Shown here in pieces: positions 1 to 64,000 of a stretch of DNA of 64,000 bases. The position numbers and the translations under genes were made by a program. Each line of letters starts with the position of its first letter. Within the stretch, counting starts at the first letter, position 1. The notes under the pieces were generated by a model. It had not been told where the DNA came from. It saw only the letters and a program-made list of their open reading frames with translations, and made no database searches. The DNA is from an uncultured virus (IMG/VR IMGVR_UViG_3300037840_000255) (Duplodnaviria; Heunggongvirae; Uroviricota; Caudoviricetes), in IMG/VR virus record IMGVR_UViG_3300037840_000255. One strand, written 5' to 3'.

Positions 1-11
1 AAGCGGATGAA

Positions 12-57
12 AAAGTGGCGTTGCCCCCCCCCCCCCCCCCCATGAGCACGCCACTTT
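12..57. repeat. 10-bp inverted repeat enclosing a C18 homopolymer
   Basis: AAAGTGGCGT (12-21) and ACGCCACTTT (48-57) flank a run of C at 24-41. Confidence 0.85.
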
Positions 58-146
58 GGTTTTGGGCAGAGACAGCACAGCCGATTCGCGCTGTATGCTC
101 GGGAATGGCGCCATGGGATCAATGTCAAATTTTATAGGCACTGACG

Positions 147-335
147 ATGACTGAGGACATTGTGCAGCGACTCCGCGCTTCCCTTAGCTACGATACCCCG
201 GCGCGATACCCCGATCTGGTCACTGAGGCTGCCGACCAGATTGAAACACTGCGCAAGCTGCGTGCGTTTGACGCCCAGGAGATTGAGCGTCTATGCGCGC
301 TGCTCACGGATATGAAGTCACGGGCGCGCTTTTAA
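147..335 (+). CDS. small hypothetical phage protein
   Basis: 62 aa; 'DIVQRLR...EAADQIETLR' is typical of small phage coiled-coil proteins. Confidence 0.7.
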   Translation: MTEDIVQRLRASLSYDTPARYPDLVTEAADQIETLRKLRAFDAQEIERLCALLTDMKSRARF

Positions 336-344
336 GGAGTAACG

Positions 345-482
345 ATGACTTATTATGGGACGGGGCGAATGCCTACTAAGTCGAGCAATCGACCGCATGG
401 GAAACAAACCGGGCGACTTCGGTTGCCTCCCGCAGTGGCGTGCGGGCGTCCCGCCAGTAACGCCGAAGAAGTGAAACGATGA
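345..482 (+). CDS. small hypothetical protein (45 aa, not in the ORF track)
   Basis: AAGGAG RBS, ATG at 345, stop overlaps next ATG (ATGA); ends SNAEEVKR. Confidence 0.55.
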   Translation: MTYYGTGRMPTKSSNRPHGKQTGRLRLPPAVACGRPASNAEEVKR

Positions 483-679
483 CTAAGTCGGAAGAATTCA
501 GTTACGAGATTTGGTCGGGTGACAAGATGCTCGTCAGAATAACCGGCATTGGCAGAAAGAATACGCGCAGCTATGCGATCAATCATTATAATCGTTTTGT
601 GGCGCGCGGCTGGAAATCTCTCGAACTGCGTGGACCGCCGCGCAAGAAAAAGTCTAATGCCGAGGAAGTAAAACGATGA
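479..679 (+). CDS. small hypothetical protein
   Basis: ATGA-coupled at both ends; ends SNAEEVKR. Confidence 0.65.
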   Translation: MTKSEEFSYEIWSGDKMLVRITGIGRKNTRSYAINHYNRFVARGWKSLELRGPPRKKKSNAEEVKR

Positions 680-873
680 CTAAGCGCAGACCTGCAAAGA
701 TCGTCGAATGGGCGCCGACGCAAGCATTACGGCTTGGCGATGTTATATGGATCAAGCCTCGCGACCGCCGGCGCAAGGCGCAGCCGCACATTGTAACAGT
801 GACCTTTCCCCCGCTTCGCAAACTATCTAAAAAGCAGTTCGCTCAGATCAAAGCAGTATTGACGCCGAGATAA
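676..873 (+). CDS. small basic hypothetical protein
   Basis: ATGA-coupled 65-aa ORF. Confidence 0.6.
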   Translation: MTKRRPAKIVEWAPTQALRLGDVIWIKPRDRRRKAQPHIVTVTFPPLRKLSKKQFAQIKAVLTPR

Positions 874-886
874 TCGGAGACTTCAA

Positions 887-1090
887 ATGATGACTTGGCA
901 TAATCCAATTGTAACCACCGGACTGATCTTATCTGGAGGGATGTTTGTCACTCTATTCCTTCCGTACATTGACAAATTCATTGGATACAGCGACTGGATG
1001 ATGAATTTGGTAAGAGCCATCATTTTTCTTTATATGGGGACCGCCTTTCTGTGGTTTGTAATGTTGCCCATGGCAGCGTCCTTGCACTAA
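887..1090 (+). CDS. two-TM membrane protein
   Basis: GGAG RBS; two hydrophobic segments. Confidence 0.65.
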   Translation: MMTWHNPIVTTGLILSGGMFVTLFLPYIDKFIGYSDWMMNLVRAIIFLYMGTAFLWFVMLPMAASLH

Positions 1091-1137
1091 CAGGGAGAGG
1101 CTCGGGGTGCCGAGTCAATGACTCATGATCGAGGTTA

Positions 1138-1419
1138 ATGGCCAAATTTGGTGACGTCATGATCTGGACCTGCAGCAAATGTGGTTACACCAATTCGTGG
1201 ACGCTGCTGCGTTGTGGGGAATGTGGGTTACTTAGACCTAAGCCGAGCCGAGCCGTGCCGAGTCAACGCCTCATAATCGAGGTCAGGGGCCAGACTGCAT
1301 CGGTCGATCCCGGCAGCTTCGGCGCCATGCGGTGGCGGAGGAAGCTGACGAAGCTGACCATGAAGAAGGACATCTCCACGAACGCGCCGTTCAGCGGCGG
1401 CAATACCGCGTCGAAGTAG
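1138..1419 (+). CDS. RanBP2-type zinc-finger protein
   Basis: WTCSKCGYTNSWTLLRCGEC fits W-x-C-x2-C-x3-N-x6-C-x2-C; GAGG RBS; 3' half overlaps the convergent gene. Confidence 0.55.
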   Translation: MAKFGDVMIWTCSKCGYTNSWTLLRCGECGLLRPKPSRAVPSQRLIIEVRGQTASVDPGSFGAMRWRRKLTKLTMKKDISTNAPFSGGNTASK

Positions 1420-1622
1420 ATGTGGACGGCGTTCATCAGCAACGCGGCGGCGAGCAGGGTGTATAGCCCCCGTTGCACGAGCTGGAGAACGGCGATGTGG
1501 GAATCGAAGCCGGAACCGGCGGTCACGACCTGCATGAAGTAGATGACGATGAAGGCGCTGACGCCATTGGCCATGGCCATCACGTCTATGAAGAACATCT
1601 CATGCTGCATCCACAGGGTCAT
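1263..1622 (-). CDS. three-TM membrane protein (holin-like/lysis-associated)
   Basis: three hydrophobic helices; last gene of the minus arm. Confidence 0.65.
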   Translation of the reverse strand: MTLWMQHEMFFIDVMAMANGVSAFIVIYFMQVVTAGSGFDSHIAVLQLVQRGLYTLLAAALLMNAVHIYFDAVLPPLNGAFVEMSFFMVSFVSFLRHRMAPKLPGSTDAVWPLTSIMRR

Positions 1623-1968
1623 TTTTGCCTCCTGATAAGAATTTTTGCCTGACGTAGCTCCCGGCCGCCGTCAGCACCGCCATGCCGATGGAGCCTATCA
1701 CGAAGGTCCATGCGTTGCTGGGCTGTCGGCCGATCATGGCCATGGTGTTGGGGCCGAAATAGGTGCCGACCAGCGTGCCCACCACCACGGTGCTGACGAT
1801 GAGCCGCGGCGTCGCCCTGGTGAGAAGGAACGCGCCGCAGATGCTGCCTAGGAAAGCCGCCAGCACGTCGTTGGTTCCCGCACCGAGGGCCGCCAATAGT
1901 GTTTCCATGATCAGCACCGTTAGGGTCTTGCCGCCGCCACCATCTTCCAAAAGCATGGCCGCACCCAT
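1600..1968 (-). CDS. putative holin
   Basis: about three Gly-rich TM segments and a charged C-terminus. Confidence 0.55.
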   Translation of the reverse strand: MGAAMLLEDGGGGKTLTVLIMETLLAALGAGTNDVLAAFLGSICGAFLLTRATPRLIVSTVVVGTLVGTYFGPNTMAMIGRQPSNAWTFVIGSIGMAVLTAAGSYVRQKFLSGGKNDPVDAA

Positions 1969-1974
1969 TTCTCT

Positions 1975-2619
1975 CTATGTCGTCGCGGCGGCGTGAACCC
2001 CCTCGACGTAGTTGGTGATGTGGTGATCGAGAAAGATATCGCGCTGGAACGGCGCGTCGATCTCGGTCAATGGGACCTGCTGGTACGGGAATAGCGGCTG
2101 CAGCGCCATCGGCACCAGCGGCACCGGGTCGTGGCCGTAGCGGTAGGCGCAGTGAGGAATGGTCTTGATCCAGTTTGCGAACATGTCGCCGCCGACACGC
2201 GGCGGCGCGAAGGCGCCGATTTTGACCGGGGGGAAGCCGGCGACCGCCAGCATGGCGCCCAGTAGCAGCGCCATCGCGGCGCCGAGGCTGTGGCCGCATA
2301 TCGCGTAGGCCTCGCCATCTAATTTGGCCTGGATGCGATCCACCACGGCGTTGGCCGCGAGGTAGAAACCGGCGTGAATGAAGCCGAGCGCGGGATGGAT
2401 CATGCCGCCATGGTCGATGGTCCTGAGCGCGAAGAAGTCCAAAGCCCAACCCAGGGGGTCGTGGGTGCCCTCGATGGCGATGACGTGGAGACCGTCCTGA
2501 CGTTCGGTCCAGAACACCTGGATCGCGGAGCCGAGGTCGCTGATGAGCGGGATGGCCGCCGGGGAATAGGTCTGTGCGGCCATGTCTACTAGTTCAATAT
2601 CTGAGGGAGCATCGATCAT
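1975..2619 (-). CDS. class 3 lipase (alpha/beta hydrolase)
   Basis: GHSLGAA nucleophile elbow, IEGT, IHAGF, FAPPRVG, DPVPLVP, DHHITNY; start taken at ATGA overlap with upstream stop. Confidence 0.88.
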   Translation of the reverse strand: MIDAPSDIELVDMAAQTYSPAAIPLISDLGSAIQVFWTERQDGLHVIAIEGTHDPLGWALDFFALRTIDHGGMIHPALGFIHAGFYLAANAVVDRIQAKLDGEAYAICGHSLGAAMALLLGAMLAVAGFPPVKIGAFAPPRVGGDMFANWIKTIPHCAYRYGHDPVPLVPMALQPLFPYQQVPLTEIDAPFQRDIFLDHHITNYVEGVHAAATT

Positions 2620-3173
2620 GCCGCAACTGCTATGTTGAATTGCACATTGTACTCCGATATTAAGTGGCACCATTTAATAAATGTCTTTTGCTCATGATCC
2701 CATTTCATTTCCTGAACTACTTTATGCACCCATTGAACATTGCTGATTGTGTATCCATGGGCGCTATCGATTCTATCCAGCGACGCATTTTGAGAGGCAA
2801 AATTCTTTCGTCCTGGGCGCTGAAAATGTAGAGCAACACCGCTAATTGCGCACCGTCGATTCTGTTTAAGGAACAATTCCCATGCCTGTTCAATAGTTAA
2901 ATCGAACAACAATTTGCGATTCTCGGCATGTCTTAAAATATGAGTCCAATTCCGTTTCGGAATTTCCCCGAAGCCCCTCCAGCTTGTGCTGGCATTACCT
3001 CCGAAATGACGGTCTCTTTTACCACAGGACAACTTAAAACCTCGGCGCAAGTCCTTACCGCAGGCTAGAGCTTCATTGCCGCACTCACATGAACATAGCC
3101 ATTGCGCACCATCGCGTCTCAGAACTGTCAAAAATCCAAACTTTTGTCCCTCAAGAGCGATAAGCTTGCTCAT
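2616..3173 (-). CDS. HNH-type homing endonuclease
   Basis: GQKFGFLTV..WLCSCECG N-terminus; QNRRCAISG..SLDRIDSAHGYTISNVQWVH; AT-rich; AAGGAG RBS before MSKL. Confidence 0.85.
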   Translation of the reverse strand: MSKLIALEGQKFGFLTVLRRDGAQWLCSCECGNEALACGKDLRRGFKLSCGKRDRHFGGNASTSWRGFGEIPKRNWTHILRHAENRKLLFDLTIEQAWELFLKQNRRCAISGVALHFQRPGRKNFASQNASLDRIDSAHGYTISNVQWVHKVVQEMKWDHEQKTFIKWCHLISEYNVQFNIAVAA

Positions 3174-3193
3174 TAAATGCTCCTTAAACCAAC

Positions 3194-3224
3194 CCGCCAT
3201 CACCTTCCTGAGAGGTGATGGCGG
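3194..3224 (-). terminator. 12-bp hairpin downstream of the OMP gene
   Basis: CCGCCATCACCT-N7-AGGTGATGGCGG; U-tail is weak. Confidence 0.5.
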
Positions 3225-3275
3225 TAATTGTTGCGGCGTCGACCAACTCAACATCGGTCGGGATCGGAAGCATTT

Positions 3276-4085
3276 TCAGAACAGCGACGGCGCCAGAATA
3301 TGGACATACACGCCGTAGGTCGTGCCCATATTAACGCTGGTGTTGACGGCAAGAGGCGCACCGTTTGAGGCAAGAACATTGTTGAAGGTGACGCCCTTCG
3401 GCATCCACGCGACCTGGAAGCCGGAATCGAACGCCATGCCGTTCGGCTTCCCGCTGGCATTCAACAGCTGATAGAGCCAACCCGTGCGAGCACCGAAGGC
3501 GGCGGCCCAAGACGTGCCGTTTGCCGCGCCGACATTGCCGCCAAGACCCTGCTCGGTGACGAAGAGGCCCACGTATTGATGAGCCGTGGCGGCAACCGAG
3601 AGATTAGAGGGAATGGTCGGAGGCGGAAAGGCCGGGAACGGGTTTTTCCAGTTCAGCGCCGATAGGATATAGTTGACGATGTCGGCATTAACATCGACGC
3701 CCTGTTGCGCGGACCACCGCGACACAACCGTGGCATTGTTGCCAGACGTCGAGACTCCGGCCGTGATGTTCTGCCACGATCCGTCCGAATAGACTCGCGC
3801 CCAGTTCGCGAATCCAGCCAGCGTCGCGTTGCCCCAGATGTAGCCCACCTCGAAGTCAAGCGTGCCTCCGGCAGCATTCACGTTGCCGGTCGCGAGGTTA
3901 CTGGCAAAAAGATTGCCGTTAACGGTAGAGTCCGCGAGCTTTGCTGTCGAACCCAAACCCCAGTACAAACCGGAGCCGGTATAGGTTTGGAACGGACTCG
4001 GCGGTGCCTTGACCGGCATGTCCGCGGCGACTGCGGGTAGAGCCAGCGCGACGAGAGCGACGCCGGCGAGAAGGAATTTACGCAT
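3276..4085 (-). CDS. outer-membrane beta-barrel protein, rhizobial type
   Basis: signal peptide MRKFLLAGVALVALALPAVA then ADMPVKAPP; alternating aromatic strands; terminal Phe. Confidence 0.75.
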   Translation of the reverse strand: MRKFLLAGVALVALALPAVAADMPVKAPPSPFQTYTGSGLYWGLGSTAKLADSTVNGNLFASNLATGNVNAAGGTLDFEVGYIWGNATLAGFANWARVYSDGSWQNITAGVSTSGNNATVVSRWSAQQGVDVNADIVNYILSALNWKNPFPAFPPPTIPSNLSVAATAHQYVGLFVTEQGLGGNVGAANGTSWAAAFGARTGWLYQLLNASGKPNGMAFDSGFQVAWMPKGVTFNNVLASNGAPLAVNTSVNMGTTYGVYVHILAPSLF

Positions 4086-4168
4086 TGAGAAGTCTCCCCT
4101 GACGATGTGAATTCACGACGCCAATTTACCCTCAAAAGCCCTCAAAGACCGTGCCTTTTATGCCACAC

Positions 4169-4807
4169 TTAAAGCATCTTTGTGAATCGAAGCTCAGCGC
4201 TGAGACGCGGCTTCCTGCCCTGCCTCTGCTCGGTCCTGTGGAGCATGAAGTGATCGAACATCACGACATCTCCGACGTTGAGGGCCGGCACGAACCTCTC
4301 GCCCTCTATGCCGTCGACGAAGTCGTCGGACCTGTGCCGTACGGTTCTCAGATCATCGCGTTGGCGCATCGCCAGGTGGGAGCGGCTGACGAACTGGAGC
4401 GACGGGGCCTTGCCGACGCCCACCTTCTCCAGCGGCATCCAGAGTGTGACGCATTCGACGCCGAGGTCGAACGAGGTCGCCGCCTCCGCGTCGCAGTGCC
4501 AGCTCACCGAGTGGCCCGGCATCAGCAGGCGAAAGAACGACACGTCCATGTGCTGTTGCCAGTCGCCGCCGACGACGGAGCAGAACTTCTGGCTGACCAG
4601 AAGCACGGTTCGTGACAGTTGAGGGACGATGGGCAGCGCCATGTCGAACCGGACGCCGCCCCACTCCTCGTATATGGGACGCAAGCCGGCCACGGACCTC
4701 TCATTGGCGGCTATCTTGCCGTAGAGGCCATAGGCGATGCGCCTCAACTCCTCGGCCTCCGGCTTGAAGATGCCGCCGACCGCCCAGGCGCCGTGCTCGG
4801 CGATCAT
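4169..4807 (-). CDS. 2OG-Fe(II) dioxygenase, PhyH-like
   Basis: WHCD (HxD), TLWMPL, GDVVMFDHFMLHRT, distal R. Confidence 0.82.
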   Translation of the reverse strand: MIAEHGAWAVGGIFKPEAEELRRIAYGLYGKIAANERSVAGLRPIYEEWGGVRFDMALPIVPQLSRTVLLVSQKFCSVVGGDWQQHMDVSFFRLLMPGHSVSWHCDAEAATSFDLGVECVTLWMPLEKVGVGKAPSLQFVSRSHLAMRQRDDLRTVRHRSDDFVDGIEGERFVPALNVGDVVMFDHFMLHRTEQRQGRKPRLSAELRFTKML

Positions 4808-4811
4808 CGGA

Positions 4812-4958
4812 CTATTTTTGCTGGGCCTGGACCGTCGCCAGAATGTTCATGAAGTGTGGCACCAGCTTGAGCAAGTTAGTGACGCCGATGATCGCGACGA
4901 TGGCCTCGACGTCGGCGCTGTTCTTGGTGGCGATCTCGACAGCTATCTTGGGGTCCAT
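4812..4958 (-). CDS. 48-aa amphipathic peptide (not in the ORF track)
   Basis: MDPKIAVEIATKNSADVEAIVAIIGVTNLLKLVPHFMNILATVQAQQK fills the gap exactly, with phage-like codons. Confidence 0.65.
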   Translation of the reverse strand: MDPKIAVEIATKNSADVEAIVAIIGVTNLLKLVPHFMNILATVQAQQK

Positions 4959-4961
4959 GAG

Positions 4962-5747
4962 TCAAGCCTTCGCTGCTGGGGGATTGGAGCCGTTGAGGAC
5001 CGGCGGCGTCGGCACCGACGGATCGGCGACCGCCGTGGCGATCCTGGCCCTGATGGCCTCGACCGCCGCGCCGCTGTTCGGATCGAGCCCGAGCTGCTTG
5101 ATCGCGTCGGCGCCGTGGCTCTGGGCGTAGGCGATGGCCTGCTGCACGACGGTATCCTTGACCTCGACCTGGCCCTTGCCGGCGATGTCGTGGGTGACGT
5201 TGGCCGCGGCGTTGTTGAGGCCGTTGAGGATGATCTGCTGGAGCCGGTCCCTGGCCTCGTCGGTAATCTGGACGCCGGCCAGCTTGAACAGCCTTATGCC
5301 CCACGCGGCGAACACGGTGGCCAGGATGGAGCCGAAGGCGGTCGCGGCCCAGGTCAGGACCTGGCCGGCCAGGTCGCCGACGCTGATCGTCGTGGTGCTG
5401 GTCACCGGCCCGGTGGTGGCGATGGTGTTCTGGGTGGCAGGGGGTTCTGCCGGAGGTGTCGCCGCGGGGCCAGGAGGGGGCGACGGGGCGATGGCCGGGG
5501 GAGGGGGTATAGGGGCAGGGGAGGGGGCCGGAACCGCAGCCGGTGGGGCCGGGGCAGGCTCCGGGGGCTTGGCCAGCCACTGCCTCTGCTGGAAGGCGTT
5601 GAGCCGATCGATCTGGGCCTGGGTGGGGCATCCCTGACATATGGGCTGCTCCTCGGCTGGAGGCGGCACTCTCCTGACCGGCACCTGAGTCGCGAGGGCG
5701 GACTGGGCCAGGAAGACGAACGCAAGAGCCATGCCAAAGGACTTCAT
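4962..5747 (-). CDS. membrane protein with signal peptide, Pro-rich linker and holin-like C-terminal domain
   Basis: signal peptide, CxxC, poly-Pro/Ala stretch, TM helix, then helical domain reminiscent of LL-H-type holins. Confidence 0.6.
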   Translation of the reverse strand: MKSFGMALAFVFLAQSALATQVPVRRVPPPAEEQPICQGCPTQAQIDRLNAFQQRQWLAKPPEPAPAPPAAVPAPSPAPIPPPPAIAPSPPPGPAATPPAEPPATQNTIATTGPVTSTTTISVGDLAGQVLTWAATAFGSILATVFAAWGIRLFKLAGVQITDEARDRLQQIILNGLNNAAANVTHDIAGKGQVEVKDTVVQQAIAYAQSHGADAIKQLGLDPNSGAAVEAIRARIATAVADPSVPTPPVLNGSNPPAAKA

Positions 5748-7627
5748 GGGACGACCTCGACGATGAGGGGATGGGCCGCGATGGACGGGGAGATCGACGC
5801 GACGTCGGAGAACGTACTGATTGGCGCACTGCCGATAATCGGGTCGTAGAGGTTCACTTTAGTTGCAGTCTGGCCAAGACTGATCGTCAGCGGCGACGAC
5901 GGAGGCGCGATGGGTGCATGCGTCGCGTCGTTCCAGATCGGCGGCTCGTTCCAGACCATGATCTCAAAGGTGCCATTTGATTTTTGCAGCAAGAACGAGA
6001 AGCCGCCGCCAGCGCCGCTCGGCGGCAACCCGGTGATCGAGTAATTCAACTTGGTGGGGATGAAGGTCGAGGCGCTTGGCCCGGCATCGGCCAACACAGC
6101 CATCATGTTCTTGATCGCGGCGCCTGAAGCTTTGATCGTGGCCTGATCGCTCTGGTACAGGCCGTAGTTATCGTAGCAATTGTTGTCCCCGGTGTTGTTG
6201 TCAAACATCGTATAGACCGTCGTGTATGGCACGCCGGCGGAGAACATGTCGAAGTAGTCGTTGAGCAATAGAATCGCCTGCGTGGTTTGATCGACCAAGC
6301 CACTGGTGCCCGTCCCAGTACACCATCCAGTTTCCGTCACCACGGTCGGCAGTCCGGGAATCGGCTGATTGGCTGGATTGAGCGCAGCAGCCATGGACTG
6401 ACCGGCATACGCGGTGGGCTGCAGATAACCAGGGTTCGTGTAGAAGTGCAGGGTGTTGTAGTCAGCCGTGCCAGGAATGCTCGGCGGATTCGGCAACGCT
6501 CCAGGAACGTAGCCGGTATAATTCGCCACCTTGACGCCGGCCAGATTGCCGTCCGCGCGCGTCGCGTTGTAGATAGCGGCCTGCCAGCCGAGGCTCGACG
6601 CCGTGATGTTGACGTTCGTCGATGGCTGAACGCCCTGGGCCTGAAACTGAATGACGTCGCCGCTCTTGACCGTAGTGCCTGCGCTCAGATTCACCGACGT
6701 CGCGGTCGCCGAGACGATAGTGGTGTTCGTCGGGATGGCGGCGGGCGTCGTAACGTCGGTGACGGTGAAGCCTGTGCCGACACGGATCGTTCCAGGGTCC
6801 ACGTAGGTCGCGTTGGCAGCAGTGACGAGGTCCGACGGGACTGCAGTAAAGTTAACGACCGCGCCGCTGCTCCCGGTCGCCGTCGCAGAGTTGGCGTAAC
6901 AACCCGGAAAATTATTGGTCTCGTTTAGTCCCTCGTTCGCCAGCATCGCACCGGGATAAGTCGCGACGAACGTGTCCTCCATCGCGATGATGCCTGCGAT
7001 GGTCGCGGCGATGTTGGTGCAATTCGTAACCGGGAAGTTGCCAAACCCGTTGGCCATCAGGAAATCGAACCTGACGCCGTGCGCCGCCAAGTAGCCGTTG
7101 TTGTAGTTGATGTTGCTCTCTCCCGACTGTACGGTCACGGCCCGCACCAATGTGACGCCCATGTTGCTGAGTGCGGCATAGGCCGGGGCGTAGCCGACGG
7201 TGTTGGGGTAACCAACGCCGACGCCGTCGGTGAACGCCTTGGCCCGCTGCGCGAGAACGCCGCTGCTGGCGACGATGTCAATGATCTGAACTGCCTGAGC
7301 GAGACCGGCGCTATCCGTGACGGTGATCGTGAGAGCCGGCGAGACTTGAACTAGAGGCGTTAGAATGACGGCAGGATTACCGCTGGCATCGGCTCCGATT
7401 GTCGCGCGGAGACTAGCGGCGTCGCTCGATGTAACTGCGAAGACGTCATTGGAAGGATACGGCTCGCCCGCGCCGGCACTGTTCGTAGTCTTGATCGTGA
7501 TCGTCGCGACTTCATTGTTGGGCAGTTCAAAATGAGCGGCAGGAGCGGCCAGAACGACATTCGTGGCGTTCTGCGCTTGACTCGGCGCGGACCACAGCAA
7601 GACCAGAACGATGAGCCACGATCTCAC
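5744..7627 (-). CDS. secreted glycoside hydrolase (clan GH-A-like) with N-terminal Ig-like domain
   Basis: GTGA-coupled start; signal peptide ending SQA-Q; NEGLNETN and VTETGW catalytic-type motifs; NYGL; C-terminal beta domain (VWNEP). Confidence 0.72.
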   Translation of the reverse strand: MRSWLIVLVLLWSAPSQAQNATNVVLAAPAAHFELPNNEVATITIKTTNSAGAGEPYPSNDVFAVTSSDAASLRATIGADASGNPAVILTPLVQVSPALTITVTDSAGLAQAVQIIDIVASSGVLAQRAKAFTDGVGVGYPNTVGYAPAYAALSNMGVTLVRAVTVQSGESNINYNNGYLAAHGVRFDFLMANGFGNFPVTNCTNIAATIAGIIAMEDTFVATYPGAMLANEGLNETNNFPGCYANSATATGSSGAVVNFTAVPSDLVTAANATYVDPGTIRVGTGFTVTDVTTPAAIPTNTTIVSATATSVNLSAGTTVKSGDVIQFQAQGVQPSTNVNITASSLGWQAAIYNATRADGNLAGVKVANYTGYVPGALPNPPSIPGTADYNTLHFYTNPGYLQPTAYAGQSMAAALNPANQPIPGLPTVVTETGWCTGTGTSGLVDQTTQAILLLNDYFDMFSAGVPYTTVYTMFDNNTGDNNCYDNYGLYQSDQATIKASGAAIKNMMAVLADAGPSASTFIPTKLNYSITGLPPSGAGGGFSFLLQKSNGTFEIMVWNEPPIWNDATHAPIAPPSSPLTISLGQTATKVNLYDPIIGSAPISTFSDVASISPSIAAHPLIVEVVP

Positions 7628-8373
7628 GACGCCTTGCTCCAGGCCGCCAGTCCTTTCTCGAATAGGACGGCCTCGTGCTCGCGGCGGTTCTCCAGATCCT
7701 TCACCGTGGGCCACAGACGCTTCATCGACCTAATGTAGGCCGGGATGTCGGAGAACCTCTTCGCCGCCATGGCCGACTTGATCTCGCGCATCTCCAGGTC
7801 GCGCGACCCCGGATCGTCGTAGCCGCCGGTGCCACGATTATAGGATAGCGAGAAAAGCGCGCCCTGGCAGTCGCCGGGCAGCAGGTCGAAGTTGGGCAGC
7901 GCGGCGCGGCATCGATCCAGCCATTTCGGCACCTCGCGGGTCTTGAACTCCGCAATGGCCTGGTCCCAGGTGATGGTGATCTCGTTGCGATGAACGCCGA
8001 CGAACTCCTGGGCGGCCGAGCCGCGAAGGCCGACGGCGGGAATCATCCTCTCGATGGTCGCGGCGTCGACGATGCCGGTCCAATCGGCCCGCGCCTCTGC
8101 CGGAGTGACGTATCCAAAATCATAGCCGACCGCGACGGTCGGGCCGGAGACGCCGCCGGGCCAGCTCCAATGAATCTCGGTCTTGACGTAGTAGGCCTGG
8201 CTGCCGTCCTCCTCGTCGACGACGAAGGTGACGGCGTCGTCGGGAATGGACTTGCCGCCGGAGGCCATGGCCGGAGCCGCAACGGTTGGAGGAGCGACCG
8301 GAGCCGTCGCGACGGGCTTCGGGGCTGGCGGCGGCTTGAACAGATCGAATATGCTCTGCAGAAGATCGGCCAT
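7624..8373 (-). CDS. endolysin, lysozyme (GH24/pesticin-like)
   Basis: EEDG..WPGGVSGPTVAVGYDFG, ALFSLSYNRG, LENRREHEAVLF; GGAG RBS before MADL. Confidence 0.85.
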   Translation of the reverse strand: MADLLQSIFDLFKPPPAPKPVATAPVAPPTVAAPAMASGGKSIPDDAVTFVVDEEDGSQAYYVKTEIHWSWPGGVSGPTVAVGYDFGYVTPAEARADWTGIVDAATIERMIPAVGLRGSAAQEFVGVHRNEITITWDQAIAEFKTREVPKWLDRCRAALPNFDLLPGDCQGALFSLSYNRGTGGYDDPGSRDLEMREIKSAMAAKRFSDIPAYIRSMKRLWPTVKDLENRREHEAVLFEKGLAAWSKAS

Positions 8374-8450
8374 GACTTTCTCCGTTGAATTGGCGCGCCG
8401 CCGATTGACGATCTTTTCCCCAGCCCAGAGGGAGGTAACCGCGTTGAGGT

Positions 8451-9365
8451 TTAATCGACCGTCGCGGCGGCGCGCCCGGCCTGGGACTCCGTCCCGATTC
8501 TCGGTCCCTGGCCGTTTGTCAGGAAGCCCACCGACGGGGGGCCAAACGTGGTGCGGGTCCAACCACTGAATGAGCAGATGTGGTTGGTCAACTCTCTCTG
8601 GTGGCGACCCCACGCGCGACGGAACTGATCGCACGCCCGCCACGGAGCTTTGCGCACGACGTGGCCGGCCTCCAGCGTCATGGGGACGCCGCAGAGGATG
8701 ATCTTGTCGAAGCCGACCTCGAGCGCGACCTTGATCGCGAACAGGCCGGAGCTACCGCCCCAGTCCGGCGTGTCGCGGTTGGCCACCTTGTGGCGACGGT
8801 GCGCCCACACGATGCCTGGAGGATCGAGGCCGCGCGCCGCCCTGGCGTCGCGCCACTCCCTGTCATACTTGTCCGGGTGAAGCGTCACGGCGTGGTCGAT
8901 GCGGTCGGGAAACAGCGAGATCGAGTCGTTGGTCACGAACGTCACCGGGTCGACTAGGGCCTCCTCGCACAGCTCCTTAGCCTGTCGCCATTCGTCGAAC
9001 ACGTCCTCGGCGCCGCCGATGACCACGGCGACCTGGTTAGGCGACGGCCTGACAACGGGAAGCTGCGGCGCGTTTCCGGGGATGGGGGCGGCCCGACGGG
9101 AAGTCGACGGCCTGGTCCTGATCTCGCGACGAGGTGGTGGCGCGGGCGGCGGAGCGATGACTGACTGCTGCTGAAAGCCGCCGTCCCCGGTCGTCGCCAG
9201 CTTAAGATGGTGCTGCCTCGACTGGATCATCCGCACCGTGGTCTCGCCTAGCGCGACGTTGAGGATCGTCTGCCCCGGCATGACCTTGATCATCCGCTGC
9301 GATCCTTGGATGCCGTCGTAGAAGATGCGAGTTGTTTTTGTCGGATTGTGGATGTCGTAGTTCAC
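8451..9365 (-). CDS. capsid-linked domain + Pro linker + Maf/sialyltransferase-like domain
   Basis: N-terminal YDIHNPTKTTR domain; VAVVIGGA, VTND, GSSGLFAIKVALEVGFDKIILCGV. Confidence 0.65.
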   Translation of the reverse strand: MNYDIHNPTKTTRIFYDGIQGSQRMIKVMPGQTILNVALGETTVRMIQSRQHHLKLATTGDGGFQQQSVIAPPPAPPPRREIRTRPSTSRRAAPIPGNAPQLPVVRPSPNQVAVVIGGAEDVFDEWRQAKELCEEALVDPVTFVTNDSISLFPDRIDHAVTLHPDKYDREWRDARAARGLDPPGIVWAHRRHKVANRDTPDWGGSSGLFAIKVALEVGFDKIILCGVPMTLEAGHVVRKAPWRACDQFRRAWGRHQRELTNHICSFSGWTRTTFGPPSVGFLTNGQGPRIGTESQAGRAAATVD

Positions 9366-10237
9366 GCCATCGCCCTTTCCCCAACGTCAACGTACTGCTC
9401 AAACGCCGCCATGATCGACTTGTAGTTATCTGTTTGCCAGACGATCTGCTGGTGCGGCGCGCTCTCGTCGAGTTGTGAGCCAACCGGCAAACCGCAGCCG
9501 GCGAGGAAAGACGGATTGGTCAGCGGCGCGCCGTCGGAGATCATCTTGAAGATCATGGCCGGCGCATCCAGCGCCAGCGCGAACCACGCCGGGCCGTTGT
9601 TGACGAACATGTTGCACGTGGCAGAGAGGTAGAGGCGGGCGCGAACATCTAGGACGTGAGACGCGATAAAATTTACCGGCTCGAAATCAAGACTAGGCTC
9701 GCATGCCATCTTGGTGTCTCGCACGAACACCATGTCGTAACCCTTGCGGATCAATTCTCTCTTGACGGCCAGCCACTCTGATATGTTGCTGTTTCGCATC
9801 GGCCAGTGCTCGGCCTCGCGAAGCGTGATGGTGACGAGCCTGGGATGGATCGGCGGCTCCGGCGGCGCTATGCGGAGCGGCCTGATGCCGTCGCGAAGGC
9901 ACTCCACCATGACCCGCGTCCCGTAGAGGCGCTGTCGCCATCCGATGCTGCCGGGAGCGCCTACGCTCGGTCGCGCTCCCAGGACCTCGACGCTGGCGCG
10001 CGGCAGCATCCTGGCCATCGGCACCGCGACGGCGTCCAGCATCTTCTGCCTGGCCTCGCGCCCGTGCGGCCAAAAGCTGTCGCGGCGAAAGCCGTCGGCG
10101 GAGCCGGGGATGATCTTGACGTCGATCCTGTCGGCGCCGCGACGCCGACGCTCTCTCTCGAAGGCCATTAGCCCCGCGACGATGTCGTAGGTCGGCGGGC
10201 AGACTTCGAGGTCCCAGTAGGCGGTGAAGCTGGTCAC
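9362..10237 (-). CDS. putative GT-B fold glycosyltransferase
   Basis: ITLRE..RNSNISEW..RARLYLSATCNMFVNNGPAW resembles a GT9-like C-terminal domain. Confidence 0.5.
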   Translation of the reverse strand: MTSFTAYWDLEVCPPTYDIVAGLMAFERERRRRGADRIDVKIIPGSADGFRRDSFWPHGREARQKMLDAVAVPMARMLPRASVEVLGARPSVGAPGSIGWRQRLYGTRVMVECLRDGIRPLRIAPPEPPIHPRLVTITLREAEHWPMRNSNISEWLAVKRELIRKGYDMVFVRDTKMACEPSLDFEPVNFIASHVLDVRARLYLSATCNMFVNNGPAWFALALDAPAMIFKMISDGAPLTNPSFLAGCGLPVGSQLDESAPHQQIVWQTDNYKSIMAAFEQYVDVGERAMA

Positions 10238-10458
10238 GCGGCTTCTTTCACGGCTTCTCGCGCGGCTCGTTCCAGCTCGTAAGGATCAGTGCCGTTCTGC
10301 ATGTAGGTTCTCAGTTGATCCTCAACGTTACGACGCACCACATCATCTGGGACACAGCCCATAATCGGACCCTGCCAAAGACCGCGAGGCCAGATCAAAA
10401 GTTGAATGGCGACTCTCATGCGCTGTATATCGCCAACAGAATACTTATGCTCGGTCAT
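10234..10458 (-). CDS. hypothetical protein
   Basis: GGAG RBS, 74 aa, coupled to the next gene. Confidence 0.65.
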   Translation of the reverse strand: MTEHKYSVGDIQRMRVAIQLLIWPRGLWQGPIMGCVPDDVVRRNVEDQLRTYMQNGTDPYELERAAREAVKEAA

Positions 10459-10476
10459 GATTGTTCTCCCGTTATG

Positions 10477-11934
10477 TTATCTCAAGGCATCGATGATCTG
10501 CTGCGCCACGGGGTGGTTCTTGGTTGGATTGCCGAGGACCTTGAATCGCTGGCGAAAGTTTCGCTTGTGGGCCGGCGACGTACGCCGCCGCGCCCACGTC
10601 AGCACCGAGTTGAAGTCCAGCTTGCCGTGGTGGTGGTCCTTGTAGGCGTAGCTCATCTCGCAGAAACAGCACTGCCGGTCGTTGAGGAACGCCACCTCGC
10701 CGTCCTGATAGTTCTGGAGCACATCATCGTCGATGGTGCCTCTGAACTTGAAGTCGCGGTCCTTCTTGATGAACATCGGCGTGAGATGGAAGCAGTGCAT
10801 GGTGACGTCGTCGCCGTCCTCGAAGAACAGCACCGACGGCGATCCGGAGTCGCCCTTGCCCCACAGGAACATGTTCGTGATGGGATGGCGATGTGACCAG
10901 ATGTATTGGGTCAGGGTCTCCGCGTCGGCACCTATCGGCGGGTCGTTGTTGTCCGCCACGGTGCGGATGCCCACCGATATGGCAACACGCTTATCGTGGG
11001 GCTCCAGGGCCTTCCCCACCACGTCGAATGTTTCACGTGAAACAACGATGTCGGCGTTGAGCAGGACGATGATCTCTCCCGGCTTGGCGATGTTCATGGC
11101 GTCGGCGTGGGCCTGCATGAACGCGGCCCAGTATTCCTTGGGCAACGGGTCCTTCTTGCCGTGGTAGTTCGGCAGGCTGACCTGGGGATACTCGACGTTC
11201 CAGCCGCTCAGCAGGGCGCCTATGCGCTCCCGGTCGTCGGTCCAGACGTTGAAGGTGACGCGGTCTGGCCCAATCCCGGCCGCCCCCAGCGACGCCAGCA
11301 CCGAGGGGATGACGTACTTCACGGTCAGGTCGACATATTCGGGACGCCACGACGGGATGGCAATGGACCACCTGAACTGGTCCCTGGTCACGTTGGCGGG
11401 GAGGTCGAAGCGACGGGTGACGCCCTGGCGCTGCGGCACCACCGACGGCCTGGCCTGGGGCTGAGGCATCCTGGCCTGTCGCGGCGGCGGTATGGTCCTC
11501 GGCGGCCTCGTAGAGAGTAGGGGCGGCGCGATGATGGTGGATTGCTGATCCGACGCGACGCCGTCGGCAGATGCCGGCGTCAGCTTGAGGTGCTCAACGC
11601 GCGACTGGATCATCTTGACGACGAGGTCGCCGAGAAAGACGTTCCGCAGGGTCTGGCCGGGATCGACCCGGATCATCCTGTTGGAGTTCGGCACGCCGTC
11701 GTGGACGATGCGGGTGGTCTTGGTCGGGTTGTGGATGTCGTACAGCATCGCGACGTTCTTCTCCGATGTGACTATGATCAAGTCGTCGAGATATTCTATC
11801 AGTCTTCGCGCGCCGTCTTGGCTCAGCGGCACCTCGGCGATGGTTTCACCGGACTCGATCCTGACCGGCTTGTTCCTGGCGTCGCTGATGACCCGCGTCG
11901 CGGCGGTCGGGTTGTGGACGTCATAGAGGAGCAT
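10477..11934 (-). CDS. two capsid-linked domains + Pro linker + GT-A-like glycosyltransferase
   Basis: two YD(V/I)HNPT repeats; SIAIPSW, NVWTDD, IIVLLNADIVV (DxD-like). Confidence 0.62.
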   Translation of the reverse strand: MLLYDVHNPTAATRVISDARNKPVRIESGETIAEVPLSQDGARRLIEYLDDLIIVTSEKNVAMLYDIHNPTKTTRIVHDGVPNSNRMIRVDPGQTLRNVFLGDLVVKMIQSRVEHLKLTPASADGVASDQQSTIIAPPLLSTRPPRTIPPPRQARMPQPQARPSVVPQRQGVTRRFDLPANVTRDQFRWSIAIPSWRPEYVDLTVKYVIPSVLASLGAAGIGPDRVTFNVWTDDRERIGALLSGWNVEYPQVSLPNYHGKKDPLPKEYWAAFMQAHADAMNIAKPGEIIVLLNADIVVSRETFDVVGKALEPHDKRVAISVGIRTVADNNDPPIGADAETLTQYIWSHRHPITNMFLWGKGDSGSPSVLFFEDGDDVTMHCFHLTPMFIKKDRDFKFRGTIDDDVLQNYQDGEVAFLNDRQCCFCEMSYAYKDHHHGKLDFNSVLTWARRRTSPAHKRNFRQRFKVLGNPTKNHPVAQQIIDALR

Positions 11935-12127
11935 CTACGCCGCGTCTCTTGTCCACGACGCTCGTGACCACGGTCTTGCTCTCGGTCGGCGGCAAGATGT
12001 GCTTGCTCCTCTGCATCAGGCCGATCCGCCGCATGAACTCGGCCTGGGCCTGGCGCATCGCCTCGCACAGCTTGCACGGAGTCTTCGGCTCTTCGTTATG
12101 TCGTCCAGGTCTGATGATGTTGAGCAT
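11921..12127 (-). CDS. small hypothetical protein with CxxC
   Basis: 68 aa, fills the gap in operon orientation. Confidence 0.55.
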   Translation of the reverse strand: MLNIIRPGRHNEEPKTPCKLCEAMRQAQAEFMRRIGLMQRSKHILPPTESKTVVTSVVDKRRGVDAPL

Positions 12128-12129
12128 GA

Positions 12130-13242
12130 TTACATTGGCCCCGCTCTGCCGATCTCCACCAAATTTGTGCCGTCGCCCCTGAACGTCACGGTCCAGTACA
12201 CGGCGTTGGAAGTGCCGGTGGACAGAATGGCTGTTGCCCTGAAGTTGGTGGAGAAGTCTATGTTGTAGTTCGTGGTCCCAACGGTGATGAACTCGAAGGT
12301 AACGATCATGCCTGCAGGCGCGTGGGCGGCGTTGATGATCATGTCCCCCGTCGGGGAAACTTGAAACATTGGACCTTCCGTCGAGGGGTCCACACTGACG
12401 GAGCCAGTAGTAGCCGGCGTATTGATCGTGCCGCCAAGATTGATCCAGTCAGTACCATTCCAGTACAGATTGTCACCCGGCGTGACGTGCGAGACCAGAA
12501 CGTCGGTCAAATCCTCAAGCGGGAAGTGGATTGCACTCGGAGAAATCCAATCCACGACGGCCGAGCCGCCCGGACTTCCCGGATCGACGAGGGCGAGGAT
12601 TTGCCCGACCGTGCCGCCGAGTGGAAACACCGTCGCCCACTCCGCTATCGCCGCGCCGTTCGGGCTTCCCTTGTCGACCAGCTTGAGATAATCGCCGATG
12701 TCGCCGCCGCTCGGAAGTATGTACTCCCACGCCGTGGTCGGCGTGGTCAGTCCACCTGGAATGGTGACGACGAGAGCCTGACCAACTTCGCCGCCTATCG
12801 GGGAATAGGATGGAGGCGCCGCCAACAGCAAGCCGTAGTAATTGTGCCCCATCCCGTCGTTGGCGTTGGGGTTGAACGTCGCCGCCGACGTGTGCTGGAA
12901 CTGAACGATGTAGGTGGCGCCGCCGGACGTGATGATGTCGAGCGGGTAATAAACGGTGAACGGCTGCCACGCGCCGCGATAGGTCCACACCGCCACCGGC
13001 AGAGGATACGGCCCCAGCGTCATGTGGTCAGTCAAGTGAACGTAGAAACTGTCGCCGACGACGCTGAAGTAATCGATGCCCGCGACGATGGTGCTCTGCA
13101 CCGACAGGATGAGCTGCCACAGGAACCAAAAATTGCTGTCGATTTGAAAGGCGTTGAGGTCCGATCCCTGACCCGCGCCCCACGGCGCGCTCGGCGGCAC
13201 ACCGCCAAGGTATGGAGGCCCCCTGAAATTGATGTCGCTCAT
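12130..13242 (-). CDS. tail fibre/adsorption protein
   Basis: GAWQPFTVYYPLDIITSGGATY carbohydrate-binding-like module; three P-x-GG-x2-G[QD]-x-L repeats. Confidence 0.7.
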   Translation of the reverse strand: MSDINFRGPPYLGGVPPSAPWGAGQGSDLNAFQIDSNFWFLWQLILSVQSTIVAGIDYFSVVGDSFYVHLTDHMTLGPYPLPVAVWTYRGAWQPFTVYYPLDIITSGGATYIVQFQHTSAATFNPNANDGMGHNYYGLLLAAPPSYSPIGGEVGQALVVTIPGGLTTPTTAWEYILPSGGDIGDYLKLVDKGSPNGAAIAEWATVFPLGGTVGQILALVDPGSPGGSAVVDWISPSAIHFPLEDLTDVLVSHVTPGDNLYWNGTDWINLGGTINTPATTGSVSVDPSTEGPMFQVSPTGDMIINAAHAPAGMIVTFEFITVGTTNYNIDFSTNFRATAILSTGTSNAVYWTVTFRGDGTNLVEIGRAGPM

Positions 13243-13254
13243 TTACCCCTCTTT

Positions 13255-15144
13255 TTATTTTGCAGTTGCCTGACCGGCGATCAAAAAGATTGCGCTGCCA
13301 TCAGGGAGTCGCGTGTCGGTGTTTTTTGTGATGTCCACAATCAGCCAATTCTCACTCTTGAATGAATCAGACGTTGGACCACCATTGCAAACTGCGATGA
13401 AGGAAGAACTAAAAGATTCGTCAGTGACTACGAATACACCTTGCGAGACGGCGCAATTCGTAGCGTTTATCATTCCGCCGCCGAGCGTCGCCGTAATCTG
13501 AGAGCCATCCGGCGCCGTGACGGTAACAGTATTGCTGATTCCGTTGAAAGGATTTGTGCTCCCGTTGCAAATTACCGTCGTTTGATTGCCGCCGGCATCC
13601 GTGTAAACCAACGCCGCATTGATTCCGCCATACGGATTCTTAGACAACCCACCCACGGCCGGCTCGAAAAACACTCCGCCGGAAAATGTCCACCACGCCA
13701 TTACGCCACTACCGCCAGCGCCTCCGGTCGTACCGTAAATAGGCTGCGGAAAAGTAATTGGATCGATTCCGGGAGCATTCGCCAATATCTCGAAGCCGGC
13801 CCCCGGCGGAGCCCAATACGCCGACAAAGCCCCACCCAAAGCCGGGTCGGCAAAGTCTGAAGCAGGGTCCGTCGTCGGTGTGTAGTATATGAATGTCGTC
13901 CAAGACAGTCCGTCTGGCGAAATTAAAAATACGGAATTCGGTACGACTATATCGAGATGATCAGTACCGGTCGAGGTAACCGCCCCACAGTAAAAGGCTT
14001 GTGCCTGGGGCGAGTAAACCACCTCATCGACCACAAGGGTGTTATACGTGGCCGTCCATTTTTTTCCATCCGTTGATGTTAATAGCTTTGCGCCACTGCT
14101 GGAATTGGGAAAAGGAGTTCCACTGATAACAAACGTTCCGGCTCCCGATAGAGGATGATTGGGATCGGTGTTTATTGGAGAAACAAGACCGATGATGTTG
14201 TTGAGCCCAAAGTTTCCTAAATTTTCCCAATTCACTCCGCCCTTTGAGTAGAGCACATGTTCATTGCCCTGTGGATCAATCGCGACGGCAACGAATATGC
14301 CAGGAATGCTGACCTTAACGATCTGCCACAGCAGTCCCTGGTTGATCATCACGTTGCCGGTGATGAAGCCTCCAGAGTCGGGGTTGAACGCCACGTAGAT
14401 GTCGGGATCGCCGGGGGGCACCGGAACCGGATTGCCCTGCTGATCGAAGCGATTGCCGGGGGGGATTTGATTTCCAGAAGGGTCAGTGTCGTAGACCGTC
14501 GAGTCGATAACTCCTCCATTGGCGATGGTGGCTCCCAAGTCCAGCACGTAGTTCTCGGCGTCGCCGTTCCTGGCGTAGAACGAGAACGCCACCGGCTGAT
14601 AGACCGTAAGGTAATTCTGCGTCGCGTTGGGGTTGATGCCGGTCTGGTATTGAGTGTTGGGCGGATTGCTGCTGCCGTCGTCGACCCTGGTGAGAATGCC
14701 GCCTCGCGAACCGCTGCCGCCGGTGACCACAGTGTCGTTCGGCGCGACGTAAGTGAGATTGTTCGGGTTGGAAACGATGGCCGTCTCAACCACCGTCGGC
14801 ATCAACAAGACGTACTCGTCTCCGTTCCTCTCGTAGAACGAGACGCCGTCCAGCACCTCGATGTAGAAGCTGTTGCCGGAATTATCCTGGCCGTTCGGCC
14901 CGTCGTCCTGGCCCTGTACCAACGTCATGTGCGAGACCCGAGTGGGATTCGCACCCGTCACGCCGTTGTTGCCTGCAGTCTGATCTACGATCGTCGGGCT
15001 GGCGTTCTTGGCCGGGCTGAGAAGGACCTGTTCGTCGCCGTTGCTCTTGGTGAACGAGATGGCGTCGATCACCCGAACGTCGATGAATAATTCCGGGTTG
15101 TTCGGGCTCCTGCACCTGACGTAGTGAATGAAGATCGACGCCAT
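13255..15144 (-). CDS. tail tip/receptor-binding protein
   Basis: three SF-x3-NGD repeats N-terminally; S-x-DG-x2-W Asp-box-like motifs C-terminally; position after the tail hub. Confidence 0.65.
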   Translation of the reverse strand: MASIFIHYVRCRSPNNPELFIDVRVIDAISFTKSNGDEQVLLSPAKNASPTIVDQTAGNNGVTGANPTRVSHMTLVQGQDDGPNGQDNSGNSFYIEVLDGVSFYERNGDEYVLLMPTVVETAIVSNPNNLTYVAPNDTVVTGGSGSRGGILTRVDDGSSNPPNTQYQTGINPNATQNYLTVYQPVAFSFYARNGDAENYVLDLGATIANGGVIDSTVYDTDPSGNQIPPGNRFDQQGNPVPVPPGDPDIYVAFNPDSGGFITGNVMINQGLLWQIVKVSIPGIFVAVAIDPQGNEHVLYSKGGVNWENLGNFGLNNIIGLVSPINTDPNHPLSGAGTFVISGTPFPNSSSGAKLLTSTDGKKWTATYNTLVVDEVVYSPQAQAFYCGAVTSTGTDHLDIVVPNSVFLISPDGLSWTTFIYYTPTTDPASDFADPALGGALSAYWAPPGAGFEILANAPGIDPITFPQPIYGTTGGAGGSGVMAWWTFSGGVFFEPAVGGLSKNPYGGINAALVYTDAGGNQTTVICNGSTNPFNGISNTVTVTAPDGSQITATLGGGMINATNCAVSQGVFVVTDESFSSSFIAVCNGGPTSDSFKSENWLIVDITKNTDTRLPDGSAIFLIAGQATAK

Positions 15145-15366
15145 TTAGGTCGATCCGAGGAACCCGGTATCAGCCTCCTGACTGACGTTGCCGATATACT
15201 GGGTCAGCGTCTGCGTGTAGCTGAAGGCCACCGTCTTGGCGACGCCCTGTACGGTGATGATCAGGTTGACGTCCGGCGCGCTGGCCGAACCGGGGAGACC
15301 GAAGCGAGTCGGCGACACGCTGCGGTCGGTGAACGGCCGAATGATGCCTTCCATGCCCTGGGCCAA
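15145..15366 (-). CDS. small tail protein
   Basis: GGAG RBS; 'MEGIIRPF' 73 aa in the tail module. Confidence 0.65.
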   Translation of the reverse strand: MAQGMEGIIRPFTDRSVSPTRFGLPGSASAPDVNLIITVQGVAKTVAFSYTQTLTQYIGNVSQEADTGFLGST

Positions 15367-15375
15367 GTTACTCTC

Positions 15376-17916
15376 CTACGCGAGCGGCGGCGCCGCCAGG
15401 TTGATGCCCATGTCGATTTGCAGTTGAGACGTCGAGATGCCGTAGGCGCCGAAGAACGGACCGTTCTGGACGTTGGGCAGGTAGATCGAGATGGTCGTGG
15501 CGTTCTCGGCGATGTAGGCCTGGATCGCCTCGATGTTGTCGGCGATGGCCGCCTCCTCGTAGTCGAGCATGGTGGCGCCGGCGCCGAGGAGAATAGCCGG
15601 AATGGTCAGCGTGTATGGCGGGATGCCTCCGCCGATGGTGCCGATGTTGACGGTGCCGGGAAAGCCCCTGACCGGAACGCGCCCGTCGTCGTATGGAGGA
15701 TAGGCGGATGGCGGCGTGTAGGTGATGTCCTGGCCCTCGGTCGGGCTATACGACACGCCGAAGAACTGCTGATAGCCGGACTGCGCGTAGCCGTCGAGCG
15801 CGTAGCACTCCATCCCCGGCTCGGGGCTGACGTGGCCGCCGTAGCCGACCGCAACGCCGATCTCGACGTGGCCCATCAGCTTGCCGGTGTCGTCCGCCTC
15901 CATGCTGTAGGAGATGATCTTGCCGGTGGCGTTGCCGCCGGGGAGCCGCGGATCGAAGATAGTCGCCGACATGCGGCAGCTCAGGCCGGTGACGTAATCG
16001 ATGGGACAATCGAACACCACGGTCACGGTCCTGGCGCGCTTGCGCATCAGCGCCCTGGCCTTGGCAATGCCGAACTCGATGCTCCACCGGCCGCGGTCGC
16101 TGGGGAAGTAGTTATTGGCCAACACCTGGGTCGGCGTGCCGCCGATTGGGATGCCGAGCATGGCAGGCGTCGGGGACAGTACCCACCACATCAACCCCTC
16201 GTTCTGAGGTGGCGGGAATGGGCCGTGGAAGTCTCCGTAGGGCGACGGCCCCAAGATGACGCCGGGATCGAGCGTGGCGCACACCTTGACCGGCGGCCTG
16301 CCCTGACCGGCCACCAGCACCGGGCCATCGCACGTCACGCAGGTCGGCGTCCCCGGCGACGTGCCGGGCGCCACCGCCATGAGGTAGAGCGCGGCGCCCG
16401 ACGGCTCGTACTGGCAGGCATCGGTGTTCAGCTCCAACGGCTCCCAGATCACGATCTCGCCGAGGGAGAAGAACGTCCCGGCCGACCACTGCGGGATGCT
16501 GGTCAGCGGCGCCGGGCCGGCGCTCACCCAGATGACGTGACCGTCGTAGGTCAGCGTGCCGGCGATATCGCTGAACACCGGCGCCACGGTGCCGGCGCGC
16601 CCCGGGCCAACGCATATCTGATAGCTCAGGCCGCCGGCCTGGGTCGGGTCGTTGTTGAAGATGATCTGTCCTAGACCGACTTCCTGGCCGGAGAAGTCCG
16701 ACCACGCGTCGACGATGATCAGCGGCTCGCCGACGTCGGCGCCGTCCAGCGTGATCACCTTGGTGTCCTGCTGCACCGTCGGCATGTTCAGGACCGGCTG
16801 CGTGTTGGCGAAGATGCTGATCACGGCGGTCTCGGAGAAGTCACGCTGGGCCTGGGCGCGAAGCGTCGCATAGCACGTCAGCGACCAGATCGGGATGATG
16901 GTGCCGACGATCTTGACCACGCCGGGCACCAGGATTGGCGGCTGGACGACGCGCGGCACGTTGATCAGGCTCGGCAGCGGCTTTCGCGGATTACAGATCG
17001 CGGCCTGCGCGGCCTCGGCCGAGAACACGTATCCCGGCGGGTTCGGCACCGGGAACGACATGTTGGTAGACCACGACTGAATGTCGCAATCCTGCTTCTT
17101 AGTGTTGAGGTTCTGGTAATTGTACGAGGAGCTGACGGTCCTGATGGCATCGATCCAGATTGGCTGGGCGACGTAGCTGTAGTCGCAGGCCCAGCCGCCG
17201 CCCATCGACTGGCCCGGCTTGAGCCACGACCCGGCGATGGTGCCGCCGGTGATCGACGACACGCTGGTCGACGGCATCTGGATGCCAGTGAATAGGCCGC
17301 GCTGGGTCCACTTGGTCCGCATCTGGACCTGGACGCTGGTCAGCGGCGACTCACCGACAGTGTAGTTGAAGTTCTTGTAGAGCGCCTGGTTCTCCTCGAA
17401 GACGACGATGCCGTCCTCGCCTTCCAGGATGTCGCTGGCCGTGGTCTGGAGCGTGACCCGGTCGACGTGCCACAGCGAACTCCAACCCTCCAAGATGGCG
17501 TCGGGATCGTCCCTGGAACGAATATCGAGGAACACCGGGTCCCAGTATGGCCTCACCCGCATGGTCTCGGCGACGGCCTGCTTGTCGGTAAGGTAGGTCG
17601 GCGATCTGGCGATGAACTTCAGCTTGATCAGCTCATCGTTCAGCCCGCTCGGTATGCCCACCAACATGCCAAAGAACAGCGGCTCGGCGCCGGAGCCGTT
17701 CGGCAGGTCGCGCGAGAACCACGCCCATATCTTGCGGTGAGGATCGAGGAAGCCTACGCGCGGGTTGAGGATGGTGATCTCCAGCGTCGCGACCTGGCCT
17801 TCCTCGTGCAATATCTTGAACGCCAGGATGTTCTCGTCCATCACGAGCATCTCGTGACCGAAGACGTTCTGATCCTGATCGACCCACGCGAAGTAGAACT
17901 TCTGGGCGAACGCCAC
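15376..17916 (-). CDS. large minor tail (hub) protein
   Basis: 846 aa beta-rich protein two genes after the tape measure. Confidence 0.7.
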   Translation of the reverse strand: MAFAQKFYFAWVDQDQNVFGHEMLVMDENILAFKILHEEGQVATLEITILNPRVGFLDPHRKIWAWFSRDLPNGSGAEPLFFGMLVGIPSGLNDELIKLKFIARSPTYLTDKQAVAETMRVRPYWDPVFLDIRSRDDPDAILEGWSSLWHVDRVTLQTTASDILEGEDGIVVFEENQALYKNFNYTVGESPLTSVQVQMRTKWTQRGLFTGIQMPSTSVSSITGGTIAGSWLKPGQSMGGGWACDYSYVAQPIWIDAIRTVSSSYNYQNLNTKKQDCDIQSWSTNMSFPVPNPPGYVFSAEAAQAAICNPRKPLPSLINVPRVVQPPILVPGVVKIVGTIIPIWSLTCYATLRAQAQRDFSETAVISIFANTQPVLNMPTVQQDTKVITLDGADVGEPLIIVDAWSDFSGQEVGLGQIIFNNDPTQAGGLSYQICVGPGRAGTVAPVFSDIAGTLTYDGHVIWVSAGPAPLTSIPQWSAGTFFSLGEIVIWEPLELNTDACQYEPSGAALYLMAVAPGTSPGTPTCVTCDGPVLVAGQGRPPVKVCATLDPGVILGPSPYGDFHGPFPPPQNEGLMWWVLSPTPAMLGIPIGGTPTQVLANNYFPSDRGRWSIEFGIAKARALMRKRARTVTVVFDCPIDYVTGLSCRMSATIFDPRLPGGNATGKIISYSMEADDTGKLMGHVEIGVAVGYGGHVSPEPGMECYALDGYAQSGYQQFFGVSYSPTEGQDITYTPPSAYPPYDDGRVPVRGFPGTVNIGTIGGGIPPYTLTIPAILLGAGATMLDYEEAAIADNIEAIQAYIAENATTISIYLPNVQNGPFFGAYGISTSQLQIDMGINLAAPPLA

Positions 17917-17918
17917 GA

Positions 17919-18377
17919 CTATATTTCCTCAAGCGTCATAGTCCAGGAAATCGTCGTATTCCACTCGTCGAGGTCGAGAGTGATGTCGCGAACCAGCATG
18001 GTCAGTTCCGGCCGGTAGAAGACGAAGTGACCGTTGATGTACTCGGAGCCGTGGACGACAGGACGCGCCGGCGAACCGGGGTTGCCGACGAGGTAGCAGA
18101 GACGCGCGGCGCATCCGACAACGACCTCCATCCCCGGCCACACGTTGTCGGTCGGCGGCGCGTTGACGTCGGAGCACGTTATCTTGGAGGCGTACTTGCG
18201 AAACTGGGGGTTGGACACGTCGATGAGGAGGCCGTCGATGGTCCGCGCCAATTGCGAAGCCTCACGGATGATCTCCAGCGTCTGATGGAGCCCGCGCGCT
18301 TGGTACAGCATCTCGCCGAAGCCGGAGATGGTCAGCAGCGTATCGGCTCCGGGCGGCAACTGGTTCTCGAACGGCAC
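17919..18377 (-). CDS. distal tail protein
   Basis: directly after the tape measure; ends ISWTMTLEEI. Confidence 0.7.
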   Translation of the reverse strand: MPFENQLPPGADTLLTISGFGEMLYQARGLHQTLEIIREASQLARTIDGLLIDVSNPQFRKYASKITCSDVNAPPTDNVWPGMEVVVGCAARLCYLVGNPGSPARPVVHGSEYINGHFVFYRPELTMLVRDITLDLDEWNTTISWTMTLEEI

Positions 18378-18380
18378 GGG

Positions 18381-21113
18381 CTAGCCTCCGACCCAGCTCG
18401 GACGCGGCCCGGTCGATGCGGTCTGGCGACCGATGGCGTAATTGCGAAGCTCCTCCGCGGTCTGCGCCGTGGTGCGAAGATTATTGAAGCTGCGGTCGGG
18501 GAAGTGGAGATTGACGACGTGGCCGGCCGCGGCCGTCACGGCGCCGCTGGCGGCGGCCAGACCGCCCGACGCGAAGCGCGGCACGTCGATGGTCATGGCC
18601 GACGAGATGTGGTCTATCAAGCCACCTAGACTGAACTTCGGGAACGTCATGTTGTTGATGGCGTGCATGAAGCCGAGGCCGTAGTGCTGAACTGCCGGCT
18701 GCTGATGGACGAACTCACCGTGAGAAAACCAACCTAAGTTGCTGTCGCTCTTGCCACTACCGATTCCGGTGAGTGGACCGCCGCGAGCAAAGCGCGCGAA
18801 GTTGATGCCGGTGAATAGGCCTCCGGTGGCGCCGCCCGGATTGGCTGGAGCCAACGATCCACCGGGCGTTGCGGCCGGCACCGTGACCGTGGCCAACGTG
18901 GCTACCAGATTATTTATGGCCGTCGACAGAACGCCGAACAGCCCGCTCAGGCCACCGAGGCCTCCCAGCGCCGTGCCGGCGGCCGGCGCGCTGCTGGCGA
19001 CCTGCGCCAGGCCGGAGCCCGCTCCCGGCGCGCTCTCGGCCACGCTCTGGAGGCCTGAGCCGGCGCCCTGGGCGTTTCCCGCGATTGAATTGAGCGCGGC
19101 GTTGATGGCCTCCGATGGAGGTGGCGTGGGCGGCAATGCCGCCGCCGGGATTGCCGTGCTCTCCACCGGCCGAGTGACGCCGCCCAGCGGCGCGCCGGTC
19201 GTCAGCCCTGGCAGATTGGATGGTGGCAACGGTTGGGCGCCGGGCACGGGCTCCGGCAGCGTGACCTGCGGCGTTTCCTCAGAAGGAACCGGAACCAACT
19301 CGCCACCGACGTAGTAGTAGCCCCTCTCAGGGAATCTCTCGCCAGGAGCACCTTCCTCGCGTCGCGTCAGATGGGTGACTCGGATGCCGGCCTGCTGCTC
19401 TTCCTTGGTTCGTTCTTCCGCGGTCGTCGGCACGGTTCTCTGGCCCGGGCCTCCAGTCTCTTGCGGCTTAGGGGCACCCGGCTCCGGTTCGTAGCGTCCA
19501 AGGACGAACTTGCTGATGAAGTCCTGAGCCGTCTTGAGGCCCGGATGACTGACCAAATCGCCGAACGATTTGATCGTCTGCGTCGCCTCATTGGCCCACT
19601 TGTCTGCCGAACTGATGACGCGCTGGAGAACCGAGTCGGCGCCCTCGCCCGCAATCTTCTCGACGTCGCGGTTCAGGTCCGCTCCGAACTTACTCAGCGA
19701 CGTATGGTAAGTGTCGACGTCCTTGGCCGCGCTCTCGAACGTCTTGCGGTTCTGGCTTTCAAAGGCGGCCAATCGAGGCGCCAAGTCGCCGATGGGTATG
19801 TTGAGACCCTTGTTGATATCTTGGATCAACCGATCCGCATTGATGCGGCCGAAGCTGCGGGCCACCGCGTCGGCGCCCCTCTGCGAGAATTCCTCCAATC
19901 CCTTGACCGCCTCGGCGCTGACGTGGCCGGTCTTTTCCACGTCCGAGGTGAAGTCAGCTATGGCCTTGCCGGCCTCCTCGGTCGACGCGCCGCCGGAGCG
20001 GATCGCTTCGTAGAGCGACGTGATCGCCTTCTCGTTGATGGCCTCTGGGACCTGGGCACCGGCCTGACGCTGGCCGCGAACCAGATTCGCCAGCGGCGCG
20101 GCAAACGTCTCCGGCGTCGTGCCAAATCGCTCGGCGAGTCCTTGAACCCTCTCGAACGCGCCCTGGCCACCAGTGCCGCCGCCAGATTGCGGCGCGAACA
20201 CCTGGTCCAAGGTCTGTCGCGTCTTCTTGGCGCGATCCTCGACGCTGGCCAGACCAGCCAAGATGCCGCCCACGGCCAAAGCGCCGATGCCGCCAGCGGC
20301 GAATGCGCCAAGCGTGCCTCCCTGCTCGGCCGCCTCGACGCCGACGTGGGCCGCAAGGCCAGCGCCGGGGAACCTGACGCCGAGGGCACTCAGCGCCTCA
20401 CGAACCACGATGCTGATCGGGATGCGTCGCGAGCCGCCGAATATGGATCGACCCTCGCCGGGCTCGGGCGGCTCAGCCGGTTCCGTAGGCTCTGGCTCGG
20501 CAGGTTCGGCAGACGGTCGCGGCGCCCTAGGAACGCCCGCGGGGGCACCTGCGGCCACAGCAGCGGTGAGGGCGGGTCCCGCCGCCGCAACGGCCGCGGT
20601 CAACGACGGGGCAGCCGTGGTGATGCTGCCGGCCACCGACGTGCCGACGCCGGCGATCTTGGTCAAGAGTCCGGCCGCCGCAGGCTCCGCGCTGATCAAG
20701 GCGGCACCGCCGACAGAGGCAGCGGCGCCTCCAACCCCGAGGGCCTTCAGGGTCTGAGCGACCACGGAGCTGATGGGGATTGGCCGCTCTTCCGCAGCCA
20801 GCAGTGCGCCCTCGCCGGCGATGGCGGGCGCGGCGGCAGTGGCCAGCGCGGCGGCGCGAGCGCGCGCGGCCGATGCGGCCCTCTCTTCCTCGTCGCTCGC
20901 CAACGCGGCGGCTCCGGCGACCGGCGCGGCCGCAGCGGTGCCGGTGCCCAGCAGCCGACTGACCAGGCCGCCACTAGGCCCCTCGCCGCCCTCTCCGGTG
21001 GCCTTGTTGAGGGGATCGAGCGCGGTCTTGGCCTTGTCGCCGAGCGCGGCGATCTGAGAGGCGACGGTGTCGGCGCCCTCAAGCTCTATAGTTACGATGA
21101 TGTCGTCGGCCAT
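18381..21113 (-). CDS. tape measure protein
   Basis: 910 aa Ala/Gly-rich; helical core; C-terminal FARGG..G.SDS..WFSHGEFV..AVQHYG motif. Confidence 0.85.
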   Translation of the reverse strand: MADDIIVTIELEGADTVASQIAALGDKAKTALDPLNKATGEGGEGPSGGLVSRLLGTGTAAAAPVAGAAALASDEEERAASAARARAAALATAAAPAIAGEGALLAAEERPIPISSVVAQTLKALGVGGAAASVGGAALISAEPAAAGLLTKIAGVGTSVAGSITTAAPSLTAAVAAAGPALTAAVAAGAPAGVPRAPRPSAEPAEPEPTEPAEPPEPGEGRSIFGGSRRIPISIVVREALSALGVRFPGAGLAAHVGVEAAEQGGTLGAFAAGGIGALAVGGILAGLASVEDRAKKTRQTLDQVFAPQSGGGTGGQGAFERVQGLAERFGTTPETFAAPLANLVRGQRQAGAQVPEAINEKAITSLYEAIRSGGASTEEAGKAIADFTSDVEKTGHVSAEAVKGLEEFSQRGADAVARSFGRINADRLIQDINKGLNIPIGDLAPRLAAFESQNRKTFESAAKDVDTYHTSLSKFGADLNRDVEKIAGEGADSVLQRVISSADKWANEATQTIKSFGDLVSHPGLKTAQDFISKFVLGRYEPEPGAPKPQETGGPGQRTVPTTAEERTKEEQQAGIRVTHLTRREEGAPGERFPERGYYYVGGELVPVPSEETPQVTLPEPVPGAQPLPPSNLPGLTTGAPLGGVTRPVESTAIPAAALPPTPPPSEAINAALNSIAGNAQGAGSGLQSVAESAPGAGSGLAQVASSAPAAGTALGGLGGLSGLFGVLSTAINNLVATLATVTVPAATPGGSLAPANPGGATGGLFTGINFARFARGGPLTGIGSGKSDSNLGWFSHGEFVHQQPAVQHYGLGFMHAINNMTFPKFSLGGLIDHISSAMTIDVPRFASGGLAAASGAVTAAAGHVVNLHFPDRSFNNLRTTAQTAEELRNYAIGRQTASTGPRPSWVGG

Positions 21114-21114
21114 C

Positions 21115-21576
21115 TCAATTCCAGTGGGTCTTGACGAAGGTTGACATGCGGCTCGCGATCTCGCGGATGATTTCCAGAGTCATGAACTTCTTCGGCTCAT
21201 AGACCTGCTTGACGCTGATCACCGGAGGTATCTTGCCGTCTCGACTGGCAAAAAAGACCGGGTTAGCAAGCCCGGCCGTCGGTATGTAGAGCAGCGGCTT
21301 GCCCTTGATCGTCATGCCCTTCTGGAACACGATCCACAGCGGTGTCCCGACGCTGACGTCGATCCTGGTGTTACCGCCTCCGGTGCTGACGCTCGTGCTC
21401 GGAAACCAGCGCGAGCCAAACCGACCGGCTCCGCTGATGTCGGCCCTGGTCTTGATCTCGATCTCATCGGCGGCGTCCTGCGCGGCGGCGCGAACGGCCG
21501 GCGCGACCTTACTGCTGATGCGCTTGAATACCGGACCGACGCGGCTGTCGTCTAAGTAGATGCGGACTTGAGAGAT
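21115..21576 (-). CDS. HK97 gp10-like tail completion protein with probable ATC start
   Basis: frame is open from 21576 (SQVRIYLDD..IKTRADISGAGRFGSRW..VFQKGMTIKGKPLLYIP); GGAGG lies 7 nt upstream of ATC. Confidence 0.65.
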   Translation of the reverse strand: MSQVRIYLDDSRVGPVFKRISSKVAPAVRAAAQDAADEIEIKTRADISGAGRFGSRWFPSTSVSTGGGNTRIDVSVGTPLWIVFQKGMTIKGKPLLYIPTAGLANPVFFASRDGKIPPVISVKQVYEPKKFMTLEIIREIASRMSTFVKTHWN

Positions 21577-21761
21577 AGCATCTCCTCCTGTTTATTTCTT
21601 ACCATCGATATAGCTTTACCAGGATCATCGGTCTCCATGACCCAGAGAGTCACACCATTTGATAAGGGTAAATGATGTGGACCTTTATTTGCATCGTCCC
21701 TAATTTCAAATCGAGATAACGTGCTTTTGCCAGACTCAGTCACAATTATAAAAATACTCAT
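21552..21761 (-). CDS. AT-rich inserted hypothetical gene
   Basis: 69 aa, visibly lower GC than its flanks. Confidence 0.6.
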   Translation of the reverse strand: MSIFIIVTESGKSTLSRFEIRDDANKGPHHLPLSNGVTLWVMETDDPGKAISMVRNKQEEMLSLKSAST

Positions 21762-21762
21762 G

Positions 21763-22059
21763 TCACAGATTCCTCAACTTATTCCAAAAGCTCTGCGCCG
21801 CCGCGTCCTTGCCGTGGTACGCCATGCGGGTCGCATAAAAAATATCCCCCATGGCGCGGAGGCGGTCACGCTCGGTCATCTTCCAGATTGCGGCTAGTTT
21901 GCGCGGGGAGTAGAGGCGCCAGACGGTATCTGGCTGATGTCCGTGATCACTTGCGCGTTGACACCATTCAGCGACTTGTTCTCCAATGCCGATCCTGCGC
22001 CCTCCCTCACCGCCTGATCCAGACCGTCCGTCAGCGAACGAAGGGCGTCTACGAAAGGG
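21763..22059 (-). CDS. tail assembly chaperone, frameshift extension (gpT-like)
   Basis: -1 frame open from slippery CCCTTTC: GHQPDTVWRLYSPRKLAAIW... Confidence 0.6.
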   Translation of the reverse strand, partial: PFRRRPSFADGRSGSGGEGGRRIGIGEQVAEWCQRASDHGHQPDTVWRLYSPRKLAAIWKMTERDRLRAMGDIFYATRMAYHGKDAAAQSFWNKLRNL

Positions 22060-22409
22060 CCGACGCCCTCGGGGAAGGTCATGGCGAATATCTTGACGAT
22101 GGCGGAGAGTTGCTCGGTGACGCTCAGCGTCTTGGCCACCTTGGCGGATTCCTCGACCTTGGATAGCCAGTCGGGTTCCTCCGGCGCGACGGCGCCAACG
22201 CCGACCACCATGGCGATGTTGTCGGGACCCATCTGCATCAGACGCTCCGGCTGTATCTCGGATGCGCGGCCGTCGAGCAGTAGCCTCACCTCCTCCGACT
22301 GGCGGATCAGGTAGAACAGCCCGGCCGGCGCTATCGGGTACAGCGTCACGTCCTTGCCGCGGACCTTGACCGTGTCGGTCAACGGGCCGACGTCGAGAAG
22401 AGAAACCAT
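21894..22409 (-). CDS. tail assembly chaperone (gpG-like)
   Basis: GGAGG RBS; follows the tail tube gene; contains GPF slippery codons. Confidence 0.8.
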   Translation of the reverse strand: MVSLLDVGPLTDTVKVRGKDVTLYPIAPAGLFYLIRQSEEVRLLLDGRASEIQPERLMQMGPDNIAMVVGVGAVAPEEPDWLSKVEESAKVAKTLSVTEQLSAIVKIFAMTFPEGVGPFVDALRSLTDGLDQAVREGAGSALENKSLNGVNAQVITDISQIPSGASTPRAN

Positions 22410-22511
22410 TTAGAACCTCCCTTAAAAAACTGGCTGTGCGTGGCCCGACTTTCGGCCTTCCATCTAGGCAGTCAACCGTTGATGGCGCAGCGCACCCTAC
22501 GCTGAAGCAAC

Positions 22512-23345
22512 TTAGGCGTGGACCGGCATCGTCGGACCGGACGTGGCCGACGTGGTGCCGTTCGGGTTGGTGGCCGTCACCTCGCAGGTCAGCACCTCGC
22601 CTTCCTGGTGAACGGTCGGAACGAACGTGCTGTTGGTGGCGCCGGCGATTGGAGTCGCGTTGGCGAACCACTCGAACGTCACGCTCTCGATCAGCGGCAG
22701 CACCCAGGTGCCGATGTTGCAGGTCATGGTCTCGCCAACGCCGGCATAGGCGGGGATGTCGCCCTGGTTGGTCGGGCCGGTGATGAACGGCAACTGATAG
22801 TTCTCCGGTGCGATGGACGATGCTGGCGGCAACAGCGTCGCCGTGCCGAACGTAAAGTTCTGATCGATGATGTGGGTCATCGTCACGATGGTCCCGGCCC
22901 AATCGTCCAGGATCATCTCGAAGTCGCCCGAAGGCGCGATCAGCAGGTTAGTTAGGTTGATCTGCCAGCGCGGCCCCACGTCGTTGGTGCCGACGAAGGT
23001 CGCAGAACCCTGAATCTGTGCCGGCAAATTGTAGATGCCAACGGAGACAGCGTTCGGGTTGGTGTAGTTGACGCTGCCGTTGAAGAACAGCCCCATGTTG
23101 AAGGCGGTGCGTTCCTCCAGCGTCGCCTTGACCGAGCCGCCCTTCTGTAAGATGGCCGAGAAGTCCTGGATCTTGGTGCCGAGTTGCTCGGTGAAGTGCG
23201 GCTTGATCTCGACGGCCGGGGTGTAGCTCCACTTCGTGATGTTGCCGAGCTGGACCTGAGCGCCCACCGGATTGACGGGCGTGAAGAGCATGAAGCCCTT
23301 CGGGATAGCGACGTTATAGACTGACGGTGAGATGATGCCGGGCAT
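22512..23345 (-). CDS. major tail tube protein with C-terminal Ig-like domain
   Basis: LGNITKWSYTP, GTNDVGPR; C-terminal GETMTC..GTW..W..IAGAT..LTCEVTATN. Confidence 0.85.
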   Translation of the reverse strand: MPGIISPSVYNVAIPKGFMLFTPVNPVGAQVQLGNITKWSYTPAVEIKPHFTEQLGTKIQDFSAILQKGGSVKATLEERTAFNMGLFFNGSVNYTNPNAVSVGIYNLPAQIQGSATFVGTNDVGPRWQINLTNLLIAPSGDFEMILDDWAGTIVTMTHIIDQNFTFGTATLLPPASSIAPENYQLPFITGPTNQGDIPAYAGVGETMTCNIGTWVLPLIESVTFEWFANATPIAGATNSTFVPTVHQEGEVLTCEVTATNPNGTTSATSGPTMPVHA

Positions 23346-23365
23346 GGGGTTAGTTCTCCTTTTTC

Positions 23366-23878
23366 TTATAGTTGCCTGACGTCGAAGGTGTACGAGATGA
23401 TTAAGTTTATTTGCAACTGGGCTCCGAGCGTACCGATGGTGCTGCCCGACTTCATGTCGGTCTCGATGCCATCGTAGTCGACCTGGCCGTTAGGCCCGCA
23501 CATGGCGATCAACTGCTGGTCAGGCACGATGATCTTCAAGATGGCCGCGCGCATCGCGGAGATGGCCGGGCCGGTCGGTGCCGGTTGTCCCTGGTAGGTC
23601 TGCGGGTAGACCGCGGCGTCGATGTTGTCGACCATGGGCAACAGGACGAATATCTGAGGCGTCAGCGCGTAGACCGCCGGCGGCATGGCGACGAGGCTGT
23701 GACCCTTGCGGTCGGTCACCAGCTTCTCGTCGCCGTCGAGCAAGACGATGCCTGGCTTCTGCGCCTCGGTGAGCTGGCTGGCGTCGCGAAAGATGTTGGC
23801 CACACTGATGCCTGGCGTCTGCGGCAGCAGGCCGGTATAGATGTAGTTCAGTATCTGCTCGCGCTTGTCGAGACTCAT
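23366..23878 (-). CDS. tail terminator-like protein
   Basis: DKREQIL..PGIVLLDGDE; immediately before the tail tube gene. Confidence 0.65.
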   Translation of the reverse strand: MSLDKREQILNYIYTGLLPQTPGISVANIFRDASQLTEAQKPGIVLLDGDEKLVTDRKGHSLVAMPPAVYALTPQIFVLLPMVDNIDAAVYPQTYQGQPAPTGPAISAMRAAILKIIVPDQQLIAMCGPNGQVDYDGIETDMKSGSTIGTLGAQLQINLIISYTFDVRQL

Positions 23879-24258
23879 AGTCGTGCCGCGATCTTCCAGT
23901 AGAGGGTTATACCGGCCGGCGCGAACGGCACGACAGGGGCAGTGAAGCGAAGCTGTGCGGCCTCAACCGGAGGATTTGATACCGGCTGAACGTAGGTCAC
24001 GAGGCGGTCTAAGTCCCGATTGGGCGGCGTCGCATTGAGTGCCGTGGATGTGGCTATCAGAACCATGCGGTCGGTGGGATCGACCAACTTACCAATTCTC
24101 TCCACTGCATTCCATTCACGGACATACGCGATGCACGGCCTGTCGGCCATGCCGTTCCTCCGCAGCGACGCGGCCTCGCCCCACTTGTAGATCATATTGG
24201 TGGCGACGGCGGCCGAGCGCGTGTAGTCGTGCGTGAGCGGGGGCAAGGGGCTGACCAT
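23875..24258 (-). CDS. head-closure/neck protein
   Basis: DYTRSAAVATNMIYKWG..TDRMVLI..PFAPAGITLYW. Confidence 0.7.
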   Translation of the reverse strand: MVSPLPPLTHDYTRSAAVATNMIYKWGEAASLRRNGMADRPCIAYVREWNAVERIGKLVDPTDRMVLIATSTALNATPPNRDLDRLVTYVQPVSNPPVEAAQLRFTAPVVPFAPAGITLYWKIAARL

Positions 24259-24356
24259 CAGTGCTTCAGTTTTTCCATAGTCCAGCAAAAAAGCACAATG
24301 ATCATCCCTATCGATGCTCCAATCATAAATGAAACTATGATGGCTTGGGGGAACAT
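24258..24356 (-). CDS. 32-aa single-TM peptide
   Basis: TGATG-coupled at both ends; AT-rich. Confidence 0.5.
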   Translation of the reverse strand: MFPQAIIVSFMIGASIGMIIVLFCWTMEKLKH

Positions 24357-24721
24357 CACACGACAGCAATGGCCGGAATATTTCGCTGAAGGATCGCCAG
24401 GTAGCGGAGGCCGAATGCGGTCATGGCCCAGTCTGACGGGTCCTTCATGGTCGGGACGACCTGGGCCAGATATGATATGCTCATCTCGCCGATCCTCTCC
24501 GACGACACGATCTGCCCCGAACCGCTCTCCATGCGCTGAAGCCCGACCATGAGGAAGTGAGCCACCACGTAGCTGATGGCCAGGAGTTGCTCTGTCGCGG
24601 TGCCCCAACTGCCGTCCACCACCAGGCTGGCCTCCTCGATGGTGAACTCGACCACGTTGTCAGGCACGCTGGCGAACACCGGAAAGCGATTCTTGATGCT
24701 CAGGGCGGTGGGGATTTGCAT
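24356..24721 (-). CDS. head-tail adaptor (DUF4054-like)
   Basis: RFPVFASVPD..VAHFL..SERIGEMSISY..TAFGLRYL. Confidence 0.85.
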   Translation of the reverse strand: MQIPTALSIKNRFPVFASVPDNVVEFTIEEASLVVDGSWGTATEQLLAISYVVAHFLMVGLQRMESGSGQIVSSERIGEMSISYLAQVVPTMKDPSDWAMTAFGLRYLAILQRNIPAIAVV

Positions 24722-24722
24722 G

Positions 24723-24995
24723 TCACTTAACCTGCCGCAGCGCCACCTCGGAGGAGCGAGGCTGCTCGTCCGAGTGGCCACCTTCTGTCAAAGGGAGGTT
24801 ACTGAGCTGACGAAGATCGCTCTCCATGCTCTTCAGGTCCATCTCTCTCTCGGCGACGACGGCGTCGCCCACGGCGAACGCCTCGGGCTCGCGTCGGTCC
24901 AACGCGTCGAGGCGACGTCCCCACTCATCGGCCTTGGCGTCGTGCGCGGCCTTCTTCTGCTTGATGCGCGCCGCAACCTCAGACAGCTTACTCAT
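24723..24995 (-). CDS. coiled-coil hypothetical protein
   Basis: GAGGAAGG RBS; charged helical 90 aa. Confidence 0.6.
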   Translation of the reverse strand: MSKLSEVAARIKQKKAAHDAKADEWGRRLDALDRREPEAFAVGDAVVAEREMDLKSMESDLRQLSNLPLTEGGHSDEQPRSSEVALRQVK

Positions 24996-25082
24996 GCCTT
25001 CCTCCCTCGCGATTTTTTCGCGTTCCGCACGAACGTGAAATTGACAAACAATAATGGCCACAGCCAAGCGATCCACACTGAC

Positions 25083-25448
25083 TCACTCCCGGTTCTCGGT
25101 CATCGTCACGGTCATGATGCCCTGCGTCGTGGTGATCTTGTTGTCCGACGGATCGACGATAGACAGCTCATGATAATAGTTGCGGAGGAGAGCCACGGTG
25201 TCGTCGCGATACAGCGTGACCAGCACCGTAAAGGCCGGCGACTCCAGGACCTGAATATCCCCACCCCCGCTGAGCGAGTTCTTGGCGATGACCGGGGGGA
25301 CGCCGGCAGTCGGCAGCCCCACGGTCTGCTCGTAGGCGTTCCAGTAGACCGTGTAGTGGTCGAAGCTGAGGATACCCGGCAGCGTCAAATCGAACGTGAT
25401 GACCGTCTCGTCGCCGGCAGCAACCGAGAAGTTCTGGATGTCCGGCAT
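25083..25448 (-). CDS. Ig-like virion protein (BppU N-terminal-like)
   Basis: AGDETVITF..VTLYRDDT..YYHEL..TTTQG. Confidence 0.65.
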   Translation of the reverse strand: MPDIQNFSVAAGDETVITFDLTLPGILSFDHYTVYWNAYEQTVGLPTAGVPPVIAKNSLSGGGDIQVLESPAFTVLVTLYRDDTVALLRNYYHELSIVDPSDNKITTTQGIMTVTMTENRE

Positions 25449-25449
25449 T

Positions 25450-26643
25450 TTAGCGGCTTCCAGTCAGCGTCACGGATCGTCGCGGAGCCGGTGAGAATTG
25501 GCCCAGCCATTTCCCCGGCAAGCCGCGCCTGACCGCGCCAGTCGCGGCCACGGATACCAGATCGGCTCGGCCTGGGAATGCAATTGAAACGGCATGACCA
25601 GATGCGGCAACATCGACTAGTGGCTTGGAGATATGCGCCGAGAATACAGACTTGGCGCCCGTGGTCGCTGCGTCACCCATCTTGACGGCAACCGACGCGG
25701 TGACCGAGGCAACCGCGCCATCGGCCGCGACGCTGACCAGCGTTACCGCCTCACCAGGAACCGCATCGACTGTGCCAGCAACGCCATCTACTGAGGCGGC
25801 GGCAAGCGTCTTGAACAATTCTACGCTGAACGGTTCGACCACAGACGCAGCGGCAATTCCCGTAATATCGACTAAGGTTCCGGCTATCGGCGTGAACGTA
25901 TCTACGGCACCGGAGGCACTCGCGGCGATCAGATCGAAACTGACTGGGACGCTTACTTCGACAGTCTCCACGGCGCCAACAGTTGCGGCACTCGATAACG
26001 AATGAATAATATTTGGAACAAACGCCTCTGCTGTGGTGCTGGCGCTCGAGGCCGCCAAAAGTTTAGAGGCATCCCCCTCAATGCCGAAGGCTTCTGCAGC
26101 ACTGGCCATCGATACATAGCTCGTCGCGATGGATAGATGCGGAATCGTTGCTTCGACAGCAGCCGCGGCACTTATCGCGACAAGCAACTTGGAGCCATCA
26201 GCCTCGATAGAGAACGACTCGACGGCGCCAGTCCCTGCAATGTCACCGATTGACCTATAAATGTTCGGCAACAACGACTCGACGGCGCTAGTCGCCGCAA
26301 CCGACGATAGCGTCGGTCCGATTTTTCTGGTAATCGACTCAACCGCGCCCGCCGCTGTAACGGAAATCAACGTCTTGGCGATGGTTGGCTTGACTGACTC
26401 AACGGCGCTCGTGGTAGTAGCCGCAATAAGGACAGGCTGATCAGTTGGCTTTAACGCCTCCACGGCACTCGTGGCGGCAACGCCAGATACCGCGTGGCTT
26501 ATGCTCGGCTTTAATGCGACAACCGCACCGGATACCGTCGCCGCAACCAACGCGAACGTGACGCCGGGAAGCTGCGTCGGATCGAGCAGCTGGATATTGT
26601 TTTGCGGCGACTGGCCTGGAGTGAGGTATATGTTGAGGGCCAA
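25450..26643 (-). CDS. Ala/Val/Ser/Thr-rich repetitive fibre-like protein
   Basis: recurring L-x2-[VA]-AA-[TS]-[SG]-AVE[SA] unit at roughly 20-24 aa spacing. Confidence 0.7.
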   Translation of the reverse strand: MALNIYLTPGQSPQNNIQLLDPTQLPGVTFALVAATVSGAVVALKPSISHAVSGVAATSAVEALKPTDQPVLIAATTTSAVESVKPTIAKTLISVTAAGAVESITRKIGPTLSSVAATSAVESLLPNIYRSIGDIAGTGAVESFSIEADGSKLLVAISAAAAVEATIPHLSIATSYVSMASAAEAFGIEGDASKLLAASSASTTAEAFVPNIIHSLSSAATVGAVETVEVSVPVSFDLIAASASGAVDTFTPIAGTLVDITGIAAASVVEPFSVELFKTLAAASVDGVAGTVDAVPGEAVTLVSVAADGAVASVTASVAVKMGDAATTGAKSVFSAHISKPLVDVAASGHAVSIAFPGRADLVSVAATGAVRRGLPGKWLGQFSPAPRRSVTLTGSR

Positions 26644-26644
26644 C

Positions 26645-27145
26645 TTAGACTCCGGTCAACTCTTGAATTGTAGTCCCAGCAGTCTCGGGCGATCCCGCCA
26701 GATCAGCCACGGCAAAGCAATTGACTGCATTCGGATCACCGCAAGTGAAGCTGCCATCGGGGGCGCTGGTCTGCGTATCGACAAGCAATCCCGTCGCGGT
26801 ATTAAACAGCATTACGGTCGCGCTAGAGACAGCCGCGCCACTGGCATTGAGCACTTTACCGATGACCTTCTTGCGCACATGACATCCGGTCGGCGGCCAG
26901 TACCATTCCCAGCGTTCCGCCATCACGTCCTCGGCAGAGACCTTGTTGCTGTCTGAAAACATCGCGGGGAAGCTCGACCGCGTCCAGATAATATCGCTGA
27001 AGTGGTCATTCCCATCTGATGTTAGCGGCTTTGTGGTGCGAAAATCGGCGCTTTGCAAGCTCTCGTCGTTTTGATGCCAGCCTGGTTCGATCATTTGAGC
27101 CGACCCGGCTGCAGCCGAACTAATATGTCCCAAAAATCCCGACAC
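26645..27145 (-). CDS. hypothetical protein with carboxypeptidase-regulatory-like beta domain
   Basis: GKVLNASGAAVSSATVML..TSAPDGSF. Confidence 0.6.
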   Translation of the reverse strand: MSGFLGHISSAAAGSAQMIEPGWHQNDESLQSADFRTTKPLTSDGNDHFSDIIWTRSSFPAMFSDSNKVSAEDVMAERWEWYWPPTGCHVRKKVIGKVLNASGAAVSSATVMLFNTATGLLVDTQTSAPDGSFTCGDPNAVNCFAVADLAGSPETAGTTIQELTGV

Positions 27146-27148
27146 GGG

Positions 27149-27673
27149 CTACGCCCCTTCTTCTATCTCGACGCAGGGGTCAAAAGCCAGCACTTCGTTA
27201 ATTCCGTTTACTGAAGTTGTAGCGACCCATACAACGATGGAGGAGGACGGTGGCAACATGAGCGAGCGTTTAAATCTGAAAAGAATAGGCTGCGTCGTGA
27301 CGCCATTTGCCACTGTGCCAGCCCCTTGCGTTGATACCCTTCGCAAATACGTTGTCGGCGCAGTTGGGGGTTTTTGCCAAACAGTGAATAACGTCGCCAA
27401 TGGTAAACTCGTGGTATCGCCGCCATCGGCATGGATGAAACTTGATCCAAAAACGCCAATGCCTTTAATGGCCGGCGTTCCGACGCCAAGGCATGTTTGC
27501 GTACCATATCCGCTCGGACAGATAATCCCGCAATAAATGGCGGATATGGCAAGATGATCTGTCGGAGACGTTTGCAGTTCAAACAAAGGACCGACACCGG
27601 CAACACTAGGGACAGCGCCGCCCTGTAGTCCGCCGTTTGCCGATAATGTGGACTGGCAAAATAACGTCCCCAC
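27149..27673 (-). CDS. putative virion beta-sandwich protein (paralog 2)
   Basis: PTAPTTYLRRVS shared with the neighbouring gene. Confidence 0.65.
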   Translation of the reverse strand: MGTLFCQSTLSANGGLQGGAVPSVAGVGPLFELQTSPTDHLAISAIYCGIICPSGYGTQTCLGVGTPAIKGIGVFGSSFIHADGGDTTSLPLATLFTVWQKPPTAPTTYLRRVSTQGAGTVANGVTTQPILFRFKRSLMLPPSSSIVVWVATTSVNGINEVLAFDPCVEIEEGA

Positions 27674-27678
27674 CGAGA

Positions 27679-28110
27679 TTACTCATCCACCACGATCCAA
27701 ACATCAACCACCGAATTTGCCGTGACATTCCACAAGATCGTCGTGATCGTCTTGAGCACGTTGATGCCGCGCGGGAAGGTCCAAATGATGCCAGCGCCGA
27801 TAGTTGCCGGCGTCGACACGCGCCGCCAGAAGTTCGTCGGCGCTGTCGGCCCCGTCGCCCAAGTTGTGCCCGTTGTGGTATTGCCAGAAGTCGTGTTGCC
27901 CTGATCTTCCGCCTGCACGGTCGAGCCGTTCGCCGGCGTGACCCCCTTCGCAGCCGGTGGAGCAAAGCCGAAGACGCTTGCCGTCGCGGCATTCTGCGTA
28001 ATGCCAAATTCCTTCAGCGAATAGGCATTGTTCGCACCGGCGATGATCTCAAGCGCCGCCGTGGTGGTAGTCGCCACGGACGTTCGATTGGCGACGGAAA
28101 AGATGGCCAT
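27679..28110 (-). CDS. putative virion beta-sandwich protein (paralog 1)
   Basis: PTAPTNFWRRVS; Thr-rich. Confidence 0.7.
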   Translation of the reverse strand: MAIFSVANRTSVATTTTAALEIIAGANNAYSLKEFGITQNAATASVFGFAPPAAKGVTPANGSTVQAEDQGNTTSGNTTTGTTWATGPTAPTNFWRRVSTPATIGAGIIWTFPRGINVLKTITTILWNVTANSVVDVWIVVDE

Positions 28111-28113
28111 GGC

Positions 28114-28380
28114 TCAATACTCCAAGCGGCGGATTTCTCCGGTGAACGGGTTGAACATCACGCGAGAGCGCGACGCCAAGGATTGCGCCGCGGCTTCCAT
28201 TCGACTCATCTCAGTATCGCTGATGCGGCCATGATCGCGCTGAGCCTGCGCCAGCCACAGGTGGAACTGCGCCATCGAGGGATCGATTGCCGCATGCGTG
28301 TTCGGCTCGCGGTTCTCAAGAGGCAAGAGTCTGCCGAGATGCACCTTTATGCTCCCTGATGGCCTCGATGACTTCAACAA
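28114..28380 (-). CDS. hypothetical protein
   Basis: fills the gap in operon orientation; start uncertain. Confidence 0.45.
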   Translation of the reverse strand: MLKSSRPSGSIKVHLGRLLPLENREPNTHAAIDPSMAQFHLWLAQAQRDHGRISDTEMSRMEAAAQSLASRSRVMFNPFTGEIRRLEY

Positions 28381-29320
28381 TCACAGGCCCCCAATCCCCC
28401 GGCCTGTTCTGCCGGAACAATCGAGCGGTCGGATACCACAGCGTAAACTGGCTGCGCTGCCCCCATCGCCAATCGCAATCGACACCCAGCATGACGAAGG
28501 TCGGCTTCCCCATGACACCGGCGACGTGCGCGGCCAGCGTGTCGACCGTCACGACAAGATCAAGATTGTCTATCAGCGCCGCCATATCAGCCACGTCGTC
28601 GAAGCCAGCCTCCTCGCGCGACAGGCTGATGAAATCGAATTCCTTGGCAAGCGGTGCCAAGTCTATCTGGCCAATCGACCGTACATCATCGCGCACGTTG
28701 TTCTTATTGCCGTGCCAGCAAAGCCCGATCTTGATGCCGTTGGTTCGCTTCGCCCAATCTGCCGCAAGCAATGGCAACGGCTTAATGTAGGCTTGACCGG
28801 GAATGTTCTGCGCCGTCACGCCGAACAGAAGTGGCAGGCTCATCAGCGAGCACTGAAAGTCAAACGATGGTTTACGATCACCATAGGCGAACACGTCGGC
28901 GTCAGGATTATTGAACTGACAGAGACGGACCACGGGGTGCTGCAATTCGATCTGTAAATTCCGACAACGTTTCCTCACTTCCGGCACGAAGCGAAGCATC
29001 ATGACGCTGTCGCCCAACCCCTCGTCGGCCCACAGCAGAACATTGTGGATGGTGCGTCGACCGTCCCACATCGGGCGATCCTGGTAGCGCGAGCCGTACT
29101 TGCCGGCATTGATTCTCTGATGCCGTAGCTCAAACAATGGCAGGCCCGTCCTGTAGTCGCCGTGCGACAGCGCGATGATGCCCTTGAGGAATAGAGCACC
29201 AGTCAGCGTCGGCTCCATGGCCAGCGCGGAGTTGAGACAGTTCATCGCCTCTTGGTCGCGCTGCTCCGCGTGCAGGTTGTAGGCCCGCATCGACAGGGAC
29301 ATCGGCATGTCGGCTTGCAT
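28316..29320 (-). CDS. TPR + GT9-like glycosyltransferase
   Basis: TPR helices; EGLGDSVMMLRF, LMSLP, IGLCWHG, DLVVTVDTLAAHVAG, DWRW, WYPTARLFRQ. Confidence 0.88.
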   Translation of the reverse strand: MQADMPMSLSMRAYNLHAEQRDQEAMNCLNSALAMEPTLTGALFLKGIIALSHGDYRTGLPLFELRHQRINAGKYGSRYQDRPMWDGRRTIHNVLLWADEGLGDSVMMLRFVPEVRKRCRNLQIELQHPVVRLCQFNNPDADVFAYGDRKPSFDFQCSLMSLPLLFGVTAQNIPGQAYIKPLPLLAADWAKRTNGIKIGLCWHGNKNNVRDDVRSIGQIDLAPLAKEFDFISLSREEAGFDDVADMAALIDNLDLVVTVDTLAAHVAGVMGKPTFVMLGVDCDWRWGQRSQFTLWYPTARLFRQNRPGDWGPVIVEVIEAIREHKGASRQTLAS

Positions 29321-29326
29321 CGTTTG

Positions 29327-29791
29327 TCAGTTCAATTGCAGGAGTGACGTCCCAACTCCGTTGGAAGGCTGCACCAGCGTGAACGTCCCAGCAGTAACGG
29401 TCTCAGTACCACCAAACGAGCCGACGTACACGGCCTTGTTAGATGCGCTGGTGTTGTAGATGATGCATCCAGAAGTGCTGAATGTAGCCGGCGTCCAGCT
29501 CGGATTGACGCTCCACTGCCAGTAGGCGCCGGTGCCCGACGTCAGCGGCGTTATGTTCTGAGCCGCAGTCCAGGCAAAGCCCCCGGTCGTGTAGCCGGTG
29601 GCATTCGGCAACTCGTCGGAGTTGCCGGTCAAATTGCTGTAGTTGGTGGTCGCGGCGCCATAGGTTCCGGTCGGCGTGGCGATGCCAAGTGCGCAACTGA
29701 AGACGTGTCCCGTGGTGGCCGTAAAATTATGGATCGCCTGGGGCAGTTCCCCCTTGAACGAGGTGGGAAATGCGGTGGTGAAGCCAGCCAT
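29327..29791 (-). CDS. head decoration/fibre protein
   Basis: TSFKGEL..HNF..GYTTGG..SW..ATF..GCIIYN..AV..FGG..TAGTFT family motif. Confidence 0.7.
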   Translation of the reverse strand: MAGFTTAFPTSFKGELPQAIHNFTATTGHVFSCALGIATPTGTYGAATTNYSNLTGNSDELPNATGYTTGGFAWTAAQNITPLTSGTGAYWQWSVNPSWTPATFSTSGCIIYNTSASNKAVYVGSFGGTETVTAGTFTLVQPSNGVGTSLLQLN

Positions 29792-29809
29792 CTTGTTCTT
29801 CCTTCTTTG

Positions 29810-30121
29810 TTATCTGAGCTGGGCGTGCTGTCTCTCTATGTCGAGCGACGTGGCGAAGTCTCTCGCGATGATCTCGTTGATGCGTCGTCGCGCGACATCG
29901 TCCGCAGCCGACATGGCAAATAGGGTGCGGATCATTTGCTGGATCGCGCCGTGAGCATGGACCAGCTCGCGACGAAGCTTCTCCACCTTGGCCGGATTGT
30001 CCTGAGGCGACGCGAGCTGATACAGCGTCATGTCCGCCAGGGTCTCCGGCGTGTGGGCGCCGCGATCCGTCTTGAATATCCTGAATGGTTCCGGCGACGA
30101 TGCGGTTCTGACGCTGTCCAT
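29810..30121 (-). CDS. hypothetical protein
   Basis: 103 aa in operon orientation. Confidence 0.6.
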   Translation of the reverse strand: MDSVRTASSPEPFRIFKTDRGAHTPETLADMTLYQLASPQDNPAKVEKLRRELVHAHGAIQQMIRTLFAMSAADDVARRRINEIIARDFATSLDIERQHAQLR

Positions 30122-30122
30122 A

Positions 30123-30419
30123 TCAGGCCGCCCTGCCCTTGCCGCCGCCGAGCTGGTCGGGGACGTCGTCGAGCGCCGGGCGCGGCGCCTTGACGCTGGA
30201 CGCCGGCTTGACGTTGGTGATCTCCAGGTCTCCGGTTCGCTTCATCAGCATGTCGGCCATGTGCTTGGCTAGGACGACATTCTCCTTGATCTGGCCTGGG
30301 TCGAGCCAGATGCGCTCGGAATTCGCGAGGCCGTCGAACACGCTGCGCGGATGAGTCAGCGGGTTCTTGATGGTGCAGGTGACGGTCTCGAAGGTAACGT
30401 TGTGCATTCTCTCGTTCAC
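30123..30419 (-). CDS. small protein after the capsid gene; stand-alone copy of the domain fused to the GT-like genes
   Basis: TIKNPLTHPRSVFDGLANSERIWLDPGQIKENVVL; GGAG RBS. Confidence 0.7.
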   Translation of the reverse strand: MNERMHNVTFETVTCTIKNPLTHPRSVFDGLANSERIWLDPGQIKENVVLAKHMADMLMKRTGDLEITNVKPASSVKAPRPALDDVPDQLGGGKGRAA

Positions 30420-30440
30420 GAAACTTCTCCGTTGATGTGA

Positions 30441-30500
30441 GGAAAAAGGGGCCGCGAGTAATCGGTATGATTAACCGAGTTTCGGGCCTCGCGGCCCTTC
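30441..30500 (-). terminator. intrinsic terminator after the major capsid gene
   Basis: GGGCCGCGAG/CTCGCGGCCC stem followed by a T-run on the minus strand. Confidence 0.7.
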
Positions 30501-30518
30501 GAGTTGCGTCGTTGGGTA

Positions 30519-31466
30519 CTACGTACCGTCGACGTAGGAAAACGCCAGCGGGCGCCGGACTTCGACGCTGCCGACGCGGAAGATGCCGGGGATGTCGAAG
30601 GTGATCGGCCCGGTCTGCCACACCGGCAGGAACCGATGCACCATCGGGACGTGAAGCTTCACCACCCGAGGGTCCTTTCGATAGGCCACCATGCGCGACG
30701 AGCCGCCGTGGCCGCCGGTGTCCAAGTTCAGCACGCCGCGAATCGTCAGGGGGTTGCCCGTGATGTTCGTGTAGGTGTTGTACTTGGCGAGATAGTCGAG
30801 CGCGTTCCCGTATGTATTGGGCACGCGGGTGTTGCTGAGCAGTTGCATGTTGGCGACGCTCATCAGCACCGTGTCGGCCATCTCCACCGTGTTGCTACCG
30901 ACGTACACGTTCGTCAGCGCCCCATTGACGTCGCGAATCATCTGGTCCGCGGTCTTGTTGGCCCACAACGGGGAGTTCCCGGTGCCATCGGGAATGGCGT
31001 CGGTCACCGGCACGTTAGTGTTGTTGAACAGGCCGGTGAAGCCCTTCGAGGCCGAGCCGAAGCGCACGAGGCGATCCATGAACTGCTCGTAGGCGAAGCG
31101 TGCCGACTCGGCGCGCTCGGCCGTCAGATTCAGTCCCGGGACCATCATGGCCTGGCCGAGTTCCTCCAGGGTGTAGCGATAGCCGATGCTGGCCATCTCG
31201 ACGCCCTGCTCGTACTTCTGGCGGTTGACGTCGGCAAAGCGCATGTCGGTCGCCATGCCGTCGAACCAGTCCGCCTGGCCGACCTTGTCGAGCGAGAAGT
31301 AGGTAACGCTCTTGGCCCACTCGTTGGCCGCGGTGTCGATGGGGCAGATCTGAGGGTAGATGATTTCCGGGTATTGAATCCGGTACACCTCCGCCTCGAT
31401 GTAGGTCGTCTGCTCGATCAGGAACCCCAGCGCCTGTTGCGGAGCGTCGTAAATATTGAGACGCAT
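30519..31466 (-). CDS. major capsid protein (DUF2184-like)
   Basis: TYIEAEVY, GYRYTLEEL, GFTGLFN, RMVAYRKDP, VEVRRP; AAAGGAG RBS. Confidence 0.92.
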   Translation of the reverse strand: MRLNIYDAPQQALGFLIEQTTYIEAEVYRIQYPEIIYPQICPIDTAANEWAKSVTYFSLDKVGQADWFDGMATDMRFADVNRQKYEQGVEMASIGYRYTLEELGQAMMVPGLNLTAERAESARFAYEQFMDRLVRFGSASKGFTGLFNNTNVPVTDAIPDGTGNSPLWANKTADQMIRDVNGALTNVYVGSNTVEMADTVLMSVANMQLLSNTRVPNTYGNALDYLAKYNTYTNITGNPLTIRGVLNLDTGGHGGSSRMVAYRKDPRVVKLHVPMVHRFLPVWQTGPITFDIPGIFRVGSVEVRRPLAFSYVDGT

Positions 31467-31509
31467 CTTATTGTTCTCCTTTTTCTTGTTTCGTTGGTGC
31501 GTCTGGGGA

Positions 31510-32037
31510 TTAGTAGGTCGCGACGCCGGTCAAGCGGCAAACCGCCAGACTGCCGACCTCGACGGTGAGTCGAGAGTCGTCGCTCGGCACGCTAGTCATC
31601 CACCGCGCGCCCAGGACGTGGACCGCATTGGAGATGCCGGAGGCGCCGAGTTGGCCGGTGACGGAGTTGAAGTACACGTCGCCGCCCGCGGCCACGTTGT
31701 CGCCGACGGTGACCCAGATGTCGCCGCGCACCAGCACGGCCATGTTGTCGCCCTCGTTGTAGAGGTCGGTGAAGCCGGGGACGACGTTCGGCAGCGTCGG
31801 ATCGGCACAGGTGATGCCGACGAACACGCCGCCGGAGAGCTGACCGATGCAAGCGCCGCGGTCGGTCATCAGAGACTGGCTGACGGCCAAACCGAAGCCG
31901 ATGCCGTTCGCAGACGAGGTGATATCCTCGGCGATGCGAGTGTCGATGTCCCAACCAGTCGCACTCGCGATCATGCCGTTTTGACCGACATTGATGTACT
32001 GAGTGTACGTGGTTTGGACAGGAGGAGGCGTAAGCAT
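31510..32037 (-). CDS. capsid cement/decoration protein
   Basis: VQTTY..GMIA..IGFGLAV..FVGIT..VLVRGDIWV; directly before the capsid gene. Confidence 0.85.
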   Translation of the reverse strand: MLTPPPVQTTYTQYINVGQNGMIASATGWDIDTRIAEDITSSANGIGFGLAVSQSLMTDRGACIGQLSGGVFVGITCADPTLPNVVPGFTDLYNEGDNMAVLVRGDIWVTVGDNVAAGGDVYFNSVTGQLGASGISNAVHVLGARWMTSVPSDDSRLTVEVGSLAVCRLTGVATY

Positions 32038-32085
32038 GTTAGAAACTCCTTCTTGTTGTTATTGGGCGAGTGACGCCTAAGAGAA

Positions 32086-34008
32086 TTAGGACGTCTGCCG
32101 CTGCGGAGGCTTCCAGGCGTTCTGGAGAGTCTTGAGGTGGTCGCTGAACGCCGCGTCGCGGACGTCCTCGGCCCCTACGCGGGTGCCGGGGCGGCTCAGG
32201 GCGTCGCCGAGGGCGCGCACGCCGGTGCCGTCCTTGGCGCCGATGGCGTCGAACAGCGGCGTGACGTAGTCGTCCGACTTGTCCTTGACGAACGAGTCGC
32301 CGTAGTGCTTGGCGACCGCGGCGCGCCGAATGTCGGCGATCTGCTTGCCGTCGAACACGAACGACTTGCCGAGGACCTTAACGGCGGAGTCCATCACCGC
32401 GAGGCGATCCTTGACCAGCTTGTCGAGGATTTCCGGCGTGGTCAGCGCCTTGGCGTCGGCGAGCTGCTTGGTCAGGGCGGCGATCTGGCCGTCCTTGGCG
32501 TCGATGGCCGCCTTGTGGTCCTTCTCGTGGCGCGTCTTCTCCTCGTCGGCCTCCTCCTTGTCCGCGGCGGCCTTGTCGAGCTTGCCCTTGAGGTCGGCGG
32601 CCATGCTGTGCAGGCCACTGACGTGCTTCTCGATCACGTTGGCGGTGAGGTTGTCGGCGACCTCCAACCGGGCGCCGTCGATGACTACGATTGCGGACAT
32701 TTTTTGTTCTCCTTTGCTGTCCGTTGTCGACTTGACCCAGTCGTCGGGTAGCGACTTCACCGCACCCAGCGCCTTGGCGCGCTTGATGATGTGAGCCTTA
32801 GTCGCGGCCGGATTCTTGGCCCGACCGATTGCCTGGATTGCGTTGTGAAGGTCCTCAGTGTTGCGGATCGGATAGCCGCCACCAGGCATCGCCTGGCCCT
32901 TCTTGGCCGCCTCCTTGCGTTCCTCCGCGGTGAAGTCCTTGTCGTAGAGCGGCGTGTCAAAGTTGCCGTCGCCGACGTCGAGCCCCTCGACCATCAGGTC
33001 GTATTTTTCCCTGCCGTCCTCGTCGCCGTAGTTCTCCAGCAAATACGCCTTGAGATCGGCGGCGGCGTTCTTCTTGTCCATCTTCGACTTGTGGGGACTC
33101 GTGATGACCTTCAGGTGACGCTCGGCCTCCGGGTCAATCTCGCGCTCCGGGTCGTCATCGCCGATCTTCAGAGTCTCGCCGCCGCGAGCCGCCGGCACCA
33201 TGGCCAGGTGGTTGCCCTTGATGGCGGTCTGGATGGCGTCGTAGTGCTCGCCGTCCTTGGTGATGCCCTTGCGCCACTTCAGGTCGGTGGAGTAGCCGAC
33301 GCTCAGTTCCTTGACGCCGTGCTTCTCGTAGGCCTCGATGGCCGCGGCGTCCATGATCACCATGGGCACCCTGATGGCGTCGCCATCCCTGAGCACCTCG
33401 TCGCCGGTGTGGCCGACCGCATAGTGCTTCCAGTTCCCGGCGTTCACGGTCTCCGGCGGATGGGTCAGCGTCACCGGCCGATGCGTCATGCTCCTGATGG
33501 CGTCCTTGTGGAACACCTCGCTCGGCGGGCGATAGACACGCACATCGCCGAGGTCGGGGCGACCCAGTTCCTTGCCCTTGTAGAGCTGGACGCCGACGCG
33601 GGCGACGCGCGGGCTGCACGTCAAGTAGCCGTCGGCGGTCTTGCGAACGCCGTCCATCAGGACGGTGTCGTACATGGTGAGGTGATCGACGGTCATGCTA
33701 TCCTCTATGGGCTGGGCGCAATGGGGACAGACCGAGACGCCGACGGGAATATCCATGCCGCAGCTCGGGCACGGGTCCTCGCCCTGCTCGCCGCCGTCAT
33801 ATTCCGCGTCCTTGGCCACCCAGGTGCCGCTGTCGTTCTTGTGGTACTTGTTCTTGACCGCGGCCCAGGCCACCTTAAAACCTGCCTCCTCCTTGGCCTT
33901 TGGGTTCGACTTGCTGAACCCAGTAAAGGCTCCGCGCCAAATAGATTGCGCCTTGCCAGGGAGGGACTTGATCGTGGCCGGTAGATCGGCGTTGCTCGCA
34001 TACGGCAT
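32086..34008 (-). CDS. ChaB + Zn ribbon + DUF2213 prohead protease + scaffold fusion
   Basis: MPY..LP..LP..AQ.IW..AWAAVK (ChaB); CPSC..CPHC; ARVGVQLY, YRPPSEVF, VTLTHP, ELSVGY, NHLAMVPAARGG; coiled-coil tail. Confidence 0.9.
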   Translation of the reverse strand: MPYASNADLPATIKSLPGKAQSIWRGAFTGFSKSNPKAKEEAGFKVAWAAVKNKYHKNDSGTWVAKDAEYDGGEQGEDPCPSCGMDIPVGVSVCPHCAQPIEDSMTVDHLTMYDTVLMDGVRKTADGYLTCSPRVARVGVQLYKGKELGRPDLGDVRVYRPPSEVFHKDAIRSMTHRPVTLTHPPETVNAGNWKHYAVGHTGDEVLRDGDAIRVPMVIMDAAAIEAYEKHGVKELSVGYSTDLKWRKGITKDGEHYDAIQTAIKGNHLAMVPAARGGETLKIGDDDPEREIDPEAERHLKVITSPHKSKMDKKNAAADLKAYLLENYGDEDGREKYDLMVEGLDVGDGNFDTPLYDKDFTAEERKEAAKKGQAMPGGGYPIRNTEDLHNAIQAIGRAKNPAATKAHIIKRAKALGAVKSLPDDWVKSTTDSKGEQKMSAIVVIDGARLEVADNLTANVIEKHVSGLHSMAADLKGKLDKAAADKEEADEEKTRHEKDHKAAIDAKDGQIAALTKQLADAKALTTPEILDKLVKDRLAVMDSAVKVLGKSFVFDGKQIADIRRAAVAKHYGDSFVKDKSDDYVTPLFDAIGAKDGTGVRALGDALSRPGTRVGAEDVRDAAFSDHLKTLQNAWKPPQRQTS

Positions 34009-34012
34009 CGGT

Positions 34013-34387
34013 TTAGCCTCCTGGTGTCGGGGCGTTGTCCTGCGCTTGCCTTTGGGCCATCTGCTTGGCCTGGAAGTTCTGAATCGCGACGTTGCGCACG
34101 TTGTTGGCGTGCTGGATCAGCCCGTGCTGCAGCGTCTTCGGGTCCGGTGAATAGGCGCCGAGGATGCCGCCGGCAGTGATGACCAGCGCGTTGAGGAAGT
34201 CGTTGACGTCGCACCCGGCGGCCAGCTTACTCATGGTGACGGCAAGGTCGCGGACCCGCGCGGCGCGCTTGACCTCGGCCTCCTTCTCGGCCGGCGTCTT
34301 GATCACCGCGCCGCCGGACATCATGTTCTTCTTGATGTCCTCCATGATCTGCGACGGCAGCACCTGGCCGTTCTTGGCTTCGTCCAT
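34013..34387 (-). CDS. hypothetical protein
   Basis: 124 aa in operon orientation. Confidence 0.65.
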   Translation of the reverse strand: MDEAKNGQVLPSQIMEDIKKNMMSGGAVIKTPAEKEAEVKRAARVRDLAVTMSKLAAGCDVNDFLNALVITAGGILGAYSPDPKTLQHGLIQHANNVRNVAIQNFQAKQMAQRQAQDNAPTPGG

Positions 34388-34401
34388 GACACTCTCTCTA
34401 G

Positions 34402-34614
34402 TTATTCCGGCACGGCGGCGATCAGCGCCGCTACCTCTTCCATGGTCTCAAGGACCTTGTAGGCCTGGCCGTCGGCCACGATGACAGTCTTCTGGCCGAT
34501 CTGCACATCGTCGCCTAAAATCTTCATGGCAGTACGGCGCGATGAAATCTTGTCGACGGTCAGGACGACGAGGCCGCCGAAGCCGTCGTGAAGGTGAATG
34601 ACTTGCTCCTTCAC
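34402..34614 (-). CDS. FlbD-like small protein
   Basis: GTGA-coupled; IHL..LTVDKI..TVIV..YKVLETMEEV. Confidence 0.5.
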   Translation of the reverse strand: MKEQVIHLHDGFGGLVVLTVDKISSRRTAMKILGDDVQIGQKTVIVADGQAYKVLETMEEVAALIAAVPE

Positions 34615-34982
34615 GTCGCCGACCGCCCGTTGGCCTTCTGATAGTCGCTCAGCGACTTGATAGCACTTTCCGGCCACGGCTCCTTCTGGTCGTCCAGCAC
34701 GGCGTCGATCATACGGTCGCGGAGCACGACCTGGATGATCTTGGTTCTCAGCATGTAAGTGCTGATGCCGCGCCGCTCGGCCTCGACTCTCAGATACCGC
34801 AGATCGTCGTCGCCCCACATTGGACTGCGTTTCTGGCGACGCGGCGGCAAGTTCAGCTCCTGCGCCCGCTTCGATACCCAAGTGGCGGAGCAGCTAAACT
34901 CTGCGCCGATGACGTCGCAAGTGTCTCCTCGCTCCCACATCTCGCGAAGCCTGTCGTCCTGGGTGACCGTCCAGGCGCTCAT
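34611..34982 (-). CDS. GcrA-like HTH protein
   Basis: WTVTQDDRLREMWERG..IG..VSKRAQELNLPPR. Confidence 0.6.
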   Translation of the reverse strand: MSAWTVTQDDRLREMWERGDTCDVIGAEFSCSATWVSKRAQELNLPPRRQKRSPMWGDDDLRYLRVEAERRGISTYMLRTKIIQVVLRDRMIDAVLDDQKEPWPESAIKSLSDYQKANGRSAT

Positions 34983-35590
34983 TTAATGACGATCCCGAAG
35001 CCTCGGACGGAGCCGGGGGAGATGATCTGCCTGGACGGACAGTCGCACATCGACCCGATGCAATAGGCTTCATGCCGTACCATATCGTCAGGAGGCCACT
35101 TGGCTATCTCACGCCAAAACCTACCGACCTCGTTCAGTCTGCCGTCGGACATGTAGCCATCCGGCGCCGCGACGTCGTGGAGCGCAATGATGGGGGCCAT
35201 GTGGCTGTAAGCGGCCCAATCGGCCTCGACGCCGGCGTAGGTGTGGTTGGCGTCGATCAGGACCAGGTCGTAGGGCGCCCACGAGCCGACAAAATCTCTG
35301 ATGTTGGGATTTTGCGAATTGCCCGGTTGCAACATTGCCTTGATGCCCTCATCGTTCAGTTCCTTGATGGTCCCCACCAAACTTTTCTTGGAGCCAGCAT
35401 TCTCGTGCAGGTCAACGGCGACGCCGAAGCCGCCGGGGCCAATGGCCATCATCACCGCGTAGAACGAGTCGCCGTTGCGACTGCCGATTTCCAGGTAGCG
35501 CTTGACCTTGCGCTCGACGACGAAGTCGAGAAACCGCGTCAGCTCGTCGGGGTCCTGGTCGCCGGGCCAGGGGCGGGTCTTATAGGTCAT
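34979..35590 (-). CDS. class I SAM-dependent methyltransferase (Methyltransf_24-like)
   Basis: YLEIGSRNGDS, AVD, GNS, YDLVLIDANHTY, IALHD. Confidence 0.88.
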   Translation of the reverse strand: MTYKTRPWPGDQDPDELTRFLDFVVERKVKRYLEIGSRNGDSFYAVMMAIGPGGFGVAVDLHENAGSKKSLVGTIKELNDEGIKAMLQPGNSQNPNIRDFVGSWAPYDLVLIDANHTYAGVEADWAAYSHMAPIIALHDVAAPDGYMSDGRLNEVGRFWREIAKWPPDDMVRHEAYCIGSMCDCPSRQIISPGSVRGFGIVIK

Positions 35591-35640
35591 TCCGTTATCA
35601 CCGATGTGGCTATTTTGCGTACTATACGGTACAATTTTGA

Positions 35641-36441
35641 ATGTCCTTTACCTTTAAGTGCAGTGCCTGCGGCAGCCTCTTTAACCGACATTCAAAAACC
35701 ATTCCACCCGGTTGCTCTAACAAACGATATTGCTCACGCGAGTGCGCCAATCTTGGTAAAAGAAAATGCTTCAAAATACCCTGTTCAATTTGCGGCACCA
35801 TATTCCAACCCACGGCCCTGGGCCGGACCATTTGCTCGCGTATTTGTTACGATCAAAACAAAGCTAACCCTGTTACCAAAATATGTATCGGCTGCAAAAA
35901 GACATTTGTAATTAACAAAGGGTCCACGGCTCATCGGTATCGTTTTTGCTCAATGCAATGTAAACGAGATCACATGGAGCATGTTGAAAAAAGATGTGCG
36001 AAATGCGGAAAACCATTCATACATAATTCAAGCGATATAAAACGTGGATTAAATCGCGCGCACTGCTCTAGACGATGTTACCTTGGCTCATCGGCTGAAA
36101 CATCAATTGAAAAAGCCATCCGTCTTTCGCTCAAACGATTAGGCATTAGTTTTATTCAAGAATTCCGGGTTAAACGATTTAACATTGATTTTGCAATTGG
36201 CAATATTGCATTAGAAGCTGACGGTGATTACTGGCACAGTCTAAAACGGGTACGACAACGAGACAAACGACGCGATAAAGTGTTAACCAAACTTGGATGG
36301 AAAGTTATTAGATTATCTGAAACTACCATAAACAAAACACCTAATCTTGATGCGCTTATCGAAAACATCATTCAATCTTCCCGCACAGAGGCAAAACGTA
36401 AATCCATCGCAGGCACAAAACTGCATAAGCAATTCGGATGA
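35641..36441 (+). CDS. Zn-finger repeat + DUF559/Vsr-like endonuclease (homing-type)
   Basis: four CxxC...CSxxC repeats; TSIE..QE..IDF..LEADGDYWH..RDKRRD..GWKVIRL; strongly AT-rich; opposite strand to its neighbours. Confidence 0.85.
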   Translation: MSFTFKCSACGSLFNRHSKTIPPGCSNKRYCSRECANLGKRKCFKIPCSICGTIFQPTALGRTICSRICYDQNKANPVTKICIGCKKTFVINKGSTAHRYRFCSMQCKRDHMEHVEKRCAKCGKPFIHNSSDIKRGLNRAHCSRRCYLGSSAETSIEKAIRLSLKRLGISFIQEFRVKRFNIDFAIGNIALEADGDYWHSLKRVRQRDKRRDKVLTKLGWKVIRLSETTINKTPNLDALIENIIQSSRTEAKRKSIAGTKLHKQFG

Positions 36442-37583
36442 GCAGGAATTAATCCTTCAGCTTCATCCAAGCTATACGGCCCATCATTTGAAATATCCTC
36501 ACAACGCTGACAAACCAATTCATTTCCTTGAGTCAAAACTTCCACTAAAGAAAGATCGACCCCACGCCTGGCATCCCTGACGAGATGCTTGCCGTGCGGC
36601 CCGCGCACCGCGCGCAGCTTCTCTGGCACGACGCCGACGTGACTAATACCGGCCTGGCGAAATGCGTCCAGGCTCGCGGAGTTGAACGCCTTGACGATCG
36701 CGAAGTTGACCAGGGCGCGGCTCCTGACTCGGCCCACAGCGTCGACGGCCGCGGCGATCTCCCGCGCGATCTTATCCGGGCGCTGCTTCTTCGCCAGGCC
36801 GCTGGCCAGAACGCGCGTCGCTCGCTGGGTGACGACGGCGGCGATACCTTGAAGTTCTGACTTGGCCAGCGACGTCATGTGCTCGATGCAGTCGTGCGGC
36901 GAGTTAATGTTCTTGCTCCCGGTCAGTGCCTCGGCCCTCTTGTGAGCCAGCCTAACGGCGGCGTTGAGGTACGACCCGACGTCGCCCGACAAGATCAACT
37001 GCCGCTGTCTCTCCTCCAGCCAGTTGCGGAATGCCGCGACGCGGTCACTACCGGGGAGTCGATGAAGGCCCGGGTCTATGCTGACCACATTGTGCGTGAT
37101 CGGCACGGTGCGCAGCCCGAGGATGTCATTCTGAGGCGCGAAGGCGCTGACGATCAGCCGGCGGAGCTGGAGCCAGCGCGAGTCAAGGTCGCGGCGGAAC
37201 TTCGCCCTGATCGACGCCGTGCCGGTCGGGTCTCGTAGTCGACGAACGCCAGCATCGCCAATTCCAGTTCGGCCATCGCCCTGACCATGGCCAGCCGCAA
37301 TAATCTTGCGGAGCAGTCTTCGGTCGTCCTCCGCGAACTGGCGGAGGTCCTGGTCCGGCGCGACGCGCGTGATCGTCTCATCGTCGACCTCCCTGATATA
37401 GCCGTCCATCTCGTCGGTATATTTCTTCCAGATGTCGGGATCGTCGGGCCGCTGGGCCTCGACCGCCTCTCGCTCCAGGGGCGTGGCAACGTCGTCGTGG
37501 GCGGTCGGACCGACGACATGATCGCGCAGCGGCCGCGTCATAACTACGTCCTCATCTTCCCAGATGAAGCGATCTCCCATCAC
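36372..37583 (-). CDS. MuF/gpF-like minor head protein
   Basis: RDPTGT N-terminal motif; VCQRC..IPAHPNCLC C-terminus. Confidence 0.8.
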   Translation of the reverse strand: MMGDRFIWEDEDVVMTRPLRDHVVGPTAHDDVATPLEREAVEAQRPDDPDIWKKYTDEMDGYIREVDDETITRVAPDQDLRQFAEDDRRLLRKIIAAGHGQGDGRTGIGDAGVRRLRDPTGTASIRAKFRRDLDSRWLQLRRLIVSAFAPQNDILGLRTVPITHNVVSIDPGLHRLPGSDRVAAFRNWLEERQRQLILSGDVGSYLNAAVRLAHKRAEALTGSKNINSPHDCIEHMTSLAKSELQGIAAVVTQRATRVLASGLAKKQRPDKIAREIAAAVDAVGRVRSRALVNFAIVKAFNSASLDAFRQAGISHVGVVPEKLRAVRGPHGKHLVRDARRGVDLSLVEVLTQGNELVCQRCEDISNDGPYSLDEAEGLIPAHPNCLCSFVPAMDLRFASVRED

Positions 37584-38530
37584 GGCCGCAGCTCCAGCGT
37601 GATGTGCTTGCCGGTGTGCTCCAGAACCTTAAACCTGGAGCCGCGATTGATCAGCAACTCGGCCTCCTTGCTGACCTGCGACTTGTCGCCGATGGGGATG
37701 ACCTTGGCTCCGGCCGGAAGCTTGATCAAGGCCGAGCCATGACCAAAATGCTTGGCGATCTTCGGATTGGCAGAGACGCTGACGAAGCCCTTATCGGTGA
37801 ACTCGTCACCGGGCTTCAACTCAGCAAACAACCCAGGCCTCATGCCGCGGTAGACGGTCATTGCCTGCGGCAGCTTCGCGCGCGCCATGACGGAGTCGAT
37901 GTTCCTGGCGTCGGTTTCCGCGCGTTGCCTGGTAGCATGACCAAACGACAGCATCTTGCTGCCGCGAACGTATGAATTTATCTCCTTGTAGTGAACATCG
38001 GTGTAACGACTGAGGCTTCGCCGCTCGGCCACGCTCAAGTCCGCAACGGCCTTGGGCTGGAGTTCAGAGACCTTGGCGCTGATCTCGGCGCTTGAGCCGC
38101 CGCCTGATGTCCACTCACCATGAGGATCGCGCAGCTCGTTCGGGTCGAAGGCGTCCTTGACCGCGCTATCGCGGTCATACGGCAGGCCATCGTTCATGGC
38201 CAACCATTCGGAAAGTTCGTGGACGGGAAGCGTCTTGTCCGTATCGATCCCGCACCTCAGGACGCGCGGGACGCGGCGGTCTCGGTACACGACGCGGCCG
38301 TCGGCAGAGCGGTTGGCCAGCCACGGCTGATCGTAGGAAGCGTCAACGACGCATGCAGCCACCAGCCGCGCGGTGGGCGCGCGGTAGTGGTCGACGAGGC
38401 TAGGGTAGGCGACCGCGTGCCGCGGGCCGCCGGCGCTGTCTAGGTGAACAGCACGGCGAACGCCAGGTAGGCCGCCATGAAGGCGACGCTGGCCATTGCG
38501 ATTTGGGCGTAGTAGCGCATGGAAGGTCAT
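37580..38530 (-). CDS. ADP-ribosyltransferase (VIP2/Alt-like), probably head-associated
   Basis: INSYVR, VYRG, DKGFVSVS, EAELL (R-S-E triad); FDPNELRDPHGEWT motif; start uncertain. Confidence 0.82.
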   Translation of the reverse strand: MTFHALLRPNRNGQRRLHGGLPGVRRAVHLDSAGGPRHAVAYPSLVDHYRAPTARLVAACVVDASYDQPWLANRSADGRVVYRDRRVPRVLRCGIDTDKTLPVHELSEWLAMNDGLPYDRDSAVKDAFDPNELRDPHGEWTSGGGSSAEISAKVSELQPKAVADLSVAERRSLSRYTDVHYKEINSYVRGSKMLSFGHATRQRAETDARNIDSVMARAKLPQAMTVYRGMRPGLFAELKPGDEFTDKGFVSVSANPKIAKHFGHGSALIKLPAGAKVIPIGDKSQVSKEAELLINRGSRFKVLEHTGKHITLELRP

Positions 38531-38549
38531 GTAGGCATTGATCCTGGGA

Positions 38550-38777
38550 CTATCCAGCCCGTCGATTCTTGCGGTTCCACCAGTAACTCTTGTCGGTCTT
38601 CCAATCCGGGCTCGGGTCGGTGGCCATATGCTGGGCATGGAGGACGGTCAGCGCCGCCGCGGTGGCGAAAACCTGCTCGTTCTTCTGGACCATGTCGGCC
38701 TCGTCGAGCCTGGGATCGTCGTCGGACACCGCGACGATCTCCAGCCGGTTGCCGAGCAAATAGATCAAGTGCTTCAC
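38550..38777 (-). CDS. hypothetical protein
   Basis: GTGA-coupled 75 aa. Confidence 0.55.
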   Translation of the reverse strand: MKHLIYLLGNRLEIVAVSDDDPRLDEADMVQKNEQVFATAAALTVLHAQHMATDPSPDWKTDKSYWWNRKNRRAG

Positions 38778-38941
38778 GTCTGGCTCGCGTAGCCGCTAGT
38801 GGAGGCAAACGGCAACCTGGTGTCGCCCGACGGCCACGGGAAGCCGGAGCGCGACAGGGCCGGCGTGTTGAGCCCCTGGATGCGAACTGCGGGCCAGAAC
38901 TTCTCGAAGGCCAGCGGTATCTGGTTGCTGAGGCCGGTCAT
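38774..38941 (-). CDS. 55-aa hypothetical protein (not in the ORF track)
   Basis: MTGLSNQIPLAFEKFWPAVRIQG...; fills the gap. Confidence 0.5.
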   Translation of the reverse strand: MTGLSNQIPLAFEKFWPAVRIQGLNTPALSRSGFPWPSGDTRLPFASTSGYASQT

Positions 38942-38942
38942 C

Positions 38943-39179
38943 TTAGGCGTTCCAAACCGCCGCCATCTTGGCCTGATTGCGCGTCGGGTCGAGGATGTCG
39001 AACGGCGTCAGCGAGTTGCCGTTGGCCGCCTGGAACTCTGCGATGACGTAGTCGGGGTCGCTCAGCAGCGTCACCCACTGCGGCGTCTCCTGGAGCGAGC
39101 CGCCGAGCTGGACGTTGCGCTGGTGAACGATCTGGCTTGGGTCGAGCAGCGTGAAGTTGGAGACGACGACGGTGGACAT
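38943..39179 (-). CDS. hypothetical protein
   Basis: AGGAG RBS; 78 aa. Confidence 0.65.
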   Translation of the reverse strand: MSTVVVSNFTLLDPSQIVHQRNVQLGGSLQETPQWVTLLSDPDYVIAEFQAANGNSLTPFDILDPTRNQAKMAAVWNA

Positions 39180-39188
39180 GTTGTTCTC

Positions 39189-39848
39189 CTATTTTCTGCC
39201 GGTCAGGACGATGGTGCCGTCGGCTGCCAACTTACCGAGATCTCCGGTATGAAACCAGCCATTGCTATCGAGAACGATGCCAGTTGCCATCGTGCCGGTC
39301 TTGACACAAACCTCGTCAGATTGAATCTCAACGGTCACGCCGGGACACGGTTTGCCAACACAGCCATAAGTGGCTTCGATTTGTGCGGCACCAACAAACG
39401 AAATGGTACCCACTTCCGACACGCTGTAGGTACTCCACAAGTTATTTCCTAAACTCGCGCGGATCGCATGAGATTGTGCAGCGGTCATTACCGAACCGCC
39501 AGCGATCATGAGTTTAAAAGTGAAACCCTGTGACAGAGCGGCGTACTTTTCCAGCCACACCGGCGATAAGTGGCAAGCCTCGATTTGCTTGTCCTTCCAC
39601 ATGGCAATGGTCAAAGATGGAGTTGCCTGTGCCTGATAAAGCGTGACACCTCTGGCCTTGGCCCACGCTTCATACCGGATTGACGCTGCTGATGCAGAGG
39701 CATATTCGACATAAAGACTTTTGATCTGACCGAATCCGGGAGGCCGCAGACTTTCAAGCGCAGCTACGCGCGCAGCAATTTGCGCATCAGTAAGGCTAAA
39801 TGCCTTTGGCGCCCCAGTCGTGCCGGATGTTTGCACCCGCGCTATCAA
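39189..39848 (-). CDS. truncated/minimal AMP-binding (ANL family) protein
   Basis: TSGTTGAPK, YSVSEVG, VGKP.PGV, GWFHTGDLG, GRK. Confidence 0.82.
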   Translation of the reverse strand: MIARVQTSGTTGAPKAFSLTDAQIAARVAALESLRPPGFGQIKSLYVEYASASAASIRYEAWAKARGVTLYQAQATPSLTIAMWKDKQIEACHLSPVWLEKYAALSQGFTFKLMIAGGSVMTAAQSHAIRASLGNNLWSTYSVSEVGTISFVGAAQIEATYGCVGKPCPGVTVEIQSDEVCVKTGTMATGIVLDSNGWFHTGDLGKLAADGTIVLTGRK

Positions 39849-41218
39849 AACACGACCTCCCTGGATCGCAATTCAGCGGTCCAGTTTATCGTCGTAGCTG
39901 ATTGCCCCGTTACGGTAACCGCCAATGCTCCATTTGTCGTATCGGCAGACAAAGCAATGGCCCACGATCCAGAGATTGCACCAGCCGTCGCATAGGTGCT
40001 TAGAACAACAGGTGTTGTTGGCGTTGTCGTCGGAATGGCCGTGGAGGCTGCACCCGTACCGCGTTGAATGATTACCTCAATTCGTTGCGCTAGTATATCA
40101 GTAGCGCCGGCAGTTTTTCCGACTACGACGACTTCCACGAAAGCGGTTTCATTATCTACTAAAACAAGTTGATTATTAGCAGATGGCGTAGGGCTTTGAT
40201 CAGCAGTCAGCAAACTTGGAGTCGCGTCCGTTGTTTGTTGACGCAGGCCCATACGGATGACTTGGTTGTCACCGACAACATTTGGAGCCGCATCTGCATA
40301 TGCCCCGCTCGAATAAGCTTGCGCAACAAAAATGCCGCGTGTCCATGAGAAACTGCCAGTCGCCTGACAGTCTATTTCATCAGCGACACAGTATTCGCCT
40401 TCTACGTGGGCGTTAGGCGCGCTTGCAGTACCACCTTGGCCTTCGGCATGGGCGCTGTTGCCAGAAGCAACCGTACTAATACCCTCGGAATGAGAATAAG
40501 GTGCACTAGCAAGAGTTAAGTTTCCTTCTGCATGTGAGCTAATACCGGATGCCGTGCTATCTCCCTCTGCATGAGAATTAAGACCTGACGCGGTACTCGC
40601 GCATTCCGCATGGGCTCCAATACCAGACGCGGTTGCTTGAAATTCAGCATATGATTGAAAGCCGGAAGGCAATGCTTGCTCTTGCCACCAACCTTGTGGA
40701 AACCAATTCTGGCCGTCGCAAACAAGAATAAAGGCTTGAAAACCAGACAAACTGTAATTTATTCCAAGTGCTATCGCCTGACTTCCTCCGTTATAATTGA
40801 GGGTAGGCTGATCTAAACCGCTGGTCAAAGTTCTTACAAGAAATAATGCAGTACGCCCAACTTGGGCATCAGCGTAAGAGCCATAGGCGGCTAGGTTAAT
40901 TATCTCAATGCCCTTGGTTCCTCCGGTGGTGATGAAGTAATTGGTTGAAACGGAAGGTGCGGGAAGATTGAGCGGCGACGCACCTGTTGTAATATCATCC
41001 GTGGCTGAACCACCGGCAATAACAGTCAAAGTCGCATCTGGCGACACGCCACCAACGACACCACCACTAACCAATACCTGCGCAACATCCCCGACCGTAT
41101 TAACTCCGTCGGTCAATGTCAAAGACGAGTCACCCCCGCCGGCGTTGATCGCGGCCTGGAGCTTGAGTAGCGCCGCCGTGACATCGGATATGTCCGTGGG
41201 GAGAAGTTCTACGGTCAT
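39845..41218 (-). CDS. head/neck fibre with YadA-like beta-roll repeats
   Basis: serial ASG..[SA]HAEG repeats; ATGA-coupled to the portal stop. Confidence 0.7.
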   Translation of the reverse strand: MTVELLPTDISDVTAALLKLQAAINAGGGDSSLTLTDGVNTVGDVAQVLVSGGVVGGVSPDATLTVIAGGSATDDITTGASPLNLPAPSVSTNYFITTGGTKGIEIINLAAYGSYADAQVGRTALFLVRTLTSGLDQPTLNYNGGSQAIALGINYSLSGFQAFILVCDGQNWFPQGWWQEQALPSGFQSYAEFQATASGIGAHAECASTASGLNSHAEGDSTASGISSHAEGNLTLASAPYSHSEGISTVASGNSAHAEGQGGTASAPNAHVEGEYCVADEIDCQATGSFSWTRGIFVAQAYSSGAYADAAPNVVGDNQVIRMGLRQQTTDATPSLLTADQSPTPSANNQLVLVDNETAFVEVVVVGKTAGATDILAQRIEVIIQRGTGAASTAIPTTTPTTPVVLSTYATAGAISGSWAIALSADTTNGALAVTVTGQSATTINWTAELRSREVVF

Positions 41219-43560
41219 GTCGCCAACAGGTTTGATTGGGGACGCCATCGCGCCACGGCCTCGGCGACGACCCTGTCGCCCTTGACCACGTCGAGGGTGG
41301 ATAACATCTCGTGGACCGCGCCCTGGGTGACGGAATGTTCCTTGGCCAGCCTCTCGATCAGCTCGTAGATCATGGTCTCGGCCTGCATGACCTCGGCGGC
41401 GAAGTCGTTCTTCTCGATGGAGGCGGCGATGACATAGACGGCGTTGCTGGCTAGTTCTTCCAACGTAGGCAATTCTGGATCAGTGATCGCCTCCGCATCC
41501 TTCAAGCCATGCTTGGCCTTCAACCGCTCCGCCGCGCCGGCATTGGTCCTGGCGTTCTCCTCCTGCTCCCGCGCCGTCGACTTGTCGCCGGACAGATGCG
41601 CCTTGTGTGCACTCTCCCAGGCGGCGGCGGCAGTGCTGTGGAAGTTGGAGACAGTGCGGTAGCGGACCTCGTTCTTCTCGTCGCCCGCGTCGCGGCTCTC
41701 GTCGGCGTGTCTGAACGCCGCGGTCGCCTTGGCCCGCGCGGCTCTGGCTTCGGCCGCCGCGTCGCGAGCGGCCTGGCTCCAGTAGTCGTGCAGATGCGCG
41801 AAGTAAGCATCCCCGATCTGGGCCTGGCGAAACTGCTTGAAGCTTCTCTTACCGAGCAGGTAGCGACGTCGCTGCGGGGCCGCGGCGTCCTGCGCCTCGT
41901 TACTACCGCCCGACGGCGGCGCGATGGCCTTCATGGCCGCATGGGTCGGCGTGCCGGGGATCACGGTGCCGGACTGCGGATCGAAGTCGCCCTCGGGCTC
42001 CTCCGGCGCCTCGCCGAACTCCTCGATGGCGTCCTCCAAGCCGGGATAATCGCCGTCCTCGATCAGCTGATTAACCACGGCGGAGCGCATCGCGTCCTCG
42101 TTAATCAGGCCGAGGCCGACGTAGATCTGCGTGGTCTGCGCCTTCTGATAACTGATGAGCGCGACCTCCTTCGGGTCCGGCTGGTACAGCGGGCTCCACT
42201 CGTAGAACACGTTGGGATCGTAGCGACCAAGAGCAGACCGCAGTAGCACTTGATCGAGCGGGTCCATTGCGGGTGTGTAGACTGTCTTCTGCCGCGACGC
42301 GATGAAGTCATAGTAGCCCTTGAGGTCCTGGGGTCCGCCGGACGCGTTGCTGCCCTGCTCGCCGATGCCGCGACTGCCGCCCTGGCCGAAGACGCGAGAG
42401 TAGGGCAGATCACCGCCGGCGCAGATCAGCATCATGAACTGCTTCATGACGTCCGGCAGACCGGCGAAGGTGGATTGAATTCGCTCCCACTCCTCGCCAG
42501 TGTCTAGCAGCAGACTATTCACCGTGCTCTTGGCCTGGTTGGCCATGCCGAAGCGGGCCAGCAGCTTAGATGTGGCCTCCTGAGTGGCAAGGTGCGTCGA
42601 CGTCAGGTTCGGTATCTTTATCACGTCCATCTTGGCGTCGTTGACCATGTTGGCGACGCTGCCGATGGTCAGTCCGAAGTCCTTCAAGATGTCGTCGATG
42701 GTCTGCAGCACGCTATCGCCCCACAGTCCTCCGAGCGGAACGAGGCGCCAGTCGGGCAGCTCGTTGCCGACGAACTGAACGACGCGGCTGGGATGAATGC
42801 GAACCATGCCGGATGACGGAGTCATCTGCCTTGACGGATCGCCGCGGCCGGTACGATCTTCCGGTCCCACAACCGGGGGAGTCCACTCTCCGCTGGCGTA
42901 GCTGTTGGGATACGTGTCGCCGCCCTCGTTATAGAAGCCGAACAGCGGCGTCGATACCGTGAAGTATTCCGGATAGGTGTACCACGGAGAATTCACGTTG
43001 TAGATGCGAGGACCGGCAGCCAGCTCGTAGCGGTTCATCACCACGACGAACTTGAGGTCACCCTTCTTGACCTTATCCAGGTCCAGCGGCTCGATCACGT
43101 CCTTCCCGTCATCGACGCCGATGACCATGCCGGCGCCGCCGTAGAGTCGCGCCTTGAAGATCGCCTCGCGGGTCTTCTTCTGGATGTTGTGGGTTCTCTC
43201 CTCCTCCTCGATGGCCTCGATCTGCTCCTGCGACGCCTGCCAGGACCGCCACTCGCGCGTCGCGTCCTCGGCCGGGGCCATCACGATCTTGCGCGCGATC
43301 CAGTCGCTCCTGAAGGCATTCTCCACCTCGTCGCGGTTGAGGAGCTTCAGATAGAACTTGAGCTGAACCGTCGGGTCTTTCCAGGTCCCGAGGCCGGACA
43401 CGAAACTCTGGAGGCTGTCGTCGATGCGCTGCTGGCCACGACGCACTTTGGAGTCGACGACGTGCCACGCGCCACTTCGCGTCTCGGCGAAGTGGCCGCG
43501 CGGGATGGCGTCGAGCGTCGGCGCATCGGCGAAGCCGGGGCGGTTCAGTGGAGCGTTCAT
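41215..43560 (-). CDS. portal protein (DUF1073-type) with C-terminal extension
   Basis: WIARKIV..PAEDATREWR, ARLYGG, IHPSRVV, WGDSVLQ, DLKGYYD; follows terminase. Confidence 0.9.
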   Translation of the reverse strand: MNAPLNRPGFADAPTLDAIPRGHFAETRSGAWHVVDSKVRRGQQRIDDSLQSFVSGLGTWKDPTVQLKFYLKLLNRDEVENAFRSDWIARKIVMAPAEDATREWRSWQASQEQIEAIEEEERTHNIQKKTREAIFKARLYGGAGMVIGVDDGKDVIEPLDLDKVKKGDLKFVVVMNRYELAAGPRIYNVNSPWYTYPEYFTVSTPLFGFYNEGGDTYPNSYASGEWTPPVVGPEDRTGRGDPSRQMTPSSGMVRIHPSRVVQFVGNELPDWRLVPLGGLWGDSVLQTIDDILKDFGLTIGSVANMVNDAKMDVIKIPNLTSTHLATQEATSKLLARFGMANQAKSTVNSLLLDTGEEWERIQSTFAGLPDVMKQFMMLICAGGDLPYSRVFGQGGSRGIGEQGSNASGGPQDLKGYYDFIASRQKTVYTPAMDPLDQVLLRSALGRYDPNVFYEWSPLYQPDPKEVALISYQKAQTTQIYVGLGLINEDAMRSAVVNQLIEDGDYPGLEDAIEEFGEAPEEPEGDFDPQSGTVIPGTPTHAAMKAIAPPSGGSNEAQDAAAPQRRRYLLGKRSFKQFRQAQIGDAYFAHLHDYWSQAARDAAAEARAARAKATAAFRHADESRDAGDEKNEVRYRTVSNFHSTAAAAWESAHKAHLSGDKSTAREQEENARTNAGAAERLKAKHGLKDAEAITDPELPTLEELASNAVYVIAASIEKNDFAAEVMQAETMIYELIERLAKEHSVTQGAVHEMLSTLDVVKGDRVVAEAVARWRPQSNLLAT

Positions 43561-43680
43561 CGCAAGATGCCCTTGCAGCCATAGAGCAGCATGTACCCAA
43601 GGACGCTAATGGTCAGGACCGTGAGGCCTAAACGCATCAGCGCCCAGAAACTCAGGCGAGCAGCAAAAGTCCATCGGGTA

Positions 43681-44217
43681 TTACGGCCCCGGAGCCGCCG
43701 GCACCGGCTGCGCGACGTAGGTCGCGTCGGCCACGTCAAGAACGATGTTGGCCGGTGTGACATCAGGCACGATGTCGACGGTCAGCGTCGCCAGCTTGAG
43801 GCCGGCGCTGTCCGACACCGTCACGACTATGCCGGGGGAGGCCTGGACTGTCGGCGTTAGCACGATGGCTGGATTGCCCGCAGCGGTGGCGCCGACTGCA
43901 ACGCCGAGCGACGGCGATGACGACGCGACGGTAAACACGTCCCCGGTCGGCACCGGCTCCACTGAGCCGGCCTGGTTGGTGGTCTGGATACCGATGGTCA
44001 CGATCTCGTCGTTCGGCAGTTCGAAATTAGGCATGGGATTTCCCTTCATGTCTGTTCGGGTTGGTAGGCATAGAACGATCTGAGTGGGCTTGCTGCGCAG
44101 CCTGAGATAAGACTCGATCTCCTCCAGCCGCAGGAACATGCGGCCGAGCAGGCGCTCGATTCTGTCTTGGTCTTCCCAGGGCCAGCTCACAGCCAAAACC
44201 AAAGGGGACCAAGCCAC
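43681..44217 (-). CDS. Ig-like protein with probable internal start at 44034
   Basis: AAGGGA RBS before MPNFELPND; homologous to the N-terminal domain of the glycoside hydrolase. Confidence 0.75.
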   Translation of the reverse strand: MAWSPLVLAVSWPWEDQDRIERLLGRMFLRLEEIESYLRLRSKPTQIVLCLPTRTDMKGNPMPNFELPNDEIVTIGIQTTNQAGSVEPVPTGDVFTVASSSPSLGVAVGATAAGNPAIVLTPTVQASPGIVVTVSDSAGLKLATLTVDIVPDVTPANIVLDVADATYVAQPVPAAPGP

Positions 44218-44581
44218 GCATGTACCGCATGTTCATGAAAGCAATAGAACTCTCTATCGCACTGAACACAGTACCAGCCATTCGGTCGTGATCTTAGATC
44301 ATGCCAGCTCATCTAATGGTGTCTCACATGGCCATGTGATTATGCGCGGGTCGACGGCCTTGAACGGGTCATGATTCCCTGGGCGGCGGACTTGGCGTTC
44401 ACCGACCAATCCAAAGCGAGGACCGCAGGCCGTCTTTCTGTGCGATGAACCGAGCCCCGCGCTGCCCGACTGGGAGCAACCCTCGCTCAGGCGAAAACTC
44501 AGAACAGCTTGTAACTGTACCAGCCGACGCCGAAGGCGGCGACGAACACCATCACCGCAATGATGTCGGCGGTGATGCCCA

Positions 44582-44995
44582 TCACGCAGTGACCGGGAGG
44601 CGAGTCTGGGCTTCCGCCTCGGCTTCATTTCTCGGCGCGGCCGGGAGTTGAAGCACGACGGCGCTCTGGCCCTCAGCCAACTTGGTCAAGAGCACCACCT
44701 GGCCGTCGGGAAACTCCAGCGCGTCATGGTGGGTCTTGGCGTCGTCCTTGTTGATCTGGCGAAAGATCGCGACGGCATGCGCAATCGTGTCGCGCTTCAC
44801 CAGCCAGTACCCAGGATCGAGCGTCTCCACCGGCGCGGAGAACGCGATCTCGGTGCCGGGAAGGACGCAGACTGCAAGGCTGTCGTCCTGGTGGTCGCAG
44901 AAGCCAGTGGTGCCGTAGCCGAAATTTTTCGTCACCAGCTTGTCGGCCACGACGGCCGGTCGCGATTTGGCATGCATCAGGGAGAAGTCACACAT
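44582..44995 (-). CDS. hypothetical protein
   Basis: AAAGGAAGG RBS; MCDFSL..AVCVLPGTEIAF..HHDALEFPDG. Confidence 0.75.
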   Translation of the reverse strand: MCDFSLMHAKSRPAVVADKLVTKNFGYGTTGFCDHQDDSLAVCVLPGTEIAFSAPVETLDPGYWLVKRDTIAHAVAIFRQINKDDAKTHHDALEFPDGQVVLLTKLAEGQSAVVLQLPAAPRNEAEAEAQTRLPVTA

Positions 44996-45058
44996 GGCGA
45001 GCCTTCCTTTCTGTTGCGTTCTCGTCTCATCATTTCCCTGGCCTGATCCATTCGCTCT

Positions 45059-45385
45059 TCATCGCGCCGCGCTGAGAAGTGCTCCCTCGGCGCGGCCGAC
45101 AGCGTTCATGGCCACGCAGCTGTCGAATGAACTGCAGACCGTTGAGTGGCCATCGGTCAAATTGGACGACATCCCACAATAAGGAGAGACAGGAATAACG
45201 GGCGCATTGTACGTGATCCATCCCTGCCAATACGGATACCAACGGTCGATAAACACTCGCTCCGTGATCGGCTTGCCGTCGATCTCCCCGACGCGCTCCT
45301 TGATGCGCGACCATTGCGCCTTGGTGGGGATTTCAAAGGCTTCCGTGAAGCCTTCAAACCACGCCTTGAACTCTGACGGCGTCAT
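45059..45385 (-). CDS. hypothetical phage protein
   Basis: AGGAG RBS; MTPSEFKAWFEGF..PTKAQWSRIKE. Confidence 0.7.
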   Translation of the reverse strand: MTPSEFKAWFEGFTEAFEIPTKAQWSRIKERVGEIDGKPITERVFIDRWYPYWQGWITYNAPVIPVSPYCGMSSNLTDGHSTVCSSFDSCVAMNAVGRAEGALLSAAR

Positions 45386-45933
45386 ATAGCTTCTCCTATT
45401 AGCGCGTGGGCCGACGACCTTGTACGGGACCAAACAAACCTCGCGGCGCGTATTTCGAGCCAGCACTGCCGCGACTTTCTAAGCGGGCCGCAGATCGTCT
45501 TTCTCTGAGCCGTGGAGCCCCACGCCGCCCGACGGAAACTACCCCGCTTGAAACTCTTAGCCACCGGGACAGAGGCAACTGACCTCGGCCGGCGGCGGCC
45601 ATATCCTGGCCGTCAGTTGCTCCAGGCCTATCGCCGCAGACACGCCTGCGACTATAACCAGAGCCAGCATCCACGTCTTCATTTTTTCGGCTCCGGCGCC
45701 TTGGGCTTCGGATCGGTGGGCGGCGACGGAAACCTCACCGATATGCCACCCTCCATGGGAGCCGGCTTGGCGGTCGGCTTCTCGGTGCTGTTGGCCTTGT
45801 CGTCGGGCATCGGTTCAACCTCCGTGTAGTTCGACCAGGCTCGCAACGGCGCCGCCAGCCATCATCATGATGAGAACGAGCGTCATGACTGCGATGAGCC
45901 ATCGCGCCGACTTATCCTGAGCGTCGTCCCTCA

Positions 45934-46176
45934 TCATCTCGGCTCTCCCTCGATGTTCGGCAGCGGCTGGCGATCAGGCGGGACGACCGGCACTTGCTCC
46001 TCGGGATGCGACTTAGCGAAGTCGTTGCATAAGTCTAGCTGATGGCCGCCGGGCATTCCCTGGCAGCGTCCTGCGACGTCGCCGTCTCCTGGGATGAAAA
46101 AGACGGCGAAGGCTATGAGAGCGACCAGGGCGACGCCAAGAAGCAACGCCCCAATCATTTTCATCACGCCAACCAT
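45934..46176 (-). CDS. single-TM protein with Cys pair
   Basis: N-terminal hydrophobic helix. Confidence 0.55.
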   Translation of the reverse strand: MVGVMKMIGALLLGVALVALIAFAVFFIPGDGDVAGRCQGMPGGHQLDLCNDFAKSHPEEQVPVVPPDRQPLPNIEGEPR

Positions 46177-46177
46177 G

Positions 46178-46402
46178 CTACGGTTTTGGTCCTGGAAAGA
46201 ACTGAAACCCCGTCACGAACGGCGCGAACAGCCTGGCCAGTATAAGAATGCAGACCAAAACGAAGATCACCTTCAAGATTGTGATCACCGTGCCGGGGAG
46301 TTGCATTCCAAGTTCGCCGAGAACCCACAAACAGAGAAAGAACGCGAGGGCGATGAAGCAGATATAGATCAGCGCCCTTATCAGTGCCTCAAAGAATCCC
46401 AT
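46178..46402 (-). CDS. two-TM membrane protein
   Basis: AAGGAG RBS; two TM helices. Confidence 0.75.
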   Translation of the reverse strand: MGFFEALIRALIYICFIALAFFLCLWVLGELGMQLPGTVITILKVIFVLVCILILARLFAPFVTGFQFFPGPKP

Positions 46403-46452
46403 CTGGTTTTCTCCTTGGGTAGTCCCATCACCCTCAACGGTGATTTTTGTTT

Positions 46453-46617
46453 TCAGACCCGTCCAAGCAGGACGAGGATCAAGACGATGACCAACACGAG
46501 GCCGATGCCGCCGCCAACCACATGGCCGCCGCCGTAGAACGGACCACCTCCAACGCCGGAAAAACCGCCAAGAAGAATGATGACGAGGATGACGAGAAGG
46601 ATCGTGCCGACGCTCAT
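46453..46617 (-). CDS. DUF3309-like small membrane protein (not in the ORF track)
   Basis: MSVGTILLVILVIILLGG..GGGIGLVLVIVLILVLLGRV. Confidence 0.8.
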   Translation of the reverse strand: MSVGTILLVILVIILLGGFSGVGGGPFYGGGHVVGGGIGLVLVIVLILVLLGRV

Positions 46618-46629
46618 GACTATTTTTCC

Positions 46630-47424
46630 TCAGCGAGGCGCCACTGGCGGCGGCGCATAGACGACTGCGGGAGGAGCCACAGAGAGCGACGACGTCCTGG
46701 TCACCGCATAGAACGTGCCGGCGAGAGCTATCAGCAGCGCCGCGATGCTGGCGATGATCCCCCAGCTCGCGCTCGATCCCATTCCGACACCAGCCGTTCT
46801 CTCGCTAGTCTCGCGAAGATTCTTGACCTGCGAAATAAGTTCCGCAAACGCCGGGTCCGAATACGACTGCTTGCCTAATGCCTGATAGCTGCCCTGCTCC
46901 AGGGTCGTCAATCTTGTCGAGAGCGTCGTGGCAAGTTGCTGTTGCGACGCCGCCACGGTGTTGGCTGTGGTGGCGACAAGCGCGCGAAGCGCCTCGGCCG
47001 ACTGAGCCACCTGACTGGCGAGCACTGTGGCTTGGTCGGAGGCCCGCTGGCTTGCGACGGCGACGGCATTGACGTCGACCGCTCTGATGGCATCGATGCG
47101 CTTGGCCTCGGCTAACTGCAACCTCTCCTCGTAACCAGCGCGCAATGTTAACTGCTCGTTCACCCGTCGCGACTCTGCGTCTCTCAAGGCATCGGTGTAG
47201 TCTGCCCGCAGCTTTATCTCCGCCGAGATCGAAGCGAGCCTAGCCTGCGTGATCTGTCGCTCGGCGTCGCGAAGATCGTCCTGCCGCTTGTTGGCGGCCT
47301 CATTGAGCGCCTTGACGTTTTCCGAAGGATCGATGACAGAACCGCCGCGCGAGTCCACCGCGATGCCGGGTCTTGTCGCATATTCCTCAGCTCTATCCGC
47401 ATGGCCGTCCTGTTCACTTACCAT
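46630..47424 (-). CDS. coiled-coil protein with C-terminal TM helix
   Basis: long heptad-rich segment then WGIIASIAALLIALAG. Confidence 0.7.
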   Translation of the reverse strand: MVSEQDGHADRAEEYATRPGIAVDSRGGSVIDPSENVKALNEAANKRQDDLRDAERQITQARLASISAEIKLRADYTDALRDAESRRVNEQLTLRAGYEERLQLAEAKRIDAIRAVDVNAVAVASQRASDQATVLASQVAQSAEALRALVATTANTVAASQQQLATTLSTRLTTLEQGSYQALGKQSYSDPAFAELISQVKNLRETSERTAGVGMGSSASWGIIASIAALLIALAGTFYAVTRTSSLSVAPPAVVYAPPPVAPR

Positions 47425-47622
47425 TCGCCCTCTGCCCCGCGTTGATCCCGCCTGGGTCTTTTATAAGTTACTTCGGCCCAAACTAAAACTAACAGGGCTT
47501 GCGTTAATTAACTCAAGGCGCGTTGGCCCACATGATGAAGAACACCAGCACAAAGAACGCCACCACCAGGATGATCAGTCCGCCCTGGACGACGTTGCCG
47601 AGATGACGGCAGAAGCGACAGG

Positions 47623-47868
47623 TCACTCAACCAACCCCAAATTTATGACGCTGCCCGTCCTCGCGCTTCGCGTATACCGACGCAAAATCTCAGCGGCGTC
47701 ATAAAAATAAAACCCACAATTCGTCATAGTGGGAACCGCACACGCATCCTCCAAAGCGACCAACTCGTCAGGCCCCATCCCTCGGACCTGCTTGTCCATG
47801 AGCCGCAGCATCTCCGCAAACGGCGTCAAAATATCTTCCTGCTCTTGGGTCAATCTATCCGCCATCAC
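47623..47868 (-). CDS. hypothetical protein
   Basis: coupled to the terminase stop. Confidence 0.55.
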   Translation of the reverse strand: MMADRLTQEQEDILTPFAEMLRLMDKQVRGMGPDELVALEDACAVPTMTNCGFYFYDAAEILRRYTRSARTGSVINLGLVE

Positions 47869-49466
47869 GGCACCCCATACCGTCGCGTGTCGTTGGGATC
47901 GAAGCTGCTCCGCACGTCGCGGCGCCTCGACTGCGGCTCCTCGTCAGGCTTCTTGTCGAAGACCCAGGACATCGTGTGATCATAAGTAGACGTCGGCCGT
48001 AGCCGATTGAATGCACCGGCAGCGGCATCAACCTGATCATCGTGACCTTGGGGGAAGGAACACAACTCTTCGATAAAGGTCTCGTTCCATGGCGCGCGTA
48101 GCAGATAGACATTCCCGGCTTCACACTGGGCAGCTAAAGGTTCGGCGCGCGTCGCCTTCGGTCCCGTCTCACGCTCAGCGACGATAATACTGCCAGCGTT
48201 CTCGCCGATGATGCTAGCGGCTTGCTCCTTACCGGCTTGGCCGGGGTCCTGGGGGATGACGACCGTGCAGGCGATACCGTCATGACTTGCCATCGTCTTG
48301 ATTGCCTTGCGCACAGACGCGCCTGTCTCACGAAAGCGTACCACATCCTCAATATAGAACTTGTTGCCTTCGGATGCGGGTAGCGTCGCCATTTTCAGGC
48401 CGACTGTCCAATCAGGATCGCTGCTGCCATCCTGCACAGACCCCGCTAAATCCCAGCGCCGCACTTTCATCATCGCCTCGGCTGGTATGGCATCCACGAT
48501 CTTGAACCAGTGCCGTTTGAACATGCCGCCTTCACGGGCGGACGGATGCTGCTGATACTGCGTCGCGAAGGCATGAGAGCCAAGCTCAGTCTTGTTCTTG
48601 TCAACGGTCTCGCGCGGGATTCGTTCAGGGCAGAGCAACTCGCCTGCATAGCGGCGTGGGTCATCATAAAACCGCGTAGTGACCACCGATGATGGCTCAT
48701 ATTCCATAGGCAACACTAGCTTCACATAGTCCAGGCCGAGGCGCTCGATTGTGCCGCAGACATCCTGCGGGTGCAGCCGGTGCATGATAACTAGGATGGC
48801 GTCCTTGACTGGATCGTTCAGACGGCTGGTCACTGACTCGCGGAACAGCCTAGTCGCTCGTTCACGTTCTGCCTCGCTCTCAACCTGCTCGGTGGAGTGA
48901 GGATCGTCTAGCACAACGCGGTTGCCGCGACCTGAGGTAAGGCTAGCAAAGGGCATCGCGCGCCGACCACCCCGCGCCGTGTTCTCGAAGTCGATCTCGT
49001 TATCACGCATCAACACCACATGCGGCCACAAGGTCCGATACCACTCCGACTGGACCAGGTCCCTCATCTTGCGGCTATCACGTCGAGCATAAGTTGCAGT
49101 GTACGACGTCGTCAGATAACGTAGACCTGGTAGATTGGCTGGCCCCCACTCCCACGCCTCCCATACCACGGAAGCGATCATAGACTTCATGCAGCCAGGC
49201 GGCTCATTGATCTGCAACCTGGTGATCTCACCCCGCGTTATCGCTTCGAGGTGCTCACAGACCGCCTCATGATGCCAGCCGTGCACATAAGGCGTTGTCG
49301 GTTCGAGGACGTGCCAGGCTTCCTTGAGAAAGCCAACTAATGTGCGGCAGCGCTCACGAACTCCGCTGAAGTCACGCGCCAGTAGCCGGCGTTGGCGCTC
49401 CGCTTGAACTACCGTAGGCGTCGGACACTTTGCGGCTAATGCGTTCAAGCGCGTCAAGCTCTGCAT
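47865..49466 (-). CDS. terL: terminase large subunit
   Basis: PPGCMKS Walker A, VVLDDPH Walker B, YQQHP, WDLA, HDDQVDA. Confidence 0.95.
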   Translation of the reverse strand: MQSLTRLNALAAKCPTPTVVQAERQRRLLARDFSGVRERCRTLVGFLKEAWHVLEPTTPYVHGWHHEAVCEHLEAITRGEITRLQINEPPGCMKSMIASVVWEAWEWGPANLPGLRYLTTSYTATYARRDSRKMRDLVQSEWYRTLWPHVVLMRDNEIDFENTARGGRRAMPFASLTSGRGNRVVLDDPHSTEQVESEAERERATRLFRESVTSRLNDPVKDAILVIMHRLHPQDVCGTIERLGLDYVKLVLPMEYEPSSVVTTRFYDDPRRYAGELLCPERIPRETVDKNKTELGSHAFATQYQQHPSAREGGMFKRHWFKIVDAIPAEAMMKVRRWDLAGSVQDGSSDPDWTVGLKMATLPASEGNKFYIEDVVRFRETGASVRKAIKTMASHDGIACTVVIPQDPGQAGKEQAASIIGENAGSIIVAERETGPKATRAEPLAAQCEAGNVYLLRAPWNETFIEELCSFPQGHDDQVDAAAGAFNRLRPTSTYDHTMSWVFDKKPDEEPQSRRRDVRSSFDPNDTRRYGVP

Positions 49467-49842
49467 CGGTCAACTTGCTCAGGTCTTTGAGGCCGCCGCC
49501 CGTGGTATCTGGCGCCACTGGTGACATGCGGGGGTGGATGTAGGGGATGGCGTCGAGCGCAGCGGTGACAAGAGACTTGCGAGCTTCAAAATAAGCTGAC
49601 GTATTGCGCTCTGCCAAGGAGATAGCTTCATCATCACCGATTGCCTCATCGCCTGTGCGCAGAGCAGCCTCGATAATACTGACCTCACGCTCCCAGAACC
49701 GCATCTCGTTCATCAGCACATCGAGGGGGCTTCGACCGCTCTCGATGATGTCTACAGCCTTACGTTCAGATAGCCGTTTGGCGCGCGACACCTTGGCGCC
49801 CTTCTTCATACCAGACCCAGGTCTTGCTCCACCTCTTGGCAT
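49372..49842 (-). CDS. terS: terminase small subunit
   Basis: MPRGGARPGSG, PLDVL, PYIHPRM, DLSKLTDAEL; directly upstream of terL. Confidence 0.82.
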   Translation of the reverse strand: MPRGGARPGSGMKKGAKVSRAKRLSERKAVDIIESGRSPLDVLMNEMRFWEREVSIIEAALRTGDEAIGDDEAISLAERNTSAYFEARKSLVTAALDAIPYIHPRMSPVAPDTTGGGLKDLSKLTDAELDALERISRKVSDAYGSSSGAPTPATGA

Positions 49843-50067
49843 TGAAATCTTTTCAATAAGAGTTTGGGGCGACAGGTAGTTTACCGCGCATCTCATCGAT
49901 CTGCCACATCACAGACACGAGCGCATCCACGGGGACGCTCTCGTCTAACTGGCGCGCACACGTCGCTCCAGTCCAGAATATCCTTCTTCGTCATCTGGCC
50001 TCCAGACGGGCTACCGCCGGTAGGGTCACTTCACCCTTTTCCGACAGCCGGGAAATGCCGCTAATGA

Positions 50068-50505
50068 TTAGATAGCGGACAAATGCTTCTCGGCTATTTG
50101 GATTCGCCCTAACGCTCTCAACAATACCCACGCTCGGCCCTCGCTTGGCATCCCGTCATAGAGACCTTGCTCACCAAAGAAGATGCCGTCGTCGATCCGT
50201 ACTGACTGCCCGTGATCAAAACCACGCTTGGGCAGAACTACAACGCCTTTCAGTTCGCGCGCACGCAGCTCACGCCACTGATCCTCGCGCACATATGCCG
50301 GTTGCTCACCGTTGCGTAGCACTGCGCTCACACCGATGGTATTCAGCAGAACATGCCATACGTCGATGATGGAGACGAACAGATAGCGAGGAAAGAGTGG
50401 GCCGTCCGCTGTGCGCGGTAGCCATGTCTCAAACCCCTGCCGCCTGATGTTCTCATCGGCAACCCGCTCGCGCTGTGGATGGGTCATGATTACGGCCCAA
50501 CCCAT
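50068..50505 (-). CDS. NusG/RfaH-like transcription antiterminator
   Basis: W.V..T.P..E, PLFPRYLFV, TIGVS, KOW-like GQSVRIDDG.F. Confidence 0.88.
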   Translation of the reverse strand: MGWAVIMTHPQRERVADENIRRQGFETWLPRTADGPLFPRYLFVSIIDVWHVLLNTIGVSAVLRNGEQPAYVREDQWRELRARELKGVVVLPKRGFDHGQSVRIDDGIFFGEQGLYDGMPSEGRAWVLLRALGRIQIAEKHLSAI

Positions 50506-50713
50506 TGGCGGCGATCTCCTGGCAGGGGATGGTTGCCCATAAATAGCCTAAAACGCCGTCCAGTAGCAAGCCCTAGGGGGAAAGGGCGTGGAAATGCCCC
50601 TGCCAGTGGGGTTATCACCGACAAGGGCCGTGGGCGGCGCAGGAACGTTTCTAGTCAGGGGCCACGGGGCTGAGGCGTGACGCCTACGCCCCTACGCAGA
50701 CGGGATTGTCTGT

Positions 50714-51034
50714 TTAGGCCTTAGTACTGTCAAGCCTCGCAAGCCGCGCCTGCGTCGTCTTCCACACCCATGCGTGCAATTTTCCCACGCACGGCCAGCA
50801 GCAGCACCCCGGCGGATGCCTCACATTCACAATCATCCAAATATCTTGCTCGGCCATGCCGACGTCGCGAAGCACCTGGGCGATTCCCATCCAGACGCTG
50901 TATTCGTTTGCGTGCAACTGACGCAGCAATTCCTCTTCGTCTAACGCTGCTGATGGGCCATGCACTAGGATGCGCAGCTTCAGCGTCTCGACGCGGACAT
51001 CAATCTCTTCCTGGAACTTGGCTGATCTGCTCAT
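50714..51034 (-). CDS. hypothetical protein
   Basis: ATGA-coupled; Cys cluster. Confidence 0.55.
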   Translation of the reverse strand: MSRSAKFQEEIDVRVETLKLRILVHGPSAALDEEELLRQLHANEYSVWMGIAQVLRDVGMAEQDIWMIVNVRHPPGCCCWPCVGKLHAWVWKTTQARLARLDSTKA

Positions 51035-51246
51035 AGCAACCGCGTATCAAACGATGTCAGTTGACGTTCGGCCTTTACCGACTCCAGCGCCTGCTCCAGT
51101 TCTGTCTGATCCAGTTCTGATCTGGCGCGAACCAGAGCAACGTACAATTCAACCTCAACGCCGCGCTCTGTTGTTCCTTTCCACATCCGCGTCTGCACGC
51201 CACTCACTGCCTCAAAACGTCCCGTCGGCTCTATTGTCAGTTTCAT
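51031..51246 (-). CDS. hypothetical protein
   Basis: GAGG RBS, ATGA-coupled. Confidence 0.65.
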   Translation of the reverse strand: MKLTIEPTGRFEAVSGVQTRMWKGTTERGVEVELYVALVRARSELDQTELEQALESVKAERQLTSFDTRLL

Positions 51247-51740
51247 AACCTCACCTCGAAGTCCTCTTCCGTCATTAATGTACCAGGAACAAAACCATCA
51301 GGCCCAGCCCGCAATGGCGATGGCTTCATTAGTTCGTACTTGCGCCGCACCTCCTCAGCCTCCTCAACCCGCTTCATCTTCGCATACGCAGCGCGCTCGC
51401 GTGCTGTCCAATGTATCAGTTCGGCGGATGGCGCAACACTCTCAGTCCCGGACGTGAGAAACTCGTCAGGCGGCCACATACCGAACAACGTCCTAAACTT
51501 TACTGATGCCCACCCGATCTTATAATTATGCTGCCGTACCAACCAGCGTAGAGCTGCGAAGGTTTGCTCCATTGCGTGCCCGCGCTCCAAGCCTTCCCGG
51601 TTGCCGGTATCCATCCACGCTTTGATGCGCCGTATGATCCGCACTGAACGTGCCCCGCAATTTGAGCATTTGAACTTCTTGCGCGGTATCGGCTTCATCT
51701 CGCGCTGGCGACCACAGGCTGGGCAGATAATCAGGCCCAT
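51243..51740 (-). CDS. Zn-finger protein resembling the C-terminus of phage SF2 helicases
   Basis: CPAC..CSNC; YKIGWASVKFRTLFGMWP. Confidence 0.6.
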   Translation of the reverse strand: MGLIICPACGRQREMKPIPRKKFKCSNCGARSVRIIRRIKAWMDTGNREGLERGHAMEQTFAALRWLVRQHNYKIGWASVKFRTLFGMWPPDEFLTSGTESVAPSAELIHWTARERAAYAKMKRVEEAEEVRRKYELMKPSPLRAGPDGFVPGTLMTEEDFEVRL

Positions 51741-51976
51741 CACGGCACCAACTTCGCGAGAGCCGCGATAAAATCCTCCTTCTCGGTTATGGGTATAGAG
51801 ACGCCTTCTTTGGTTGGGTGCCACTTTCCGTCGTCGTCTTCAAACAATGCGCGGATGTGAAAGCTTTTGGTGCCTTTGAATGTGCTGTCGTAGGCAACTA
51901 TGGTTTTTCCATTTCGCTTTTTCAGAAGCACAGTTAAGCCCTCTGGCGTAAACCCGTTAGCAATTTCAAATGTCAT
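51740..51976 (-). CDS. PC4-like ssDNA-binding protein
   Basis: STFKG..FHIR..DGKWHPTKEGVSI. Confidence 0.75.
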   Translation of the reverse strand: MTFEIANGFTPEGLTVLLKKRNGKTIVAYDSTFKGTKSFHIRALFEDDDGKWHPTKEGVSIPITEKEDFIAALAKLVP

Positions 51977-52449
51977 AACGACTGTTCCTTTTTTACTGCT
52001 CTACTTCCCAACCTCAGAGCCTAGACCTAACCTTGGCTAAGCCCCTTTCTTCCACGCTACGCTTCGCCCCAGCCGTCCGGCTAAGGTCTTCGGGGCGCTC
52101 CTGGGGTTGATGTTGCCCCGGACTGCGGTGCCCGTGTCGCTTGGCGCTCTTCACGCCGCCCCCGGTAGCGACAGACTTTGCAAATTGCGCCCCGGTGGCA
52201 TCGCTCCCGACGCAATCGGCCCACGAATGGGCACCAGTTCGCGGGCTTTGCCGCTAGGCTGGCCTAGTTTTTGGCGGGGAGGAGGGGTTGCCGTGCTGCG
52301 AATGGCTTGGTAAAAGTGCAGCTACGGTGATCGCAGAGCCCGCCAAAGCCATTGCGATCTGCGGGGCCATCGGGAGAATCCCGGTCGGCCCCGCTTCCGT
52401 TATTAGTTACCGATTCGTTTTAATTGGCAAGTCCCGCTATGGGTGGTTG

Positions 52450-53034
52450 TTAATTAACTTGGAAGCCGCTACCTATTGTGTCTCGCGGCTGGTCAAATTT
52501 ACCAACCTCATCGCCCCATGAGACCCAGCCGGGTCGGGTCTGGCGCGAGAAAAGATCGAGGTATGGCCCATCGAAGAGTGTTTCAATGTTGGCGTATATC
52601 TGATCCGGCTTACGGCTATGCTCGCGCACGGGCTCCCAGATAAGGTTGCGCACTGAGCGCGATTTGATCGCCGGCTTACCGATGGTGCCTACCAAATAAA
52701 ACTCAGACGCCGAACGAAAGATGTAGCCGGTGCCAAAGGCAACCTTCTCGCCGGCCTTTGACTCTTTGGCCCAGCATCCAGCCGTCTTGAAAACAAAACC
52801 CCAGATGCCCATTAGGCTGAGAGCTTCGGGAAGCATCGGGGCTGTTGCCCACATGATCAGTGCGCAATCGGGCTTGGCGAGATGCGCGACTGGGAGAGTC
52901 TGGAGCGCCGGCAGCGTCATGCAGTCATAGTGCGCGATAGGGTTCTTTGCTTCGCCCTTGGCTGAGTAGTTGGCGAAGTACCATGGCGGATCGGCTAGGA
53001 TCGCGCCGAAATGAAATAATGGCAGATCATCCAT
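52450..53034 (-). CDS. MT-A70 family adenine methyltransferase
   Basis: ILADPPW, HYDCM, LIMWAT, WGF, HSRKP, LFSR, WGDE. Confidence 0.9.
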   Translation of the reverse strand: MDDLPLFHFGAILADPPWYFANYSAKGEAKNPIAHYDCMTLPALQTLPVAHLAKPDCALIMWATAPMLPEALSLMGIWGFVFKTAGCWAKESKAGEKVAFGTGYIFRSASEFYLVGTIGKPAIKSRSVRNLIWEPVREHSRKPDQIYANIETLFDGPYLDLFSRQTRPGWVSWGDEVGKFDQPRDTIGSGFQVN

Positions 53035-53582
53035 CACGGCACGTCTCTGAATAACGGCGTCATCACCGACGCCAGACGCGGGTTCATCATTGCACAGGCC
53101 GCAGACCAAACTACAAACGCATCAGCTTCATTGTCGTTCTGCGGGTTAATCTTGAAGAACGAGCGCACATCACGGATCACGCGGGCTTTGGTTTTAATCC
53201 CGGACTTCTTCGGGTTAGTGGCCCAGCCCAGGACAAGGCGCCGTGCTGTCTGCGGCGCGATACCCTCGACAGGTTTGCCGTGGGCGTGGCACCGTTCGAG
53301 CAGCACACCGATAGCACCGCGCAACATAGCCACCGTGCTTTCATTTGTGCCAATATCAGCCATGACGGCGGTCGGCGTTGGCAGTTCATAGACGGCGCGG
53401 TCGCAGGGATCAGTCTCAAAGTAGCCGTTGAGCAAATTGGCAAAGCAATAGAGCCGCTCGCCTACTGTTTTGCCTTCGAGCCGCCACGTCCACAAGCGAG
53501 GCTTCCCAACACGGGAGGCTTCTAGCGTCCCATCGCACACGCCGGTGGCCGTAGCGACATCGAAGGCCGTGATGACTGTCAA
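53034..53582 (-). CDS. RuvC-like Holliday junction resolvase
   Basis: ITAFDVATATG, VYE, NEADA. Confidence 0.72.
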   Translation of the reverse strand: MTVITAFDVATATGVCDGTLEASRVGKPRLWTWRLEGKTVGERLYCFANLLNGYFETDPCDRAVYELPTPTAVMADIGTNESTVAMLRGAIGVLLERCHAHGKPVEGIAPQTARRLVLGWATNPKKSGIKTKARVIRDVRSFFKINPQNDNEADAFVVWSAACAMMNPRLASVMTPLFRDVP

Positions 53583-54160
53583 TGCGTCGCCGTGCTTTCC
53601 TGCGCCGCCTTTGCCTTCAGGCCGCCGGCAAGTTCGCGCTGGTGTTCGTGATAGCCGTTCATGAAGGCAACATAGCCGGGCGTGCCAGGCGCGTAGTCAG
53701 GCTTCGCCCTCTTATTCTCCATCGAGCATCGCTTGCCCTCACCGAACGCGCGGTCGACGAGCGGCGTGCGGTCGGGCTCATTGAATAGTTCGAGTTGATC
53801 GCCCCAAGACGCGCCGACCCACAGAGCGGCTTGCAGCCGTTCCGCGATCTGGGCCTTCACGTCCGCTTCGCCCTCTGGTGTCGAACAGGCGATGCCGGTG
53901 AGGATTTGCGTGATGCTGAAACCATCCGCCTTGATCCGCTTGCGCACGTTGCGCAGGTCGGCCGTCGCAGTATCCAGCTTCGCCTTCGCCACCTGGAACG
54001 CCGCCTTGTCCCGGATGAAAAGTTCTTGACGCTCGCTGTCCGTCAGTTCTTTGCCGGGGCCGAATGATAGTTGCTGCTGAGCCTTTTTCGTTTTAGCATG
54101 GCCGTTGCTGGCCTTCTTGCTCTTTGCCTTCAGTTGCTTCTTTGCTGCCTTGCGTGCCAT
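53579..54160 (-). CDS. hypothetical protein (helical, basic N-terminus)
   Basis: GGAGG RBS; ..AFGEGKR..GY C-terminus. Confidence 0.7.
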   Translation of the reverse strand: MARKAAKKQLKAKSKKASNGHAKTKKAQQQLSFGPGKELTDSERQELFIRDKAAFQVAKAKLDTATADLRNVRKRIKADGFSITQILTGIACSTPEGEADVKAQIAERLQAALWVGASWGDQLELFNEPDRTPLVDRAFGEGKRCSMENKRAKPDYAPGTPGYVAFMNGYHEHQRELAGGLKAKAAQESTATH

Positions 54161-54176
54161 TGGCACCTCCATCGGT

Positions 54177-54356
54177 TTAGTGGTTAGTGTGCCCGTCGTC
54201 ATTGGCCGCAGCGTTCCACAGCTCATCATCGGCGAGAAGATCGCGCAGCAACGCGCTCGCCGCCTCGTGAGGCAACTTGCCGACTGCGCTGCTGAACGAA
54301 ATCAACCGCCGAAGCGTGATAGGATCGAGCGGCACAGAGACCAATTTATCGGGCAT
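54177..54356 (-). CDS. putative ribbon-helix-helix regulator
   Basis: VSVPLDP..L..GK..AASALLRDLL; first gene of the leftward arm. Confidence 0.45.
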   Translation of the reverse strand: MPDKLVSVPLDPITLRRLISFSSAVGKLPHEAASALLRDLLADDELWNAAANDDGHTNH

Positions 54357-54623
54357 CGAATCAATCCATCGTGGTGCGAAAAGAATCGCATGACCAGCGC
54401 CACATAGCAAAACATGATGGTGGCTTTTCAACCGTTCAGCGATGGCTTATATACGCCTCGCGCACCTAGTGCGTTTGGTGTGGTCCGCCCCGGACCTCCC
54501 CATCGGTTCAGTCCCCGCGCCCGTCCCAGGTCCCGTGCGAGTAGGCGGCCCTAGGCGGGCGCGGGCCATTTAAAGCGCCGAAAACCCTGCATTTTCAATA
54601 GCATTTGCGCCCCGTTGTGAGGC

Positions 54624-54652
54624 TTGAAATCCCCCACCGGGAGGCCTATCTT
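54624..54652 (+). promoter_or_regulatory. sigma70-type promoter for the rightward arm
   Basis: TTGAAA-N17-TATCTT in the divergent intergenic region. Confidence 0.65.
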
Positions 54653-54696
54653 ATCGGTGCCCCCACAGGGGGTTGATGAACCGATGAGACACCAAA

Positions 54697-54873
54697 GTGA
54701 CCCTCCGCCGAATCAAAACGGATCGCGAGCTTGTGCTGGAAGCCGCCCGCGCTCTGGCCATTTCCACAGATGGTGACGAATACGATCAGGCCTGCGCCGA
54801 CATGGTGGAGGCTCTTCGCTATGCTCGCGACATCGCATGGTGGGCACAGTTCGATAACGCGAGGGTTTCATGA
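54697..54873 (+). CDS. 58-aa hypothetical protein (not in the ORF track)
   Basis: GTG start MTLRRIKTDRELVLEAAR..; stop overlaps next ATG. Confidence 0.55.
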   Translation: MTLRRIKTDRELVLEAARALAISTDGDEYDQACADMVEALRYARDIAWWAQFDNARVS

Positions 54874-55184
54874 CCCTCGCCCGCCTCAGCCTCAAATCCG
54901 CATATCGTGTTGCGCGCAATAGCGTGTCCCGCCGCAGAGCCGGCGCAAGCTGGAGCGTTACCACGCGCGACCCCATCACCGGCAACCGCCGCTCGGCTTC
55001 TTGCGCAGCGAAGCACGTCCGCTTTGTCGTCAGCCGTGCCCGCATCTGGGCCGCTCTTCTCGCCCTTGGCGTCAATGAACACGAGGCCGAACGCGCATCT
55101 CTCACCCTCGCCTCTATGGGCGACTGGCGCACTGTCGTCAGCACTTACATCAGACAAACCGATGGAGCACGTCATGCCCGCTGA
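54870..55184 (+). CDS. hypothetical protein
   Basis: ATGA-coupled 104 aa. Confidence 0.55.
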   Translation: MTLARLSLKSAYRVARNSVSRRRAGASWSVTTRDPITGNRRSASCAAKHVRFVVSRARIWAALLALGVNEHEAERASLTLASMGDWRTVVSTYIRQTDGARHAR

Positions 55185-56751
55185 AACCCTCACACGCAGC
55201 CAAGCTAAGGCGGCAGATGTTGCTGCGCTCTGGCGCGCACGCGCCCCGCTTCTCTGGATCGACAGCCGAGAGGAGGCGCGCGTCGAGCGATATCTTGCCG
55301 CCGCCGCCAAGTCGATCAAGTACGGTGTTATCACCTGGGATGTGGCCGTCGGTTTTGCCGACGCGACAGGCGAGCCTCTCAAAGAACCGGAAGGTTCGCG
55401 CGATCCTGGCGTCGCTCTCGACTTCATCCGCGAACGCGCCAAGGGCGGCGACCGCACTGTGTGGGTCCTCCGTGACTTCCCCACATGGCTGACAGGACCG
55501 GCCGGCGCGACCACGCTGCGCCAACTGCGCAACCTCGCGCGCTCGCTTCCTGACGCCGATCTGGCCAGCACGCAGGCCGTGGTGGTTCTCTCTCCGACGG
55601 CCGAAGTCCCGGCCGAACTGGCAGACCACGCAACGGTCATTGAGTGGCCACTTCCCGACCGCGCTGAGATCGGCGAGGTCCTCGACGAGGCTGTCAAGAC
55701 TGGCGGCGATAAGGTCGAGCCGCTCAACGGCAAGCGCGAGGCGGCTATTGATGCCGCTGTCGGCTTGACTGAAGGCGAGGCGGTTGCGTGCTTCAATCGC
55801 TCGCTGGTGCAACTGCGCAAGATCGATCCGGCTATCGTCGCCGCCGAGAAGCGCCGCGTCATCAGCCGCGAGAAAGTCTTGGAATGGTATGACCCGCTCC
55901 CCGGTGGGCTCGACGCGGTGGGCGGCCTCGATAACCTGAAGACTTGGCTGCGCACGCGCGCTTCGGCTTATTCGCCGGCAGCCCGCGCCTACGGGCTTCC
56001 TTCGCCGAAGGGCGTCCTCATTGTCGGTATCCCCGGCACGGGCAAGTCGCTCACCGCCAAGGCGGCCAGCACGACCTGGGGCATCCCGCTGATCCGCATG
56101 GACCTGGGAGCGTTGAAGTCGAAATTTGTCGGCGACAGCGAGGCCAACATCCGCCGCGCCTTCAAAGTGATCGAGGCCGTGGGCCGTTGCGTGGTCTGGC
56201 TCGACGAGATCGAGAAGGCGCTGCAGGGGTCTACATCTGGATCATCCGACGGGGGCACGTCATCCGATCAGCTCGGCGCGATCCTGTCATGGATGCAAGA
56301 GCGTTCGAGCGAGGCCTTCGTGATCGCCACAGCGAATGACGTGTCAGCACTCCCCCCCGAACTGCTGCGCAAAGGCCGCTTCGACGAATTGTTTTTCGTC
56401 GACCTGCCGAACCGCAGTGAGCGCATCCAGATCACCATGGCGACGCTCAAGATGTTCGGCCGCAAGTCGCATGTTGTCGATGTTGCCGCCGTTGCGGACG
56501 CGACCACGGACTTCACCGGCGCAGAGATCGCGGCCATCGTCCCCGAGGCGATGTTCACTGCCTTCAACGATGGTGCCCGCGAGATCAGCACGGACGATCT
56601 GTTGCAAGCCGCCCGTGATGTTGTGCCGCTCAGCAAAACCGCAGCGCCTAAGATCAAAGCGCTGCGGGACTGGGCAAACGGCAAAGCCCGCTCCGCGAGC
56701 GTTGCCGAAGAGAAAGCCCCGGAGCGCAAGCTGCGCGCCCTGGATATTTGA
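55174..56751 (+). CDS. AAA+ ATPase, Ycf46-like
   Basis: degenerate N-terminal domain; VGGLDNLK, GIPGTGKS, VWLDEIEK, ATAN, PPELLRKGRFDE; GGAG RBS before 55174. Confidence 0.9.
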   Translation: MPAETLTRSQAKAADVAALWRARAPLLWIDSREEARVERYLAAAAKSIKYGVITWDVAVGFADATGEPLKEPEGSRDPGVALDFIRERAKGGDRTVWVLRDFPTWLTGPAGATTLRQLRNLARSLPDADLASTQAVVVLSPTAEVPAELADHATVIEWPLPDRAEIGEVLDEAVKTGGDKVEPLNGKREAAIDAAVGLTEGEAVACFNRSLVQLRKIDPAIVAAEKRRVISREKVLEWYDPLPGGLDAVGGLDNLKTWLRTRASAYSPAARAYGLPSPKGVLIVGIPGTGKSLTAKAASTTWGIPLIRMDLGALKSKFVGDSEANIRRAFKVIEAVGRCVVWLDEIEKALQGSTSGSSDGGTSSDQLGAILSWMQERSSEAFVIATANDVSALPPELLRKGRFDELFFVDLPNRSERIQITMATLKMFGRKSHVVDVAAVADATTDFTGAEIAAIVPEAMFTAFNDGAREISTDDLLQAARDVVPLSKTAAPKIKALRDWANGKARSASVAEEKAPERKLRALDI

Positions 56752-56776
56752 ACCCTGAACCGAGAAAGGCTACGCC

Positions 56777-57514
56777 ATGTTGACCACAAGCACCCTCCGC
56801 CCCGGCTATCTGGTTTCTCTGAAAACCTCAGTCCGTGGCAACGTCCACTATGCCCGCACCGACCTGGGCAGCGAACAGGATGGCAGCGCAGCCATCGACA
56901 AGTGGACGACTAAGCGCACCATCGATGATCCAGTCGAACATGAGCGCGCCGGCAAGGCGCGGTCCAAGGCGGCCTCGGTCATCCGCTCAGTCTGCAAACA
57001 ATCGGCCTTCGGCTTGCTCTGCCCAGAAGTGGACAGCGATAAGCTGGAAGCCGCCACGGCCGAGGCCCGCAAGATCATCGACGACTTCAACGACACAGCG
57101 CAACTGTCCCGCATTTCGATCTATGTGCTGACGGGGCGCGTCATGCCTGACGACGTTGAGGCCGTGCGGGCGATCAACTCGGAGATTCGGGAGTTGATGG
57201 CGGAAATGTCTGGTGGCATCGAGAACGGCGACGTGGCCGCGATCCGCGAGGCGGCATCCAAAGTGAAAGGCATCGGTGAGATGCTCAGCACCGACGCCCA
57301 GACCAAAGTCGAGATGGCGGTGAAGGCCGCCCGCGAGACGGCGACGAAGATCAGAAAGGCTACCGACGACGGCGAGACTACGCTGAAGGTGGATACCTCT
57401 GCCGTCCGTCGCATCAACGAACTGCGCACCGCGTTTCTTGACCTGGATGATGCAGCAACCGTGGCCGCGCCCCGCAAGGTCGCGACCGCCCAGCTTGACC
57501 TCGCAGCGGAGTAA
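56777..57514 (+). CDS. DUF3150-like partner of the AAA+ ATPase
   Basis: helical 245 aa directly after the ATPase; SAFGLLCP. Confidence 0.6.
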   Translation: MLTTSTLRPGYLVSLKTSVRGNVHYARTDLGSEQDGSAAIDKWTTKRTIDDPVEHERAGKARSKAASVIRSVCKQSAFGLLCPEVDSDKLEAATAEARKIIDDFNDTAQLSRISIYVLTGRVMPDDVEAVRAINSEIRELMAEMSGGIENGDVAAIREAASKVKGIGEMLSTDAQTKVEMAVKAARETATKIRKATDDGETTLKVDTSAVRRINELRTAFLDLDDAATVAAPRKVATAQLDLAAE

Positions 57515-57521
57515 AACAGTC

Positions 57522-57863
57522 ATGGCGTGCGAAACAATGCGCAAGCCCAAGCAAACGCTCCAAGAGCGCATCGCCGAGATCACTAAGGCGGTTGCGCTCT
57601 TGGACGCCAAGCTGAAGAAGCGGCTTGTGAAGCCGGTGATCGGCCCGCAAGGGGCGATTACCTTCAAAGGCTGGGATGATCCAGCCGAACGCAACGGCAT
57701 AACCGATGCATGCGCCTACCGTCGCATTATGGCGACCGGCTCAGTCCTCGCGAAGCAAGAGATCGCTCGCGCGGAGCAGTTGGCTGGTCGCTCGGTGGAT
57801 CGGCAGGTCATTGGCCAGGGAACCCATAGTCATGATGGCGGAGCGACGTGGTCGCGGCACTGA
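57522..57863 (+). CDS. hypothetical protein of the AAA+ cluster
   Basis: GGAG RBS; MAC..; C-terminal HSHDGG.TW..H. Confidence 0.65.
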   Translation: MACETMRKPKQTLQERIAEITKAVALLDAKLKKRLVKPVIGPQGAITFKGWDDPAERNGITDACAYRRIMATGSVLAKQEIARAEQLAGRSVDRQVIGQGTHSHDGGATWSRH

Positions 57864-57951
57864 GCGGCGGCCTTCTGGGCATCTGATAGATGCCCAGCGG
57901 GGCGTCACGCAAGGCAGCGGGCGTCGTTCAAACCAAACTAGGAGTCTGACT

Positions 57952-58107
57952 ATGCGTAAACGTGAGTGGACTAGAGACGACCGTGCCAAGTTGCGCAAGA
58001 TGGCGACGCGCAAGCCCGCCAGGATCATCGCAGCGAGCCTGCGACGATCAGAAGGCGCGACACGGCAGAAGGCATCGTCGTTGGGCATCTCGCTCGACGC
58101 GCGCTGA
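57952..58107 (+). CDS. small HTH-like protein
   Basis: AGGAG RBS; WTRDD..LRKM..IAASLRRSEGATRQKASSLGISL. Confidence 0.7.
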   Translation: MRKREWTRDDRAKLRKMATRKPARIIAASLRRSEGATRQKASSLGISLDAR

Positions 58108-58170
58108 ACATAATGGGCGGCGGCTCACAATGAACCGCCGCCCCTCAACCTGAACCGATGGAGTGGCGTC

Positions 58171-58629
58171 ATGGAACGTATCGAATATAAAACCAGGGAC
58201 AAGAGCGGATGGGGCGATGGCCCTTGGCAATCTGAGCCGGACAAAATTCAATGGCAGGACGCCGCAACAGGAATGCCCTGTCTGATCGTGCGCAACCCTG
58301 TCGGCGCATTATGCGGCTATGTCGGCGTGGCACCGTCGCACCCAGCATTTGGCCACAGCCCTGATGAACCGGATGTCAGCGTTCACGGCGGCTTGACGTT
58401 CGCCGAGGGATGTTCGCACGGCAATGAGGCTCACAGTATCTGTCATGTGCCGGGCGATGGTGAGCCGGATAATGTTTGGTGGTTCGGCTTTGACTGCGCA
58501 CATGCCGGCGATCTTTGCCCAGGGATGCCGACCTACGTAAAACCGTTTGGTGGCGAAAGCTACCGTGACGTCGCCTACGTGATGGAGCAATGCCAGCGCT
58601 TGGCGGAGCAACTGAAGGGGCAGTCATGA
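58171..58629 (+). CDS. conserved phage protein
   Basis: LCGYV..HP, VHGGLTF, WWFGFDCAHAGD, YR. Confidence 0.8.
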   Translation: MERIEYKTRDKSGWGDGPWQSEPDKIQWQDAATGMPCLIVRNPVGALCGYVGVAPSHPAFGHSPDEPDVSVHGGLTFAEGCSHGNEAHSICHVPGDGEPDNVWWFGFDCAHAGDLCPGMPTYVKPFGGESYRDVAYVMEQCQRLAEQLKGQS

Positions 58630-58904
58630 CCGAGCATCCCGACTACACCTTCACCAAAGCCGATTGGTCGCTGATCCCTGACTACATGATCGGTGGCCTT
58701 CGGCGCTGGATCGAGAACGGCATAGAGCCTGGAGACTTTCTCTGTGCCGTTCTGAAGAATGATCTGAAAGAGGCGTGCGCCCGCGCCGATGATAACAACC
58801 AGCGACGCCTCTTCCAGTACATAAAGTTCCTTTACTGCTATGCGCCGTCAGGATGTTTCGGTTCGGAGGAGAAGTTTGATCATTGGAAGCATGCTTATCC
58901 GGTT

Positions 58905-59975
58905 TCAACATGCAGGCGCTAAAGGTTGATCGTCATGAGGGCTGACCTTCGCGTGCTGCCAGTCCCCGCTATAGAGGCCGTCATAGGTCGGGCTTTCGCC
59001 ATTCGCACCGATGCCGAGCAACGAGCGGAAAGCGTTGAAGGGGTAGAAGCGGCGGTTAAAGCGGAACGCAAACTCATTGAGGTAGGCTTGCAGATGCTTC
59101 GGCTCGACGCGGCCGTGATGCGTCCCTTGAAGCCACGCTTTGAGATTGCTGAAAACAAGGTGGACGATGGGCAGGTATTCTTCGGCAACCTGCGGGTCGC
59201 CGCCCTCGACTACCGGCAGATGGGCATAGCCTCGCGTCCCGAGCGAATTGTAGGACGGCGCGGCATCGGTCACGACCATCGCGCCAAGGGCTACGGCGGC
59301 CTCGACAAAACCGCACAGGGCCTTCTCAGTGCGATCCGGCACAATCTCAATGCGGAGACGCCCGGCGTATCGGCCGCCGCGCCGCATGGGCTTATCGCCC
59401 TTCTTAGCGGGTCGTGTACGGACTTCGACGGCGGCAATGACCAGCGTCTTTTCATCGGCGTGAACGCCTTTGCCTTTTCCCCGCGTCTCGCCGCCGACGT
59501 AGGTTTCGTCAATCTCGACGTGATCGCCACGGGCCAGATTGCTGCCAATGGGATCGCGGTTCGGTCGCACCATGCCAGCGCGGAGCTTGTGCAGGGTTTG
59601 AAAGGCCGTCTCGTACCGTTTGAGGCCAAGCTGCCGCTGCAACTGTGTGGCCGAAATGCCGGGGGTAAGGCTGGAAACGAGATAGGCCGCCCAAAACCAC
59701 GTTGTAAGCGGCGTATGGGTACCTTCCATGACGGTATTGACCGTGATGGACGTTTGCTTGCGGCAGGCAGAACAAGCCAGCACACGCGGCCGACTCGCCA
59801 GCCTGATCGGTTCGCCCTTTTCGTGGCAGTGCGGGCACTCGAAACCCTTGGGCCACTTTGCGCCTTCAAGCCAGCGGGCGCAGGCCACGTCATCCGGGAA
59901 CAGCCGTTGAAAATCCCGGAGCGATTTGGGGAACGGCAGATGTTCCCATTGGTGAATGTCGTGAAGGGCGGCCAC
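58905..59975 (-). CDS. IS1595 (ISXO2-like) transposase
   Basis: WPKGFECPHC Zn ribbon, VEIDETYVGG, VVTD, HLQAYLNEFAFRFNRR. Confidence 0.93.
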   Translation of the reverse strand: MAALHDIHQWEHLPFPKSLRDFQRLFPDDVACARWLEGAKWPKGFECPHCHEKGEPIRLASRPRVLACSACRKQTSITVNTVMEGTHTPLTTWFWAAYLVSSLTPGISATQLQRQLGLKRYETAFQTLHKLRAGMVRPNRDPIGSNLARGDHVEIDETYVGGETRGKGKGVHADEKTLVIAAVEVRTRPAKKGDKPMRRGGRYAGRLRIEIVPDRTEKALCGFVEAAVALGAMVVTDAAPSYNSLGTRGYAHLPVVEGGDPQVAEEYLPIVHLVFSNLKAWLQGTHHGRVEPKHLQAYLNEFAFRFNRRFYPFNAFRSLLGIGANGESPTYDGLYSGDWQHAKVSPHDDQPLAPAC

Positions 59976-60635
59976 TTAACCCTCCCGGCCATGGAAGTCT
60001 TGCGCCGCGTCCCATCGGCTGCCTGTCTCGCCGCCGTTACTGACGCTACATACGATGCTCGCCCATTCCGGCGCGGGGACGGTCATCTGCGCAGTGACGT
60101 ATTGGCCGTCGCAATGCGTCGCCCTAACGGCCCCATCGTCAAGGCGCTTGAAATACCAGCCATCTTTCCAGTGAAACCCGACCGTGGCTTCGTTTATGCG
60201 GGCCAACCGTTCGCGCTCGTAGCGCGCGTCATCGTCCTGTTTTCGCGTTTTTGTGCGTTCCGTATATTCAGTCCGCGCCGCTTCAAGAGCCGACTGACAT
60301 TCGTACCGCCCGCACCAATTTTTATTGAGGCACATAGTGCCCGTGCTGCCGGTGGGGTTCTGGCAGTTGTCGCAAAGTGGACTATCCAGTTCTTTTTTGG
60401 CGATGGCGGCCAAAAACGCCGCCTTAGAGGGCCATCGCTTTTCCCAAACAACGCGCTGGCGCTCACCTTTAACGGCAACATCGCTTTCGGAAACGCTGTC
60501 AAAACGGAACAAACGGCGGTTGTCATAGACGCCCTTAATCCAGTGGCGTCCGGGACCGCCGTATCCCTCGATAAAGCCGCCCCTCATGTCGATCTTCGGC
60601 TTAAAGCCTTTGTTAACGGTCATTTTTGCCTCCAT
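59976..60635 (-). CDS. IS passenger gene, phage-like hypothetical protein
   Basis: 219 aa inside the IS ends; CxxC..C..C..C cluster; FHWKDGWYFKR..EWASIV. Confidence 0.7.
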   Translation of the reverse strand: MEAKMTVNKGFKPKIDMRGGFIEGYGGPGRHWIKGVYDNRRLFRFDSVSESDVAVKGERQRVVWEKRWPSKAAFLAAIAKKELDSPLCDNCQNPTGSTGTMCLNKNWCGRYECQSALEAARTEYTERTKTRKQDDDARYERERLARINEATVGFHWKDGWYFKRLDDGAVRATHCDGQYVTAQMTVPAPEWASIVCSVSNGGETGSRWDAAQDFHGREG

Positions 60636-60769
60636 TGTTGCAGCCCTTTATCTAGCACAAGTGGGTGCATGTGTCAACCGGATAAGCATGATTGGAAGGC
60701 GCACAAGGGAATGGATTGGCCCGACATCTATGATGGCGACGGCCCTGCGCGCGTCGTGACGGTGGCGTC

Positions 60770-61174
60770 ATGCCCATAGGCTTCATGGCGTCACACGCTG
60801 CGCTGGAACGCAAGGCTCCGCACGGCAAACCATGCACGAATTGCGGCCTATGTTGTATGGCGACTCTGTGCATGGTGGGGAAGTCTATCTATAAGCGCGT
60901 GGTGGGGCCTTGTCCTGCCTTACGTATGGAGGGCGGCGTCAGCTCCTGCGATGTTGCCACCAATCCCGCAAAGTACCGGCGCGATCTGGTAAACGCGCAC
61001 GGCGAGAAGGCTGTGAGCGCTGCCGTCAAACATCTGATCGGCCTCGGCCTTGGTTGCGATGCCAGATTCAATGGCGAACAACCAGACGAAAACTTCTACA
61101 AACTGCTGAGCGAGCATGATCAGCGCACTGCGGTGGAGACATATTTGGCTAAGAGGATGTGGAATATCCCATGA
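60770..61174 (+). CDS. Cys-cluster (YkgJ-like) protein
   Basis: CTNCGLCC..C..CPAL..C. Confidence 0.7.
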   Translation: MPIGFMASHAALERKAPHGKPCTNCGLCCMATLCMVGKSIYKRVVGPCPALRMEGGVSSCDVATNPAKYRRDLVNAHGEKAVSAAVKHLIGLGLGCDARFNGEQPDENFYKLLSEHDQRTAVETYLAKRMWNIP

Positions 61175-61566
61175 GAGCAAAGCTTCCTGATAAACTGGAG
61201 AATGGACGCCTTAGAAGCGGGCCGTGGGGCTCCTCCGCGACAGATGGCCCTTATGGCGCTTTCCGTGTCCACGGGCCGTGCGGCTCTACGCTGGCGATCA
61301 TAGCCTCTGCTGGCGAAGAACCAGTGACTGAAGGTTGGCAACACGTCAGTGTCTCAACATCAAACCGGCCGCCGAACTGGCAAGAGATGTGTTTCGTTAA
61401 ATCTCTTTTCTGGGACGACGAAGAGACTGTGATCCAGTTCCACCCCGCCGTATCGGCCTACGTCAACAATCATAGCCACTGCCTGCATCTGTGGAAGCCG
61501 CCGTTTGATATGCCGCTGCCGCCGAGCATCCTAGTCGGCATCAAGGCGCTAGGGACGCTGAAATGA
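61171..61566 (+). CDS. conserved phage protein
   Basis: WQHVSVS..RPPNWQEMCFVKSLFW..YVNNHSHCLHLW. Confidence 0.8.
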   Translation: MRAKLPDKLENGRLRSGPWGSSATDGPYGAFRVHGPCGSTLAIIASAGEEPVTEGWQHVSVSTSNRPPNWQEMCFVKSLFWDDEETVIQFHPAVSAYVNNHSHCLHLWKPPFDMPLPPSILVGIKALGTLK

Positions 61567-61718
61567 TGACACAGACAATCGGGCCGCGAGAGAAGGCATT
61601 ACGCGAGGCACGAGAGGCCCTGGCAAAACAAGTTGTGTCGCGCAAGCGACCGCCATCATCAGTAAACCAGTGGGATGATATGCCCAAGCCGAAAGCCGGG
61701 AAAACAACAAGACGCCGC

Positions 61719-61747
61719 TTGACCCGCAAACCACGCTAACCTACTTT
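61719..61747 (+). promoter_or_regulatory. sigma70-type promoter for the recombination genes
   Basis: TTGACC-N17-TACTTT. Confidence 0.55.
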
Positions 61748-61790
61748 CATGGGGCGCTGCGTTGCGGCGTCCGAACCGATGGAGACACCA

Positions 61791-62567
61791 ATGGCTACCC
61801 CTAAAGCAAAATTGCATCAGGTTGCGCTAGCGCCCCCACAGGGGGAGGCCGGGGCTGTCCTGGCCATGATCGAGCGCCTGGCCCGCGATCCCAACGCCGA
61901 CGTGGACAAGGTCGAGCGCCTTATGGCCATGCGTTCGGCCAGTATCATGCGGGACCGGGAGGACGCCTTTAATGCCGCCATGGCGGCCGCCCAGAAGCGC
62001 ATGGTGGCCGTGGTCAAGGATGCCGCCAACGCTAGCACCCGCAGCAAGTACGCTTCCTTCCCGGCCCTGGACCGCGCCGTGAGGCCTATCTACACCGATG
62101 CTGGGTTTTCTCTCTCCTACGATACTGGCGACGCCCCCCACCCGGAGACGGTCCGGGTGCTCTGCTACGTGAGCGGCCACGGATTCACCCGGACCTATCA
62201 CGCCGATATGCCCGCCGATGGCAAAGGAGCCAAGGGCGGTGACGTGATGACGAAGACCCACGCGGTTGGTTCAGCCTTCACTTATGGGCAACGCTACCTC
62301 CTGAAGTTCATCTTCAACCTTGCCACTATTGACCGGGACGATGACGGCAATGCTGCCGGCAATCCAGAGGACAACGGACCGATCACGCAAGCCCAGATCG
62401 AAGTCCTCGAAAAGATGGTCGCCGAGATCGGCGGCAAGCGCGCCGACGAGTTACGCACTTCCACACTTGCCTATTTCAAAGCCGAGACGTTCGCCGACAT
62501 CACCGCCAAAGAGTTCAAGCGCGTGGTCGCCGCGCTAAACAAGAAGCGGCAGCAGGCCACGTCATGA
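61791..62567 (+). CDS. ERF-family ssDNA annealing protein
   Basis: AFNAAM, KYA, GSAFTYGQRY, DDDGNAA. Confidence 0.88.
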   Translation: MATPKAKLHQVALAPPQGEAGAVLAMIERLARDPNADVDKVERLMAMRSASIMRDREDAFNAAMAAAQKRMVAVVKDAANASTRSKYASFPALDRAVRPIYTDAGFSLSYDTGDAPHPETVRVLCYVSGHGFTRTYHADMPADGKGAKGGDVMTKTHAVGSAFTYGQRYLLKFIFNLATIDRDDDGNAAGNPEDNGPITQAQIEVLEKMVAEIGGKRADELRTSTLAYFKAETFADITAKEFKRVVAALNKKRQQATS

Positions 62568-63211
62568 CCGAGATCGAGCAGGGCTCGCCAGAGTGGCATC
62601 AACTGCGGCTCGGCAAATTAACCGCTTCACGCATTGCCGACGCAACCACACGTCTCAAAAGTGGCGGCTGGGGCGCAAGCCGCGCCTCCTACATGGGCGA
62701 GCTGATAGCAGAGCGCCTGACTGGCGTGCCGTTCGAGGCTTACGTCAGCGCCGCCATGAAGCAAGGCACCGAGTTGGAGCCTGAGGCGCGTGCGGCCTAC
62801 GAATACTACGAGAGCGTAGTCGTCGAGAAGATCGCCTTCATTGATCATCCTGCCATCGCCATGAGCGGGGCAAGCCCAGACGGCTTTGTCGGTCGCGACG
62901 GGCTTGTCGAATTGAAATGCCCGCTGGTTCACACGCACATCGCCACGCTGCTCGGTGATTCCATCGACGGCAACTACATCAAGCAAATGCAATGGCAGAT
63001 GGCCTGCAGCGGGCGCAAGTGGTGCGACTGGGTGTCGTATAGCCCTAAGCTACCAGAACGCATGCGTCTGTTCGTTAAGCGTGTGCCCCGCGACGACAAG
63101 ATGATCGCTGGCCTGGAGGAGGACGCCAAAGGCTTCCTGTGGGAACTGGATAAGGCCGTCATGGCGCTGCGCAATGCTTATGGAGAGACCGATGCCGCAA
63201 CCGCAGCATAG
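62564..63211 (+). CDS. YqaJ/lambda-type exonuclease
   Basis: QGSPEW..RLGKLTAS, GTELEPEAR, ASPDG, ELKCP, QMQWQM. Confidence 0.92.
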   Translation: MTEIEQGSPEWHQLRLGKLTASRIADATTRLKSGGWGASRASYMGELIAERLTGVPFEAYVSAAMKQGTELEPEARAAYEYYESVVVEKIAFIDHPAIAMSGASPDGFVGRDGLVELKCPLVHTHIATLLGDSIDGNYIKQMQWQMACSGRKWCDWVSYSPKLPERMRLFVKRVPRDDKMIAGLEEDAKGFLWELDKAVMALRNAYGETDAATAA

Positions 63212-63422
63212 GGATGTTACCCTCGCCACGTTACAGGCCGAACGTGATCTAGCCATTGGCCAGAACCTGAGACTTCGGCTTCTCGCTTCGGCAATGGTGG
63301 CGTGCTTGGACGACATAGTGACGGTCTGCGGAGATGGCTTGCCGGGCTTGCAGCCACAGTTGAACCGCGCCCGCGGTGCCCTGGACAAGGCACGCGAGAC
63401 CATAAGGGCCTTGCAGCCGTGA
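63192..63422 (+). CDS. hypothetical protein
   Basis: GGAG RBS; helical 76 aa. Confidence 0.55.
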   Translation: MPQPQHRDVTLATLQAERDLAIGQNLRLRLLASAMVACLDDIVTVCGDGLPGLQPQLNRARGALDKARETIRALQP

Positions 63423-63937
63423 CCGAGAAGATCGGGCCAGCGCTCTTCAGGTGGGATGGCCAGGTGATGATCCCGCATCCACGTTTCCAACCGTTGTGCA
63501 CGCGGCAGTTTGCGGTGGGCGAGGAGTATGCTCTGGCACCGCCGGAATTTTCCTCTACGGCATCGCGCCGGCACTTCTTTGCTTCGCTGCACGATGCTTG
63601 GCTGAATCTACCGGAGAGAGATAAACGCTTCCCCACGTCGGAGCATTTCCGTAAGTGGCTGCTCGTCCACACCGGCTTTGCCGACGAGCGCACCATTGTC
63701 TGCGATACGCGACGCGACGCCAAGAATCTCGCGCTGGCCGCCCGTGATCTGGACGGCTTCGCGGTCATTGAGTGCCGTGAATGCGTGGTGAAAATCTGGA
63801 CCGCCAAGTCGCAGTCGGCTCAGGCCATGGGCCATGAGGAGTTTCAGGCCAGCAAAAATGCCGTCCTGGATGAAGCTGCAAAGATGATCGGCGTGACGCG
63901 GACGGAATTGGTTAAGAAGGGCGGCAGAGCAGCATGA
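63419..63937 (+). CDS. NinB/DUF1367-like recombination accessory protein
   Basis: HFFASLHDAW.NLPE, EHFRKWLL, AKSQS..M..EEFQ. Confidence 0.6.
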   Translation: MTEKIGPALFRWDGQVMIPHPRFQPLCTRQFAVGEEYALAPPEFSSTASRRHFFASLHDAWLNLPERDKRFPTSEHFRKWLLVHTGFADERTIVCDTRRDAKNLALAARDLDGFAVIECRECVVKIWTAKSQSAQAMGHEEFQASKNAVLDEAAKMIGVTRTELVKKGGRAA

Positions 63938-64000
63938 GACTGTACCGCCCGCACATCCCTCTTTCCGTGCGCTGCCAGGTTGCCGCACGGCAGCTTGGAT

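Follow-up and report, generated by a model that had tools for sequence, protein, structure and literature searches.

The window, by which we mean the whole 64,000-nucleotide stretch of uncultured virus DNA analyzed here (Caudoviricetes; IMG/VR record IMGVR_UViG_3300037840_000255), encodes a domain of ~57 amino acids four times: once as a stand-alone protein, once in a one-copy fusion, and twice in a two-copy fusion. The initial annotation had assigned the domain to three open reading frames, all of which we recovered on the minus strand (Table 1), and had placed the stand-alone copy directly after the major capsid gene; the gene preceding it indeed encodes a capsid protein of the DUF2184 type.

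Table 1. Domain-bearing genes, enzyme genes, and capsid-region genes of the window.
Feature	Position	Strand	Details
One-copy fusion	8451..9365	-	domain copy ~9186-9362; Pro/Arg linker; Maf/GT42/MptE-like residues 111-284
Untagged GT-B-like gene	9362..10237	-	TibC E 0.016; Glyco_transf_9-bearing cluster score 0.93
74-aa ORF, no known family, inside enzyme cluster	10234..10458	-	ORF between fusions
Two-copy fusion, GT-A-fold	10477..11934	-	domain copies ~11755-11928, 11566-11742; Pro/Arg linker; GT-A residues 188-485
Further untagged GT-B-like gene among head-tail genes	28316..29320	-	Glyco_transf_9 E 7e-4, below cut-off
Stand-alone domain gene, 3' of capsid gene	30123..30419	-	domain ~30207-30383 plus low-complexity tail; gpFI/YqbF-like slot; model pLDDT 89
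Major capsid protein, DUF2184 type	30519..31466	-	Pfam PF09950 E 4e-76; phrog_264; 45% to Pam3 gp7
Capsid cement/decoration protein	31510..32037	-	Pfam Phage_cement E 9.5e-25
SAM methyltransferase in head module	34979..35590	-	Methyltransf_24 E 1.8e-6

Four copies of one domain and the enzymes that carry it

Alignment of the four segments gave 31, 38, and 21% identity for the three fused copies, each against the stand-alone copy, with N, P, R, D, G, V, L, and L invariant throughout. Against 2000 shuffles, the stand-alone copy matched the copy of the one-copy fusion with z = 11.3 and the second copy of the two-copy fusion with z = 15.5, and the two best fused copies matched each other with z = 42.9; the first copy of the two-copy fusion is the weakest against the stand-alone copy (z = 3.8, with 7 of the 2000 shuffles scoring equally high). 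Furthermore, when a profile built from the fused copies, all three included, was compared with every six-frame piece of the window, it retrieved the stand-alone ORF at E = 1.5e-7, the next match lying at E = 1.5. Alignment, shuffles, and profile together uphold the claim that one domain is present in four copies, and the Pro/Arg linker said to be common to both fusions (QQS..IAPP) does occur in related form in each. One arginine of the domain is near-invariant (40 of 42 sequences). Sequence searches of Pfam, PHROG, and PDB returned nothing for the domain, and our search matched no cultured phage with a family member.

The 485-aa product of the two-copy fusion has a GT-A fold (model pLDDT 93), with 304 structural matches at E 0.001 (TM ~0.3–0.4) that include COLGALT1 (E = 1.4e-6), RmlA, SpsA, and RmlT; the GT-A fold is also found in nucleotidyltransferases such as RmlA. 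This protein has a conserved TIDDD stretch and an invariant N-x-D where DxD is expected, and the N-x-D may be equivalent to the DxD metal-binding motif. Matches of the Maf-like domain in the one-copy fusion are weak (phrog_4603, E = 0.0087; CstI, E = 0.53), and the domain also resembles MptE, a diphosphokinase, with an MptE-like match below the cut-off in 28 of 63 relatives. For the middle gene, the only PDB matches are to TibC, a protein O-heptosyltransferase, and these too are weak; two relatives of this gene (P0048 and P0080) do carry the domain. Hence, among the glycosyltransferase calls made initially, the GT-A fold of the 485-aa protein stands, and the Maf/sialyltransferase and middle-gene calls depend on weak matches. 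The third glycosyltransferase-like gene noted between the fusions is present, with the 74-aa ORF also lying between them. The methyltransferase of the head module is homologous to one that is fused to, or adjoins, the GT-A gene in other phages, and it likely belongs to the same cassette. With three glycosyltransferase-like genes 3′ of the tail genes and a Methyltransf_24 gene in the head module, the cassette is laid out among virion genes.

The stand-alone domain beside the capsid gene

The stand-alone gene, which probably starts at the ATG at position 30407, encodes a 98-aa protein whose domain is modeled as a beta/alpha fold. In loci found by the capsid alone, a stand-alone copy follows the capsid gene within 300 bp in 36 of 50 cases and at 424 and 785 bp in two further cases, bearing out the anticipated linkage of the domain to DUF2184 capsids. 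An apparent capsid-domain fusion in one locus (L004) was rejected, as the capsid gene there lacks ~150 bp at its 3′ end and the domain has its own ribosome-binding site and ATG. We propose the DUF2184 major capsid protein as the binding target of the domain and the cement/decoration protein as an alternative target or acceptor. A Ser/Thr-rich C-terminal extension is absent from the window's capsid protein.

Comparison of the domain model with 48,161 chains placed the C-terminal domain of lambda gpFI, YqbF, and a capsid chain of phage S6 among the ten best fold matches (Z 3.7–4.2). These matches are weak (rmsd 2.8–4.2, none reaching Z 5), and GINS B domains and an arsenite methyltransferase tie with them. 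YqbF ranked sixth (Z 3.9, rmsd 4.2, 51 aligned) and gpFI eighth (Z 3.7, rmsd 3.3, 55 aligned), both weak and tied with unrelated domains, while the S6 chain gave Z 4.2 and rmsd 2.8 over 54 aligned residues at 18% identity. Foldseek against PDB and BFVD returned no match at E 0.001, with urease beta and numerous small phage proteins that lack names in the first ranks. Likewise, in Pfam, PHROG, and PDB, no curated gpFI/YqbF family matched the stand-alone protein by sequence. A motif search identified an acidic linker followed by a short helical domain in 11 of 146 relatives of the domain.

Recurrent fusion to glycosyltransferase-like enzymes

A second copy of the domain is present in 11 of 49 whole records, in each case N-terminal to a GT9-like domain, and 10 of these 11 proteins run on into GT-A-like and methyltransferase domains. 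The second copy heads a glycosyltransferase-methyltransferase polyprotein in 8 of the 10 complete domain-bearing relatives; a GT9-like/GT-A/methyltransferase/Maf-like polyprotein is the arrangement in most relatives, whereas the window has separate genes. When the domain alone was used as the query, 9 of 11 genuine domain proteins of at least 180 aa were glycosyltransferase-like fusions, spanning four families, and the remaining 2 had a helical tail instead. Recurrent fusion to glycosyltransferase-like enzymes is thereby borne out, and no enzyme partner of another kind was found across the relatives. Searching longer domain proteins gave nine matches and no new partner, which is weak evidence, and locus scans with single proteins found nothing. 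Five long matches (P0035, P0087, P0116, P0120, and P0140) were dropped as repeat-driven chance matches, and a second domain match in G007 is weak (E = 0.003) and unconfirmed.

One explanation for these fusions is that the domain is a self-association module, gathering the enzymes, and perhaps the stand-alone protein as well, into a single complex and replacing the covalent links of the ancestral polyprotein, so that the capsid would be unneeded. Consistent with this idea, the window's enzymes are separate genes, two of them with near-identical tags and one with a tandem pair, where most relatives instead have one polyprotein. We nonetheless consider it improbable: even where one polyprotein links all the enzymes, a tag is still present at its N-terminus, fused and stand-alone copies fall into separate lineages, and complete genomes lacking a second copy (G030 and G032) retain the stand-alone one. 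The docking tag suggested in the initial annotation retains its capsid-gene linkage and its recurrent enzyme fusions, but co-oligomerization with the stand-alone copy is unsupported, because the fused copies group in lineages of their own and are no closer to the stand-alone copy of the genome they come from (p = 0.21). Co-evolution of the fused copies with that stand-alone copy was also not found.

In two HK97-type phages, Maf-like, methyltransferase, GT-A, and GT-B-like genes lie directly 3′ of the capsid gene, and the Maf-like and GT-A proteins bear a different N-terminal domain of ~45 aa. Homology between this tag and the window domain was not detected (probability 0.6%), and the sole match of the tag that has a name is DUF7210 (E = 0.075).

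The enzymes might also glycosylate virions or host O-antigen without any help from the domain, the fusion being an old accident in which a gene start was captured from the post-capsid gene and then vertically inherited. The majority of homologous enzymes have no tag (76 of 80 loci and 108 of 120 proteins for the Maf-like type, and 27 of 31 GT-A relatives), and similarity among the fused copies parallels that among the capsids from genome to genome (Mantel r = 0.70), reflecting shared ancestry. However, the domain is intact on four different enzyme families, it was duplicated and relocated as the enzyme set changed, and the HK97-type phages have a second, unrelated-looking tag on the same enzymes; we regard an accidental fusion as unlikely.

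A putative tether for virion glycosylation

We favor, with a probability of roughly 55%, a reading in which a gpFI-like head-binding domain gained a new use, tethering enzymes for virion glycosylation, both capsid binding and glycosylation being putative. The domain would be the part of a gpFI/YqbF-like accessory protein that binds the head, with a stand-alone copy retained after the capsid gene; early in the phage clade, a paralogue would have come to the N-terminus of glycan-building enzymes and stayed there while the enzyme set was exchanged. Late in infection, the tag may dock the enzymes on proheads or heads via the flexible Pro/Arg linker, and the docked enzymes would transfer sugars, drawn from the nucleotide-sugar pools of the host, to Ser/Thr residues in virion proteins and methylate the glycan. 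Several observations weigh against this reading: the fold matches are weak, most relatives of the enzymes have no tag, one GT-A gene (locus L069) is located at a distance from structural genes, the fused copies are no closer to the stand-alone copy of their own genome, two of the three glycosyltransferase calls depend on weak matches, the Maf-like domain also resembles a diphosphokinase and the GT-A fold also occurs in nucleotidyltransferases, and the window's capsid protein has no Ser/Thr-rich C-terminal extension. Virion glycosylation and gpFI are both known already, and the designation as a new system is too strong, because the domain fits a gpFI/YqbF-like post-capsid role best and virion glycosylation cassettes have precedent.

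Alternatively, the tag could bind the head or packaging motor and thereby load the enzymes in or on the particle, or modify DNA during packaging, in which case the substrate would be DNA or a host surface molecule rather than a virion protein. GT-A and GT-B enzymes are well known to glycosylate phage DNA, and a neck-module Maf/MptE-like gene of Pseudomonas phage PAJU2 is annotated in its record as "structural protein". Two sources also describe gpFI as bridging the prohead and terminase via the major head protein (PMC13595911, PMC7889075), a role that counts in favor of the tether reading as well. Yet the enzyme clusters sit among head, neck, or tail genes, and their nearest solved relatives, though weak, are protein or glycan transferases; we assign this alternative a low probability.

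The tag of the HK97-type phages suggests, at what we judge to be somewhat below even odds, that different capsid lineages independently recruited post-capsid gpFI-type head-binding domains as portable glycosylation address tags, with the tag family matched to the capsid family. If so, the present domain would serve DUF2184 capsids and the second one HK97-type capsids, the choice of virion proteins by phage glycosyltransferases would be explained, and a ~57-aa tag could load any protein onto a head.

With a domain that is separable and capsid-linked, the way in which phage glycosyltransferases single out virion proteins from everything else in the cytoplasm becomes testable by a 57-residue deletion or a GFP fusion, and under the tether reading the domain could supply a capsid-loading tag. 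The tether would also bring a large clade of uncultured phages with DUF2184 capsids within the range of predicted virion glycosylation and point to a second role of gpFI-type domains besides DNA packaging. In the literature, we found no description of a gpFI-type or post-capsid domain fused to glycosyltransferase-like enzymes.

Lambda gpFI is said, in work by Popovic from 2012, to have a second, helical domain. The window's stand-alone domain resembles gpFI and YqbF (PDB 2LSM and 2HJQ) in being encoded by a small gene immediately 3′ of the major capsid gene, and its small beta/alpha fold may be similar, the matches being weak and tied with unrelated domains; it differs in having no detectable sequence similarity to them, in lacking a helical partner domain within its 98-aa protein, and in having paralogues fused to glycosyltransferase-like enzymes. 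Like some relatives of the domain, Pam3 gp8, which occupies the same post-capsid slot, has an acidic linker together with a short helical domain. The S6 chain, from a Staphylococcus jumbo phage (PDB 7X30 chain P), is presumably a Hoc-like outer protein, and its weak match (residues 3–56 of 301) places an N-terminal module of the domain's shape on a larger protein within a capsid structure.

Mycobacteriophage virion glycosylation cassettes (Che8, Corndog, and Myrna) were reportedly described by Freeman et al. in 2023. In cluster O mycobacteriophages, tandem glycosyltransferases and an O-methyltransferase glycosylate the capsid and tail tube (PMC11600133). Those cassettes share with the window's the combination of several glycosyltransferases and a methyltransferase in a tailed phage, but involve other enzyme families and another capsid lineage; their known acceptors are the capsid and tail tube, and the accessible portions of the two sources mention no capsid-linked targeting domain (PMC12363180, PMC11600133). 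In Pseudomonas D3/PAJU2-like phages, no tag was detected on the neck-module genes, yet the neck-module glycosyltransferase is ~28–30% identical to the GT9-like domain of the polyprotein, and its gene adjoins Maf/MptE-like and methyltransferase-like genes among head-tail genes.

Capsid linkage of the stand-alone gene

The window belongs to a tailed phage, in which terminase, portal, protease, cement, major capsid, neck and tail genes and an enzyme cluster follow one another on the minus strand. The nearest cultured capsids, from Acinetobacter phage Silvergun, Pam3 and Rhizobium phages, share 44–47% identity with that of the window.

Features of the window and the basis of their assignment
Feature	Position	Strand	Basis or remark
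IS1595-family transposase	58905-59975	-	Pfam
Terminase	47865	-	Pfam/PHROGs
178-aa gene, terminase-portal interval	43681-44217	-	Repeats part of the 656-aa gene, E 3e-26
Portal	41215	-	Pfam/PHROGs
AMP-binding enzyme fragment, head module	39189-39848	-	Pfam, E 6e-12
ADP-ribosyltransferase	37580-38638	-	ADPrib_exo_Tox, E 1e-19 (Pfam); Alt-like (PHROGs); portal and head-morphogenesis genes on either side; possibly delivered with the virion
Protease	32086-34008	-	DUF2213, N-terminal ChaB domain, zinc ribbon (Pfam)
Cement protein	31510	-	Pfam/PHROGs
Major capsid, DUF2184 type	30519-31466	-	Pfam/PHROGs
Stand-alone domain gene	30123-30419	-	Directly after capsid gene
Several inserted genes, post-capsid gene to adaptor	25083-30121		Some Ser/Thr-rich; include next row
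Fourth GT-B-like gene	28316-29320	-	Among head-tail genes; N-terminal part helical-repeat-looking
Enzyme cluster	8451-11934	-	Downstream of neck and tail genes
GT-A protein	10477-11934	-	Two domain copies
GT-B-like gene	9362-10237	-	
Maf-like gene	8451-9365	-	One domain copy
656-aa gene	5744-7714	-	After lysin-like gene
Lipase_3, HNH-like endonuclease, PhyH-type dioxygenase genes	1975-4807	-	Past lysis region; Pfam, PHROGs

The initial annotation's claim of four domain copies was significant in both alignment and profile tests, and a profile search of six-frame pieces found no fifth copy in the window (next match E 1.5). A profile of the four copies retrieved 127 cluster representatives, of which 122 were kept after five long repeat-rich proteins were excluded as chance; 111 of the 122 are shorter than 180 aa and comprise mostly the domain and a low-complexity tail. 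Eleven of 146 stored domain proteins carry a short C-terminal motif, read as helical, which we take to be an HeH-like domain (without Pfam match).

The proposed linkage to the capsid was likewise borne out. Ten loci were found by the domain: eight place it directly after a DUF2184 capsid, one is an enzyme fusion and one lacks upstream DNA. A capsid-only search, independent of the domain, gave 53 loci, 50 with DNA downstream, and the domain lies within 300 bp in 36 of the 50 and at 424 and 785 bp in two more; these counts take in near-duplicate records and one record of the same phage as the window. The domain profile found no copy downstream of the capsid in 12 of the 50, which have the most distant capsids (33–54% identity). 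Since the next genes of five of these 12 match the domain when profile is compared with profile (probability 88%, E 3e-6), the post-capsid slot seems to predate what the domain profile detects. At one relative's locus (L044:4291-4827), a gene labelled by eye as tail-tube-like separates the capsid and domain genes. An apparent in-frame capsid-domain fusion at another (L004:2330-2450) proved false: about 150 bp are absent from the 3' end of the capsid gene, likely an assembly error.

Fusions to glycosyltransferase-like enzymes

Recurrent fusion to GT-like enzymes was supported by a domain-only search, in which 9 of the 11 genuine proteins of at least 180 aa are fusions to four GT-like families and the remaining two have a helical tail only; no other enzyme partner was seen, but the final search aimed at long partners was insensitive. 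Among 49 whole virus records, 32 contain the domain and 11 a genuine second copy, as do 8 of the 10 domain-bearing records that are at least 90% complete. All 11 second copies stand at the head of a GT9-like domain, ten of these proteins run on into GT-A-like and methyltransferase domains, and eight terminate in a Maf-like domain, all in one protein of 1013–1282 aa. The module profiles were derived from these same proteins, and the module names come from GenBank labels of relatives, from Methyltransf_11 matches (E to 1e-10) and from matches to Glyco_transf_9 and Glycos_transf_2, both weak. A homologue of window gene 12130-13242 lies near the second copy in 7 of 11. The window has separate GT-A, GT-B-like and Maf-like genes in place of the polyprotein, with the domain on two of the three; its phage swapped one enzyme set for the other. 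The third enzyme, GT-B-like, bears the domain in two relatives (P0048 and P0080).

The GT-A protein is predicted by structure modeling to adopt a GT-A fold, which also covers nucleotidyltransferases. The other two assignments are leads: the GT-B-like gene has a sole match, to the protein O-heptosyltransferase TibC (E 0.016), while the Maf-like protein has an SG..A..IA..LG...I.L.G stretch common to CstI sialyltransferase (E 0.53) and MptE-like proteins, with an MptE-like match in 28 of its 63 relatives. A Methyltransf_24 gene of the head module is homologous to a methyltransferase that other phages carry either next to the GT-A gene or joined to it. Virion glycosylation is already known, and the domain-enzyme fusion is real and clade-wide; that the domain tethers the enzymes to the head for virion glycosylation is, in our estimate, slightly better than an even bet (about 0.55).

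Rarity and descent of the fused copies

Fused N-terminal copies (tags) are the exception among enzyme relatives, occurring on 4 of 80 Maf-like loci (the best 80 of 143), 12 of 120 Maf-like proteins (the best 120 of 153) and 4 of 31 GT-A relatives, which counts against tethering. The initial annotation also suggested that the tag co-oligomerises with the stand-alone copy. This found no support, because, in a comparison of 12 genomes, fused copies show no excess similarity to the stand-alone copy of the same genome (p 0.21), and the tree, with few supported forks, splits fused from stand-alone lineages. Both kinds of copy follow capsid similarity across the 12 genomes, as expected from shared descent, and this pattern together with the separate lineages indicates that the fusion is old. 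As for acceptors, the Ser/Thr-bearing residues past the final DG-I motif of the capsid in 8 of 11 relatives could receive glycans; two of the 11 have none, and the capsid of the window terminates in a single Thr.

The domain is absent from all nine loci found by the GT-A domain. Two are HK97-type phages (L068 and L070) in which Maf-like, methyltransferase, GT-A and GT-B-like genes directly follow the capsid gene. In both phages a different domain, of ~45 aa, forms the N-terminus of the Maf-like protein and of the GT-A protein. This domain, present in two copies per record with no stand-alone copy in either, matches DUF7210 weakly and does not match the window's domain in profile comparison. 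From its position and pattern, we infer a post-capsid head-binding domain, and fusion of such domains to these enzymes is apparently convergent. Six other loci have untagged genes among head genes, and the last (L069) has an untagged GT-A gene away from them.

Comparison with known head proteins and glycosylated phages

The domain, which has no sequence match in Pfam, PHROG or PDB, is predicted to form four strands, then a helix and a strand (pLDDT 89). A wide structural search with this model returned no chain at Z 5 or above; the top ten include three weakly matching phage head-related chains, 7X30 chain P (S6 capsid, residues 3–56; Z 4.2), YqbF (Z 3.9) and the gpFI C-terminal domain (Z 3.7), alongside GINS B domains and arsenite methyltransferases. 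Such fold matches mean little alone, but together with gene position they point to a gpFI-like module that may work like the head-binding domain of gpFI. The protein gpFI is thought to attach to the prohead via the major head protein, bridging prohead to terminase (PMC13595911, PMC7889075), and TP901-1 has a gpFI-like protein (PMC4493119). Pam3 gp8 occupies the same slot after the capsid with a similar layout, yet does not match the domain.

A literature search, mostly of papers outside subscription, found none linking a post-capsid domain to glycosyltransferases. Pseudomonas phage PAJU2 (ORF010-012; L115:3950-5893) carries three untagged genes in its neck module, one Maf/MptE-like, one GT9-like and one methyltransferase-like. 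Cultured D3-like phages have this trio and are candidates in which to look for virion glycosylation in Proteobacteria phages. In mycobacteriophages, virions are glycosylated by tandem GTs and an O-methyltransferase (PMC12363180, PMC11600133).
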